From Paragordius varius (taxonomy: Eukaryota; Animalia; Nematomorpha): a stretch of DNA of 64,000 nucleotides. The stretch is taken from contig OZ176050.1 in the NCBI GenBank assembly GCA_964247055.1, positions 12,028,001 to 12,092,000 of the forward strand. Reading direction: 5' to 3'. Shown in pieces: positions 1-64,000 of the stretch; positions within the stretch are counted from its first letter, which is position 1, and the number at the start of each line of letters is the position of its first letter. The position numbers were made by a program, and so were the translations under genes. The notes under the pieces are model-generated. The model worked only from the letters and a program-made list of their open reading frames with translations. It made no database searches and had not been told where the DNA came from.

Positions 1-3000
1 TTGCTTTGAAATACGACCCTTTGTCCCAAAACATGATATGGTCTGACAATGGCCATCACAATTTGCAGTATAGATCCCTATCCCATTTTATCAAGCATGG
101 TCAACTAGAAAAAGAGTTTGATTCATACGCTGGGAAAAAAATGGTTCATGGCAAAATCTTGCGATACCTCAGTTCACCAAGTTGGTTATTAATTAAATAA
201 TAATTATAGTAAAAATTGAAATTATACAAAAAAAACGTAAAAAAATAAAAACATTTTTTTTCCCTATTTTTAATTTTAACTCACTGTTTTTAACTACAAA
301 GTATAAAATAGAGAGATGGGAATCGGTACACAATTAGTTATATATATTTTACAGTAACTAAATGGTTTACAAGGAAAAATAAGGTTTAAAAATAGTATGA
401 GTGTCTTTTGGAATAAAAAAATTGGTATTTATATTTTTACGTTTTGTCCGTATAATTTCAATTTTTACTCTATAATTTTCTTGGATGATAAGATAAAAAT
501 TTTTAGAAATATAAACCTATTAAATGATTGGCCCTTTTATTTCATTATCTTTTTTTTAGCTTTTCAAAAATTAAAAACGTTGTTATACTGGGAATATATG
601 TTATTTCTGTATTTCAGACGGTTTTACTGATGGTATTGCTATTGAACCTATACGCCGACTATTATACTACACTGACAGCTATGAAAATTACATTGGGGTT
701 TATGATTTAGAAGCTGCATACAATAAACGTCTACTTGAAGGATTAAGTCGCCCAAGAAGCATAACATTAGATAGGATTCATGGGTACTATATTATAAAAT
801 ACAAATAATGATTTGAAAATATATGATGAGTTTTAAAAATCAGAAAAAATTAAGTCCTAAACTTAAATTTTAACAGTATAGTCATTTTTGTTGAACGAAG
901 ATATATTTTGATTGCATAAATCAGCAATTTACAAAATATTTCCGCTATAACCCACATCATATTATTATTCAAAATTTTGAATCAAAATTAAAAGGTTCTT
1001 ATGTTGATGTTCTTTATGTTTATTCACCCTAGATTGATATTTTGGACAGAATGGGGTGACAAAGGAAGAATCGCATCTGCCACAATGGCTGGAACCGATG
1101 TACGAAATTTAGTCTCCAAACCGTCACGTAATCTACAATGGCCCAATGCTATCGTTTGTGATCCTAAAAGTATAGATTTTTATTACATTTTTTCTATAAA
1201 ATAATGGCTTACCTTTTTTATGGAGCGGAAATTTATAAAAAATTTGCATACATTCTTTAAAGTCATTTGATTAGGATCCGTAATATTTGTCTTGTGTGTT
1301 TACAATTTCAATTTTTACTGTAAATGTTAACGTTATCTTATTTGCATATTAAAGGAAAACATGTGTTCTGGATCGATGCTGGTTTGGGAAAACTTTTTCA
1401 AGCCAGTTACTTGGGTCATATTCTGAACGAATATAGTGTTGGAAAACATCCTTTTTCCATGGCTTTCGATTCCACCAATATATATTGGTCAGATTGGGCA
1501 ACTGATACCATTCGATCGTTAGCTATTACCAACCAAACTTCTGTAAATTTAATTTTTTTGTTGATTAAATTATTGGGTACAAAATAAGGCTTACATTATG
1601 ATGTGATGTTTTTTGTTTTCTATCAAATCATTTAAAAATTATTAAATATTTAATATATATTATATAATCATAATTGCCATTACAATTTTTTACCTTTAAA
1701 TGGTTGACATAAATTGTTTCCTTCTAAGCAAAATGAATATTTAGCACTTATATAATTCATGTTGTCACATAATAAAGAGTTATCCCAAAGATATAACGGA
1801 TCCCGTATTTGGACGTATGTTAGGCCTGGACATCTTCGAAAAAGAAAAATGGGACTCGGAATTCGCTCTGATAAAGAATTTGACTGTTTTAGATTCAAAG
1901 GATCAACTTAGTGATGGTTGTTTTACCCATGAAATTAGTTTGGAAAAGGAGATAAAAACTAGCAAGAGTGGAAATTCGCTTAGTTCCCTAGTAGGGGACG
2001 ATGGTAAGAAAAATGACATTCCATTATGGCATTCTAATGGCGGTTGTTCGCAATTTTGCTTTCCCCTCCCTGACAAAAAAAGGGCGTGTGCCTGCAACGA
2101 GGGTGAAACCTTGGGAGAAGATGGTAATTTTTATAAATTAAAAAATTTTAATACGAGGGAATTCAGCTTTGATAAAGCTAACAGAAAAACATATTTTACA
2201 TATGTCAAAGATTATTGAGTAAAAGTTTTAAATAATGTAATTTTAAATGCGGCACAATAGTTAAAACAAAAAGTTTGTATCTTCGGTATTTTTAATTAAT
2301 TTATCTCGTTTATTTTATTAAGGAATCGTAAATGGATTTAAATAAATTTTTTAATAAACATAACAACATGGTACCAATATTTTTGATTTACAATTGTCGA
2401 TTACACTGGACAACAAATTTTTCTACCACTCGAGTTTTTTGCATTTTCTGATAAGTATCAATTTAACAGTATATCTGAAATAAAAATTATAACGCCTTAT
2501 AAGAATTTTGTATAATTTGATTTTTTTTGGATTATGCGCCCTCTTTATCAAAATTTTACTAAAAAATGTTTTCCTTTGAAATACACAAGTAATGCCTATT
2601 TGTAATATATCATTCGAAAGAGTAATAAAAACTCTATAAAATGCATACTAAGTATTACATTGACAGTTAATATTGGACACAAAGATCGACAAACGCGCGA
2701 AGCGAGAGCACTTTTTTTAATTAAAATATTTTCAAAACTAATGGATGAAAATAGCTCAAATTTTGTTTAGATGGTGATGAATGTCCAAAAAAGATAACAT
2801 AAGAAAGTTTTTTTGATTAAAACATTTTTTTATTGCTTTTATGTCACTTAAAACAGCCATTTTTAAGTTTTTTGTTTTTTTGAAAATTACCTTCCCATCA
2901 ATATTAATTTATTTTCTTTACGAGGCTGATAATTTTGAAATTTTAAAGATAAAAACAAAGCTTAAGGTATTTTCGATCTTTTATAGCATGTAATAAATTT

Positions 3001-6000
3001 ACAGTTATAACTATGCATTTTAGTATCCACTAGGTAAAATATTTATGATAATAATAATTTTTATTAAAAAAACCAAAAGCTTTTTCAAACATTTTTTTTA
3101 AATTAAATACTAATATAACCCTAATAATATTAAAATAATTTATATGATTTTCAAATTAGTTTGTCTGAGAAAATTTTTGACTTATTTAAGGATTGAAGAT
3201 TTTGACCATTTTAACCCAAATAACTTTTACATCCGAATGATTTAAATGACTTACTACCATTAAAAGATACAGTTTTTTGCGCTCTTTCGAATGATATAAA
3301 ATACATGGCTTCATATCTATAATTTTCAAAATTTCGAGTTTAATGTTAAATCGGGGCCAAAAATTATCGATAAACTCTGATTTAAAAAAATTCTTGGGTG
3401 TTCGACCAATTTTCTTTTCAGATATACTAATTATGTACTTTAATGAAATAATTAAATTTACAAGAATGGCAGTTACAAAAAGTCAAAATTTGTTGCTAGT
3501 GTTATATTATACATTTTGATATATTAAAAGGCAAAATCCCTTATTTTATATGCTTTTCCTTAGGTCTCACATGCTACATAAACGGTATACCATCCCCACG
3601 AAATAATTTAAGACGAAAAAATTTGTCCCTTTATCTCCGACCTGATTCAAACACAAATGGAGCGACAGATTTTAAGTATCGGACAGATGTCAACGATATT
3701 TTATCGATTGAATGTCCCTTATTGAGTACACCACCTTTTGCTAAGCTTGTGGCATATGATACAAACATTAAAGGGTTTAATCTTCATGATAGAGCCATCG
3801 TAGAACACAAATGTGATGACGGATTCAATCAAACCGGGGGCAATGATAGGCGGGTATGTTCCTTTAACTCAGCTTACACGGGCGTGACTTGGAGTGGTAA
3901 ACCCCTAATATGTTCCCGTAAGTCAATTAATATATCTACAAGCCTTCTAAAAATGTTTCTAATTCAAACATTTTACCGTTATATAACATTTTTTCGTTTT
4001 ATTTATTAGCTATAATCTGTCCGACTTTCTCGATTCCTAATACTGTGGTCAATATATCTTGTTCTGAAATGGGATATGGTAAAGAATGTTCGCTAGATTG
4101 CATAAATGGTACTAAATACATTTCGGGTGACAAGATTCGCACTTGTCAATTGGATGGTCAGTGGTCAGGGTCACTCTTGGTTTGCGAAGGTAAAATTTTA
4201 AATTAATTACTTAAATTCTAAGCATGATATACCATGTAACCTTACATTCACCCTTAATCAATTCAAACTCATTTTTAAACTAAATTCACCCAAAAAATTA
4301 AAAAAATGTGCTTTTAGGCTAATTTAACTCATTTATATATACATATATTATATAGGGATAAAGATTCCATGCAAATTACCTAACTTTAATAATCACAATA
4401 TAATTTCGCAAAATTGTACCTCGAATGGTCTGTTGAATTCAAATAGCGTTTGTCATTTAACTTGTAAGCCTAAAGAAGTCTTTCAAACCTTTCATCGCAT
4501 CAATGGTTCCAACAAAATTGTTTGCAATGCAAATGGTACGCTAAGCGATGATCCACTTTTGTGCACAAGTAATTTTATAACAGTATATCTATAAAAGTAT
4601 GTTCCTAGTTTTCATTAAATAATACTAAGTTGCACTAGTAAAGAGCACACCTTGATTCAACTTTTTTTCTTTCGTTTGAGCCAGGAATGTCCAACACAAA
4701 TGGTTTAGCAGACCGCATTTTTGGATCAAAATATCCGTCGGGCCGCATTCAAAAAATATATGGGCATTGACTAATAATTTATTAGATTTCATACTCTAGA
4801 ATTTAAAACTACTTATTATTTTAACAATTTCTGCTGGTTCAGTGCGGAAATTCGAAAAAATTTATTCATAAAATTTGTTTGTGAAAATTAATTTTACTAA
4901 TTTCGTAAAATTTTTCATTTGAAACTTCTCGCGGGTTGCATATTTATTTGGGTCGCATATTCCCCGCGGGCCGCCCTCACCCCTGATTTAAGCCAACAAA
5001 ACTTCCCTTTACTAAAATTCTATGTAGCAATTTAATTATATATATTAGAATTTTTCTTAACTCATTATAAATATATATTTTATACAAAAAAATATTTATA
5101 ACATTATCAAAAAATATTTATTTCTCTAGGCATACCCCATTGTGAAGATCCCTTAAAATCAGTCTTCGCCCCTCCTATGCGCTATAAAACTGTTGATTGC
5201 AACCCAGAATACCTAAATGGGAGTAACTGTCGTTTAGAGTGCGCTGATGGTTTCAACTATTTAAGCGGAAGTTATGATCATACATGCCACGTTCAAACAG
5301 ATAAAAATAATGTCCTTAAAGGAAAATGGATTGGATCAAAATTATTTTGCACTGGTTTTTATTAATTTAAATTTTTATTATTGATAACACATATCATAAA
5401 AATTATCTTTTAAAAATTAAAATATTTTTCTATGTAGAATGTTCGTCAATGGGCAATGAATTAAAAGAACGAAATTTGAAAGCAATGTGCACTGAAGAGC
5501 TTATTCACCTTAACTCAACAAATTCACAGCCATCTGATCTGAAATCTCAAACAGTATGTGACATTCAATGTCAGAATCCGGAGTACGTCAATGTACTAGC
5601 TTTTAAAGGTGGCGAATTCATTGATAAAAACAATAGGTCAAGTTCTGCTAAAATTGCATGTCAAAAGTTAGTAATTTCTGAAGGAAATACTTCAAAACTA
5701 TCAGTTAATGAATCAAATAACCATAAGATCTCAAACTTTAAAGAGACACAGTTCAATTGGATAAACCTGAATACAAATGCAACCCTTAATACGGAATTCG
5801 ACTACCCCCAGTGTGGAAGTAAAACTTAGCATATAAATAAATTGTCTAGTTATGACTGGTTATGGATGCATTCATGATTATTATAAAAACTTCTAAATAT
5901 ATTTTTAGCTCGTGATTAAATATGTAAAATATTAATATAACAATTAATATACAGTTTTAAAGTTTTATCGAAAATTTTATTAATTGCTATTTTATATTTT

Positions 6001-8755
6001 GACATTTTAACTTAATTTGATCAGATTAAATTATGTTTGTTATTACGATATATATCGATTTGATAATGGCTGATAATAGCCATCTTTGGTGAAATCGCCT
6101 TTAATTTTTTGACCGCTCCTCATCCATCCCTATACAATGTCTATTTTTCAAATAGAATTCATAAATTTTTTGCTGGTTTAGAAATTTTTCAAACACAAAC
6201 ATTTTTGCTTACAATTCCATTCGACACTGAGCCTCGTGATGACAAATTTTTGGGAAACCCCATAAATTGTGGCCTAATTGGAAAATCGTTATACCAATAT
6301 ATCATTGAAAAGCTACCCAATACAATCCCTAAAACAATTACAAACAGACCAATGGAAGTAACTTTTTGCGATGAGCACGAAATGAAGTTTTCATCCGGAA
6401 TACACTGTAAATGGGTAACTAAATTGAATGATACCCAGTGTGTGATTAACAAGAACAATGCGAAAAATCAAAATCATTTAAATGCTGGTCCGCACATATT
6501 GATCATTATTCAAAGGTATGTGTTTTAATTTTCCCAGGAAAGATTAGAAAAAGAAAAATAAATTAAATTATGTATTAATAAAATAGATCAATTTTAAATT
6601 TTATTTTTTCAGAATCTTTTAAATGGATTTAAGGATGATGATAATAATGAACGATTTTAAAAATTAATGTAATGTAATTTAAACGTTAGATCCAAAGATG
6701 ATTCTGATAAATCGCCAGAATCACTAACCATGGATTTGCTAAGGATCTCACCGTGGATTCAGGAAAATAAAATACGAGACAAAGCATTTAATCTAACTCT
6801 GAATGCCAGCCATCTCCATAAGGCAAACTTGGTTAAAGTATGTCCGTTAGGAACAATACCTATTCCTGATTCCAATTGTGGTACTTTTTTTGTTGTTTTG
6901 TTGCAAAATATTTTTAGGGTATTAAATTTGAGAATTATAAATTAAATTTTCACATATATTTTTAAGTCCAATGCCCAAAAGGAACCTTTCACAACGCAAA
7001 ACTTGATAGTTGCGATTTATGTCAAATTGGATATTATCAAGATAATCCTGGCACTGATGCATGCTTCAAATGTCCACCTAAAACATCTACAAAACATATG
7101 GGTTCAACCCAAGTCTTACAATGCTTGAAAGGAACATTCATAGCGAAAAGTATAAAACGATTATTAGTTTTAAAAAATTTTTTATTGTCAATTGTTTTAC
7201 CTTAAATGTTATCGTGATAGAAGGACTCAAATACTCACAAATTGCCTTGTTAATCGCGATAATTCTACTCATTTTAACTATCATGCTGGGAGCTGTTATG
7301 TTCTGTCTCCGCAAGTATGTGCTTATTATTTTTACATTTTTCATAAAAAAATTAAAATTTCTTATTTCGAAAAAGATTTTGAAAAGTTTTTTTCCTATGC
7401 GTATTTAAAACTTTAATACAAGTAAAATTTATATCAAAATATTCAACGATTCACGATTAAAATCAAATTGAATGATTTTATAAAAATATAGGATTAAAAA
7501 CTAGGTTGAAATAAATGCAGTCCTAAAACGGGTTTACATTGATTTGATGGTTATTAACTCTCATTAGTAAGTAATGTTAGACATCGCACTGATAAAATTA
7601 AAATCTAGTTATAAGGCCTCTTTGGTTTCAATAACTGGTTTAATTTGTAAAATGTAAAATATAATGAAAATTTTAGAAAAATATAAGAAATCTAGTATTT
7701 AATTTGTTGGATCAACGAAAATCTTGGTAAATTGTTATTTGGAAGGTGGTGGTACATTGGTTATCCTGGATTCTATGTTTTGCGTATGAGTAAAAAGTTT
7801 GAAATTAGAAACTGCAGAGTTTTTTGTCATAACTGGGGCAGGCAAGTGTTAATGCTTTCATGGGTCCTTAATACAATTTTATCTTACCTTCTATAACTGT
7901 ATATAAATTTGGTCATTTAAAATATAATTTTGACTCATAGCAAATTACTTATGACCTTAGTTTTTCGATGGGAGAATAAATTTAAATATAAAGGGTTTTT
8001 TATATCTAAGAGGCGGTTTAACAGCGGTTGGAAATGGACCTCAAAATTCTCGATTTAGGACGAATATATTTTTTAATGGATTTATACAAAAGCTTTTAAA
8101 AGGAGTGTTATGTATTGATCGCATATTTTATTGGAACTAATTTAAAGTGTCATAACTTAAAATTATTATATATATTCGTAAACATTAATATTGCTTAAAA
8201 TAAAAATCTTGATGTAGCGCGTCAGAATGCCAAATTTTTAAAAGATTTGAATTATCGCTTAGAAAGGTCGAAAAAAATTAACCGTAACGGGGGCGGTTTT
8301 TAAAATTTCAACGAGACAGAATTAGAACTTCGGAGTCAGAAGCAGAATAGTTTTGTCAGAAAAATAGAGCACTGTTTTATGCTCAAAACTCAGTAACAAA
8401 TTATGGTTTCGATGGTTACGGTTTCAAACTTTATTATATTAGGTAAATAAAGTGTTACTAATTTAATGTATTATATGTCTTTTTTATGTAGAATTCCAAA
8501 GTCATATATCAAATCAATTTTTTCCATTAGATAAAATTTGATTTTGATTTAAACAATAACTTCGGCAAATTTCACACCAGATGTAACATTTATATTTGCT
8601 TTAGAAAACCCAGAGTCATTTATCGAATCGCTGAAAAATTCCGTAAAGCCAATATCTATGGGTCATCGAATTCTTCAAACAACAGTAATACTGATACAAG
8701 ACCATATGCAGAAACGAATGAAATGACTCATGTACCATATGGAAACTTTGCATAA
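1..8755 (+). CDS. Mosaic single-pass receptor A (LRP-like YWTD propeller - EGF - about 5 sushi/CCP - SEA-like - GCC2/GCC3 - TM - tail), 5' end outside window
   Basis: 15 phase-consistent GT-AG exons: <1-180, 618-783, 1033-1169, 1355-1542, 1778-2123, 3564-3917, 4010-4189, 4356-4568, 5130-5354, 5438-5818, 6182-6515, 6690-6880, 6967-7149, 7221-7314, 8605-8755. YWTD-type repeats (DGIAIEPIRRLLYYTD, LIFWTEWG, VFWID, IYWSDW); EGF (NGGCSQFCFPLPDKKRACACNEGETLGEDGLTC); CCP modules (YISGDKIRTCQLDGQWSGSLLVC); GCC2/3 (CPKGTFHNAKLDSCDLCQIGYYQDNPGTDACFKCP); TM (IALLIAIILLILTIMLGAVMFCL); tail ends EMTHVPYGNFA-stop. Confidence 0.9.
2400..3420. mobile_element. Probable decayed MITE in an intron of receptor A
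   Basis: Perfect 17-bp inverted pair TATATCATTCGAAAGAG (about 2606) / CTCTTTCGAATGATATA (about 3282) in a 1.4-kb intron. Termini and TSD not resolved. Confidence 0.35.
4682..4985. mobile_element. hAT-type MITE (intronic)
   Basis: Ends CAGGAATG...CACCCCTG; flanks GTTTGAGC / ATTTAAGC (6/8 match, candidate 8-bp TSD); GC-rich subterminal CGGGCCGC motifs in AT-rich intron. Confidence 0.5.
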
Positions 8756-9360
8756 ACAACTGCCAACCAAACCAAAAATCCTTACTTAAGATAAAAAAAA
8801 CTGTCAGGACAATATTTTCTTTATATCATGTTTTTTGATTGAATTTCACAAAACATTGCTCAATTGATATACATACTACACCCGGTGCTAATTATAAAAC
8901 ATTTTTTTCTTTGTAAATATATTAAAATGTTTTACAACTAATATATTTTATGCAAAAGAAACTGATACATTTATGCCTCTGTAATTATATGTCTGCCAAC
9001 ACAATTCGCATCCCTTTTGCAGATATATCGACAATTCTGACCAAAAATTTATACAATTTTTATGCAAAAATTATATAACCAATTACCAATATGCAATAAA
9101 TGAACCTTAATCACTACATCTTACATCTATATTTTGAGGCTTGCTAAATATAAAGTTAATGTATTGGAGTTTAATTACGTGACTATTGGATAAGAATAGA
9201 TAACCTTGATTAAGAGTTAACTGAAGACTGCTTTATAGTTTTTGATGTTTTTTAGCCAATTCGTAAAAAACCTTTGAACTTCAGAAGCCATCGAACTTTG
9301 TAAAAATAAAATATATAAGGCAATCAAATTATCATAAAATTCATTATCTGGAAATTTTGT

Positions 9361-11014
9361 ATGAACCCACCGATGAGAAGATTTCAGATTATTTTAAGCG
9401 TTTTGATTTCGTTATGCCTTTTTGTAGCACACAAATGCCAAGAACAAAATCTTGATTCAGAAAACAGTATAATTATAATCAAAATAACGTATTACCTTGA
9501 ATTTTATATTACGAAATTATTCCACCATTTTTCGATTAATATTATTTTATTGGTTTGTAAATCACTAAGTTTTCTTAAACTTTTCGTCAAAGATAAATGT
9601 GAGCCAGTTGTATAATGTTTTGTTTCGCAGGTGTATATATTATTAAACAGATCGAAAATATTTTAAATGACCATATATTATCTCTAAGGTTTATCGTGCT
9701 ATTGTAACCCGTGCAACGACCCTTACAACTCCTGTCAAACCAGTTTAAGCAATGGATCATGCTTTAAAACAACAACACTTTACGGAATATTTTATGGGTA
9801 TATATATAATAATCTAGTTAAAGTATTTTCATTTAGTTTCTGATTTATGGGAACAGTATCCGATTTCATGCATTTTATGAGATTTAGGGTTTCTTTCCCA
9901 AATCTTAATTTAGTAGCAAATCCAAAAAATATTTTAGCATGCCATCATAATTTTAGGTGTCAAGATAATCGATTGTCATGCACCAATAATATGCAAAACA
10001 CAGGCCGTCACAAAACAAGGTCAACCGTTGAAGTCGAGTGCTGTTCTGATCATCATTGGTGTTTCAGCGATTTAACGATATATTCTCCCAATACTCTCGG
10101 TAAAAATAAGAAATCTGTAAAACATTTTTCAACACACAATAAACAATGCCTGGTTATTTAACCAAATAAATTAGTCAACATTGTATAAATATGTGATGTT
10201 GTCTTTTGTCGGATTTAAAAGATGTATTAATCGAATTTATTGTCTCTTTCACTCAATATCTACATAAGTCAGATATCAATAATTTTCATTATTTTTAACG
10301 AAAACTAGGTATCCTCAAATCTATTTCAATTTTGGTTGGGCATCTTGTTAATTTTGGTAATCTAATTTTGCATGTAATTAAAATTTACCCCCCATTTTAT
10401 AGATGATATGTTGCGGCCCACTGTGAAACGATATCATATGCTGAATAATTCTACAATACTTAAGCTGTTTGTGTCGAATCATATAAAAGGTCAATTTGTT
10501 GTAGAGTGGACAGATCCGTCAAATTCTATACTAATCCCTGAAAAAATTATTGTATATAATATTTTTCATTCTAATCCATAACTTTTATACTTTGTCACCA
10601 CAATTTTATATATTATAATAATAGCGAAACGGACAAACAAATATACCAATGAAAAATGTATTATTTAAACTCAAAATCATTCCAATGATCGGTGCTGTTA
10701 GATATCCAAATTTTGCCTATCAAAAACATTATGCATTTCTCACAGGTATAAGATTTACGATTTAAAATAATTGTTGTAACGTTCTCAATCAATAAAAATT
10801 CAACAAGTGTTTTTTAAGATTTTTAGGCTTTTTTTAACAAAAAACATTGGAATAAAAATTCCGTTTAGGGTCTCAGCCACCTTGGTTACCCAAAACTATC
10901 ACAATTAATCCCTCGGCCAACACTTTGATTACGTGTAACGCTTGTCGGGGTGCCCAATCATGTACCATGTGCAACAAATATGAAGGAGTCGAAAGAAACA
11001 ATTTGCCATATTGA
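9361..11014 (+). CDS. Signal peptide + activin/TGF-beta receptor-type Cys-rich ectodomain + FN3-like region; no TM or kinase seen
   Basis: Exons 9361-9466, 9689-9797, 9957-10099, 10403-10551, 10625-10745, 10869-11014 join in phase. Hydrophobic leader MRRFQIILSVLISLCLFVA; 10-Cys domain LSCYCNPCNDPYNSCQTSLSNGSCF...YGCQDNRLSC...VECCSDHHWCFSDL; then FN3-like NSTILKLFV...VVEWTDP. An alternative weak donor after YEG joins 11083-11115 (VEGTTYEILL-stop). Confidence 0.75.
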
Positions 11015-11016
11015 TA

Positions 11017-11019
<3 letters not shown>

Positions 11020-11058
<39 letters not shown>
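11020..11058. repeat. (TA)n microsatellite
   Basis: Direct reading. Other (TA)n tracts near 20961-20985, 42260-42283, 47611-47643, 49079-49112, 57135-57186 and 63038-63071. Confidence 0.95.
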
Positions 11059-11061
<3 letters not shown>

Positions 11062-11221
11062 TTGTAATCATTATTTATACAGGTTGAGGGCACAACTTAT
11101 GAGATATTATTATGAATAAATGTGATTTTATTATATGGACAAATGCCATGACGAATCATTATGCCATCTATATATATATATATCAAAATTGGAGACAACT
11201 TTACCTAATTTAGATATGAAA

Positions 11222-11600
11222 TCTATATTATATATAAAATAAAGAATGTTGGTTTTGAGACAATTTTCCGGAAAACTTGAAGGACCATTCAAATTCAAAC
11301 GAAAAAATTTTCATTCATTTATAAAGTCGTCGACTACATTTGAGCCACTTTTTTTAAAAATGTTAAGCCCCATCTTTTTTGACAAAAATTTCCGGAAAAT
11401 GTGAATGTTCAAAATATGTGTTTTATTCTTTACGAATTCGATAAACATGGTTGGTAATTTTTATAATTGAGTTCCTCTTTTTTGCCCCTCCCCTCGTAAA
11501 ATGACATATTTAAAAAAGCCAACCCCAAAATAAGTTTTTGAAGCATGTTTTTGTCCAATTTTTGAGTCTATAACAAATCAATAGTGGTTTTAAGTATTCC
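11222..11600 (+). mobile_element. Non-autonomous Helitron-like element, 5' part (copy H1)
   Basis: Starts A|TCTATATTATATATAAAAT; TTTGAGACAATT..CCGGAAAAC...GGACCATTC and CCTCTTTT...CGTAAAAT blocks match copy H2 at 22.3 kb. Confidence 0.55.
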
Positions 11601-12684
11601 ATGTATAAAGCTAAACATTTAGAGCAGCGCTTTTTATAACTTGGCCGCTGTGTAAAGCTTCTCCAGTCATATACGCCACCATATAAAAACTTACTTTAAT
11701 CTGATATTCTTCTAAGCCGGAGTAAGGGTTCTAACTATTCCCAGGATAAATGCAAAAATTTTGTCCAACACCTTTTGAAACTAATCCCGTTATAAAAGAT
11801 AGGGATTATCACATATAACTATTTCGAGTATATAAATTAAAATTTTTGTCCAGCCCTTTTTAATAAATCTGAAGGCAGGGCACCCCATGTTAAATACGCC
11901 ACTAGAAATAAGGTGAATAAAACCTTTTCTAAGTCATAGGTCAACATGAACTAAAGTTAGATATTTCCAATATAAAAATTTCAGTCTCACCCTTTATAAT
12001 TAATCCCCTAGAGAGCTCCACCCTCTGAAAGCAAAAAGTTTAGTAAAGCGCTTTTTATCGCTTTCGCTTGGATATGGCCTTATACTATGTAAAACACGCC
12101 CAACAAATATCATGTGTGTGAACTATTGATAACTAACTTTCTGTTTTTAATGAAAAAAAATATGTTATCACACAGGAGGTTTCTACTAAGTCATAGAGAA
12201 GCGTGGCAGAAGCAAGTCTATGTAATAATAAAAAATTAGAATGCGTTGGGCCATGCAATAATGGCTATTAATAATCCATGTATTCTTTTACGCAGGTCAT
12301 ACTGGAACGTTTCTAATTTCCCTGTAGGCTAAGACTGCCTTGAAATTGGAGAAATTAAAAATTCTTCTGAATACATATAACTGTTAATAATTTATACATG
12401 TAAACTGCGTCCAAAATCGGTGGGCATAAAAATATCTTGATAAAATATATATATTCTGATATTTTGGCTACGGGTTAAAGAAAGTCATTGACATTTTTGT
12501 GGTAACTGCTCCATATCAGAGAATCAAAAAACCAGCGCATCTGTTTTTGTTGAAAGCTAAATGCTTAATTCCATAAAATATCACTGAGATATAACATAAA
12601 CTACATATTAAAAGCAAAACAATATTCTCATGAAATATAATTGTAGATGTGGGCTCCGAAAGTTCCAAATTTGGCCCTTCTAAA

Positions 12685-12759
12685 ATGGACTAGTTCTCTT
12701 AAATAAATGATGGACTAGTTCTCTTAAATAAATGATGGACTAGTTCTCTTAAATAAATG
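12685..12759 (+). repeat. Tandem repeat, 3 x 25 bp (ATGGACTAGTTCTCTTAAATAAATG)
   Basis: Three identical adjacent units, no spacers. Confidence 0.95.
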
Positions 12760-13156
12760 CCAATGCGCGATCTAAAAAAGGGATATTTTGTTTATAAAAT
12801 TTAATTAAAACCAAAATTTTGTTGAAGCTTACTTCATACTATATTAAGCCATGATGGAAACGGTAAAACGCATTAAGATTATATAAAAACACTTCTATAT
12901 AATTTAAGATTCTGAACATTTTTATCACCAAAGAATTTCGATTAAAATATTCGTTCGTCATTAATATTATGTTATATATGATTTGTGTTTGGATACAAAA
13001 AGTGACCCGATTTAAAAACCAAACACAAACCTTAAATAAAATTTTGAGGCGATAGAAATGTTAAGCACCATCGAATTGTATATTAATTTTTTTTATAATA
13101 TTTTAAAGCGTTTTTATACCGTTTCCATCATGCCTCAAAATAGTATGAGGTATGCT

Positions 13157-15447
13157 TAGGGTGACCAGACGTCCCGCTTTGGGACAGTCCGCTTTTTCAC
13201 ACTTTGTCCCGCGTCCCGTTACGTTTTTGAAATGTCCCGCTTTTTCACGATTATATCCAAAAAAAATTTTAAATATATTTAAATTTTTTATGAAAAATTT
13301 ATTTTTTTATTTGTTTAAATTTATTATTAGTTATCTTTAAAATCTATATCAATTTTAAATTAAAATATTAATTTTCAAATTAAAAATATTTATTTTTTTC
13401 TAATTTATATCATATGATTCTACACTTTGCCTCCTACTCTTACTGCCAACATTAAAAAATCGGTAGCTTATACGTTTACTCCAGAAAATTAAGTAATATA
13501 ATATTTTATTATACTAATATTAGTTTAAAAATATAAGTACAAAAAGAGTTGTAAATTCAACGATGAATTAATAAGAAAATCCTTTTATCAAAAAAAACGA
13601 AGAATGAATCATTCGTTAAATGTTCTTTATGCGAGGGGAAACCCTAGCACATGGCCGCAAGCATGATATTACAAAGCATATGGAAACACAGAAATATGAA
13701 AATGTTGAGATATGGCGGCATCATCTTACAAAATGAGCGATTTTTATCGAAAACACGAAGGAATTTGGCACTAGCCGAAGGCGTTTTATCTTTTCACGCC
13801 GTTAATCACAATCATTTCTTTAGATCTATGGATTGTACCTCACAGGTTAGTCGTACCCCATTCAGTATGCAATGTCCTTTAGCCACATGCATTTTCTAAA
13901 ATACAAAAAGATTTGCTGAAAATTAATTTCATATCGCTATACTCTGATGCATCAAATCAGGAAACAAAATTATTTCCCACTTTAATAAGATATTTTGATC
14001 TAGAAACCGGAGTAAAAAAAATTTCGCTACCCGGTGATTCCGACATAATTATTACTTTAATAATGAATATTGTAGAAAAAAATAATTTAAAAGACAAAAT
14101 CATCGCATATTACGCTGACAACACCAATACGAACTTCAGTGGAAAAGCAAGGAGGGGAACAAAATATATTTTTCATAAATTAGCAGATAATCTTAATCAA
14201 AACATTGGCGTTGGGTATGCAGCGCATGTAATACACACGCTATTCAAACAGCTGCTAATTTTTTTACCCCTAGATGTAAAAATGTAGTTGTTAAAATATA
14301 TTCCTATTTTAATATATACCTGCGTTGTAACGCTTAAGGAAATCTGTGAAAATGCAGATCAATCACAAAAAATGCTTGGATATTGTTACACTCGTTGGTT
14401 AGCTCTTCTGCCAGCTATCGAAAGAATTTTAAAATGTAGATTCTTTAAAATCCTATTTTTTATCACATCCTACAACTTTGGAAAAGTTTTTTGAAAGTGA
14501 TTCTTCAAAAATATGGTTAGAGTTCCTACATAATCAAGCTTCTCTCTTTCAAAATGTTATTAAATTGATAGAAGGTGACAAAATTTCGGCAATCGAAGTA
14601 GCCAATGAAGTTAGTAACGTAAAATTCCAATGTCAAGAAAGGAAAAATAATTTTATACCATTAACCATCCGCAATATTATAAATAAATTAAAAAACAAGG
14701 CTTAATAAATCGCCAAGATATCCTCTACCACATAAAAATGTTTTATACAAACTGTAAAGATTATTTGGAAGGCTGGACGGTACAATTCACTGAAATTGAT
14801 CAATTTCATTGGATAACATTAAAACCAGAATTTAAATTAATGCGATGTTCAAAAATTATTTAATTACATCTGCATCTCCCAAAAATTCCCAAAAAGTAAT
14901 CTTTCAGAAAATAATCTATTTTTTGAAGTATCATTAGTTAAAAAATATATTGAAAATATTAAATTATGGACAACAGAAAAAATACAGTAGAAAAGAAATG
15001 ATTAGAAATATTACATTATTTTGAAACAAACTATGTTCCATACAATAATATTTTCAAAACTGTGGAATATGCACTATATTTCCTAGAACCAACGCTGCTA
15101 CTGAGCGCGTTTTTTCCACAGTAAATCAGGTGTGGACATCCGAAAAATCAAATTTAAATGTTGAAATTATCAAGGCCATTTTATCCGTCAAATATAATTT
15201 GACAAATTCTTGCGAAGACTTCTACAATATTTTAAAAAATGATGACAATCTGCTATTCACTCAAATAAAAAATATACCAAAGAATAAACTATATTTTCAT
15301 ATTTAAAATGTATTTGTGTTAAAAATAAATAAATATTACAATAAATTTTTTGTATAAAAATTTTTGGTTGTACCATCTCCCCCCCCCCCATGCCCCTCTC
15401 CCTTTCTCAGTTTCCTGCCTTTTCCCTCAAAAAATCTGGTCACTTTA
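13157..15447 (+). mobile_element. hAT DNA transposon (Tip100/Zaphod-like termini), 2291 bp
   Basis: TIRs TAGGGTGACCAGA / TCTGGTCACTTTA; exact 8-bp TSD GGTATGCT at 13149-13156 and 15448-15455. Confidence 0.93.
13540..15250 (+). pseudogene. Frameshifted hAT transposase
   Basis: Fragments in shifting frames: BED-like CSLC...HGRKHDITKHMET, DNTNTNFSG, GYAAHVIH, TRWLALLPAIERIL, and dimerisation motif TNAATERVFSTVNQVWTSEKSNLNVEIIKAILSVKYNL; many stops and frameshifts. Confidence 0.88.
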
Positions 15448-15949
15448 GGTATGCTTCAACAATTAATTTTTTCATTTTTTTTTGATGCCATTAAATATCT
15501 ATTTAAAATTTTTATTGCGCAATTCGGCATTTTTACGTTTAATTAAAACTAGCCCATTTTCGAAGGGCGAAAAATTAGAAGATTTCGGGGCGTGCGTTTT
15601 ATATATTATAATAATTTTAATATTTTTAGATTGAAGCATTTAGCTTTCACCAAAAAATTATGCAAAACTTCAGAGGCCTAGCTTGCCTTTCTAGCGCCAG
15701 GTGGATGAATCCATGATGGTGCCCTTCTCCCCCTCTATGCAGCCCGTTGCATTTTGTAAAAATAATCAAATTAAAACCGTGAGCGATGCGTCATGAACAG
15801 AACCACGTGAAAAAAACATGCATATTCAACTCCATTCCTAAACGACGGCTTGCTGATCAAATGTATTAGTAATTAATATATATTATTTTGTGCGAATTTT
15901 TAGTTAAATATAAATGTTGTATAAAAGCAGTATTCAAACTGCATTCGGA

Positions 15950-16498
15950 ATGTGCCCGACTAAAATTTTTTTTGGAAAATGGCTTGCGTACGAAAAAGAG
16001 TGGCAATCCTTAAGTATTAAAAACATCAAAAAAATGTCACAAAAGTTAAATATAAATTTTTATGAAAACTTCATCCCTAGACACAAATATTGTAATTATA
16101 GGAGTATTATTCGTAAACTTTAAATAGGCCACATCGCTTAAATGGCAGATGGTACAATTTTATTTCTTAATCATTTTTAGTTTGTGGACTTTCTATCGTT
16201 TTATTGAGGTCCTTTATTGTATGATCGAACAATTATCCGTTGTTAGACAGAGGTGTTGTTAAATTATTAATATCTAAAAATTGGCCCCGTTGTTGGGCAA
16301 AGGTGTTGTTTCTGGAGTTGTTGTTTTCAAATTACAATTATCTGAAAATATTGGTTCGCCGTTGTTGGGCACTAAAGTAGAATTAATATTATGATTATCA
16401 GTATTTTGCAAATATAATTGTAACATTTCTCTCAATTTTTGTGCATTATAATTTTTTTTCAATTTTCGTTTTTTATTTTGAGAACCGCTAATAGGCAT
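15950..16498 (-). pseudogene. Possible N-terminal remnant of a second (ZMYM1-like) hAT transposase
   Basis: ORF begins MPISGSQNKKRKLKK...LREMLQLYL, resembling the SGxQKRKxK starts of this transposase group; downstream decayed; no TIR found. Confidence 0.3.
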
Positions 16499-16853
16499 TT
16501 CTAATAATACTAATTAAATTAAAATGATTAGTATTCTTATTTGAGCTATTATCCTATTCTGCCCTTCGAGTTTATATTACAAAGAGAATGATTGGAATAA
16601 CCCTAAAAATAGTAAAGCTTTAATATTTTATAATACAGGAAGTTAAAACGGAACCGTTTTTGGGCCCAGTTCCAAGTCAGTTTTCGGTTTGTTCATTTTT
16701 TATAATGAAGAACATTTAATTCTAAAATTGTTCCACTATATTTTGATCAAAAATCTTAAACGTAACTCTAATTCACTTATCAATATTCATTTATAAAATA
16801 TATCTGATAGCCATATGTTAAAATACTTTAAGCTGTATGGCTCATTTTGTAAA

Positions 16854-19800
16854 TTAAAAATACATGAAAATAGATGCATCAAAAATAATATAATAATCAT
16901 ATTTGATACTCTCTAATGAATAATGGAATAATGAAAAAAGCAATATTTTAAATTTCAAAAGAAAAGGAAAGTTGTAATTGAGCAGCGAAAAATTGTTATA
17001 TAGAGAACAAAAAAAGGAAGAAGAAAGAAAAGCACGGTATAATGCATGATGGTGTACCATGCCCTAAATTGAAAGAAAAAATAAACAACATTAATTTTGG
17101 AATTTGGTCTTTCTTATAATATCAATTATAAATTTAAAGAATTTTAACATAAGGGGTTGCATGGAGCAAGCAATATATATAATTTTGAAAGTAAATTAAC
17201 ATAAAATTAATAATGATCTTAACCTTATATCTATTTTGAAGCAAATCTTTGAAGGTAGATTCTATGAATGATCTGAACACGCGGTTAAGAAAGGTAGGCG
17301 CTTGAAGATAAAGTGAAGATATAAGGATGTGAAACAGTTGGTTAGATATATTTTGATCAAGATTGAAGGTCTTGTACTAATAAATGGGTGATTTTTTATG
17401 TATTGTTTAAAATAATAACTTTTAATTCTCTATTTTTTTAGGATAAAATTTTTTTAAAATCCGGCGCCCTCTCAACTATGGCGTACGGTGCATCAATATT
17501 GTTGATGAAATCTTGACAATTATTTAACTAATATTTTTATTTTTGAATATTCGGTCAAGATCTATAAAAGAATTCTTCATTCATATTCATTAAACTTTGA
17601 TACTGATTTTCACCATTGAAAATGATGATGATTGGCCATTCAACTTCAAATGTTTCATTGTAATAAATTTTTTTGAACATACACAATCAACTTTCTATAA
17701 CCTTTTTATTTTACAATGATTGAATGATGCAATTTACATGATATTGAATAAATTTTTTTATTTTTTCATCATATTTCGTATTTTATCAATTAGAGGGAAT
17801 AATTTCAGTACGGAACCAAGTTGGTATATATTGATATACATTTTAAACCTATTAAGTTTCTACAATTTTTGATTGGCCTTTTTTAAAGGCGGCATAAAAG
17901 GGTTAAAAAAGGCTTTAGTTTTTGATGAATGGTTTATTGTTTAAGAAATGTAGCAATTTGCTGTTGGGTTAAAAGAGAATTAGGAATATATTTAGTTTTT
18001 TAGAACATACATGTATTATTATATTATTTTTCCTATTTATTTTAAACGAATAGAACTGTCCTGCTTTTGCAATCACTGCGATGAAAATTACTTTTGTCAA
18101 ACGAACATCAATGGTTCTTGTTTTAAAGCTATATTTTCTTATGGCACATTTTATGGGTATCTTTTGATTAATGTTACATAAATTAATGAAGTATAAAATA
18201 AAATGATCAAAACTTTAATACTTTTAGCATTAACAGTAATTATCACTATGTAGAATAGAATACTGTGTTATCCATTTTTTGTGGTTCCAAATTCAACAAA
18301 ATAAAATAACTAACGCTATTATTGGCTATTTTGGTATTTCAATTGACCAAAAGGGGATTTTATTTACTGCAGTGCATGTAGGAGTTTTTAATTAGTAAAC
18401 ACTTTATTTTTTCACCACTTCATAAATTTGGCTGACAAAAACGAAAATTTTCACACATGGCGACAGACATGTAAAAACAACCCTTTTTGTTATATAATCC
18501 AGATTCATATTTAATTTTGTTTTTCAGTTAATAAATAGAGAAAAGATGTAAATTAAAACTTATTTACCTTATTTTCTTTATAAAACCTTTAAATCAAAAA
18601 TATTGATGTCTGAATTACCTTATGTTTTCCGACATCTCAGGATTATGTACCTAAAAATTAAGGAATATCTGATTATGGCTTAAATATGTATTATTTTAGC
18701 TACAACTGTTTTCAGAAAATATATATTCATACGTTTCTGAATTAATTCTATTATTCTCATTCACGTATGGAATCCCTAAATATCTCAAAAATATATAAAA
18801 ATACACTTTGGTTTTGGGTATATTATTTTCATTTTCTATCTTTTGGGTCGTTAAACTGCTCTAATTAAAAAATTTCATCTTTTATATTTCAATAAAACTA
18901 TATTGAAGTTTAAGGTTTTCCGAAAAGACAATCCACCTAACTTGACTTATTAAATATTTTAATTATCATTTTTTTAATACGCTTTAGCCCAACCTTTTAT
19001 CGTTTTTCCCTTTATTGTATTTAGATTTATTAGCTTAAGTTAAAATATCAGATTAATAAAATATGTTATAAAAATAAAATATATTTAGCTGCTACCCAGA
19101 TCGCATCTTTTGTCCCCGGACATGGGAAGGATCTTTACATTACTTCGGAATCCACTGTTGCTTCACCCATTCTTGGTGCTTTTATGATCCATTTCATCCC
19201 TATCTCATACAAAATCTAAGTACTATAATTTGAAATATAATAGATAAATTATTTTTGTGTAAATTCTAATTATATTAATTAATTCTGCAAACATTAATTT
19301 TAAATCACTCAATTAAATTAACCTTTACAATAAAAAGCAATATTTGTTATATTCTAAAACACATTTAAAAAAATCAATATGACAAAAATTTATGAGAGGA
19401 TACTTATGTTGCCTTTGGTTAAGGTCATAGGAGTAATTTAAGAAGTTTTGCTTTTCACGTAATTGCTTAAAATCAAAGGGCCATTTTGTGTAAATCAGTC
19501 GAATCATATGGCTCACGTGCAAATGCTTTATGACTCTAGTTGAGATGGATAAGATTTTTTACCCATCATTTTTTGGAAAGATTTGATATCCTATTTAAAC
19601 TCAATTAGGAAAATAAGGGTTGGGCTGGATTATTTACCAAGGTAAACATGGCCCGAAATACTTCCTCCTTTATATGAATGTTATAAAACTAATATCTTTT
19701 TTTATATGAGATCCCAAAATACTATCTTCAAGTCCGTTGAAAAGGGCTAGTGTTTTAAAAGCATGCGCACCCTAGAATTTTCTTTAGATTTAAATTAAAA

Positions 19801-20072
19801 AAAAATCTATGAATTTGTAAAGTCCAAAACTAATTCTATCTACTCTCAATATTGTATCAAAATATTCACATTTAGTGGATATTTTTTTGTGTTCATTCTT
19901 CTTTAAGCATCTCTCTTCTTAGGTAGATTATTACGTCCATACATATATGGTTACCGAATGACAAAAAGCACATTGGTGCATTCTGAAAATCAAGTCACAT
20001 TACATGTTACAAATGGCATACATGGTCAATTTTATATCCGACAGCAAGATTATATGAATAGTGGCGAAACAT
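16854..20072 (-). CDS. Tentative multi-exon gene of unknown function
   Basis: Best exon 17376-17224: AG/GT bounded, 51 open codons (YKTFNLDQNISNQLFHILISSLYLQAPTFLNRVFRSFIESTFKDLLQNRYK), followed in phase by GMVHHHALYRAFL at about 17060. A chain from ATG 20072 through 27-70 nt introns gives MFRHYSYNLAVGYKIDH-NAPMCFLSF-EERCLKKNEHKK...ILR-GAHAFKTLALFNGLED-RGSISGHVYL-GYQIFPKND-GVIKHLH. Middle not resolved; no homology recognised. Confidence 0.4.
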
Positions 20073-20240
20073 CACAAAAAAATTATTTTATAGTATATTT
20101 TACACTCACTCTAAACAATAATTATTTTCTAATAACAGTTGTTAAAATCCGTAATATAATGATAAAGGATAATTAAATAGAATTAAATGAAATTATAAAT
20201 AGAAATTATAAACGATATGTGAAACCCTTCGTCAATAGTA

Positions 20241-20283
20241 ATCGCAGACTAGTTTCGTGCTTGTTAGCACTCATCAGTACGAC
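20241..20283 (-). ncRNA. Minimal type I hammerhead ribozyme (minus-strand copy)
   Basis: Exact reverse complement of 20557-20599. Confidence 0.85.
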
Positions 20284-20556
20284 ACAACTATTTGACTTGG
20301 GGTTTTCACATATCGATTTCGTATATATATCCAACTTTGCAATTTTGGTATAAATGCAGTTGGTTTTACGAATATGAATTAAATTTAATGTAATATATGA
20401 TAGAGTTAATTTTCAGTTTATTTTCAAATTTTCAGTTTAATTTTCATAAATTACATTAAATTTAATTCAAATTCGTAAAACCAACTGCATTTATACCAAA
20501 ATTAGTTGGATATATATACGAAATCGATATGTGAAAACCCCAAGTCAAATAGTTGT

Positions 20557-20599
20557 GTCGTACTGATGAGTGCTAACAAGCACGAAACTAGTCTGCGAT
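20557..20599 (+). ncRNA. Minimal type I hammerhead ribozyme (plus-strand copy)
   Basis: GUCGUA-CUGAUGA-GUGCU(AACA)AGCAC-GAAA-CUAG-UC-UGCGAU: intact core, 5-bp stem II, palindromic ACUAGU helix III, GUC cleavage triplet, stem I GUCGUA/UGCGAU. Confidence 0.87.
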
Positions 20600-22271
20600 T
20601 ACTATTGACGAAGGGTTTCACATATCGTTTATAATTTCTATTTATAATTTCATTTAATTCTATTTAATTATCCTTTATCATTATATTACGGATTTTAACA
20701 ACTGTTATTACAAAACATAACCAATCCGTTCATTACCATTACAATAATTATTTCCTGTTTCGTGATGGTACCAGCATATATGAAAATTAATTTTATAAAT
20801 AGAAATGTTTAAAATCTGAGCCATTTTGAGATGATTCTAACTTTGAATAACGTTGTCGTTTGTTATTGTATTTAATCAGCTTAAGTAACTCTTTCAATAT
20901 CTTTTCGCTTTTTCCGTTTATAATGCTTTTCATTCGGATATATGATAAACAAATAAACAATATATATATATATATATATATATATCATATAAAATATAGC
21001 AAAATAATCAAATTAAATTATCACATATGGGTATATTGATCGAAATTCAAATTATTCCTATGATTGGACAAAATAAATATTACAACCACATGACTGTCAA
21101 ATACATCTTTTTAGAGGGTATTTACTTTCGCTATTAATTATACCAAAAATAAAAATTCTTTTTATCCGATTCATTACTCTTTTCTTCAATTCATACTAAA
21201 CACTAAAATTAATTAAAACTGACATATACTAAAATATTAGTTTTTAAAAGAAATAATTTATTAAATTGTTAGTTTTTTATTTGGTATTTATCAAAACCGC
21301 TTGATGTTTTAGCGGCGGGTATCCATTTACCCCAATTCGTATCTACTTGTTAGTAGTTACACTTTTTTAGTCAAAAGCAACACTTTTCTGTCAAAAGAAA
21401 CATTTTTACATCTAAATGTAACATTTTATTTCCTGGATGGAAAATGTTGATTTTGCTTGAAAAAAAGTTGCTTTTGGTAATGGTGATTTGACTGAAAATG
21501 GTATATATATTATGTTCGACTTTTTTGCAGTCTAATGTTTGAAATAAAATTAAAAAAAATAAACTACTGCACAATAATTTTTTGAGACTGAAATTCGGCC
21601 AGAGGCATTTGCAGAAAAAAGTTGATTTCCAATTTTAAGTTGTTGAGGTTGGTTGAAACTGAGGTTTAATGAAAAGGTGTTAAGCATGAAAAAATATTAT
21701 AGAATGAAATATGTTAAAAGTTTTGCCAACACAAGCGGAAAAATCATATAAACTATTTTGAAACTTTCCATAGAGTTTTAATATAGTTTAGTGTTTAATA
21801 TAATAAGTGTCGCCATTATTTGTGAACCCCCAAAAAATCAAAATCAAAAATCTTTTTTCAAAAATTAATTTTATGGGAATAACTCTGCGACTGGAATTAA
21901 CACATTTATATTATTTATTTAAAGCAAATATTTTTTTATCAGGGGCCCAGGGTAGCGCTTCATTAGAATCTAGCGGAACAATAAATGCAAGTGGTGACAT
22001 CATTCTTATTTTATGTGATAATTGCACAAAGGACAACAATGATAGTCAAAATAGTTCATGTGACAATTGTACCTCGTATAACGAGGCTGAAGGATTGTTT
22101 TTACAAATCCAACAATAATGCTACAACTTTCTTTAAAATCAATCAATAAATTAAAATCTTTCTCGTTTTAATGTATCTGTATTCTAGGGCAAAGTTTATA
22201 AACAATTATTTTTTTAATTTGATTATGTACATATATAAAAACGATATAATTAATCTAATGGCTACACTAAA

Positions 22272-23340
22272 TCTATATATTTATAAAAATGGAAAATGTT
22301 GGCTTTGCGATCTGTTTCCGGAAAACCGGTAGACCCATTCAAATCCAAATGCCGTAAAAATATAATAATTAACCAATGCCCATAGCTTTGCCCTTTTTTT
22401 ATATTTTGCCCCCAATTCAAGTCCACTTCCTGTAAAAACGGTTTTTTAAAAAAACAGAAGTTCAAAAAAACCGTGTCTTTGAGACAATTCTCCCGAAAAC
22501 GAGTTGGACCATTCGATTTCAAATATGATTTTTTTTACTTTTTTTCGATTGCACCGAACATGGTCGGCTGGCTTTTTTAATTTAGGCCCTCTTTTTAACC
22601 GATCCCCCCGTAAAATTCCATTTTTTTCAAAAAAACCAAAAATAATTTTTTTAATCTATTTTTCGCCCAAAGTATGAGACTGTAAAAATTTAATGAGGAT
22701 TCCAGGTATTACCTGTTGAAATGCAAACATTTTAGTCGTGCGTTATTTTATATTGGCTGCTGGGTAGGGAGATACCCGCTAAAAACTGCCCCGTCATATC
22801 GAAATAGCGCGCCTTGGTGCTAAATTTCAGAAAACCTATCAGGTCATAAGAGCTCAGTAGGTGCTTAAAATATTACCCTTAACAATGCAAAAATTTAGGT
22901 AGTGTGATTTTTTAAAATCCGTTAATTAATCCATTCACGTCCTAAAAAATGCGCCACCATAGAATGATTTTTTAGTTTTGAGGCAATTTTTCCAAAAACC
23001 AATGAGAGCATATGGTCAATCAAGATTCCTGGTATTTGCCGTAAAAAGGCAAAGCGTTTTTTTGTTTCGCCCCTGCCCGCGTAAAACTGCGTCACCATGT
23101 CACAGCATGCCTTTGAAGATAAATTTCAGAAAACCTATGAGACTGATAGGAACATATGGAATCCATGATAATTCCAGTTATTCCCCCTATAAAGGCAAAG
23201 AATTTAACTCAGCGCTTTTTCCATATAGGTCTATGGATAGGGGTCTACCGGTTTAAAACTGACGCCATAGGCGTGGTTTTAGAGCTAATTTTCAAAAAAT
23301 TAAGAACCCATACGAGTTCGGTTAAATACATTTCTGGGTA
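22272..23340 (+). mobile_element. Non-autonomous Helitron-like element (copy H2)
   Basis: 5' A|TCTATATATTTATAAAAATGG; about 1 kb of colinear similarity to the reverse complement of 52017-53149 (e.g. GATCTGTTTCCGGAAAACCGGTAGACC); 3' CTAG end not found. Confidence 0.7.
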
Positions 23341-26300
23341 ATTGATATAATATCATTCTTTCCTTTAAAAAGGAACCACAAATGATTTACTTTTTATATC
23401 CCTTAATACCAGCTGTGTGAACACACTTTCAAAATAAAACTTTTAACCTTGATTTCGAAAAATGTAACTTTAATAAGGGCCAGCTATTATTTAATAAAAT
23501 ATAAGAAAATTTGAAAATAATAATTAACTTAGTACATTAAAATTTATCTGGATTTTTTAAAATACATGCTAATGAGCAAAAAACGGTAAATACAAAAAAA
23601 TTCAAACTTTTTTGGACCTATCTCAAATGTTGTAGTTTTAAAGATTTTCTTGGTTCACATGACAAAGGTTTTGGATTTTAGCTCTAATGGTTGTATCTAA
23701 TATAGTTAAAACAGCTGTTTTTTATTTTTTGCCAATATTTCTCATATATGGCACCCGACCCATTTTTTTGGATCCTACAAGCCCATTATTGACTCTTTCT
23801 AAAAAAAACAAATTTAATTAACTAGGAAAAATGGGTTTGCATAAAAATATAATAATATTAATGATATTTAAATTAAACAAGTTCATTTACCCTTGTTTTA
23901 TTAACACGTATAAAATGGGATGAAAGACACAATTAAATAAAAGTTTGTGACATTTGTCCTACTCAGCAACATTTATTATAAAATAACCAACTTACCAACA
24001 CAACCAAAATAATTTATAAAGTAGAGAGAAGAATCACATCATTAAAACGAGCAACGAACTCAAAACATTCTTTCCTTATAACAAATAAAATAATTACTTT
24101 GTATACTTTTGTGTTACATTGTCCTAATAGCACCTTTTCGTATCTTGTGATAGTTAACAAAGGTAGTTAAACTTTTAAACTCTTTGAATTTGCGTATTGT
24201 TTGATAACAAAATATTGGTCAAATATTTTAATAAATGCTGCTAAATTTATGTAAAATGCATGAAAATATCAAAATTTGAGTAGAAAGTGGACATGAAACA
24301 AATTTTTAATTGTGTCTTCCAGTGTTAAAATATGCACTTATGTGATGATTTCGTTTAATTAAAACTATATTTTAGTAATAATTATCCATTGCAGATAAAA
24401 ATAAATTTGAAATGCCGGTCATATAGTTGTTATGGCATCTTTTGTTATTATCCTAATATTATCAATAAACTCATATAAATACATTAAATAATTTCTTTAT
24501 CATGTGGCAAAAAGTCAATAAACTTTAAGGGATTTTTATTGTACCTTCCATTGAAATCAAAGTTAAGAATATATCATAACGGTTTTTATGCTTAGTCACC
24601 TTTTATACGTTTTCAATTCAATTCATATTAGCAAAACTTTAATAAATAAGAAAAGATTTCCACTACTCAGTATAGTTTGTTCGATGATATTAATACGCAA
24701 TGTTCGATTTATTGTGACAATTTTAAGGGACGTTGACACCTATTTGTATAGTCCTTAAATAATAAATTATTAATATATTATTATACATGTATAAGAAAAT
24801 AAGTTGTTTAATAAAAATATTTAACATAATAAATTAATGCTAAGAAATATAACCAAAAAAATTAAGTAAAATTATCATTTATTTCTCACACAAACTAATT
24901 CAGGTTAAAAATTTGCTTTTTGTTTAACAACATCAACTTTTTTATCTTTACCGTTATATGAATCATATAAATAAAAGGGATCAATAACCTTTTTTTTATT
25001 AATGTTTGACATTTATTTGTCGCTAATTATCCAACTTTTTTTGTCCTGAGTTTTATGATCAAGAAGCATCTTTCATAACCTAACACATAATCTAAAAGTT
25101 TTAAATGGCTTAAAACATCAGTGCGTTAATATTTTTCTTAACCTATTCGTGTACTTGTTTTAAATAGATGTTTATTGTGTAAAACACCTTTTAAGTATGT
25201 TTGATATTGATAAGATTTCGATAAAATGATAAGAAGATACTGTCTTGTACACCTATCTCTTTAGTTACAAATCCAAGTCCACTATAACTGCTTTGGAATA
25301 CTGTTAAAGTTACAAAAAACTGAGCCTTAAGAGAGTGGAATTAAGCGTTTTCATTGTGAAAATCAGCGTTTTTGGGCACATCAATTTATTTTAAACTAAA
25401 GTTAAAACATTGATAAACTAGGAACATCCCATGGTGATTAAGGAAATAAACCATTTTTTACTAAAATCCCAACACTTTTATAAATAATTTAAACATATAA
25501 ATCATGGTACGAAATTTTAATTTAATTAAAACATGTAGCCCATTCTTTGATCGCATTTTTATTTTATTGATCTAATTTCGGCACAACTAACAGCAATTTA
25601 ATTGTTTATATTTATTATATATAGAAAATATTTTGGTATTTTATGGCTGGCCATGCGATTTTTTTGGCCGAACATAAATTTAACCTTATGTCGCATAATG
25701 TTTTTAGCATTTTATTACCCAAAAATTTAGGACAGTTAAAAAATTTTAAGCTTACCTTGATAAGTATTTTCGAATCAGTTTGAACTAAATGTTGTTTCGT
25801 AATTCTGTTATTTTATCGCATTATATTAAGCATATAATATTTTCATTTGTTTTACCAGCCCAAAATTCAAAATATATTTGTTTATATTAAATATATAACT
25901 TGAATTAAATTATAAACATTATATTTATGTACATTTTTTCATATCTCTCGTAAGGTTGGGCCTGGCAGTTTGTACCGATAATAACAACCAACCAAAAACT
26001 TTTTAACAGTAAATCACTCTTTTTTGTTCATATTTAAAATAAAACTAGAAACAGTATAAAAATTGATTTGATTGGCTATTTTTTATATGAAAGAAATATG
26101 ATTATTTACCAGCTTAATGACTGGAGGTCACTGTAAATGACGCTAGTTTTGTTTGGTGATCAAGAAGTTTGATATGAGGAATTTCGCATTTTTTTCGAAA
26201 AATCTATGAATAGTGCTTTAAATTCAATTAAGCTATTTATAAATTTGACCCAATATGGTGGTTTTTCGAAATCACTCCAGACTAAATGTTATGAGGTGTT

Positions 26301-29300
26301 ACAACCAATTCATCTTATCCAAATTTATGGAATCAAAATAATAAGAGCTGTAACCGATTTTAGCTTCGGAACCGCGGATTTTGAAACCAGGAGAATATAG
26401 TTTTTAAAAGGAATTAATTCCGTACTCAGTTCTGGAACTTTCGGAAAAAAGACTGTTTTCAATTTTTCTAAACTTTGTAACCAGTTTTTATAGAAACTTA
26501 TATTTTTATTTCTCTTAATTCAAAACAATTTTTCAATATCAAATTTTTTCGATAGCTTATATTAGGCATTATGTTTAATACAAAATTTAGCGGTTGTAAA
26601 AATAGTTTATATCATTTCTATATGAATATCTTATTGGGTTTTATTTCGGATATAAGTTAACCAAATAAAACATATGCCAATTTTATAAAGTTACTTTGAA
26701 AATATAAACTAACGTTTATGTTTGTGTCGGATTAAACCTATTAAAAGGTATACATTTGTTAATATATTTTTTTAAATATTTAAGCACTTTATTCATTTAT
26801 AAAACTTTATCAAAATCTTTGTAATAGATGTGATTATAAAAATAACGGTAAACTTGTTCAAAAAACATAGTAATATTTGTTGATAAATGATTGAAAAGGT
26901 TTACTCTCAATTATGTTTGTTTTAGATTAGCTCATAAATCGTAATTAATTTTACGCATAGTAGAAAATTTTAACCGCATAAGATCGGAAGAAGCGGAATC
27001 AAAAATTTTGGAAAAGATCTTATTTTATTGACAAACTTTATAAATACCAAAATTATGATCGAAACTGGTTTTTAATAAAACATGTTACAAGCAGTACCAA
27101 ATTTTGACTCTGTTTCTTACCATAATTAAGTTATTGCTACTATTAAATTATTTAATGCCCCAAACTTTGGATAAAATATAATTTTGTTCTAATTTTATTT
27201 TGAATAGTGTAAATCACCAGCTAGAATCTGTAAAAAAATAAGTGATGTTAAATATAAAGAAAATTTAATACAAGGTTTCAGCTGCTATGTAAAATCGGTT
27301 TATAATATTGTTATTTCGGATAAAAATGGCTAAAAAACTTTGTTAATTAATAAATATGACTGATATACACAAAATAATATGTTCATTTTCAAATAAGCTT
27401 CGATATTTTTGAGCCAAGAGTCTAAATTGCAATAATCATATTTTAGCTATAAAGCATTGCATTAATCGTGTATAATTAATGTTAAAATGTAAATAATATT
27501 AACAGTACCCGTTTTTCTAAAATAGTTTTTATACCCTGCTTAATTAACTTGCATTAAAACATGTGATAAACCCGATCGGTGCACGACATGTAAATAAATT
27601 TAAAATATCATTCCAAATTTTACACTTATAAATTATAAAGCTTATATTTTTATTTATAAATATTTTATGCTGTATATTCTAAAAAAAAACTTATATTTCA
27701 TTTTTAATTCTCAGCTATATCGTATTCAATATAAAATTAATGTCGTTTATAAAACTAAGCTTTTAGGCATACTAATACTTTAGTTATATTTTCGCATCTA
27801 TAAGTCCATACACAAATTTTAGAAAATTTTTGGTTTTGCGCAAGGTTTTAGTCACTTTGATTAATAAAAAAACAAAAATAAAAAATATTGACTGCTTAAA
27901 ATTAGTTTTTGTGTTTTTTTACCTTTTTTGTTAACCCCAAGATATTGAGTTTTTCTGGAAATCGGGTTATGCATAAAATTTAATATAAATATTTTTTTAA
28001 CATAACATACATTGCAATATATATCAAAATAATCTGGTTTAATCATTTGGCCTCTAACAAAAATGAGTTTAACATATGCGTTAATTTCCGATTTATCGAT
28101 TTCAAAATCTAAATTTAATTTAATGACTCCAGCAAAACCAAAAGTATAATGAGAATCCAAATTAATTCTCTACCAGATAATATCAACATTCGTATAATAA
28201 TTATAAATTCCCCGTGTAAGGGACAATGATTATATCATGATTGGAAATGTGATCGGACTCAAATAGTTTCATTTTATATGTCATCTCGCTTATCTAGAAT
28301 CCTGCTAATGCACTAAACTTTTTGTATGAGTTATCTCAAATAAATCAAACTATTATTATTTTGGATATTTAGCTTGTTTGGGTATACTTTCTATGAATGA
28401 AAAATTCCCCAAGACATTAGTCTGTATAAAGGATTGCTAAAAATATTTTTATTAAATCTAAAAAATATAATGATATATAATTTAGACCCTAAAAAGGTAT
28501 AAAAAAAGGTTAATAGCAGTTGACATATTTCTAAGGTTCAATAACATTTGCCTTGGGATGTCATGAACTTCTCTTTTCATTTTTTACTTTAACTTTTTCT
28601 TAATATCTCCAAAGTATACTAATAATAAACCTTAATATTTTATTTTGGAAATATCCCAAAATAGAATATTCATATATAATTTTTCTGTATCTGGAAAGGC
28701 AATTTTCTGTTTGCATGGTAAGAGAGGAAGGTTATTTGAGGTACAATAAACTTCAAATGCATAATAATTTTTTACATCTCCAATAATAATAATAATAAAA
28801 GGCTTTATGAAAATGAACTTTTAGTTACTTTTATAATAATTTTAATAAGATTGTCACCCTTTCAGGGATATTGGTGCTAAGAAAATAAAATTTTTAAATG
28901 CCAAAAAACTTTTTTTCCTTAGAAAATTTTTTTTATTGTCATTAAAATATTCAACATGCTATAATGTTGTTTTATAGTTTGAACTGAACTCTATTAAAAG
29001 TACAATGTATTCAAATTTAAAAAAATGATAAAAAAACTAATGTTTTATCGTAAGGGGTTTTACCCCCCATAATATAATATTTTATATATGTTAATAATTT
29101 TCATCACAGATAGCCATGTTTTATCTAAGAGTACATATGTATTTGACAAAATGCTATGCAGTAATATCTATTCATTTACATATTTAACCTTTTAGTGTTG
29201 TCAAAAAAAATTTGGGTGTGAGGTAATGATAGGTTCAAACATTCGTTCTCATTATTTTCATTAGATCCTTGGTAATGAATAAGTTAGCCTTAGAGAACAA

Positions 29301-32300
29301 TTATGTGTAATTTTTTGACACTTTTCTTAGAATTCTAAATTACTAATTTTTTTACTTTCATCAGAACTTGCATATATACTGTAAAAAATTGGATACGTTT
29401 CGATATAGGTAGTATGCAGGCAGGTAGTAAGTACATTGAACTAGTAAAAAAAGTTTTGTCCTTTACTAATAATATCCTACTAACAACTTTCCTTAATATC
29501 GCGTTGTTATATCAGGAGGGAATTTACATAGGATTTAATCAATTATTTCTCTAAAGACAGTCCGTACCAGTTTGTCTTAGCCTGCGTATAATTTTATTTC
29601 TAGGAATATGCTTCTTCGAGTGTATTTTATCAAATAAAATTACCAGGTTGTTTCACGGTACTGTATTTCTTCATTTATCGATAAAAAACATATTTGATTT
29701 AAATGGTTCTTTAAGGTGAAAAAGTTAATCTAGTTCAATAGGTTACAGGGTATTCATCTTTTGAATAATAATAATAATCAATATATAAGCAAAGATTTGT
29801 TTTTAATATACATATTTATACTATAGCTTATGACCTTTTTTGTATCTCTTGCTTATGATATAAAATGTTCTCCTGTCCTTTTAACAATCCATTTCTTTAA
29901 TCTATGAACTGCTTAGTATTGAACTGATACAAATATACTCAACTTTATATAAAAGTTGAAATATTTCAAATTTTTACCATTTTTCCGATACTATAACACT
30001 TATTCCATTATTTTTTCAATAAAATATTTTAATAAAATTCTTTGAATTATATATAATTTGTAACACTTAAAGACTTTTAATCCAGACAGGATTATTTATT
30101 ATAATAAAAAGAAACGCGAAAAGTAATTTGTTTAATTATATATATACAATATAATTGCAACAAAAAGTTATTGAAAAATATATTGTAGTGATTAATTGGT
30201 GGGGAGAGTTCATAACGGTCAAAGGTCATCATTTCAAGTTTTTGGAGCCAAAATTGAACTTTATATACACATATTTATCAAATCTTGAACTTTTTAATCA
30301 CTTAATAATATATATATATAAATTAACGAAAGTTATTTCAAAGTGTTTTTTATCTGTAGAAAACAACTTTGTTATTATATTACTGTATTAATTTTAAGTA
30401 TTACAGTATACAGTAAGTGTTAGATAATCTCACAGCAGAGGGTATTTTCTGTAGTATTCACACACACTAGTAATTTTAAATATAGTCATTTAAAATCCCG
30501 CCTAACATGCTTAAAAAAATAAAAAGTGTTTATATATTACTTGATTTTAATAATAATGAAAATTCAAGTTTTATGACATGTATTTAGTTAGCCAAATATC
30601 ATATGGATAAATTAAGATATACAGTATGAGTAAGTATACTTTCCTAAAAAGAATTTAATAATTGCCAAATAGCATATACAACAAAGGGCAATATTATTGA
30701 CTTATAGTAACTTTTTTCACTTTTTACTATTATTAGCCAATAATAATTCTCTTTGCTGCATATGTTATTTAGCAATAATAAATAACTTTCTAGCATACTG
30801 TAATTTTATCCGAGTTTTTTTTGCGAAAAAATAGGTAATGAAAGAGATACAACATCCTTTTACATGTTTTTGTATGGTACAGTTTTTATCAAAATATATT
30901 AGTAAAAATAAGCTGACTGATGTGACATACTTTAGCGCGAATCGTACAAAAAAGTTGATACATTGTCACACCTCAATGGTGTGTTTGTTTCACAAACGAA
31001 AGAAATAAATTATAAATTAACCTTGTGTGATATATGCCAAAATGTACTTTTGACGTTATATAATTTATACCTTATTTAACAATATTATGAAAACATTTGA
31101 AACGGTTAAATTATCATAAAAAATGACCCCTTATCAATCAAGTTAATGATGTGATATGTGTGAAAATTTAAAAAAGTACACTATATGCATTAATATAAGA
31201 TTTTTACAAATATAATGTTTAAAAATAGGGTTAACGAATCATCGACCCCTCATTAGTATGGGTATCTAGAAAAGTATAAATGAACATTATTCAAAAAAAA
31301 CGGTAAAATAACTGCCATATTTGGATTATGTGAAAATAAAAAACAATCCAAGCTTTATTTCTTATATTGACAATTTATAGTTTTTTTAGTCTTTGTTTTC
31401 TAATATTAATTATAACTGTTTTATATTGCAAACAGTGAAATGAATTTGCATAACTCAGCATAATTTTACGGAAGAGGGATGAAAAAAAGAAAAAATGCTG
31501 AAGTAAGTATATTTCACAGGTAAAAAGATATATATACGTATCATCGTGTCTGTCTTTATAGAAAAACAAGGAAAAAGGTACATAAGCACATTTATAATAA
31601 GGATAATAAAAACATCTTTTATAATAATTTCTATCCTTTTTAAGGATTCGATATACTGTTATTTTTGCAACATTGTAATAATAATTGTTATAATGTACTT
31701 TTTTTACGAGAAAGAGGAGGCGCTTAAACACAAAATTTTTAGGGAAAAAAACATGCATGCAAATTTAAATTTTAAAAAGATATAGATAAATATAGTTAAT
31801 TATTTAAAATGAATTATACACGGGTAGCGACTATTTTATGGAAATCAATCGCACGATTTCTTAAGGAAATTATATTAAATAAGAATCTTATTTGTTGTTG
31901 AAACCAATATATCAATATGAATATGATGGTATTTGAGGGTGTGTTACACAATAAATATCATATCAATATTTTTATTGTTAATTAAATATAGTTTATATTT
32001 GTATATATTTATATAGAGTTTATCGCCCTACTGACTATGAACTTTTTTTCCCTCTGCTTTAAAATAATCAGTTATCATTTAATATAATAAAGTACACGAA
32101 ATATCGGCAAAAAATGTAATTTATTCCTAATATATATGCTTACTCAGATAGATCAAAATTACGGTGTATGCAATATAGAGAAAAAAGTAATCTACCTATC
32201 TAATCCAAATCAAAGAGAATGGAGTTCAATAAAAAAAATAAAAACGGTTGTCAGGTGATTATACGCCCAATAATATTGCATGAGCTTTTTGCTTTCATTG

Positions 32301-33045
32301 TGTTAAAAAAGGTATAAAAATTTTGGATATTTACGAATTTACTAAGATTGCACAATATAATTATAATTAACCTTTAAATTTACTCTTTCAAATCAAAATC
32401 AAGTCAGCTATTCTCGTTATCCAAAAAAACCAAAAAAAATACTTAACTTAAAATCAATCACTCTTGATGAAAATTTGTCAATTGCGTTAAAACATTGAAA
32501 CAAATTATTTTACCCTTACAATATCAAATCATTAATATATCCTTGTTTTATATATGTATATAAATATATTAAATAATCTGTGAAATATTAATGATACTGT
32601 TGTATAATAATTACTATTTGTGATTAAAAAAATTTGTTTTATCAATTGAATTCAATTTTATTTAATAATATTAAAGTTATCTCCACTAAACATAACATTA
32701 CATTGTATGTGTATACCTATAATATACTTAAAAAACCATTTTGTTCTTACATACTTTTATTTAGTATAAGGTAAAAAAGTTTATATATATACTATATAAT
32801 ATTATTTTACGATGCTCATCATATGTGTCACACACCACTAACGAGATATAAATTGAACCATTTTCGATGACCAAATCAATTTTATCATTTTTAACTTCAC
32901 GGTTTCAAACTAATATATATTATCACTTCATATACTCATTCGCCTCTCTTAAAATTAATAAACCTTCTCAAAACAATATTTTATAAATCGTGATTAACAA
33001 CATTTAATTCCGCTAACAAGCACACCCACATATAATATAACAAAA

Positions 33046-35643
33046 ATGAACTTCCAAGATTTCAATTTCTATACTAAAACAGAAACCGATAAAACTAACC
33101 AAAACAATATTTACAATCACAATACAAATAACAATACTGAAAGCGAAACAAACGGTGGTACTGACATTGAAACCATTTACAAAAAATATGTGAAAAGTAT
33201 TGAGGAAGCTCATGTATGGAAAAAAATTCTGTACCCAGGATTTTATTTTAAACCACAAGTCCTTGACCAAATTCAAAGGTTTAAAGTTCGACCGGATGAT
33301 ATTATTATAGCAACATTCCCTAAATCAGGTAACATCTTTATTTTTTTTAATAATTGTTTTTCTAACTAGAAAGAAAATATGCTTACCTTTTCATTAACCA
33401 AATGAAGTTGACACTAGATGAATTTCGTTGATAATATATTATAGTAGTTGGACCAATTTTAAAAAATTTTTATTCGACAAAGATTGAACAATTTTACTCA
33501 AAAATTATTAATAACTTTTATTTTGCAATTAACCTCTTTAAATTTAATTATTTTTCCCATCTTGATTTTTTTCCAATTCGCCATTTCTGTTTATAAAGTT
33601 TTTTTTTAATTATTTTATGTCTTTTAAAGGTACAACTTGGACTGCCGAGATAGTTTCACTTATTAGAAGCCGAGTTAATTTAGATTATGTCCGAAGCTTA
33701 GATGTTTCGGATCGTGTCGTTCACCTAGAAACACCCCCTAATATGTCCCTCGAATGTTGGGACAAATTAGAGTCCCCACGGATATTTGGAACGCATTTAC
33801 CATATCATCTTTTACCCACAACAATTAAACAAATGCCCTGTAAAGTATGAGATTAATCTTTTTGAGTTTTTTGGACTACATGGATAAAATTTATTTAATT
33901 TATTTAGTATAAATTTTATATAATATAACAGACAAAATATTTTCTTAAATTGCATTTTAGTTTCTTACTTGTTAACACTCATTAGTAGGTATTTTGAGGT
34001 CGTATTTATAAAATTTTAGAGATTGGGCCACCACGTTAAAATGATATTCAATCTCAAGCCTAAAATTTGGAAATTAGTGAAAAATATTTTTTTACACATG
34101 CATTAAATATGTTAATTTTGAGTAATCTGTTACTTTTTTAAAAAAAAATTATTAAATTATCAGAATTAATATAACCAAAAAAATCATTCTTATAGGTTAT
34201 TTATGTTATGCGGAACCCAAAAGACGTAGCTGTATCCTTTTTCCATCATCATCGAATGGCTAAAGATCTAGGCAATTTTTCAGGGTCATTCAAAGAATTT
34301 CTCAAGCTTTTCACGGCAGGAAAAAGTAAAATTATAATTAATTAACCCTCATAAATTTTTATACTAATTACCCCTCTACGTTAAAAAGTAAAAAAAGTCC
34401 CCTAAAAAACCTTACTATATTAAACGTCATTTTACATTTTTTGACATTTATATTCCCCTCCATTTTATCAAAACTTTAGCTGTTGTAAAAAAATGAGTTA
34501 TACAATTTATTATCTTTATAATTGTATATAAAAAACTAATTATTATGCAAAAAAGTTATTATAAAGTACTTACGTCATCACGCCTTTTAATGTTAACTAA
34601 ACTCAAAATGACAAATTTCGTTTTTTTTGCTTTGACTGTAATTATATTAAGGTATTTTTTTACTTAATTTGGTGAATTTGGATCACGTAGATGATATTAA
34701 ATTTAAGGTATATAATACATTTTCGAAATATTTCACCCCTATACTATTACAACGATATAGGGTTCAGAGTTCAAATTACATATAAACTTTTTTTCCCTTT
34801 CTAAGTGACATATAATAATGAAGGGTACACCAGGGTTTAAGGGCTTGATTATACGTTTTGTGCATGTTTAAGCGTTGGTTCTAAATTTATTTTTTCTATA
34901 AAATTTTATTACAGCTGTGTGTGGATCCTGGTTTGATCATGTAACAGGGTATTGGAATCAAAATGAAAAGAATATACTTTTCCTACGGTTTGAAGATATG
35001 AAAAAGGTAATATATAAGTCAGATGATATTTTTGAATCGCAAAATTTATCATTTTTATTATATTTAAAACCTAATTCAAATTGTTCAGAATTTTGGTGCC
35101 AACATTGAACGTATCGCCAATTTCATTAATGTCCCACTTGACAGAGAACAAATTGATCAGGTCTCTCACCATTGTTCCTTCGAAGTTATGAAGCACAACG
35201 AAAAGGCCAATAGAAATTGGATACCAACGTTTGACAAAAGCAAGGGACATTTCATGAGAAAAGGTAAGTTAAAATATTTGTCAAATTTTTAATTATTTTT
35301 ATTGTTATATATATTTAATAAGTAATGATTATATTTGTATAAACTGATGATATATCATTTTTTTATATTAGGTCAAGTTGGGGACTGGAAAAATCATTTT
35401 GACGCAGAGGATAACCAATATTTTATGCAAGTGTTCAAGCAAAAAATGCAACATTGCAAAAATTTGAACTTTGAATGGGAGTCTCAGCCTCACACTTCAT
35501 TTCAAGATACTTCAGAAAGTCCCTTAACTTCAAAAATGTCGTTTTCAACACCTTATCGCCTTAATTCCTTGGATTCCAAACCAACCCTACCCACTCATCA
35601 ACAACCGACATCGATAAACTTGAATGCACCCATATGTGTTTAA
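33046..35643 (+). CDS. Cytosolic sulfotransferase (SULT1-like) with N- and C-terminal extensions
   Basis: Exons 33046-33328, 33630-33844, 34196-34325, 34915-35006, 35091-35263, 35372-35643. PAPS motifs TFPKSGTTW, VIYVMRNPKDVAVSFFHH, GSWFDHV, FMRKGQVGDWKNHF. Confidence 0.96.
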
Positions 35644-37935
35644 GTAGTACTGCTTTCCAACCCATTAAATAGTCTTCCACTCAAATACATAATACTTTTT
35701 CATTTTAATGGAACTTTGGCTATATTATGTTAAATACAAAACCATTGCAAATGCTCACATTTTGCATTTCAAGCGCATAACATATTATTTGTTGATATTA
35801 TTTCTTTTAGGATATCCCAATAGTCAAATGAACATGTAATACCTTATTGAAATACTAAGCCATGACTATAATATGGTGTGTTCATGGTGCTTAAAAATTA
35901 AAATTTTAGTTCAGAAAATTATATCTGAGCCTTACCTGTAAATATGATCTCTTTCTATATAATAATTAATTTAACCATACACATATCATTACATATTTAA
36001 ACAGGACCTTAGATTTACTTTTTTTCTTTTTAGTTTTAAAGAACATGCAAAATACAATTAACTACATTTAATTTTTATCCGGCTTAAAAGCGACAATTTT
36101 GTTTCCATATCATTATTATATTCTATGGCAATTGCTGATACTTGCACAACACACACACCTCTACCTATGCATAATATAATAGCGATCTTAATAATATATT
36201 TCTAACATAATTATATAAATTGTAATAAATTTATTTCATTGATTTATTATTTTAAAGGTATGTTTGCGTAACAAGACCCCTAAATGTATTTTATTTGCAT
36301 GCAATTTTAAGGTAATTAAAGAATCAAAACATCCTGTATTATATCTATTAAAACAGGTTTAGTGATTATAGTTGTATAATCTAAAACCGCTCCATATGCT
36401 AATTTATAATTACTTTCTATTCATTTTAATTTTTTTGAAAAACACTGAGTTTTTAAAAAATAAGCCGCTGGCGTATTAACTGTAAACTCGATATTACAAA
36501 TTAAAAAAAATATGCATATTTATTAAACTATATCCACTTCTTTCCCTTTCTTAGTTAGTCTTAACACACCATAATAGTCAACTGTAAAGCGTATTTTGGG
36601 GTATTGTATTTATTTCTCTTGTATGGCTTTTGTTTCTTTTCAGATTCTAAAATATAATAATTGTAAAATATTATTGAAATCACCTACGTGTGCTCCTAGT
36701 CTTGTTCATTTCTGAGTGGATATAACCACAGGAGAATTTAAAATCTACAATTGAATAAATAAAAACAATCGCTATTTATGGAATGTGATGCGTTTTTGGA
36801 TATATCATACTGTCCCTTTTGCCCGTTCTCAATTCGGACTAGCAGTTGAAACTGTAAAAAGTGCTCTCTTACTTTTTGTGAAGAAAAAAATGAAATTTTA
36901 GTGGTCACATGAGTAGGGAAATGATGGCATGGGAAAATTTTAAAAAATTTCAAATTTCGCCTGTGCCGCCACCAAAGGCTTAGAAAATACTAATACATGT
37001 GCTGTAAACGGTTATAAAATGATATAATTAATTATGGTATTAGAAGGGGTGAAAACGTTCTAGATTTTCAAAGCTATGATCGGATAGGGGGCAAAACAAG
37101 ATTTATTTAATAAAAAAGTTCCGTTAGCGCAAACATGGATAAAATATAACACCCGGTTATAAAATATAAAAGAATGAGAAATATTTGAAACTTCTATTGT
37201 CGCCTTTAACGTGTTGCTATCTTTGACGCGGACTAAATCAGAAAAGCGTTCGTTGTTTTGCGGCACAGTTTAAAAATGATCGTGTCTATCATTATCAATT
37301 GTAATCGATTCAATCTTTTAAAGCTATTGTGACTTTTTGTCGGTTCAAACTCTGACTAGCATTGGGCAGAATAGCAATCACATAAAACGTTCTTACCTGT
37401 ACACAAACATAAATCAGACCGACTAGAATTTTATATAATATGATTTATCGACGTTTTAAATATTAAGCTATGTTGTAGTGCTGATTCAGTACATATCTTT
37501 AGTGCGCAAATTTGCATGAATGATACTCACAAAATCGAACACCGAGGAAAATCTATGTTTTTATTGTCCCTTATAGCCCTTTCCACCTCGACGGGCTTCG
37601 TTAGATAAGGAACGTCCGTTACTCTATACAACATAAATTATGCATTATTGCTATATATCAGATGGTGATTGTTTATGTAAATGCAAAAAATCTATTATAG
37701 CTATAGTTTTTAGTCCGTTTATACCTCTGAATATAAATAATATATGAATACAACTGGTTATTTATAATCTAACGGCATTATCAAAAACTTTGGGACTTAA
37801 TTACACAAATTTTCCGTCGCTTTCATTGCAAACTTAAATGAAGGAGTATCTTTCAAAAAATGATCCAATACGTTCTCGAGAAATTCTTACAAATCTCTAT
37901 ACATTTTGCTCTTCAAACCCCTGTGTGATGCTGTA

Positions 37936-39066
37936 TTAAGTGGTTAATTCTTTTAAACTGCCCGTCACACACTGGGCTTCTAGAGATTTCGCCTATCTCA
38001 CAAGTAAAATGCCAATGCCATGCCAGAAACACTGATTGTCTTTTGGTGATTACCATTTATCACGTCTTCATTTAGATTCAATTGCTGCTCTGCAAGGGTG
38101 TGCCTTATTGATGTCAAGTTGATTAGTCAGATGAGACCATGACAAGAGATAGCGGATGAGACAGGGCCATCAAAACGATTTCAAGGTATCCTTCATTGGT
38201 TTTGCTGTGTGAGACGGATCATTGTCAGTAGCAAAATCACTTTGCCGTCTTTCCGGTTGTTTTCTGATTAATTAGGTTTAACTTTATTATTTGTTGGCGA
38301 TAGTGTTGTGTATTAACGGTTTCAAAAGTTTCAAATAAACAATATCGCTTTGGTCCCAATAAACACAGATTATCCAAAATTTGGCTTTGGTACTGATGTG
38401 CCGACTTGAAAAGGCGAAAGCCACGCTTTTTTACGATTTAGATTTACAAAAAAAGCCAATCCTCATCATCCATTTCAATTCATGACAAAAAATGATTTCC
38501 GTTTGTGACGTTGATGCAGGATTTCACAAGTCACTTTGCGATTTTCGATTTAACGTTTATTCAAAAAATGTGGAATTTATTTACCGAGTTTATATATTTT
38601 TCTATTGTTCGTTAACATCTATTGATTTTTTGTGATATTTGGAATCCTTTTGCCAATTGTTGTTAGGTCTGAGTTGGGTCATCATCCAATAACTCTTACA
38701 GTTTAGCGTCGTCGCAGTCGTGTTGTTTACCAAGGCGCCCACACTCTTTCACGTGAATAATATTTCGAACTCATGTTTCATATGTGTTAATCGATTAGGG
38801 CATGTATACGATATTCTGCCGGCGAACAATAACTTTCAACAACCTTTTCTGATGGAATAAGCAAAGAAATTCGTGCCGCAGATTTTATCTTTCAGGCACA
38901 AAATTCGGCTTGATTATTGAATGAAAAAAATATGGTTTTTTGCGAACTCAACTCTTGTGTATTTGTTGTTGAATGTCTGAAAAATGAGTCTGTATCAAAT
39001 TAATCGTCTACCTTCTTTTCGCCGACATCTTCTTAAAGTTAGGCCGGTGTATATGTTAACACCTGA
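37936..39066 (-). mobile_element. Decayed mariner element (Mos1/mauritiana-like)
   Basis: TA|TCAGGTGTTAAC terminus at 39066; broken frames give NFVPER.NLRHEFLCLFHQK, DDAKL.ELLDDDPTQT.QQLA, ENRKVTCEILHQRHKRKSF, WDQSDIVYLKLLKP, DNDPSHTAKPMKDTL, HTLAEQ. Left TIR is degenerate, so the left boundary is approximate. Confidence 0.88.
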
Positions 39067-39391
39067 TATGACTGGCAATCGATTTTAAATGATTGAAAAA
39101 TTTCTTGATTCAAAGTTGTCTCATTTGGCTTGATCCCAAAAGTTGTAAACAGAGAGGCGACTCTATAGAAAACGTTCCGTTATGCATTCATACCAAAATG
39201 AAATGTAACAGCTTATAATTGAGTTTGAATAATCATTATGAAAAAAAAATCTTTTAAAGCGATTATCGCTTAGTTGTACAAATTTAAAAATGATTCTGTT
39301 TCATGCAACATAATATAAATGCAATTATTATAAGTTCCAGGGCGTCTTCGCAATTCCTCAAACTACTGGTGCTTTTTAGCATATCTGAGCT

Positions 39392-39771
39392 CAGGGACGC
39401 ACCGAGGGGGGGCAAGGGGGGTGCATCATGCCCCGGGCGCCGTTATTTAGGGGCATAATTTTTAAAATTAAATTTTAATTATGCAAAAATAATAAGAATT
39501 TTCAAATGAGACTTTTCAGCATTTTAGGTAATAATCCCTAAAATATATACTCTATTATTCACCTAATTAGTACCATTGAATAAATTTAGTATCATATAAA
39601 AATATATATTTAATAGATTTAAAATTTATATAACTGTGCTGTCTTATCTATGGTGTTTAGGTTACAACGTTTGTATTTTTTTTACTAAATTATTTTATTG
39701 GCTTTTAAAAAAGGGGGGAAGGGCGCCATAAAAGTTTTATGCCCCGGGCGCCGCAAATGCTCGGGCCACTG
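39392..39771. mobile_element. hAT-type MITE, 380 bp
   Basis: Exact 8-bp TSD TCTGAGCT (39384-39391, 39772-39779); ends CAGGGACGCACCGAG / CTCGGGCCACTG; internal repeat ATGCCCCGGGCGCCG twice. Confidence 0.88.
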
Positions 39772-41460
39772 TCTGAGCTAGCGATTATTTAAAAACACTT
39801 AGTCCAGTAGTGTGGATTTTAGGACTATTATCTAAATTATCTTATATCTTTTATTCTCGAAAAATGTTTCCCTTCTTTATTTATCAAAAGCTTAATCAAT
39901 AGCTTTTTGATATAATTAATTTTTACTAACATTTGATAAAAAAAAATGGTAAACAATTTAGGAAAAATTTTCAAATCTAATGTCACTCTCGTTGGGAATT
40001 AATATTTCCCCCTAAAATAAAATGTTAAATCATATGATGAAAGGTTTAATGGGCCTCAAGAAAAATACCAAAGAATGTTTCTTTTTCCGTTTCACAATCT
40101 AAGTAGGATTAGACCCATAACTCGTAATTTAAAATTTTCAAATAGCCACCAGGCCATTTCTAGTACCAATCATGGCAGGAGTCTGGACAATATTTGATAC
40201 CATAAAATTTACAAAATTTGTTTTTCCCTTTGTTCGTTCGTGTAATGGATTAAAAATTTAATTAACATTCATTGGACGGTATACGGAAAACCGTTTTCAC
40301 CTGGGATGGTCCGGATTTGTTTGTGGTTCCGGTTTCAAGACAATTGTTTGTTTCTGAGCAGGATCCTATAATATATTAAAAAAAATCGCTCCGTATTTTT
40401 CAGATTTTGGGTTTGGTTCCATATGTTTTGACCATAAGGCTATAACTAGGGTTTTTTCAAAATTTATAAATAGTCTAATGTTTTGTTAGGTGATTATTAT
40501 TAGGTTAACGGCTGGAGTTGCACAAAAGCGGTTCTAATACAACTTCTAAAATAACCAACCCTAAAACGAAATTTTTTTATTTTTGAGGATATTAGGGATT
40601 GGAACCGGAATCATTAGCTTTTCGGAACCATTTTAGAGCCTAAATAAATAATTAAAAACGGTTCAAAATTTGGAGAAGATAATTAATAATTGCTTAAAAA
40701 TATCAATTTAATTAAAAAATTTCTATAAAAAGCATGGTTTTTGCGATTATGGAATTTCATATCTATTTGATAATTTCCAAATTTTTTGTGGGCCGTACAA
40801 AATAACTCGGTTGTTGGACACCCCAACAATTAAGAAGTAACACATTAAATAATAACAATTATATTTATTTGGTCATACATACATATACAGCTAATGAACA
40901 TACATTTTTAGTCATTTTATCGAAATGTTAGAATATACAATAATAATAAGTTATTTTGATTATTTTATATCTAATGACTCTTATGCATATAAAGGGACAT
41001 AAATTTTCTAAATCAAGATGATATTGCAATTTAAATTATCCCAATAGCCGGATAATGTGATTTTTAAATTGTAACAAAATGTTTATAATACGTGTAGGTG
41101 ATTAGATTGAGCATTAGTATAAAGCCAATAAATATTCGATATTTGCATGTAGTATTTAACAATTGTTTTATAAGAAACTATACATGATCATCACATTTAT
41201 ATCTCAAAAAAATGATTGAAAACATAAAAATTTAATGTACTTCACACCCTATTTATCTTAATAAATCAATCATACATACATTTGTGATGGCTAACTATAT
41301 TAATTTATAAAATATGTGATATAATTAATTAAACATATAAGAAAGAGCTCATGAGATTTGTAGAGTAGATTTCAACTTTCATATACAAGGTGTGTTGATT
41401 GTTAGTGTATAGCTTTAGGGGCGATCGATCAAATATTGTATAGTATAGTTGTGCCATAAT

Positions 41461-44400
41461 TTAACCCAAAAAGCGAATACTCATCTTTTGTTCCACATCA
41501 ATTTTTTCTAAGGCCTATGCCCATATAAAAAATTGAATAAAGAGGTTCGTTAATACAGTAAATATGGAAATTATACGGACGAAAACTTAAAAACCAAAAA
41601 GATGAATGAATATTTTGATTTGAAAAAAAATAACCGTATATCTTAAAACTTGATTTTGGAATATTAGTTATTGTTTTTTTGGGATACAAAAGGGAATTGG
41701 AGACGTAATTAATAATACATTTAATTATATCATTTAAATTTTACGATTAAATATGGTTGTTGTCTTTTAAAAAAAACATTTATCTTTTAGTTTTGATGCG
41801 TTTCGTCCGTTTAATTTGAATTTTTACTGCATATCTTTTGAAAATCAAATTAATATATTTAGAATGAGTAAATATTAGGTTAATAAATTTTTTTATAATT
41901 ATATATATAAATTGGGTTATATATATATATATGCAAAAATTACTTCACTAAACTCCTGATACGTAATATAATTATTGTGGTCCGTATCAACTTCGGCCAA
42001 AGTCCTGTTCGCGATCCCATTAACCTTATAATATTCATATGCATAAATAACTTGATTATTTTTTTTATCGTTTACCAGAAGGCAATATATGTTATAAGGA
42101 ATGGTTTGCAATGCCAAAAAAACGTTAAATTTTAATCTATTTAAATATAATTATGGATACTATAATTAATTTTTTCAACATTCAATAAAAAACTATTAAA
42201 AACATTTATATATACAATATCAACCATTTAATTACAAAAAATTATTTAAGGACATCCTTTATATATATATATATATATATATAAATCACGGTGCGCAGCA
42301 AAAATAAATGTTTTATTAATCATATATCATTCGATGGCTTAAAACTTCAGGATAATAAATATCGAAATGAAATGCGATTAATATAGTAAGTAGAGTTTGT
42401 TAATTTTTATGCTATTAATCAAAATCGTATTATTATCGCACATTAGGTCGAATATAATTACATAGAGACAACATATGAAATGATTTTATATGCTGATATG
42501 TATTTTAACCATACGTAGAATATTCTCAATTAAAACATTTTTTCAGAGGGTTTTAAAGGACAAACAGAAATTTAAGCTAAAAAAATGCACCTCAAATTTG
42601 AATCATAACTTGTTATTGCGGTAAAGAAATTATTACAACTAATAATACAATATATCGCGTTTACAAAAAATTTATGCCTAACATAAAAAAGTTTATTTTG
42701 ATAATTTGCACCAATGCGGAAGTAGGGTATAATTTTTGCGAAAAAAAATATACAATTCAAACCTAAAATTAACCCTTGAACATTTCAAATTCCCCCTTTT
42801 TCAAATTTACCCTCAAACATTCAAAATATAACTTAAACATTTTTTAATCACGTTTGAACATTCAAAATTTACCCTAAATAAATTATAAGTTTTTGGGCTA
42901 TTTTATGATTAATATAAAGCAAAGTTTATCATTGTAGTTTTTGATTTCCAAAAACATAATTTATTTTTAGGGTGAATTCAAAATTTAAGGATAAACTTGA
43001 AATGTTTGAGAATGAATAATAAATGGTCTATTATAAATACTTTTTCCATACAATTCGATGGAATAAATCTATAGACTCAGTTTTTTGATTTAAGGAGGTT
43101 TTATGCCCAAAAGCCGGAATCAATAGCTAAAAGGGCATCAAAATAATTACTTACAATTTTGTGGGGGAAAAACGGTAAATCAAAAACTCAGATAATAGAT
43201 ATTGTTTCTGCCTCGAATTTATTGAAAAAAATGTTTATGATGTATATAAGGGAATTTTATAAAATTATACACAACTTCCGCTTTAAGTGCAAATAATCAA
43301 ATATATTATTTTTTTATATAAGGCTTTAATTATATTGTAGACACGATATATTAAATACATGAGAGTTAAAATAAAAATTAATTTTTCACCGCATAATAAC
43401 AAGTTTTTAGGGTACTTTGATGCCGAAATGCGATTTTTTAGCTTTAACTCCTGTAAGTCCTTTAACGCCCTCAAATATATACTTGATCGATAATTTTGCG
43501 TTAAGGTACATATTAACAAATAAAATTAAGTTTAAGCGTTATCTATTGTATTTAATTTATTCGACCTAATGTGCGATAAAAATGCAAGTGTTTATGATTT
43601 TTGCTAATAACATCAAAATTAATAAAACTTTTTTTAGTTTTTTACCGGAATTTATTATTACGATATTTATTCTAAAGCTTTTAGCTATGGAATGTTATAT
43701 GATGATTTATAAACATTTATGTTTTGATCCATATTTTTGCTGCCCAGTATATTTATCCAAAACGGATAAATATGTGAACATAAAATATAACAAATTATTT
43801 CTAATCCATTATGAATACCAAAAACCTTATAGTAATATAAAGGTAAATAAAATATTTCTTGTATTCCTCGGGAATTAAACCAGAGCCAATTTTAGTTATT
43901 TAATATAATATTAATTAACGGTTTCGCAAGAATTGGTTATGGTTGAATTCGTTCGCGGCTAAATGGTTTGATATTTTTTATTTTACAGAAAGTTCATTAA
44001 TTTTAAAAAAATATTAAAAGCTAATGTTCTTATAATTTTCAATTTTTATTGTTTTCTATTTTATTTTTTAAATTATGATTCTCATTCTATAATGTTGTTG
44101 AAAATTTTTGGTTTCGAATGCTTTTGAAAAGAGGTTAATATTACTACCTTTAAGGTCTTTTATAATGATGTAAAACATTATAAATTTGTATGTAGTAGTA
44201 TAAAAATATATAAAATGGGTACCTGTTCTGGTGTAATATTTTCTCCGACCATCATTTGTAAAATAGCAACTAATTCCTCTTTAGATATTTTATCGTCCCG
44301 ATCCAAATCATATAAGTTAAACGCAACTGCAAAAATATGGTTAATTATATATATATATGACTAAATTCAAGAACAAACTATTTTAAAATCAGCCCTATGT

Positions 44401-44835
44401 TAATTGTTTTAAGAAATATGATTTGAAAAAAATATATTACATCTAATTTTTTCTTCTTTATTATTGTATGGATTAGGTTTATTTTTTGAGATGGGTCTAA
44501 AACGTGCCAGAACCCGTATGAATTGTCGGAAATTAACATGTTCACCATCTCCTTCGTGTAAAAATGCATGTATGATCCTTTCAACCAAAGGATTTATGGC
44601 TAGTTCAGGAATTTTTAAAAATTCATCACGCCTGTTGTATATATATATATAAACAACATATATTATACTCCAATGCACCAGTCCCAGATTTATCCAGTGA
44701 AGTAAAACGGCTATATAAACGTACAATTTGATTTTTGGAAACTAAATATTAATTTGAAATTATATTACATCCAGTTTCTTTCTTAATATCTTCAATCTCT
44801 TCATCTTGAAGCATGTGAGTACTTTTGTTACCCAT
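41461..44835 (-). CDS. CHP1: Calcineurin B homologous protein (EF-hand, N-myristoylation-type start)
   Basis: Exons 44835-44769, 44741-44669, 44631-44441, 44326-about 44222, about 42032-41949, 41514-41461. MGNKSTHMLQDEEIEDIKKETGFSKNQIVRLYSRFTSLDK...IPELAINPL...FAFNLYDLDRDDKIS...ALEKIDVEQKMSIRFLG-stop. Confidence 0.96.
42750..43030. mobile_element. Diverged copy of the TACCATTTACAATTCAAATTCACCC MITE family
   Basis: ACAATTCAAACCTAAA at left and TTTATTTTTAGGGTGAATTC...AAATGGTCTA at right resemble the 56313-56604 copy; similar fragments near 4230-4320 and 49670-49845. Confidence 0.55.
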
Positions 44836-44965
44836 TTTTCAATCCAATATTTAAAGGTTGTAGTTAATCGGCTATCAGTTGAATAACATATGAATTATCA
44901 TTTTCACACATTCACATCATACGCGTCTTAGACGACACGAGGAATTTTTGAAATTATTCAACAAA
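44836..44965. promoter_or_regulatory. Putative bidirectional promoter shared by CHP and SAR1
   Basis: Only 130 bp between the two divergent ATGs; single CG-rich patch ACGCGTCTTAGACGACACG at 44921-44939. Confidence 0.7.
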
Positions 44966-46939
44966 ATGTTTTTATGGGATTGGATTACAGGAGTTCTCAC
45001 ATATTTAGGTAAATATATATTTTTTTAATTATTTTCTTATAATTTATTAATTTTCCATTTTTTGATGTCTATGTTTTTATATACATTTAGGTCTACACAA
45101 AAAGAACGGTAAACTAGTCTTTCTTGGGCTTGATAATGCTGGTAAAACTACATTATTACACATGCTTAAGGATGACAAAATGGGTCAACACGTTCCTACA
45201 CTTCATCCCACATCTGAAGAATTATCTATGGGGGGAATGAAATTTACAACATTTGATTTAGGCGGACATGCGCAAGGTTTGAACATATTATTTTTATTTT
45301 GTTTTTTTATTGGAACTGAAACAAAAATTTTTATTTTCATTTAAAAACTGTTTTGGAAATAATTAAATTCCAACAACGATTCGGACACTGCAAACAGTTT
45401 CATAGAATTGAGTTTTTTATTTTTTACAAGGGGAAATTTATGGACTTATTTTGTTTTTCAGAATTAAATTTTAACATTACAACATTTTTTAGCTTATATA
45501 TTTAAGTTTTGCAGCAAAATATTCATTATATTAAGTAATTATAATGTCCATAACTTTTATACGAATAAAATTCAAATTAAATCCACTTAATAAAAAAACA
45601 ACATTTGTCACAAAAAGCACAATCGCTGAAAACTTTTTAGGAAAGTTCATTGACTAAACATCAAACCCTGATTTTTTATAAAAAAATTTTTATTTAGCAC
45701 GAAGAGTGTGGCGCGATTACTTCCCTGCAGTTGATGGAGTCGTATTTTTGGTGGATTGTTGTGATAGGAGTAGATTTGCTGAATCCAAAGCCGAATTGGA
45801 TGTAAGAATAATTGAATTTGTTCATTTATTTTTATTATTAGTCACATTAGGTTGTCATTAAATGTAAATGGGATTATAATTTACTAAAGATAACGTATAT
45901 AATATTATATTGAAAATAACTGGAACCATAGTCTTGGAATAGTTTTTCAACCTCTCTTATATCGATAACTATAAATTCAAATTTAAATATTACTGCGGAA
46001 TTGGTTTTAGCTCCGTTGTTTTTGTTAAAATGGTTTCAATTTTGGTTTATGGCGTATAGATAACTTATTGACATAATTATGAAGGGAATAACCCGCGCAT
46101 AGGCTAGGTCATAATATTATATGTATCCATTTTCTGTAAATTAAAAAAAATATAGATATTTTATAATTTAAATAAAAATGAAACAATTTAAACATGGTTT
46201 ATTAAAAATTAATTAATTTGGAGCCGTTTCCCAAAAAAAAGGTTTGTAGTTCTGGTTTTGAAAAGCATTTTTCGGTATACCTGCTATATTCCCTTTTTTT
46301 CAAATATATTTCTTTACAATTTATTTTCACAATAACATTAAAGGGCCTCCTGACCGATGAACAAATCGCAAATTGTCCAATCCTAATACTTGGCAACAAA
46401 ATTGATAAACCCATGGCTGCCAGCGAAGACGAGATTAGGCATTTTTTTTGCCTTCATGGACAAACTACTGGAAAAGTAGGAATTATTTTCTCATAATGAT
46501 ATTATTATTTAATCACAATTATCCAAAGTAATAATTGAAATTATACGGACAAAACATAAAAATATCAGTACATATACTTTTTTTCAAAGATTTTTATACT
46601 ATTTTAATTGATTGCTTCTCATTGTTTTTAATTACAGAGTATGAAATAAAGATGTAAATTGATAAGACAATCAATCATGTAATATTATAAATACATAATT
46701 TATATAGGGTAAAATGAAGGTTTAAAAAAGTATGCATGTTGTTTGAATAAAAATTTTGTCCTTATAATTTTACGTTTTGTCCGTATAATTTCAATTTTTT
46801 ATGTAATTTTTTACACTTATAGGGCAAAATACCACGGAACGAAATGCAGGGGAGACCCCTGGAGCTTTTTATGTGCAGTGTTCTTAAACGACAAGGTTAT
46901 GGAGAAGGTTTTAGGTGGCTTGCTCAATACATTGATTAA
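44966..46939 (+). CDS. SAR1: SAR1 small GTPase (COPII)
   Basis: Exons 44966-45008, 45091-45276, 45698-45801, about 46344-46475, 46821-46939. [16 protein letters not shown]...GLDNAGKTT...DLGGHAQARRVW...GNKID...[28 protein letters not shown]-stop. Confidence 0.98.
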
Positions 46940-47605
46940 CTAATGTAACCATTTGTGGTCAATAATTATACATATATTGACCAAACAAATTAACAACTGT
47001 AATCTGCATCTCTCCTCTATATGTATAACAAAATTTATGAATGGAAAATTATTTTATATATTTAACACACAAAATTGTAAATATCATTGTTTTTTTATTT
47101 TTGTTCAAAACCGGCAAACTTTTCACATTCAATAGCAAATTTAGACTTTTTTTGGTTAACCGAATAAACATTTTAGCAAATTGTGTATGTTAGTATGTAC
47201 CCTTGTCATCTCATAAGCAATCAAGAATGGTTGAAAAACATAGATTCTTTACATGAATATGATTTTGTCTGCCTTAAAATGTATTATTTATCATTTTTAT
47301 TTCCCTATGATATGATAACCATATATTGCCTTCAAATAAATATTAAAATATTTATGTATAGATGTATTAAAATTAATTAAACTTTGACCCAGAAAAATTT
47401 TAGCCTAACATATCAATGACACTTTAAATCATTTCTGAAGAGCTAAAATTTATTATTGAAATATCAAATGAATATATAAACCCTTTAAGTTTAATCACTT
47501 AAACATTTCATATTTATGTCAATAAAAAAGTATATATTTTTGGATAATATAATTTTTTATTTACTATTTTTTGCCTCAAGTTTGCAATAAAAATGTTGTT
47601 TTCTA

Positions 47606-47648
<43 letters not shown>

Positions 47649-48398
47649 GGACATAGGGAATTAACCTATAAAAATCATAAATTTTTATATTTATTTTGTA
47701 TTAATCAACCATATTATATTCGTATAAAAAGGATTCACTTTAAAAATTCTCAATCATACAAAATTATTGATCATTTATTATATTAAATCGATCCATTCTA
47801 TTTTGCCGCGAACCGATTCATCAAAATAACGGTAATTCTTATTAGACTATTAAGTTGCTAGGATAGATAGCTATTGTCAAGGATTTCCTGCCCTTGATTT
47901 TTAATCAAATTATAGGAAATTTTTGTACAAACCACCTTTTATATTTTTTTTCGTACGTCTGTAATGTTGTCCCATATTATTGATGAACCAGCTTTTTAGC
48001 TAGAACCTATTATTTTTACTCAAATATATTTAATTGTAAGTAACCAAAGTAGCCGAGTCTGCGTGTTTTGGTGATTTTGACATATTGTTTTGAAAAACAA
48101 TTTTAATATGATATTATCGATGATTACTTTTAATAGCTTTTTACTCTATGGGCATATCTATTCAAATCTTAGTAACGTCCAAATTTTCTCAATGAAATCA
48201 ACACAAGATATAAATGCCAATTAATTTTATAGAAACCAAAAATATTTATAACTTACTTTATAAATTAATGTTATTTACATAAATTTTTTTTGTGCCGACA
48301 AGGACAAAACTTATGCAACAATCAACTAATCTTATAGTTAAACTGAATAAGCCGAATTTTTTTAAAAAAGTTACCACTTTTGGGAACTAATAAAACAA

Positions 48399-49071
48399 AT
48401 GCGATCATGTAGGTTTAAGCAAGAAAAGTACCATATGGCTTTTATACTTAGAAAGCATGTTGTATTACATAATTTCGCAAGTATTTTTATTATCCTAAAT
48501 ATAGGATCTTACTCTTATATGGGAAAAGATATGCCAAAACTTTTGTATTATCTAAAAAAAAATCAAAGAATACAAGGTCCAGTAAAACCTCCCAGACGCT
48601 TTGAATTATCTAATTGGTAAATATATATTAATTTTAGGAATCATGCATCCGAGTTATCAGCACTTTCTCAGAGATTAAATCTTTATTGTGATCCTTTGCA
48701 TTTAAAATCAATTATCTTACACCCTACCTTCAGCGGCTTGGAATGTGAAAAGAGCGCAAAAATACTTGATGAAATAAATATAATAAACCCTGATAGCTAT
48801 ATGTTTATCGAACTCCACAAAACTGGTAATAAATAATATCTATATTTTAAGGTAAAAATTTTCTGGAAGCGTTAACTATGATGTATTTAAGATACACTTT
48901 TGTTGATTGTCCGGAAGAGATCCTCATGTAATTTTTTAACCTAATAATTTTCGCAGATCAATAAAAGAAGAAATACTTTCGTTGCATAATACTGCAAAAT
49001 TAGCAAAAATGTGTGGATTGCGAGATTTAGTTTTGTCTCAGGTATTTAACATCGATATCAAATTTTAAATT

Positions 49072-49113
<42 letters not shown>

Positions 49114-51594
49114 TAGCGTAAATCTCGTGCTGCTATCTATTGGAAAAACGGGACAATAAAATGATCCACATATGTGGATTATTTCGAAACATTTTAATAG
49201 ATATGATATTATAGGAATTTTAAAACGGAGCATTTATACTAATATATTGTTTAATTGGGGAAAATAGATTTAAAACATTTTTTTGTGGACTTTGTTTTTT
49301 GAAAAAAATGGCATTTTACGGGGGGAGCGGGTAAAAAGAGGGCCTAAATCAAAAAAGCGAGACGACTATGTTCGGCGCAATCGTAAATAAGTAAACAAAA
49401 ATCCTATGCGAAGCTATTGTCGGGGCATTTATTAATGATTATATTTTTTCGAAGTTTGGAGTTGAATGGGTCTACCGGTTTTCCGGTACCAGATCACAAA
49501 GCCAGCATTTTCCATTTTTATAAAATTATAAAAATCATCAGTTCATAGCGGCCAATTTTTTTGGCCTTTGGTAGAAAACAGATCCAAATTTTTATGTATA
49601 TTTTGCTCATAATATTTACACTTTGTCATTTTAAATTTCTTTAAAACCTCAAATTTACTCTCTTCATATCTAATTCACCCTTAAACCCTAAAATTGTCTT
49701 TGAGCTACATTAACTCATATTTCATACATAATGTTAGTTTTTGATATATTTTAATAAATAAACAGAAGTAACCTAATTTTAGGGGATAAGTGTTTAAGGG
49801 TACATTTAACTTATAAGAAGGTGAATTTTAATTGTCAGTGGTATATCCTAAAACATTTATTATCATTATACTCGCCTAAATATTAGACAACCGTATTTTA
49901 AACTTTTTTCAAGAACATTGTTAAAAACATAAGAGAGTTTGACAATATTGACATATAATGACTTATTTTATATTTCTTAACTTTATTTGACGCCTAATTT
50001 TAATTTTTATATACTTAGGACATCCCAGATAATGCAATTTTAAGTGAAACATTGTTTGCCCTTTTTGGATGTATCATAAGCAATAACTCTACTTTTGAAA
50101 TGGATCAGGTTGGATTTTTTTACCAAAAAATTTATTTTAAATCAGAAATTAACGACGTATAAAAATTATTTGTAATCGAAAAGAATTTTATGTTACAAAC
50201 AATTCTATTTTGTAATATGAATTTTAATTATAAAGATTTTCTAAAATAATTTATTTGATGATGTTGTTTCTTATATGATATTTTTATGATTTTATAGACA
50301 TTTGGAAATATTATTGTAAACCCCCAATCCAATAACATTGTTAACGCCATGTGTTTGGCTATAGATATTGTATTCACACAACTTATTGCCCTTGATCCAT
50401 TTGAATTTTGGGATTTCCGCCATGCATTTACTTTGTGTGAATCTATTTTAGCCAAAGATTTAAACTTAGTACCTGCTAAAAACAACAATCGCAATGATCA
50501 AATAATTGAAGCCAGGTTTAGAGTTGTCATTTTTTGAGAAAATAATGAAAATTTTAATATATTTTTAACATTTTTTTACAATTAGATTAATTAGATCAAG
50601 TGGAGTCAACACAATATACCCATTATACATAGTTGGATTGTATCACAATCAAAAATATATCTCCCAAGGTTTTTACCATTTTTAAAAATTTAATTTTATC
50701 CATTCATGATAATAGTTAGGAATGATAAATCTTCACTAATTGTTGTAAAGATTTTCAGTTTTTTAATTGTATTTGACATACAAATTAAATTGTTAAGTAA
50801 AATATATGTTTTTTAAATAAGAGATGTAAAGAAATAAACACAAGCTATTTTTTTGTAAACTCACTATTTTTTTAACCCTTTTTTCGCATAAAATATAGGA
50901 TTAGGTTGTTTTTTATGGGGCTATATAGGACGTTCAACTCCATATTTTATGCCATAAAACACTTTTAATCGTATTTGGATAAATAGAAAAATTCGAATCC
51001 ATAAATATAGTTGTTATTCGAAAAAATTGCTCTTTTATTTATTTTACGGTTATTTGAATTATTTTGAATCTTTATTATTTAAACTTATCTTTTCAAATGT
51101 AATGCATAATATTTTAGTTTCTTGTTAAATTAAAATATGAATTTGTAGGTTTCGGAGAAACGCTGGAAATAGCAACTGATCAAGCAGCTCGTCAATGGCT
51201 TAAACAAAGGTTCGGATTTCACCAAATAAACATGGGGGCTTGTTTAAATTTTCGCTACGATGATGTTGTTCCACCCATGTTAATTTCGCTACGCAATGAG
51301 CTCCTTTTAACTTCAAACCAAACGCCAAAATCATTTTTACCCTCAAATTGTGAATTAAATCTTACCATTACTCCTGGCAAAAATGATGATTCAAAACTGA
51401 AACTTTATCATAATAATAGTAATTATAACTTGTTGCAAGCTCACAAAAGCATTCGCGATTACATGTCATTTCCGGTCGATATAAAACCAATCACCGTTGA
51501 TGCGGACGGACAAAATGTTTGTAAAACACGTAAATTAACACAAGATAACCCGATAACGGGTACACATGATGAGAAAATGTATGAAATTTTATAA
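48399..51594 (+). CDS. MRPL44: Mitochondrial ribosomal protein mL44 with long C-terminal extension
   Basis: Exons about 48399-48480, 48505-48616, 48638-48825, 48852-48927, 48957-49040, 50019-50108, 50299-50515, 50586-50668, 51150-51594. PPRRFELSNWNHASELSALSQRL, LSETLFALFGCI, EARLIRSSGVNTIYPLYIVGLY, GFGETLEIATDQAARQWLKQRFGF parallel the mL44 sequence as I recall it. Start codon less certain. Confidence 0.88.
49113..49530 (-). mobile_element. Non-autonomous Helitron-like element (copy H3, internally deleted) in MRPL44 intron
   Basis: 3' end ...TTTACGCTAG|T abutting a (TA)n tract; shares GGTCTACCGGTTTTCCGG..CAGATCACAAAGCCAGCATTTTC with H2 and H4. Confidence 0.72.
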
Positions 51595-52016
51595 TTACAT
51601 CACACGCTTAAATAAATATTCTTGGTTATAAATTAATCATACATTATTGTAAATTGATTTCAAAAAAGTAGGAAAACTTTTTTATCATAAACTATTTTTC
51701 TTTGAAAAGCCAGATTACTACTGGTAAAATTTCGACAAAATTTATAAATATGTCGGGCATTTTTCTTAGGTTTCAATTTAAAAATTTATTGATCTACCAC
51801 AGTGCTTCTTAAACTTTTTTAGTTCCAGACCCCATTTATGATTCCGAGTTTTTTAACGACCCCAACAAATATAAAAGAAAAATAATAGCTTAGAAATAAC
51901 ACTTAGAAATTTTGATGATAATATTTATCAGGATTATTTCCGTTTTAATAGAACGACAAAAATAAATCTACATTTTTTATAACATTTTCTGATTCATAGT
52001 AAATATATACAAGATA

Positions 52017-53149
52017 CTAGTTGACCCTGTCACGCTTCGATCTGACGTATCTCACTGATAATTATTCTTAATAATTTGCAATAAATAGAATAAATGGAGA
52101 TAAAAAAATTATAAAAACATATTTAATAAAAATGGCTTTAATTATTCTTTTACGGGTTTTTGCATAATGAAATATTGTTTACTCGAAATCGACCATAAAT
52201 CTGTGCCTTATTAAAGTTAATATTCAACCATCATTGGATTTATTTTAAAATTATCGTTTTACGAAATCATGGTTAAAAGTTTTATTTTCAAATTGTGTTC
52301 ACACAGCTAAGATCAAAGGATACAAAAATTAAATCATTTTTGGTCCCTTTTTAAAGGGTCATACAAATTCCCAGAAATGTGTTTAAAGAACTCGTACCTC
52401 TTAGGTTTTTTGAAAATCGGCTCCAACACCATTTTTGTATGGCGTCTCAGTTTTAAACTAGACCCCCACCCATAGATCTATATGGGAAAAGTGAGTTAAA
52501 TTTTTTGCCTTTATAGGGCAACTATTTGTAATCATCTTTGATACCATCGTCTCATGGATTATTCGAAACTCAACACTAAATAATCGTTATATGATGGCGT
52601 ATTTTTAGGGCATAAAGGCCCCAAATTAACGGCTAATTTAAACCCGACTATTATAAGCTTTTAATGAGCTCATATGGCTTCATAAATTTTCTGTAAAATA
52701 GATCCAAAAAACGCAATTTCTATATAGTGGCGCAGTTTTAGCGGCTATCGCTTATTAATAAAAGCAAGACTAAAATTTTTGCTTTTTAACAGGGAATACC
52801 TGGAATCCTCATTACCGCTTTCATACACTGTGCAAATTATATTGTTTTTTTGAAAAAATGGCATTCCGACTATGTTCGGCGCAATCGAAAAAGTAAAAAA
52901 AATCATTTGAAATCGAATCCTACACGTTTTCCGGAAAATTGTTTCAAAGACACGATTTTTGTGGACCTCTGATTCAAAAAACCGTTTTTCACGGAAAGCC
53001 CGATGGGGGCCCAATTCAAAAAAAGGCGAAGCTATTGTCGGGCCATTCATTAATGATTAATTTTTTTGACATTTGGATTTGAATAGGTCTACCGGTTTTC
53101 CGGAAACAGATCACAAAGCCAGCATTTTCTATTATTATAAATATATGGA
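52017..53149 (-). mobile_element. Non-autonomous Helitron-like element (copy H4, near full length)
   Basis: 3' end GTCA-GATCGAAGCG-TGAC-AGGGTCAACTAG|T (short hairpin then CTAG, inserted before T); body colinear with H2; no TIR or TSD. Confidence 0.78.
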
Positions 53150-53988
53150 ATATGCTGGTATAAACAGTCTTTCCGAACCAGAAGATTTTATGATAAATTT
53201 ATCTACGATGATTGTTATTTTAATTTATAACAAAAGTTTACAAGTAAAAAAACATTTTTTGTTAAATTGTATTTTTATCACTCGCGACTCCATAATTTGG
53301 TTACGCGACCCCAACTTTTATAAATGCTTTGTTTAATTGATCAAATTTCAAATCTACACTAGTTATATCTCCTTTTACCATCTATAATCGATTTTATTAA
53401 TATGGTTAAAATTATAGTATCATTCATTTTTATAAGTATAATAAATTTATTAAAATAATATTAAGTATGAAGGTTATCTTCTAAATATGCAATTGTATTT
53501 TGATTATGTTGTTTGATGTAAGTAGTAGATGATGATACATCAATATAAATGCGCTTACAAGAAAAACATTTCAGCGTGAGATTTATCCTTTAAAATGAAC
53601 ATATCTAGGATTGTGCATAAGGATAAGTTTAAAACATCAATTATGAATAGCGTGGTTTTTGCAAGGGTGTGTTGGGTATGACCAAAATATCGGAGCAAAA
53701 TTTTTGAGTAAAAATTTGTGTTAAACATAAAATTGTAATTTTCATATAAAAATATGATACCATAATAAATGGCTGAAAAATATAATAAAAATTTAATAAT
53801 TACATAATAATAATAGAAATATATAAATTCTAATACTATCGCAAATAGATGCATAAAAATATCAAAATGTAATATTCTTTTCATTTAATGTATATATAAA
53901 TCAAAAATATTATATAAATTCGAAGGGTCCTTTGTCTTTTGATAATTATAACAAAACGCAAAAAGGTAATTTTTGAGCTGCTATGGCT

Positions 53989-56900
53989 TTAAAAGGTTTC
54001 ATAAGGGACATTTGTCATTTCCTGTGTGTCAGCTTTTCCACGTCCTGAAAGTGTCGGTGGCAGAGGTATTTTTGCAATAGCGGGTAATTTCATTCTAAAT
54101 TAATGTATTAAAAAATATGATAATTAAAGGGCATCAAATAATACACTAGAAAAAGAGTTTATTTTTTAATAAAATAGTACGTTTACCCTCTTCGATGATA
54201 TAAGGTAAAAGCACCAATGAGAATGGCTATTAGGAGGAATAGCACCAAAGCCACAACCAAAGCTGCTCCACTCGTCATATTTGAGCCTGTAAAAAAATGT
54301 TAAAACAAAATTTGTCAATTGAAATAACTTATAAGATTAACAATGCTAATTTTATATAAATATTACCCGATAGTTTATAAAATAAAGCGCATTTTATTAT
54401 AGTAGAGAAAGCTAATAAAATAAACTTAAACCATTAATATTATATCCATTGAAAAGCTAGCAATGCATAATTTATTAACACTGTATATTAGACGATAAAA
54501 AAATTTGTCACTCTTTTAAAAGAAATGAGGTTACTTGTTTTGAGTGAAGAAGCATTGATAGATATAGAGCTTTGGCATTGTGAAGAGCCTGGATAAAGTG
54601 TTGTGTAAGAATCAAGACATTTTTCACATTTGGTTTGACCTGCAAGTGCTTGATAAGTTCCAACCGGACAAACTGTACACTTTTGTGAAAGTTTGTCGTA
54701 AAAAGTACCGACAGGGCACGCAGCTAATATATATATATTACAAAATAGGTTTTTGTAAAACTCCTTGACTTATAAATTTTTAAGCGTAGACTTTATATAC
54801 CATTTACAATTCAAATTCACCCTAAAAATAAATTATATGTTTTAACTAATAATATATTCATTATTTATATGAAATATATCTTCATGGCTTTTATTATTTT
54901 TTCAGTAATATTATAACTCAAATTTTTTTAAAAAAATTAATAAATATAGGTGATTTTTAATCTTAAAAAACATAAAATTTTATTTGATGGTTATTTTGAA
55001 TTATAAGGGTGAATTCATTTTTAAGGATATTTAAAATACAATAGAAAAAAAGTTACTGGACCTACAAAATATTAAGTTTGTGGGTATTTAAAATCATCAT
55101 ACTAAACCAAAATTCTTCAGCCTTTTTTTGTATGTGAACCGTAGTTGAATAAATAAATTTCCATTAAAATAATAAGTTTTTCGTTTACAATAAATTATTG
55201 AGTTATTATTATATATCTTTAATTAAAAGTTTAAAATACGTACCGCAATCATTTGTGTTTGCTATTAATACGTGCCCTTTGGCACAAGTGATATCATCTA
55301 TGGAACCTTCTGAGCGGCGATATCGAATGTTGGAGAGTGCTGGATCAATATTGAATTTAGGTGCGACACTGACTAAACGTACTGATGAAAATATGCCACT
55401 TTTAACGGATTTGTCAAAATTTCGGGCTAAATTTGTCATATTTATGGCAAAATCTGACGTTTTTTGAACGCCCTCTTGAGCCGGGAAGAATTGACCATTC
55501 AACGAACTGCATAATTAATGACAAAAAAAATATTATATTCATAACACCTTTTCAGACGGTAAATAATGATAAAATATAGTCTGAATAAATTGGAATAAAA
55601 AGTTAAGAGAACTAATAATGAAAATGAAATAGTGTAAGAAAAGTATGTTATTAAATATACTTTTGTGTTCCAAAACTGTATGTGTAGTTGAACCAATTTG
55701 AGTTTTTACTTTCCATGCATTGTACCTAATACAAATAAATCTAAGTTAGTTTGGCAAAGGTAAACGGTGTTCATTAAAATTAAAGATCATAATAAAGAAA
55801 ATGGCCTAAATTTCTATAAGTTAGGGTTGAGTTTAACTGGTTAGGAATGCAAAAATGCCCCTTACTAAAACCGTTTACAAAATAACCCTCAGGAAATATA
55901 AAACAATGGTATCAAATGTTTAAATTTTTTTCGATTCTAATTCATGGTTAAAAACATTGCCAGAATCAAATTTAATTGGTTAATTTTCTTTTTTGTTACA
56001 ATATAAATCTAATTTTAACAATTTAAAACCCCAATCAAAATGAAATCAAATTTTTTATATACATCAAGGGAAGTTATGGTACATAAATCACTATCCATGC
56101 ATGGCATAATTAGGGGTGAATTCCTTAACCATTTTTTGATTGCTCCAAGGAGTATTGTATCATCACATTCTTGATTCCTGTCATATTTATCTTTGGGATC
56201 AGTGAAGTATAACACTATGTTACCGGATATTTTTTGCGACTCCGGTAATACCAAATCTATTGTACATAAATATTTTAGTAAAATTAATATTGTATAGGGA
56301 CGCTTCTTTTAATACCATTTGCAATTCAAATTCACACTTGAATAATTACAATTCACCCTAAAAATAAATTATGTGTTTTCGTGATAATATAATACATCAT
56401 TAATATGAAATATATTTTTACTACATAGTTTATTATATTAATTTTAACAGAATTTCATATTTTCAAAAATATTATAAAATAAAGGTAATTTTTAATCTTA
56501 AAAAACACATAATATATTTTAGTAATTTAAATGTTCAAGGGTGAATTTGAATTGTTCGGGATGAATTTAAATTATTCGAAGGTGAATTTAAACTGTAAAT
56601 GGTATATTATACCATAATGAACATTATAAGATAAAACAAAATAAAAGACTAATATTTTTTATAGGAAAACCATTTTTCTCGATCCTTAATAAGTGTACCT
56701 ATATGATTATAATTGTAAAATAATTTGCATATAAAAACAATTTACATCTTTATTTATTTCTCGGACTAATATAAGAAGATACTTTAGTAAACAAGGATAA
56801 ATTGAATTCTATAAATTTTGGTTTTTAATTTTTTATTTTCGTCCTTATATAATTTCATTACAAAAATTTTAGGAAACCCACACCTAGCTTTATTTCAAAA

Positions 56901-57132
56901 AATTCTTGATCACCCTAAAATAAATTATGTTTTTTTAAGATTAAAAATTACCTATTATTTCCTATATTGTTTAAAAATAAAATTTAGTTTAAAACTAAAA
57001 TAATAGAGAAAAAAAATAAACTAAGACATAAAGATATATTTCATATTAATAATGAGTTATTCAGGTTCAAAAACACATAATTTATTTTTATTGTGAATTT
57101 GATTTGTTCAAGGGTGAATTTGAATTGTAAAT

Positions 57133-57191
<59 letters not shown>

Positions 57192-60100
57192 GAGAAAAAT
57201 ACCACTACATCCAGGTACAGTATTCAACGTTGGATTCCACATCAAATCGGCGTTCAAAAGGTTATCGAACCCATCGGAAGGACATATAAATGAATTGGTA
57301 TAAATGTTATTAATGGTAGAGGGAGAAGAAACTTTATTTTTTCCATTGTACACAATGTTATTACGGTTAGTTCGTGTCAAATCAATATCGGCAAAATTTA
57401 TAGCAAGTCCAGTTCCTGGATCACAAACGATTGAACAAGCGGTTTGGGGACCGTTTTGTTTAAAATTCATTCTTTATACATTCATATATATATATATATA
57501 TATTTGGAAATGAAAATGCGTAAAATTATGAGGCTAATTTTTAAATAAACCCCTTAAGAGAACAGAACAGTTGGAAACTGTGATAAAATATTGACACTTT
57601 ATTTCAATTATTATCACAAAATCTTTCTTGTAAATATTGTAAAAAATATAGTAGCACATAATATAGTAATCCCATTTTAACATGAGAATACAATATTTTT
57701 TTTAAAATTAATATTACACAATAAACCAAAAATTATACGAATATTGATGGGGAGAAAGTACATAAACCAACTAAAATCTTTTTTATTACCTGTCACAAAC
57801 AGACAACATTTTATCATAAAACATTAACACTATTTGCAATATTCAAACCCCATCTTTTAACAACATTATTACATTAGAAACAACATTCTTCATTCAATAC
57901 AATTAAATACTTAAAAAAATGTTGTTTTAAATTACTGAATCAACATTTTGCTACCAAGATAAACTAAAATGATACACACTTTCCAGGAGATCCAAAATTT
58001 AAAAAAATTTCAAGCATAAAATCTTTACCGGTCCGAGAGTGTGGGCGTCAAAGTATGACATTCCAACCGTCCGCGATCCGGTTTAGGAAGTTGAGAACAT
58101 GCCGAACATATGAGCGGTTCCCCGGACCAAACGCCGTTTTCAAGGCATTCCCTAGCCCTGGCCCCTGAAATGTAATTATAATTGGGGGCGCATTTATGTA
58201 CACATTGAGAACCTATAGAGAACCGTGATGTACCAACTTTATTGTTGCTATTATCGATATTATTCATTATGGGTGAAGGAGACGATGAGACATTTGTTAT
58301 GGTGGAGCCATCTTCATAACATGAAATTTCTATGGCATTTGCTGGGTTTGGTTTAGTATCACAGTATAAAGCTGTTTGTGATACATAAGAAAGAGTATTA
58401 TAGTAAGATTAATAAATGTCCGGAAAAAACTTGGGATATCAATAAATATTTAAAAATAGTTTTCTTCTATATAGTCCAAAACAGCGTTTTATTCCATTTT
58501 CACTGATAAAAAATGCCGTGTCTTAACACAGAATTTACAAAAAAAACATTTTATTAATAGAACATCATATTTATATTATGATATATTTTATACCATGGCA
58601 TGAAAGTAAGGGTTGAGACCACGTGCCATCATCCTGACAAACAGCTGTTTCGGAACCAACTTTGGGAACATATCCAGGCTTACAGCGTAAATGACAAACT
58701 TGACCGGGTTTGGGATCTAATGGACATTCTTTAACAATTACATTTTCCTCATCCAAATATGGGTATCGGCATGAAGTTTCTACAAAATATATGTATCATT
58801 AAATATCACATATTTCATTTATTTATATACTCATTAATTGGAAAATTGAATGACAGTTTGAGTTTAAGATTTTGTGAATAAAAAACATATCTTTTTAAAA
58901 GCGCATACGACCGTTATGAATGCATTTATGGTTGTGATAAACGTGTTCAAATATCATCAGTCAAAATATTTTTATACTATACTTGCACGTAATATAAAAT
59001 AAATGTGAAGGTGAACGAACGCATAAAAATACAATTATTTTTGGGAAGATCAGTATCAATTACGGTAAAATGTACAATGGAAACATGAGTGAAAAAAATA
59101 AAACAATTCAAAAGAATAGGGATAACATTTTCCTGGTACAGGTTTTTTTCTAATTAAGTTTACACATCATAAATGCATATATTCACTGTATCCGATATCA
59201 TTATAATGTGAATATATGGAAGAAAAATAAAAAATTTAATGAATTTTAACAATTTTACACTACCAATATTAGTATATAATAAACATGTGTCAAAATATTT
59301 GACTGGTTATTTTTAAAGCGATGACAATCACTCTGATAAATGCATTCGAAATCGGTCAAATTTAACCTCACATATAATTTAATAAATACCTGAAACAATT
59401 ACTATACTTTAAGCAAAAAAGACACCTTACCTAGTTCAGTTATATTTTTTGTTTGTCAAATAAAATAAAAAAAATTCTCTGCTAATTTTTTAAAAATTAA
59501 TATAAATACAAAACGTAAAAGGTATAAACCTATTTTTTAGGAAAAATCATGATTTTAACGTCAAAATTTTGAGTTGCAGAATTAAGAATGGAGATGTAAA
59601 TTGGTAACAGAGTTTAAATATTTTAATATTGTAATCATATGTGATATGTGTAAAAAATATCAAGGATAAAAAAGATATGACTATCTTTATGAAATCAATA
59701 ATAATAATAATAATCTTTTATTTTACACATTGTAATTTGTTTTTTACAATTATAAATTTTATGACATATTACTTTGACAAACTAGCGGTGAGCCGGTCCA
59801 AGATCCATCCGCATTGCACGTTCTTTCCCGATCACCACTAATGTATAAACTGCCAGGGGCGCATTGAAATACACATTTAGTTTCGAAACTGCCTGGACAC
59901 GAAACGAGGATTGTGTTGGGCGGACTAGCAAATGATGAACATGAACGTCCTAAAAAATTGTAATAAGAAAACCTTTTGTAATTATATATAAATTATATTA
60001 ATATGCTCTATGTAAATTTATTTTAAAAAAAGAAAAGAATAAGGTAAATACATCTAATATTAGGCACACATACATATTCTTCTTTAACTACTTGATATTT

Positions 60101-63035
60101 GAACAAAATTTGACAAAGGAACTTTTGAGCCCGCTAGTAAATTTTATCATATCTTATTCTTTGCAAAAATAATTTTTAAACCCTTTGCAATTTATTTATT
60201 ATGCTAAAATTTGGTTCCCTTTGATAAATTATTACACACCAATTGTAAAATTTATTCTTTATAATAAATATTAATAATTCGTGTAAATTGTAATATGGTT
60301 TGTGCTAGTTGTGTTTCCCAAAGGTGACATTTATTTTTGGGGAGAAAAATCACATACATATCCTCTCCAAAATGCATGTAAATTTATTTTATTCATCCCA
60401 TTATTTGTCGTTATACACTAGTTTGACGCGTTTATAAAAATTGTGATTAAAAAAGGTAGGACACAATTTTAAAAAACCACAAAAAAATATTATTTTAAAT
60501 TATGTGGTCAAAAATATAAGTTAACCTTTGCATGTAAGCGGTTTCCCAGACCAAAAACCATTGGATTGACATGTCCTTACTTCATCCCCATGGTCTTTAA
60601 CAAAACCTGGGCGACACTTGAACGTACAATTTGAACCAAGTCGGCCCATTTGTTTACAGCCTTTACTGTCATTTTCGCCATCGCCAATCTGGACTCCTGG
60701 AAATCTAAGAGCCGTGGAAGTCACATTTTCTGGACAAATGAGAGATGCTCGACAAGTCAAACCATCCGGCAACAACGGATTTTGCTGTAATATCACGCAC
60801 GCATAAAAAGGTGGAATTCAAATGATCGGAATAAAATGGTTAGAGTTATTGGTTAACTTTTAAAACATAAACAGGTAAAACTTTTTTCCACCCAAAACAA
60901 AAGATAAGAGGGTAAAAATGAAAAAAAACAATTATTGTGCAAAAAAATACTAATTTTTGGTAAGAGAATGTATGTATTTTCAGAAGCTCTTTTCAACTGT
61001 GTCAATTTTGTCAGGAGAATTTAAAAATAGCGCAAAAAAAATTACAAAAAAAGAAAAAATGATAGTTAAAAACGTTCGCACATAACAAGGTTTGACTGTA
61101 TAAAGTAAATATTATTTTTAAATTGTTTAAATAGAATTACCTCGATAGGTTCATCACTGGTATTAAAGGCAAAACGAATCAAAGGACTACGATTCTGTCC
61201 ACCATACAAAAAGCGTCGCGGCAAAATAGTACCTAATTAATACAAAGCAATATATTATATTTAGAATTAATATACATCGTATTATATACAAATTGTCAAC
61301 CATTTACACTGGGTGATAAACATAATTAATACCTTTAATCATAAATTACTATCAATATTTCTTTTAAGTAATAATTAATCTTTTTTATATATTAAACAAC
61401 ACTTTTCCAAATACCCAATTTTTGATTAAAAATAATTATGACCCAAATAAGTTTAGTTTTTAGTGCCAAATATAGTTCTTCTAGATATACATGTTGTTTA
61501 TACGAAAAAAATGTAATCTAATGACGCTTTATACATATAAAACGTATAAAAAAGTTACATTTTGATATATAATCGTTTTTGACGAAAAAAATGAAAATAC
61601 TGTTTTTATGTACCTCCAAGATTTATTGTGGCCGCAGAAGAATTACTGCTTTCCGAAGCGCTTAGGCCTTCATCGCCTTTGGCCATTGCATCGCTTGCCA
61701 TAATCGTAATTTTTAGGGCTTTGGTTCGACTTAACGGTCCTCCGCTATAACGGGACCTATCGTTTGGATAATGAAGGTCAGCGCATAAACAAACCTTTCG
61801 ACGGGCATCTGGAACCGGGACACAAATATCACTGCAACCGCCTTTATCGGGTTGAGCGCATGGATGATTACGAAACTATATATATGTTTTGCACATACAG
61901 AGTAAAGATTAAAAGTAAATATTATTGCAAAAAAAGCATAAGAATAAATTATCATTATGAAGGTCTCTTAACGTTTAGATCTAAAAATGAAGAATTTTTT
62001 CGAAAACATTAGTATATAAGGTTAAACCTTTTCCGGGGTGTATGACGATTTTACGTAAGCATGTATATCAAGGAGTCGACTAAAAGTTGGATTTGTTATA
62101 TCTGAAACCTTATCTGCCATAGAAAGAGCTGTATTTCCAAACGGTCGAACACCTATACCGACTCCCGACGTTCCAGGAGCTCCATCATCAGAATTTATAC
62201 CAGAACGTGAATCTACAAAGTGAAAAATAAAATTATAAAATATATTAAAGCCTGGCTTGTTTTAACTTTAATTACGCTTATAATAATGATAAGTGAAAAA
62301 TATATAAATTGAGTTAGATACCAATTTACATATTAATTATTTTGCTACTCAAAACGATGCGTTCCATTTAAAAAATTGAGGTTTAAAAAGTATGGTTGCC
62401 TTTTCAAAAAAAGGGTTTAAGCTTTTGTCCTTATATTTTAGTATTTAATGTAGAAAAAATGTTTTCAACTATTCAAGTTTCCTATAAAAAGTTTAAGACC
62501 AAAAAAATGTTAATCATTGTACATCATATGTAAAAGTTGATTATTATATTTTTGGAAAATCATCCAGAAATGAATGATGAATCAATCATTCGTTATTATC
62601 TTATAATAATCTAAAATGGAATGAATAAGGACTTGGTTTTTCGGGTGTACTGCTGAAAAGACCACTTTGTAAAGTTGTTGATTGTGTTGAATCAGTCTCA
62701 GAAACGGGAGCTGATGTTAACGATGATATCGCAACTTGTTTGGGCAATTTTTGTTGGATCGTGGGAGATTGTGTGGACAAAAGTTGTCGTTTAAGTTTTG
62801 GCTAAAGGGATATATATATGTATATATATATAAAATTTATATGAAAGTCCAGCAATTAAAACAAAGGAGACACCAGTATAATGAATGACCTTTGAATAAT
62901 TCTTACCATGGCTTAATGACAAAGTTTACACCTAGTGTAGGGTATAACAGATAATAAATGAATTAACCGTTAATATGGACGCTTTAAATATAACAGGTAA
63001 ATATTTTAACATTATCAGTGTGAAATTGTCGATTA

Positions 63036-63074
<39 letters not shown>

Positions 63075-63910
63075 CTAAAATTTAAAGTTTTTATCAAATT
63101 GTTTGTTAGATATTTTATTTAAAAGACTATAAAAGCCAATTTGATAATACGTTTGTTTTATTAACAATATACATTTATTGCGACAATAATTAACTGAGTA
63201 TGGCAATAAATAAACTATCAAACCGTATAGTTAACCAAAAACCTAAAACCATCTAACATTATTGACAAATGAATGAAAATTTTCCTTACTGAGAGAGGAG
63301 CTATTGATTGTGTTGGGCTATTTAAAAACGCGGCTATAGATTCGTTTGACATTAAATCGATTCTGGGTAAACGTCTTATGGTAGATGTTATCCAATCCGT
63401 CCAGAAAAAGTATTGAGGTGTCAGCGTTAAAGCAAATGGATGTTTCCTTACCATAGATACATGCGTTTGAATATTTTTCCCATCTAAGTTACATGAAGCT
63501 AAAATGTCACGTTTTGCATCAACCCAAAAAAGCCGTTTATCTATATCATTATACAACATAATAAATTAAGCTCTATTTTATAATATCGGTAAGTTTTGTG
63601 AAATATATATGGAATCATTTCGTAAAAATATTAATTATGTTTTTTATAAAAAAAAGAAGAAAAACTATTAAAGATCATTTCGATATAATGTTTTTTGAAC
63701 TAAAAAGAGATTTATAAATATAAGTTATTGCTAAAGATAGAGCAACTTATAATTATAATTGAAATTTTTCAAATTTGCTAACTTTGTTTATCCAAAGATA
63801 ACCCATTAGGCCAAACTATATCATCTTCAATGAGCGTTTTTCGGTTAGTCCCATCCATGTAAGCCTTTTCAATTTTGGCATGAACACCCCAATCAGTCCA
63901 ATACATATAT
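53989..63910 (-). CDS. Mosaic single-pass receptor B, paralog of receptor A; 5' end outside window
   Basis: 17 phase-consistent exons: 63910-63783, 63540-63290, 62801-62633, 62212-62028, 61875-61614, 61232-61141, 60784-60526, 59949-59773, 58779-58594, 58371-58029, 57471-57203, 56256-56063, 55725-55661, 55506-55244, 54723-54535, 54286-54187, 54094-53989. [24 protein letters not shown]; [18 protein letters not shown]; CCPs; [34 protein letters not shown]; [25 protein letters not shown]; tail [10 protein letters not shown]-stop. Confidence 0.92.
54798..55030. mobile_element. TA-target MITE family copy (left TIR intact)
   Basis: TA|TACCATTTACAATTCAAATTCACCCTAAAAATAAATTAT at 54798; decayed GGGTGAATTC near 55008. 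Confidence 0.65.
56313..56604. mobile_element. TA-target (Tc1/mariner-type) MITE, about 290 bp
   Basis: TIRs TACCATTTGCAATTCAAATTCAC / GTGAATTTAAACTGTAAATGGTA, with internal ATTCACCC/GGGTGAAT subrepeats. Confidence 0.75.
56870..57136. mobile_element. TA-target MITE family copy (right TIR intact, running into (TA)n)
   Basis: GGGTGAATTTGAATTGTAAATGGTA|TATATA at 57112-57136; CACCCTAAAATAAATTATG near 56911. Confidence 0.68.
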
Positions 63911-64000
63911 CTTTTGTTAAAAAAAATATTTTTTATTAATCAATTATTAAAAAATATCTTAAATAATGGAATATATATAGGTATCAGCATAAAAGATATA

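What the first reader, a model, noticed from the sequence alone, without database searches (positions are those of the whole stretch)
1..63910. Convergent paralog pair of an uncharacterised YWTD-EGF-sushi-SEA-GCC2/3 receptor family
Seen: receptors A (+, ends 8755) and B (-, ends 53989) face each other 45 kb apart with the same module order. Module-level similarity is clear (YISGDKIRTCQLDGQWSGSLLVC vs [23 protein letters not shown]; VCHLTCKP vs VCHLRCKP; EDGLTC vs PDGLTC), and intron phases match in the propeller exons. Known: YWTD-EGF is the pH-sensitive release module of the LDLR/LRP family; CCP plus GCC2/3 repeats are typical of SVEP1/SCUBE/Uninflatable-type proteins. I know no characterised receptor joining these in this order with a TM. 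Inference: an endocytic or ligand-sorting receptor family with diverged ligand specificity. Similar uncharacterised models may already exist in invertebrate annotations.
Basis: partly seen in the sequence, partly recalled or inferred. Interest (0 to 1): 0.8.

Follow-up and report, generated by a model that had tools for sequence, protein, structure and literature searches.

The report
Three-gene mosaic propeller-sushi receptor family
Two facing genes in this window, and a third 260 kb away, encode single-pass membrane proteins with LRP-type beta-propellers on a sushi-domain stalk; the combination is real and apparently undescribed, but its function and transcripts are untested.

Summary
Gene A (+, stop at 8753-8755) and gene B (-, stop at 53989-53991) are convergent multi-exon animal genes, 45 kb apart, with the same module order. 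That order is YWTD propeller(s) plus EGF, five CCP/sushi modules, an unassigned spacer, one GCC2/GCC3 (Ephrin_rec_like) unit, a transmembrane helix and a short tail ending in a shared Y-x-x-F motif.

Both genes start outside the window. B has three propellers. A has one clear propeller and one degenerate one. A third paralog, C, lies 260 kb downstream, a locus this scan had already noted.

The "SEA" module is not supported. It has no Pfam match, the paralogs cannot be aligned there, the folds are low-confidence, and the public protein search found no relatives.

The propellers are LRP4/5/6-class and more likely bind ligand themselves. Endocytosis through the terminal Y-x-x-F is plausible but inferred.

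Variants in a diverged haplotype are mostly synonymous (13 of 19), so gene A is under purifying selection.

No RNA data were available, and I could not run a domain-architecture search. I found no characterised protein with this architecture. I rate it a new variant of known kinds, of moderate interest.

The parts
1..180 (+). Gene A: end of the first exon of its clear YWTD propeller. The exon starts about 140 bases before the window. Earlier A exons lie 3-5 kb upstream, in L007.
   Evidence: 41.5% identity over 53 aa to the first exon of B's propeller 3. Phase-1 donor at 99 or 180.
618..783 (+). Gene A: YWTD propeller exon.
   Evidence: 31-37% identity to the matching exon of all three B propellers, E about 4e-9. 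Junctions are phase 1 in and phase 2 out.
1033..1169 (+). Gene A: YWTD propeller exon carrying the F-W-T-E-W blade motif.
   Evidence: Pfam Ldl_recept_b 4.4e-9. 45.8% identity to B propeller 2. Also found in the whole-genome PF00058 scan.
1355..1576 (+). Gene A: last propeller exon. The donor is at 1517 or 1576.
   Evidence: Pfam Ldl_recept_b 6.9e-5. 35-38% identity to B. 2 of 3 listed variants are synonymous.
1992..2123 (+). Gene A: EGF module after the propeller, cysteines 2-5 (the acceptor, 1939 or 1992, is uncertain).
   Evidence: Pfam FXa_inhibition 6.9e-8 and EGF_LRP2 8.9e-7. A phase-1 donor at 2123 joins 3564.
3564..3917 (+). Gene A: exon carrying the sixth EGF cysteine (L-T-C), a linker and CCP/sushi 1.
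   Evidence: Pfam Sushi 6.3e-4. The junction 2123->3564 has the best splice score and completes the EGF. There is no in-frame ATG upstream in the open frame.
4010..4189 (+). Gene A: CCP/sushi 2, with six cysteines.
   Evidence: Pfam Sushi 3.8e-6. 39.7% identity to B sushi 2, E 7.6e-17. Reciprocal positional best hit in B and C.
4356..4568 (+). Gene A: CCP/sushi 3, divergent and lacking the conserved Trp.
   Evidence: Six-cysteine spacing. Best match is B sushi 3, 33% over 75 aa, E 2e-9. No Pfam Sushi hit.
5130..5354 (+). Gene A: CCP/sushi 4.
   Evidence: Pfam Sushi 0.011 and F54D1_6_C 0.0022, both below cut-off. Six-cysteine spacing. Phase-1 junctions.
5438..5818 (+). Gene A: module 5, a degenerate six-cysteine CCP-like module with long inserts.
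   Evidence: Cysteine spacing as in C module 5. No Pfam hit. Phase-1 junctions. 2 of 3 listed variants are synonymous.
6182..6880 (+). Two exons, 6182-6515 and 6690-6880, ending in a C-x2-G-x9-C half-unit.
   Evidence: No Pfam hit. Only a self-hit in the own genome. AlphaFold pLDDT 54. Structural search gave noise. A diverged haplotype differs by 1.9% in the first exon against 8-10% in flanking pieces that are mostly intron.
6967..7149 (+). Gene A: GCC2/GCC3 (Ephrin_rec_like) unit.
   Evidence: Pfam PF07699 7.5e-13. 38% identity to B. A phase-1 intron right after the preceding Cys codon occurs at the same place in A, B and C.
7221..7318 (+). Gene A: transmembrane exon. A hydrophobic stretch of about 23 residues is followed by R-K-Y.
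   Evidence: Translation. Junctions.
8531..8755 (+). Gene A: last exon (acceptor uncertain, 8531-8649), cytoplasmic tail with the terminal E-M-T-x-V-P-Y-x-x-F motif, and stop.
   Evidence: 59% identity over 17 aa to the B tail. Translation and stop.
53989..54094 (-). Gene B: last exon. Tail with an A-K-I-P-L-P motif (shared with C), the terminal V-P-Y-x-x-F motif, and stop.
54187..54286 (-). Gene B: transmembrane exon.
   Evidence: Hydrophobic stretch followed by H-R-R. Junctions 54535->54286 and 54187->54094.
54535..54723 (-). Gene B: GCC2/GCC3 (Ephrin_rec_like) unit.
   Evidence: Pfam PF07699 1.3e-10. 46.7% identity to C.
55244..56256 (-). Gene B: spacer of unknown fold. Two exons, about 56256-56092 and 55474-55244.
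   Evidence: No Pfam hit. Not alignable to A or C except for the terminal C-x2-G-H...C piece. Junctions.
57203..57471 (-). Gene B: module 5, CCP-like. Its first two cysteines lie at the end of the previous exon.
58029..58371 (-). Gene B: CCP/sushi 4 plus the start of module 5. The acceptor is uncertain (58311-58371).
   Evidence: Pfam Sushi 4.3e-8. Junction options.
58594..58779 (-). Gene B: CCP/sushi 3.
   Evidence: Pfam Sushi 2.3e-9. 46.8% identity to C sushi 3, E 9e-17. Phase-1 introns on both sides.
59773..59949 (-). Gene B: CCP/sushi 2.
   Evidence: Pfam Sushi 4.1e-5. The best non-self hits in the own genome are A (53.8 bits) and C (46.3 bits).
60526..60784 (-). Gene B: exon with the P-D-G-L-T-C end of the EGF and CCP/sushi 1.
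   Evidence: Pfam Sushi 4.6e-8. The motif is shared with C, 70.6% over 17 aa. There is no in-frame ATG in the open frame before it.
61795..61875 (-). Gene B: EGF after propeller 3. The 3' border is uncertain.
   Evidence: Pfam EGF_LRP2 5.2e-5. The only frame-consistent GT-AG pair (61795->60784, phase 0) drops a C-x-C pair that the open frame carries.
63290..63910 (-). Gene B: the last two exons of propeller 3 (63910-63783 and 63540-about 63290). Propellers 1, 2 and the start of 3 lie beyond the window end, in L006.
   Evidence: Pfam Ldl_recept_b 5.9e-5 and 54.7 bits in the genome scan. Junctions. L006 exons.

Best explanation
A, B and a third gene C, 260 kb downstream on the same contig, form an old three-member family of type I single-pass membrane proteins. 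They were assembled from shuffled extracellular modules.

From the N-terminus each has:
- two or three YWTD six-bladed propellers, each followed by an EGF module, of the LRP4/5/6 class and without any LDL-A repeat;
- five CCP (sushi) modules, mostly the six-cysteine variant;
- a fast-evolving spacer of about 180-260 residues of unknown fold;
- one GCC2/GCC3 unit;
- a transmembrane helix;
- a short tail with a Y-x-x-F near its end.

Shown: the modules, their order, the paralogy, the absence of LDL-A repeats, and purifying selection on gene A.

Inferred:
- The propellers are the ligand-binding heads, as in LRP4, LRP5/6 and nidogen. They are not an acid-release device for LDL-A repeats.
- The CCP/GCC stalk holds the propellers away from the membrane.
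- The terminal Y-x-x-F acts as a tyrosine-based sorting signal, so that the receptor and its bound ligand are internalised.
- The unalignable spacers and the different propeller numbers suggest that the three members have diverged in what they bind.
For: Modules and order:
- Pfam hits.
- Colinear A-B matches and B-C matches.
- Own-genome searches show that A, B and C are each other's best sushi matches.

One gene, not two:
- In A the sixth EGF cysteine lies in the sushi-1 exon, across a phase-1 intron (2123->3564, best splice score).
- B and C carry the same D-G-L-T-C motif next to sushi 1.
- There is no in-frame ATG in the open frames that start the sushi-1 exons of A and B.
- The same head-to-tail order occurs three times.

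Other support:
- Module borders are phase-1 introns, including one right after the same Cys codon before GCC2/3 in all three genes.
- 13 of 30 CCP best hits are positional, against 6 expected by chance. Modules 2 and 3 account for 9 of them.
- There is no PF00057 match in A, B or C, while 42 matches occur elsewhere in the genome.
- B propeller exons match LRP4 and LRP6 best in the PDB. Single-propeller chains score 104-106 bits, against 72 for nidogen and 47 for LDLR.
- All three have a transmembrane stretch and a tail with Y-x-x-F.
- Of 19 variants listed inside predicted A exons, 13 are synonymous, against 21-27% expected (P 1e-5 to 2e-4).
Against: - There is no transcript evidence. All runs that hold the locus are DNA.
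- Gene models are hand-built from open frames, GT-AG pairs and paralog alignment. Several junctions are ambiguous, notably B's EGF3->sushi 1, the tail acceptor of A and the start codons.
- A's first propeller is not recognised by Pfam.
- Function rests only on analogy. The tail has no NPxY or PPPSP motif, and a Y-x-x-F at a C-terminus can arise without being a sorting signal.
- No orthologs from other species were found, so conservation beyond this genome is unknown.
Confidence: 0.55

Rival explanations
1. They are signalling co-receptors of the LRP4/5/6 type, binding Wnt-, Dkk- or agrin-like ligands on the propellers. They work by recruiting partners at the surface, not by carrying cargo into the cell.
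For: The propeller exons are closest to LRP4 and LRP6 among solved structures. The genes have tandem propeller-EGF units and a single TM, like LRP5/6.
Against: The genome keeps a canonical LRP5/6-like gene, with several propellers followed by LDL-A, on contig 4. The tails are short and have no PPPSP-type motifs. At exon level, A, B and C propellers are no closer to that gene than to the LDLR-like or nidogen-like genes.
Confidence: 0.2
2. They are adhesion or matrix-anchoring proteins. A nidogen-like propeller would bind laminin-type partners, on a selectin-like CCP stalk, without a cargo or signalling role.
For: CCP stalk plus short tail is the selectin/Furrowed layout (own knowledge). YWTD propellers without LDL-A repeats also occur in nidogen. 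The spacer evolves fast, as stalk or mucin-like regions do.
Against: The propellers score lower against nidogen than against LRP4/6. The conserved tail motif argues for an intracellular partner.
Confidence: 0.15
3. The architecture is an annotation artefact. Each locus holds two adjacent genes, a secreted propeller-EGF protein and a sushi-GCC-TM protein, and the pair was duplicated together.
For: There is no RNA evidence for the joining intron. In A that intron is long (1.4 kb) and holds a high-copy repeat. B's EGF3->sushi 1 junction is awkward.
Against: In A the EGF is only completed by the L-T-C at the start of the sushi-1 exon, and the frames join in phase 1. The same D-G-L-T-C motif sits beside sushi 1 in B and C. 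No ATG or signal peptide is available in the sushi-1 open frames of A and B. The same order occurs in three old paralogs.
Confidence: 0.07
4. One or more copies, A above all, are decaying pseudogenes.
For: A's upstream propeller is not recognised by Pfam. A's sushi 3 lacks the conserved Trp and gets no Pfam hit, and module 5 has long inserts.
Against: All predicted exons are open. Cysteine spacings are kept. Variants in A are mostly synonymous, 13 of 19.
Confidence: 0.05

Closest known systems
LRP5/6 (Arrow) and LRP4
   Same: Type I membrane proteins whose ectodomain starts with tandem YWTD propeller-EGF units. B's propeller exons match LRP4 and LRP6 best among solved structures.
   Different: There are two or three propellers, not four. 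There are no LDL-A repeats. Five CCPs, an unknown spacer and one GCC2/3 unit sit in their place. The tail has no PPPSP or NPxY motifs. A separate LRP5/6-like gene exists in the same genome.
SVEP1 (Polydom) and Drosophila Uninflatable
   Same: They combine CCP modules with GCC2/GCC3 (Ephrin_rec_like) units.
   Different: To my knowledge those proteins have no YWTD propellers, carry GCC2/3 units in threes, and have many EGF and other modules. Two such large genes (C-type-lectin-like, LDL-A, CCP, three GCC2/3, many EGF) exist elsewhere in this genome and are distinct from A, B and C.
LA-less YWTD proteins: pro-EGF, Cueball, nidogen
   Same: They have YWTD propeller plus EGF without LDL-A repeats. 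Pro-EGF and Cueball are also single-pass membrane proteins (own knowledge).
   Different: None has a CCP array or a GCC2/3 unit. Nidogen scores lower than LRP4/6 against B's propeller exon.
Selectins and Drosophila Furrowed
   Same: They have a stalk of six-cysteine CCPs, a single TM and a short tail with tyrosine-based motifs. The resemblance in cysteine pattern is from memory, not tested.
   Different: The head is a C-type lectin plus EGF, not propellers. There is no GCC2/3 unit.

Membership tests
LDL receptor family (core members) | LDL-A (complement-type) ligand-binding repeats | tested here: not met
   The PF00057 six-frame scan of the whole genome gave 42 matches, none inside the A, B or C loci.
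LDL receptor family (core members) | YWTD propeller flanked by EGF modules | tested here: met
   PF00058, PF14670 and PF24468 hits in A and B. PDB matches to LRP4, LRP6 and LDLR.
LDL receptor family (core members) | Single transmembrane segment and NPxY motif in the tail | tested here: not met
   The TM is present, but the tails of A, B and C as translated hold no NPxY. They end in V-P-Y-x-x-F (A, B) or N-Y-x-x-F (C).
LRP5/6 (Arrow) | Four propeller-EGF units followed by three LDL-A repeats | tested here: not met
   B and C have three units, and A has one clear unit plus one degenerate. There is no LDL-A.
LRP5/6 (Arrow) | Repeated PPP(S/T)P motifs in the cytoplasmic tail | tested here: not met
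   None is seen in the translated tail exons. B has a single P-P-T-L-S.
SEA-domain proteins | SEA domain (PF01390) next to the membrane | tested here: inconclusive
   No Pfam hit at E<=1 for the spacer exons of A, B or C. The PDB sequence search was empty. AlphaFold gave pLDDT 54 and 37. The best structural Z was 5.3, and a TMPRSS6 match (residues 84-155) reached only Z 3.6, within noise.
SVEP1 / Uninflatable type | CCP arrays together with GCC2/GCC3 units | tested here: met
   PF00084 and PF07699 in the same genes.
SVEP1 / Uninflatable type | The further modules of those proteins (vWA, HYR, pentraxin for SVEP1; C-type lectin, many EGF, laminin G for Uninflatable) | tested here: not met
   No such Pfam hits in any exon scanned. 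The genome's own Uninflatable-like loci are elsewhere.
CCP/sushi module | Four conserved cysteines and a Trp, Pfam PF00084 | tested here: met
   Four modules in B and two in A are above or near the cut-off. Most carry six cysteines with spacing about 13-15, 7-11, 3, 14, 12.

The most novel reading that the evidence does not exclude
The family is a lineage-specific invention, possibly of horsehair worms or their near kin. LRP4/5/6-class propellers, freed from LDL-A repeats, were mounted on a CCP/GCC stalk with a new tail. They now serve as surface receptors for a new ligand class, for instance uptake or sensing of host-derived molecules in a parasite that has few other YWTD receptors. The family makes up three of the six YWTD loci found in this genome.
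Probability: 0.2. Interest if true: 0.55.

Novelty: new variant of a known kind. Interest (0 to 1): 0.3.

Why it matters
If real and expressed, this is a clean natural example of LRP-type propellers working without LDL-A repeats on a different stalk. That bears on what the propeller does by itself: bind ligand, or release it.

The family is also half of this small genome's YWTD-receptor repertoire. It may therefore matter for the biology of the animal, which earlier scan notes call a parasitic horsehair worm.

All the parts are common modules, and module shuffling in invertebrate surface proteins is frequent. Without function or orthologs the finding is therefore of moderate interest.

Tried and rejected
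1. RNA support. The run search returned only DNA holders. Laying four runs on 1300-7299 gave contigs that cover introns and exons alike, so there were no splice joints.
2. Orthologs.
   - An HMMER search of 1.84 billion representatives with C's single-exon spacer gave 0 hits, not even a self-hit, so this genome's proteins are not in that library.
   - A word search with B's sushi-2 exon found no candidates.
   - The Atlas search with B's EGF/sushi-1 exon found only generic sushi clusters.
   - I did not search repeat-domain exons in the big library. Multi-propeller or multi-sushi giants would fill the list, as the PDB test showed (LRP4 at 326 bits from six stretches).
4. The F54D1_6_C hit (E 0.0022) suggested C. 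elegans F54D1.6 as a relative. The literature calls that a nidogen-domain protein family (PMC4587998), so I dropped the lead.
5. SEA. Pfam, a PDB sequence search, two AlphaFold jobs and a structural search gave nothing usable. The alignment of the spacers (A1) was meaningless.
6. Source of the stalk. The other GCC2/3 loci in the genome are large Uninflatable/SVEP1-like genes, not relatives of this stalk.
7. Origin of the propellers. Exon-level BLAST does not place A, B and C nearer to the LRP5/6-like gene than to the LDLR-like or nidogen-like genes.
8. Literature. Three full-text searches on the domain combination and on F54D1.6 found no description of this architecture.
Full report
**Where the window lies.** The window is G000 contig 1, bases 12,028,001-12,092,000, in a 110.6 Mb assembly of 44 contigs. 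G+C is 24-34%. Its open frames are short and separated by AT-rich stretches, as in an intron-rich animal genome. Earlier notes of this scan call the animal a horsehair worm, on mitochondrial evidence. I did not check that.

**The observation.**
- Translating all stop-free frames shows two sets of exons. One is on the + strand from the window start to about 8755. The other is on the - strand from about 53989 to the window end.
- Pfam recognises the same families in the same order in both sets.
  - Ldl_recept_b: A 4.4e-9 and 6.9e-5; B 5.9e-5, and 54.7 bits in the genome scan.
  - FXa_inhibition/EGF_LRP2: A 6.9e-8; B 5.2e-5.
  - Sushi: A 3.8e-6, 6.3e-4 and 0.011; B 4.6e-8, 4.1e-5, 2.3e-9 and 4.3e-8.
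  - Ephrin_rec_like, the GCC2/GCC3 unit: A 7.5e-13; B 1.3e-10.
  - Sushi 2 is 39.7% identical over 73 aa (E 7.6e-17).
  - Sushi 3 is 33% over 75 aa.
  - GCC2/3 is 38% over 47 aa (E 1.7e-9).
  - Propeller exons are 33-46% identical.
  - The last 17 residues are 59% identical.
- The stops are at 8753-8755 and 53989-53991. The genes are therefore convergent and 45.2 kb apart.

**Extent of the genes.** Both start outside the window.
- Beyond the window end, B has twelve more exons that make propellers 1 and 2, their EGF modules and the start of propeller 3 (L006). B thus has three propeller-EGF units, each propeller built from four exons.
- Upstream, A has a first exon with a signal-peptide-like stretch and an EGF-like piece. 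It then has a region with one exon weakly like B's propeller 1 (29% identity, E 2e-6) that Pfam does not recognise.
- A's clear propeller straddles the window start.

**A third paralog.**
- Own-genome searches with B's sushi-2 and GCC2/3 exons found A, and a third locus at contig 1, 12.35-12.38 Mb. An earlier first-stage note had flagged that stretch.
- I fetched the locus.
- It shows three propellers (some with inserts), the D-G-L-T-C end of an EGF, four CCPs plus a CCP-like fifth, a 301-codon spacer exon, one GCC2/3 unit, a TM and a tail.
- B and C are 46.8% identical in sushi 3 (E 9e-17) and 46.7% in GCC2/3.

**Are propeller and stalk one gene?** No RNA could be brought to bear.
- The run search listed only DNA holders. 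The four runs laid on 1300-7299 cover introns and exons alike.
- Indirect evidence favours one gene.
  - In A the EGF after the propeller has five cysteines in exon 1992-2123. Its sixth (L-T-C) opens the exon that carries sushi 1. The two join by the best-scoring GT-AG pair, in phase 1 (2123->3564).
  - B and C have the same D-G-L-T-C motif beside sushi 1.
  - The open frames that begin the sushi-1 exons of A and B have no ATG before that motif.
  - The same order is kept in three paralogs so old that their spacers no longer align.
- One weak point remains. In B the only frame-consistent junction from EGF 3 to sushi 1 (61795->60784, phase 0) removes a C-x-C pair that the open frame continues into. 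That junction needs cDNA.

**Exon-intron pattern.**
- Propeller introns lie at homologous positions with phases 1, 2, 1 in A and in all three B propellers.
- The exon ends of this genome's LRP5/6-like and LDLR-like genes look the same where I read them. I did not compute their junctions. If shared, the pattern is ancestral and says little about A-B kinship.
- CCP modules are bounded by phase-1 introns, the classic mark of shuffled modules.
- A phase-1 intron sits right after the same Cys codon before the GCC2/3 exon in A, B and C.

**The CCP array.**
- Most modules have six cysteines, with spacing near 13-15, 7-11, 3, 14, 12. From memory this is the selectin-type variant.
- Module 5 keeps a similar spacing but gets no Pfam hit.
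- 13 of 30 between-gene best hits are positional, against 6 expected by chance. Modules 2 and 3 account for 9 of them. At least part of the array predates the duplications.

**The "SEA" module.**
- Between module 5 and GCC2/3 lie about 176 residues in A and about 260 in C, and two exons of about 130 residues in B.
- There is no Pfam hit at E<=1.
- The three are not alignable, except for a terminal C-x2-G...C half-unit.
- Each matches only itself in its own genome.
- C's spacer has no hit among 1.84 billion representative proteins.
- A's first spacer exon has no PDB relative.
- AlphaFold without an alignment gave pLDDT 54 (pTM 0.50) for A's exon, with a beta-alpha-beta-beta-beta...beta order, and 37 for C's spacer.
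- The structural search gave a best Z of 5.3, and a TMPRSS6 match (residues 84-155) reached only Z 3.6, which is noise by the tool's own guide.
- SEA is therefore neither shown nor excluded.

**Is gene A alive?**
- Runs X4 and X5 hold a diverged haplotype or strain.
- Its contigs differ by 1.9% across the first spacer exon. They differ by 8-10% across flanking pieces that are mostly intron (table 8).
- Of the 19 listed variants that fall in my predicted A exons (propeller, EGF, sushi 1, 2, 4 and module 5), 13 are synonymous. The expected share is 21-27%, so P is 1e-5 to 2e-4.
- The frames are real and under purifying selection in both the head and the stalk.

**Place among YWTD genes.**
- The genome-wide PF00058 scan finds only six loci.
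  - A, B and C.
  - A nidogen-like gene.
  - An LDLR-like gene with LDL-A repeats.
  - A multi-propeller gene followed by LDL-A, i.e. LRP5/6-like.
- PF00057 has 42 matches in the genome and none in A, B or C.
- In the PDB, B's propeller exons match LRP4 and LRP6 best. Single-propeller chains score 104-106 bits, against 72 for nidogen and 47 for LDLR.
- Exon-level BLAST inside the genome does not single out a donor gene.

**Mechanism.**
- There are no LDL-A repeats. The propeller therefore cannot do its known LDL-receptor job of displacing ligand from those repeats at low pH (established knowledge).
- The nearer analogies are LRP4, LRP5/6 and nidogen, where the propeller faces bind ligand.
- All three tails are short, and each has Y-x-x-F near its very end: V-P-Y-x-x-F in A and B, N-Y-x-x-F in C. 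This fits the Y-x-x-hydrophobic sorting signal read by clathrin adaptors (established knowledge).
- B and C also share A-K-I-P-L-P just inside the membrane.
- I therefore favour a ligand-binding, internalising receptor, at moderate confidence.
- The rivals are an LRP4/6-like co-receptor role and an adhesion role.

**Comparison with the known.**
- I know no characterised protein that joins YWTD propellers to a CCP/GCC2/3 stalk with a TM.
- Three literature searches found none.
- The weak F54D1_6_C hit led to a nidogen-domain family, which is unrelated.
- The GCC2/3-bearing genes elsewhere in this genome are large Uninflatable/SVEP1-like proteins.
- I could not query a domain-architecture database. 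Unnamed models of the same kind in other invertebrates are therefore not excluded.

**Verdict.** This is a real three-gene family with an unusual but modular architecture. It is a new variant of known kinds, of moderate interest. The SEA label and the pH-release reasoning should be dropped. The single-transcript model and any function await cDNA and experiments.

Noticed in passing
window 2300-3500: The intron between A's EGF exon and sushi-1 exon holds a very high-copy repeat. Summed contig depth there is about 1000 times that of the flanks in all four runs, with many internal joints.
   Followed up: no
window 187-480: A roughly 290-base element in A's propeller intron has well over 100 copies across the genome at 67-90% identity. 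Many match on both strands at the same place, which suggests a foldback or MITE-like repeat.
   Followed up: no
window 13648-15303: Open frames of a hAT-type transposase remnant. The hAT dimerisation domain scores just below the Pfam cut-off, E 0.0012.
   Followed up: partly
window 32998-35640 and 45066-46940: Ordinary genes lie between A and B. One is a sulfotransferase (PF00685, 7.7e-12). The other is a SAR1/Arf-family GTPase (PF00025, 5.2e-22).
   Followed up: partly
window 9688-10158 and 17996-19230: Two cysteine-rich exon pairs look like TGF-beta/activin-receptor-type ectodomains, apparently a tandem duplicate. Pfam found nothing for the second exon of the first pair.
   Followed up: no
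many introns, e.g. L007:4813-4870, L006 around 4100-4180, L005:5947-6108: A widespread short tandem repeat reads as N-C-S-R-V-N-L units when translated. It creates false protein matches between unrelated loci.
   Followed up: no
window 1300-7299 (run X3): A run filed under a different organism label (organism B) holds this same DNA at low depth (about 4), partly with zero differences. A host, a contaminated sample or a mislabelled sample are possible.
   Followed up: no
G000:C2:4257000-4290000 (L019-L022) and G000:C1:9557000-9575000 (L023-L024): Two large Uninflatable/SVEP1-like genes. By eye their frames hold a C-type-lectin-like start, LDL-A, CCPs, three GCC2/3 units, many EGF repeats and, in the first, a possible HYR-like part.
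   Followed up: partly
whole genome G000: The YWTD repertoire looks small: six loci in the PF00058 scan, with no LRP1- or LRP2-sized gene among them. The scan gives a lower bound.
   Followed up: partly

Follow-up and report, generated by a model that had tools for sequence, protein, structure and literature searches.

A candidate tyrosine-based sorting motif at the C-termini of two paralogous propeller-Sushi receptors of Paragordius varius

The window, the whole stretch of 64,000 nucleotides that was analyzed (Paragordius varius, contig OZ176050.1, positions 12,028,001 to 12,092,000), has a G + C content of 25-32%, is clearly of eukaryotic character and contains the exon series of two receptor genes. 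According to their open frames, gene A occupies positions 1-8755 of the plus strand and gene B positions 64000-53989 of the minus strand, so that the 3' ends of both genes face each other across 45 kb of the contig, with their exons in the same order. In the Pfam annotation, this order comprises blades of the Ldl_recept_b (YWTD) type, an LRP-type EGF module, four Sushi domains, three exons without an assigned family, one Ephrin_rec_like exon, the transmembrane (TM) exon and the tail exon. The features of the membrane-proximal part are listed below, with a slash marking the exon boundary in splice signals.

6966..7149, plus strand: gene A Ephrin_rec_like exon (GCC2/GCC3-type, cysteine-rich, membrane-adjoining), PF07699 with 48.5 bits and E 7.5e-13, 5' limit approximate; proposed donor AAAA/GTATAA after 7149
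7221..7314, plus strand: gene A TM exon, ..GLKYSQIALLIAIILLILTIMLGAVMFCLR-K, a 23-residue hydrophobic stretch followed by R-K within the open frame 7082-7405; acceptor gatag/AA (phase 1), donor CGCAA/GTATGT (phase 2)
8605..8755, plus strand: gene A final exon, acceptor tttag/A at 8604/8605, in a phase that fits the TM exon; one base completes the Lys codon, followed by KPRVIYRIAEKFRKANIYGSSNSSNNSNTDTRPYAETNEMTHVPYGNFA and TAA
8708..8752, plus strand: motif copy A, A-E-T-N-E-M-T-H-V-P-Y-G-N-F-A; stop codon at 8753-8755
53992..54033, minus strand: motif copy B, 14 residues ending in P-Y-E-T-F; stop codon at 53989-53991
53989..54094, minus strand: gene B final exon, acceptor atttag/A, in a phase that fits the TM exon; one base completes the Gly codon, followed by 34 residues and TAA
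54059..54078, minus strand: gene B juxtamembrane I-A-K-I-P-L-P, common to a third paralogue outside the window (paralogue C, see below) and not present in gene A
54187..54286, minus strand: gene B TM exon, acceptor ttacag/GC (phase 1), donor AGAGG/GTAAAC (phase 2)
54491..54769, minus strand: gene B open frame with the Ephrin_rec_like exon, PF07699 with 41.4 bits and E 1.3e-10; the positions are limits of the frame, not of the exon

The ectodomains resemble those of the LDL-receptor family in that YWTD propellers are followed by LRP-type EGF modules. The Ldl_recept_b (PF00058) matches reached 37.1 and 23.7 bits, and the EGF_LRP2 and FXa_inhibition scores lie slightly under their Pfam cut-offs. 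Further propeller exons were found within 20 kb upstream of each gene, resulting in about two propellers in A and about three in B, and no class A (LDL-A) repeats were spotted by eye in the open frames of the window and of these upstream regions. Unlike in the LDL-receptor family, and as in proteins of the SVEP1 type, the membrane-proximal half consists of Sushi and Ephrin_rec_like domains, between which lies a stretch of about 250 residues without a Pfam family. The fourth Sushi exon of gene A (5102-5362, plus strand) gave a weak match to PF24469, the C-terminal Sushi-like domain of F54D1.6 (18.6 bits, E 0.0022, at a cut-off of 27 bits). This likeness to the C. elegans F54D1.6 type may connect gene A with a nematode family; no PF24469 match was obtained for gene B or paralogue C.

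All searches were carried out with single exons, none with the spliced, joined protein. In an exon-by-exon BLAST comparison, the exons of A and B pair in order with 30-40% identity (38% for the Ephrin_rec_like exon), and the three exons without an assigned family show no measurable similarity (z <= 2). A and B are therefore old, collinear paralogues, which we assign to a lineage-specific family of type I receptors.

The last intron measures 1290 nt in gene A versus 92 nt in gene B, and the predicted cytoplasmic tails comprise about 51 and 38 residues, respectively. The TM exons of A, B and paralogue C are alike in phase (1 in, 2 out). As exon order and TM-exon phases agree and a single final exon follows behind tttag in both genes, it is very probable that the 14-residue stretches described below form the actual ends of two homologous type I receptors. 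The tyrosine-containing sequences YGNF (A) and YETF (B) lie, in this model, 32-46 residues beyond the 23-residue TM stretch with its basic stop-transfer residues.

The DNA sequencing runs revealed further features of the gene A introns. In the last intron, contigs of three DNA runs connect position 8214 with the earlier position 7985 through an identical 40 additional letters, which indicates either a structural variant or a repeat in rearranged form. At 8560-8584, one DNA run shows four SNPs and a deletion of 1 nt, and none of the variants listed falls into the final exon. The four runs that were compared with gene A over the range 3400-8900 consist of DNA contigs and show no splice joints. 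In each of them, contig depth rises to about 150,000 at 3400-3583 versus about 300 elsewhere (about 500 times), and numerous contigs end loosely at 3404 and 3451, indicating that an intron of gene A contains a short repeat of very high copy number.

The C-terminus of gene A, translated from 8708-8755, is AETNEMTHVPYGNFA followed by the stop codon, and its 14-residue counterpart in gene B is translated from 53989-54033. Nine of the 14 residues (A, T, E, M, T, V, P, Y and F) are identical, which gives the consensus A-[ED]-T-x-E-M-T-x-V-P-Y-x-x-F with at most one residue between each copy and its stop codon. The two residues after the tyrosine differ (GN in A, ET in B), and gene A carries one additional terminal Ala (..NFA versus ..ETF), by which the register to the carboxylate is shifted by one. 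Over the last 17 residues, identity amounts to 59%, against 30-40% in the structural domains.

The sequence-only reading had claimed a 14-residue end with nine identical positions on two otherwise unlike tails, and both parts of this claim were borne out. When the tails of A and B were shuffled with preserved composition and the best 14-residue window was scored, nine identities were reached in none of 20,000 rounds; the maximum was eight, obtained twice. A search of the 110.6-Mb assembly with a DNA pattern for E-M-T-x-V-P-Y-x-x-F returned two matches, namely the motifs of A and B, and none for the reversed control. With two mismatches allowed, 13 further matches were found versus 16 in the control, and neither of the two that were inspected is located at the end of a protein. 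Outside the last 14-17 residues, the final exons could not be aligned. Searching the proteins of the same genome with each final exon returned the query only, with a first-look filter that is too coarse for a 14-mer. The reported lack of NPxY and PPPSP was likewise seen in both tails: neither NPxY nor PPP[ST]P is present, and the nearest approach to the LRP5/6 motif is L-P-P-T-L-S in gene B, which has no Pro after the Thr.

Beyond this genome, the exon 57201-57473 of gene B (minus strand) was compared with 1.84 billion representative proteins and gave no match, in a library that also lacks the query's own exon. It was picked as family-specific, since queries with YWTD, Sushi or Ephrin_rec_like domains would be swamped by multi-repeat proteins. 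Three metagenomic contigs containing T-x-E-M-T-x-V-P-Y-x-x-F were rejected as chance matches; the pattern is internal to unrelated frames there, at 41-46% GC.

At the codon level, the two copies differ in each of the five four-fold degenerate codons that encode identical residues (GCA/GCT, ACG/ACA, ACT/ACA, GTA/GTC and CCA/CCT). The codons that agree are limited to the two-fold degenerate GAA, TAT and TTT, which are the expected choices in a genome with 28% G + C. No alignment between A and B was obtained for the flanking intron, the 3' UTR or the remaining final exon. This pattern points to long purifying selection on the 14-mer at the protein level and indicates that both stretches are translated in the frame read. 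Because the peptide was kept while every four-fold site changed, the similarity is attributed to a constrained motif and not to chance or gene conversion.

Two explanations would remove the motif from the receptor ends or deprive it of a function of its own. One or both final exons could be mis-modelled, with another exon farther downstream or upstream being used or the gene A exon belonging to another transcript across the 1290-nt intron, for which the long and structurally polymorphic last intron of gene A might speak. Against this, two independent loci agree in the phase-2 TM exon, the one-base opening behind tttag, the peptide and the stop codon, and conserved residues over saturated synonymous sites indicate translation in exactly this frame; mis-modelling is considered very improbable. 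Alternatively, the likeness could stem from a recent gene conversion or an exon transfer, as the two neighbors lie tail to tail on one contig; this is largely refuted by the five differing four-fold sites and the unalignable flanks, and hardly any weight is given to it.

A third member of the family was found downstream of the window and has the following location:

G000:C1:12352000-12380700, plus strand: paralogue C, 260 kb downstream; tail exon at L008:109-669

Paralogue C contains several propellers (Ldl_recept_b), Sushi and Ephrin_rec_like domains and a TM exon. Its tail of about 175 residues opens with LPLIAKIPLP and ends with SFNYQKFGNL before the stop codon. Opposite 13 aligned residues of B it reads HTANGNNQPHKT, after which about 140 more residues follow. 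Neither EMTxVPY nor NPxY is present in this tail, and a terminal Y-x-x-F lies four residues before the stop codon (NYQKFGNL), which alone could be due to chance (2-10% in a rough estimate). The tails of B and C share 45% identity over 31 residues in BLAST with a common juxtamembrane LPxIAKIPLP, and a genome-wide search for the IAKIPLP pattern found matches in B and C only, with none in the control.

The tail of B thus consists of two modules, a juxtamembrane one in common with C and a terminal one in common with A. Judged from the three sequences, gene A lost or never had LPxIAKIPLP and paralogue C lost the terminal EMTxVPY module. Since C lacks EMTxVPY, the full motif appears not to be essential to the receptor family. 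The pattern across A, B and C suggests tails that are built from independent short modules, kept or lost separately.

Two further Ephrin_rec_like matches, C2:4288158 and C1:9570553, were rejected as family members, as they belong to EGF/pentraxin/HYR proteins of the SVEP1 or uninflatable type. They mark mosaic genes at C1:9562001-9578000 and C2:4280001-4296000, both with Ephrin_rec_like domains and neither in the A/B/C family. One of them is SVEP1-like, with Sushi, discoidin-like, HYR-like, three Ephrin_rec_like, many EGF and pentraxin-like domains; the other is a transmembrane, uninflatable-like gene with EGF, laminin-G-like and Ephrin_rec_like domains.

Tyrosine-based sorting signals of the YxxPhi type follow the consensus Y-x-x-[LMVIF] in the cytosolic tail. 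They are read by the mu subunits of the clathrin adaptors AP-1 to AP-4, which need the Y and the Phi residue only, and drive internalisation and endolysosomal routing. Examples are the C-terminal GYQTI of LAMP1 and GYEVM of CD63 as well as YTRF of TfR and YGVF of P-selectin. The proposed YxxPhi-type core was upheld as a matter of sequence class, YGNF and YETF both fitting the consensus in the predicted cytosolic segment. As in LAMP and CD63, Y-x-x and a bulky hydrophobic residue stand at or near the carboxyl end of a type I cytosolic tail, and P-Y-E-T-F-COOH of B is close in form to the C-terminal signal Y-E-Q-F-COOH of LAMP2 (PMC5297682). The further statement that tails of the LDL-receptor family normally use NPxY is correct in part, since the endocytosis of LRP1 proceeds mainly via the YxxPhi signal YATL and not via its NPxY motifs (PMC5297682), so that a relative of LDLR can depend on YxxPhi for its uptake. 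The tails of A and B differ from those of LDLR and megalin (FxNPxY), LRP1 (YATL plus NPxY) and LRP5/6 (PPP[ST]P) in carrying neither NPxY nor PPP[ST]P.

We infer all binding and trafficking of the motif, and AP-complex endocytic or endolysosomal sorting is regarded, with moderate confidence and by analogy, as its most likely function. The terminal Y-x-x-F within the last 4-5 residues would then act as a YxxPhi-type signal in place of the classical NPxY of LDL-receptor relatives; once recognised by AP mu subunits, it would cause the receptor to be internalised and sent along the endolysosomal route. The upstream A-[ED]-T-x-E-M-T-x-V-P would represent a family-specific context that either adjusts which adaptor binds, or how tightly, or engages a second factor. 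The mu-adaptin homology domains of this genome are each split over several exons.

A plain YxxPhi signal would leave ten conserved upstream residues unexplained, among them V-P before the Y, M at -5 and two Thr; in this the motif differs from YxxPhi signals, and we know of no described one that requires ten conserved upstream residues. Its distance of 32-46 residues from the membrane is also unlike the lysosomal GYxxPhi type: tails of 38-51 residues compare with about 11 in LAMP-type proteins, whose signal is not so far from the membrane, and the tyrosine is preceded by Pro instead of Gly. As a hypothesis, the EMTxVP half could be a separate docking or phospho-site, a proposal that rests on conservation in two paralogues of one genome, paralogue C not having kept this half. 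Extending this, the whole motif may tentatively be seen as an undescribed composite C-terminal docking motif of a lineage-specific family of propeller-Sushi receptors that functionally replaces FxNPxY. Its upstream half would serve to bring in a dedicated adaptor, PTB-like or other, or act as a Thr-phosphorylation switch that gates the access of AP complexes to YxxF; this is considered unlikely.

The main rival to the AP reading, comparably doubtful, is that the 14-mer as a whole docks a different cytoplasmic adaptor, with the tyrosine embedded in an extended peptide that is read by a PTB-type domain or, after tyrosine phosphorylation, by an SH2 domain. The peptide would then serve in signalling or adaptor binding instead of being a plain AP signal. 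The conserved residues before the Y (V at -2, P at -1, M at -5, the two Thr) exceed the need of a mu subunit, and a family without NPxY that employs PTB adaptors should have an alternative site for them. For a PTB-type reader, the hydrophobic M at Y-5 resembles the F in FxNPxY, and the P before the Y is placed as in G-P-Y peptides, which are bound by the PTB domain of Numb. For an SH2 reader, V-x-Y-x-x-F resembles an ITIM, but the ITIM consensus [I/V/L/S]-x-Y-x-x-[L/V/I] is matched by V at -2 only, with F at +3 where L, V or I is wanted, and the residues after the Y differ (GN versus ET). With NPxY absent as well, no consensus is matched, and the comparison comprises two sequences only.

Quite improbable is a reading from the free C-terminus, as a PDZ ligand, a 14-3-3 mode III site or a hydrophobic ER-export signal. 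It is suggested by the position of both copies within one residue of the stop codon and by the end of B, where E-T-F is class III-like for PDZ domains and T at -1 would suit 14-3-3 mode III. A precedent for the dual use of a terminal YxxPhi is given by CD63, whose GYEVM is bound by AP-2 and syntenin (PMC10245948). The extra Ala in A, however, shifts the register. In addition, A and B do not agree in the key positions for PDZ and 14-3-3 binding, and only B has T at -1.

A CK2 site, a di-acidic DxE export signal, PPxY, a dileucine and a canonical LIR were rejected on sequence, as none of them fits both copies.

Returning to the proposed AP-complex sorting signal, its YxxPhi half belongs to a known class, and the new element would be the lineage-specific upstream extension. 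That the tails of paralogous receptors conserve a tyrosine motif is biologically expected, and a single genome supplied the evidence. Should the motif function in sorting or adaptor binding, these otherwise unannotated receptors, in which LRP5/6-like propellers sit on an SVEP1-like stalk of Sushi and Ephrin_rec_like domains, would be marked as endocytic cargo receptors. The motif would then also constitute a short, mutable handle on the trafficking of the receptors.

Follow-up and report, generated by a model that had tools for sequence, protein, structure and literature searches.

The locus described here raises the question of whether three segments of 21, 26 and 29 nt, which follow each other closely in the genome of the nematomorph Paragordius varius, are excised as introns from the transcript of a working protein-coding gene, and, if so, which mode of splicing may handle them. 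To our knowledge, introns shorter than 30 nt were long thought absent from animals. The segments lie in a window of 64,000 nt (contig OZ176050.1, positions 12,028,001 to 12,092,000 of the forward strand), this word being used below for the whole stretch of DNA that was analysed, and in the initial annotation, made from the letters alone, they were described as introns of MRPL44, i.e., the gene of mitoribosomal protein mL44. Their boundaries as given there match the sequence exactly, and all three begin with GTAA and end with AG. Combining the analysis of reading frames, family matches, haplotype differences and introns of other genes in the same genome, we conclude that these segments are probably genuine U2-type GT-AG introns, the first three of a single-copy functional nuclear mL44 gene.

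Gene model and family assignment

With all introns removed, the eight exons (48435-51594, Table 1) compose one frame of 1368 nt, which is a multiple of three and ends with a terminal stop, and the predicted product consists of 455 residues. Its N-terminus, encoded in exon 1, is basic and carries no acidic residue among the first 31, the presequence character of this part being judged by eye. The peptides formerly ascribed to exons 1 and 2 do adjoin the 21-nt segment on either side, as follows from translation and from exon bookkeeping. The expectation that retention of the segments gives a stop or a frameshift is borne out for all three, each meeting an in-frame stop within 1 to 4 codons (TGG TAA for the segment of 21 nt, GGT AAT AAA TAA for that of 26 nt and ATG TAA for that of 29 nt), and the frame is additionally shifted by the retained 26-nt and 29-nt segments. 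Stops are also read from the sequence if exon 3 is skipped or if exon 1 is joined straight to exon 4. In base composition, the tiny introns (GC from 0.10 to 0.24) are set apart from the exons (0.28-0.36), the window having about 27% GC throughout. (AT)n microsatellites are situated just upstream of the gene (47608-47645) and at the start of intron 4 (49078-49112), and (AT)n runs are present in at least five other places of the window.

Table 1. Exons and introns of the eight-exon model proposed for the mL44 candidate (positions within the window)
Feature	Position	Strand	Description
Exon 1	48435-48616	+	182 nt; ATG start; its last two bases open a Trp codon
Intron 1	48617-48637	+	21 nt; GTAA..AG; phase 2; GC 0.10; TAA in frame right behind the donor
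Exon 2	48638-48825	+	188 nt; putative start of the mL44 RNase III-like domain (PF22935 match)
Intron 2	48826-48851	+	26 nt; GTAA..AG; phase 1; GC 0.12; the split codon would be Gly once the segment is removed
Exon 3	48852-48927	+	76 nt; assigned by frame bookkeeping
Intron 3	48928-48956	+	29 nt; GTAA..CAG; phase 2; GC 0.24
Exon 4	48957-49041	+	85 nt; assigned by frame bookkeeping
Intron 4	49042-50018	+	977 nt; (AT)n run and very high-copy interspersed repeat
Exon 5	50019-50108	+	90 nt; putative second signature region of the RNase III fold
Intron 5	50109-50297	+	189 nt
Exon 6	50298-50515	+	218 nt
Intron 6	50516-50585	+	70 nt
Exon 7	50586-50668	+	83 nt; putative beta-strands of the mL44 dsRBD-like domain (PDB matches)
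Intron 7	50669-51148	+	480 nt
Exon 8	51149-51594	+	446 nt including the stop; putative end of the dsRBD-like domain and lineage-specific tail

Family searches were carried out exon by exon, with single exons as queries. Residues 1-38 of exon 2 align to positions 1-39 of the Pfam profile PF22935 (RM44_endonuclease) with 12.5 bits and E 0.16 against a cut-off of 27, and exon 2 is the only exon having a match in Pfam. For the 27 residues of exon 7, all matches in PDB (8/8) are mL44 chains of mammalian mitoribosomes (E 0.057-0.21), and the aligned part corresponds to residues 257-282 of the 332-residue human mL44 chain; the scores are weak and the list is exclusive. PDB searches with exons 1, 2, 3, 4, 5, 6 and 8 gave no mL44 match, and no family is matched by exon 3 (25 codons) or exon 4 (28 codons) taken separately. 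When exons were aligned pairwise to E. coli RNase III, only exon 5 gave a marginal result, with a local match to residues 110-121 and a score reached by 2% of shuffles. Word searches with exons 2 and 8 found no orthologue, the atlas search for orthologues returned unrelated bacterial clusters only, exact-product look-ups for three ORFs of the locus gave no record, and the bacterial relatives of RNase III collected as a proxy profile turned out to be enterobacterial sequences only, at least 96% identical. The single match of a profile-free search with exon 2, 1083 residues long, was rejected as spurious.

Since two separate exons match one family, and do so in the correct N-to-C order, the gene is taken as mL44; the identity proposed initially is thereby considered very probable on the strength of PF22935 on exon 2 and of the exclusive mL44 matches of exon 7 in PDB. 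Known mL44 proteins (e.g., PDB 3J7Y chain c) are composed of an RNase III-like and then a dsRBD-like domain, and the candidate would have the same order. It differs from them in being very diverged, so that no single exon reaches the curated threshold, and in the length of the predicted product, which exceeds the 332 residues of human mL44 through a C-terminal tail having no detectable relatives.

Chance, decay and the second haplotype

Continuity of open frames is by itself no better than chance, and evidence from polymorphism and from family membership is needed in addition. Chains of ORFs connected by three introns occur in the window once for GT..AG, this being the mL44 locus, and 0 to 8 times for control dinucleotide pairs; likewise, in two single-junction scans of the window, GT..AG pairs joining open frames were not above the control pairs. 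Such similar numbers obtained with control pairs in an AT-rich window, along with the fact that most exons give no significant family match, speak for a pseudogene in decay or for ORFs chained by coincidence, where the GT..AG ends would be coincidental and no splicing would occur. We regard this explanation as very unlikely. It is opposed by the closure of the frame across eight exons, by the two separate exons whose matches indicate mL44 in the right N-to-C placement, and by the genome-wide search, in which the locus is single: a copy of MRPL44 elsewhere, which was initially suggested as the sign of a pseudogene, is found neither in intact nor in processed form, leaving the genome with no other copy to serve as the working gene. 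The remaining arguments against decay come from the comparison of haplotypes.

Among the sequencing runs listed as containing the locus, none is RNA. Four runs (X4, X5, X3 and X1) were aligned over 3,271 letters, their contigs representing three samples and two studies. Over the mL44 locus these contigs are DNA, running straight through the introns and piling up on the repeat of intron 4. A diverged haplotype is present in sample S3 (runs X4 and X5) and occurs as a second allele in the assembled sample (X1). Between 48380 and 51650, the divergence of this second haplotype amounts to about 2% for exons 1-3 and to 10-17% for introns 3 and 6, and the population is, at the level of the compared sequences, very diverse.

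Against the second haplotype, exons 1-3 show nine differences, and eight of them are synonymous in the model frames (P 1.8e-5 at an expected fraction of 0.198), whereas the same differences read in the other two frames give 2 and 0 synonymous ones. All six differences of exon 1 are synonymous, those listed for exon 2 are one synonymous and one Ile-to-Leu, and the single difference of exon 3 is synonymous as well. The sole exonic indel is an in-frame deletion of 3 nt at 51529 in exon 8, in contrast with the out-of-frame intronic indels, which are of 1, 4 and 4 nt in intron 7. Substitutions have accumulated in intron 6 (7 in 70 nt) and in intron 3 (5 in 29 nt, with the length kept), intron 1 has neither differences nor indels, and intron 2 is spanned gap-free by a contig of the second haplotype, so that all three tiny-intron lengths are preserved and no indel falls within 48617-48956. 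In exons 6 and 7, 10 of the 12 changed codons are non-synonymous, mostly conservative, and the candidate protein, judged from the sequence, is fast-evolving. Given the haplotype differences, the pattern of indels and the distinct GC of exons and introns, purifying selection acts on the gene in the very frames linked by the tiny introns, and the gene is, on this evidence, no pseudogene.

Positions of the boundaries were addressed separately by listing, for each junction, all GT..AG pairs that leave both model frames open. Acceptors of introns 1-3 proved to be unique among such pairs. At junction 3, the 29-nt solution is the sole one compatible with open frames of exons 3 and 4, and the support for these two frames consists of one synonymous difference, frame closure and the uniqueness of this solution. 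At junctions 1 and 2, there is one alternative donor each, located upstream at 48545 and 48745, respectively. Thus, only the 29-nt segment might be tiny, the first two introns having 93 and 107 nt, in which case 48545-48616 and 48745-48825 would be intronic. Both alternative pairs leave the model frames open, and short introns of CCT genes in this genome commonly have 60-76 nt, which would suit such an arrangement; yet it seems unlikely on several grounds. Against the 93-nt intron, the exon frame makes 4 of 4 haplotype differences within 48545-48616 synonymous (P 2e-3). Against the 107-nt one, 48745-48825 contains 1 to 3 differences as compared with 7/70 nt and 5/29 nt in accepted introns, and the case here is weaker than against the 93-nt donor, two differences in one contig being unlisted. 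Both stretches have exon-like GC. Moreover, the donors at 48545 and 48745 have neither G at position -1 nor a GTAA start, while both features are common to the three proposed donors and to the first tiny intron of another gene, GMPPB (see below).

Finally, the interruptions might be errors of assembly or might be bypassed in translation, by read-through of stops or by frameshifting. Read-through would be conceivable for intron 1, where the length is a multiple of three and a single TAA is present, so that the frame would hold. In the 26-nt segment, neither of the flanking frames is open over 48834-48848, and two frameshifts would be needed. Errors of assembly are hard to reconcile with identical lengths in contigs of three samples from two studies and with the lack of indels just mentioned. 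In addition, all three segments share the GTAA..AG form, and like segments have to be removed from GMPPB. Explanations of this kind are therefore given hardly any credence, and removal of the three segments as introns is the reading adopted below.

Splicing signals and introns of other sizes

Rfam models detect U1 (124 bits) and U2 (178 bits) in the genome, both in full length. The 5′ end of U1 contains ACTTACCTG, U2 contains GTAGTA, and both are canonical; the idea of spliceosomal losses put forward in the initial annotation has so far found no support. The matches are organized in large arrays, where full-scoring copies are mixed with degraded ones (17 for U1 and 46 for U2), at G000:C6:565000-634000, C6:3718000-3734000 and G000:C3:257000-527000. 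In the tiny introns, TAAT or CTAAT-like motifs were read by eye from the sequence 7 to 13 nt before AG, although at such AT richness they are expected by chance.

The likeliest mechanism would be ordinary U2-type splicing by intron definition. The canonical 5′ end of U1 would pair with the GTAA donor, and the canonical branch-site-binding sequence of U2 would pair with the A-rich TAAT/CTAAT-like site, the two sites being brought together across the intron, as in the tiny introns of ciliates, dicyemids and myxobolids. The coexistence of tiny and kilobase-size introns, noticed from the outset, holds for this model, since the same predicted transcript must also lose segments of 70, 189, 480 and 977 nt. 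If so, one spliceosome would have to handle a 45-fold range of intron sizes within one transcript.

The longest of these introns was previously described as a Helitron-filled intron of 978 nt. A long intron does stand in the model, with 977 nt, while the Helitron label is unsupported. The insert at about 49261-49530 belongs to a very high-copy interspersed repeat, other copies of which lie at 22274-22662 on the minus strand and at 52867-53141 on the plus strand, so that the window contains three copies aligning over about 270-390 nt. The search for Helitron hallmarks (5′ TC, 3′ CTRR and a hairpin 10-12 nt before the 3′ end) found none in these three copies; the repeat has a 5-bp hairpin about 45 nt from the end of similarity, and no CTRR end is evident. 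Across four DNA runs, the summed word depth of the repeat exceeds that of the neighbouring sequence 10^3- to 10^4-fold, and about 135 nt present in the two other copies are deleted from the interior of the copy in intron 4.

Tiny introns are predicted in other genes as well. In GMPPB (locus L011), the profile PF00483 is matched by exon 1 at positions 1-42 (E 2.5e-11) and by exon 3 at positions 72-132 (E 9e-10), and the exon of 27 residues between these two matches occupies 29 profile positions; GT-AG segments of 20 and 25 nt lie between the three exons (L011:1627-1752). In a gene of a CCT subunit, an in-frame intron of 36 nt with two stops resides within a conserved motif (L006:421-456). Other CCT introns inspected directly have about 60-76 nt, and lengths of 300-700 nt follow elsewhere from the distances between matches. 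Overall, nearly all introns seen in nine CCT-family loci have 60-700 nt and one has 36 nt, which is a small sample and no census, and in the mL44 candidate 3 of 7 introns are tiny. As far as these loci represent it, the P. varius genome has tiny introns as a minority class, and the median below 30 nt typical of dicyemids and myxobolids is not reached.

The placement of tiny introns was similar in all the genes examined (3/3: mL44, GMPPB and the CCT gene), as they are found at the 5′ end: introns 1-3 out of seven are tiny in mL44, introns 1 and 2 in GMPPB, and the tiny intron of the CCT gene falls within the first 70 codons. Introns downstream of them range from 60 nt to about 1 kb. One more segment of the same form, 27 nt long (GTAA..AG, 44742-44768 on the minus strand), separates open frames of 42 and 110 codons in the window, with no Pfam match on either side, and could represent either a further tiny intron or a coincidence.

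Comparison with known tiny-intron systems

As of September 2026, animal introns below 30 nt were published for myxobolid myxozoans and dicyemids only, and their presence in further animal lineages was predicted (PMC13644364). Myxozoans have no Wnt pathway (PMC5684314), and Dicyema japonicum possesses one Wnt-domain gene in a genome of 67.5 Mb with 36.7% GC (PMC6736024). Because at least seven Wnt loci are found in the P. varius genome, it is, by its gene content, neither myxozoan nor Dicyema-like. The best matches of its Wnt4 exon are many bilaterian Wnt4 proteins with about 40% identity. This Wnt4-like exon (L003:1498-2112, minus strand) has about 40 additional residues, rich in Asn/Gln, inserted into the conserved Wnt domain. 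A search for Col_cuticle_N found no match, and as its control gave none either, this negative carries no information. The nematomorph genomes studied so far have 200-300 Mb (10.1101/2024.06.11.598342), as compared with 110.6 Mb for the present one.

Taken by itself and at the level of sequence, the mL44 locus would be one further case of a known kind of tiny intron. A broader generalization can be offered tentatively, with doubt outweighing confidence, namely, that P. varius exemplifies a bilaterian, neither myxozoan nor dicyemid, having a discrete class of introns of 20-36 nt, which are clustered at 5′ ends, coexist within transcripts with introns of 60-70 nt and with repeat-filled kilobase introns, and are served by canonical U1 and U2. 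If true, this would mean a third, independent origin of introns below 30 nt in animals and the first such genome not dominated by them, with extreme shrinkage depending on position rather than being a by-product of genome compaction. Tiny and kilobase introns combined in one predicted transcript would separate intron shrinkage from compaction of the whole genome and would provide, as a natural test case, sites 21 nt and 977 nt apart that a single spliceosome has to pair. On the practical side, the mL44 gene and probably many others in this genome would come out truncated or split from gene finders whose minimal intron is about 40 nt.

Among the known systems, myxobolids are, like P. varius, animals with GT-AG introns of 20-30 nt, and they also share with it a 5′ signal reduced to about GTA, the clustering of short introns within genes and canonical U2. 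Their tiny introns, however, constitute the majority, the median being 27 bp in Henneguya salminicola and 22 bp in Thelohanellus kitauei and Myxobolus rasmusseni (PMC13644364), whereas most CCT introns seen in P. varius have 60-700 nt, and the presence of a 977-nt intron beside tiny ones in the mL44-candidate gene is unlike the myxobolid pattern. In dicyemids, where the median intron of Dicyema sp. is 27 bp with two thirds below 30 bp (PMC6543705) and the mean intron of D. japonicum is 38 bp (PMC6736024), the size range, the GT-AG ends and the conserved exon-intron layout of ordinary animal genes are as in P. varius. The two differ in that tiny introns are dominant in dicyemids and a minority class in P. 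varius, and also in genome size (110.6 Mb in P. varius), in GC (about 27% in the window) and in the number of Wnt genes given above for D. japonicum and P. varius. Ciliates, with introns of about 25 nt in Paramecium and 15-16 nt in Stentor (PMC5014332, PMC9505925), resemble P. varius in intron length, AT richness and conventional spliceosome, but they have almost only tiny introns and reassigned stops, while P. varius uses the standard code, and in its genome kilobase and tiny introns would coexist.
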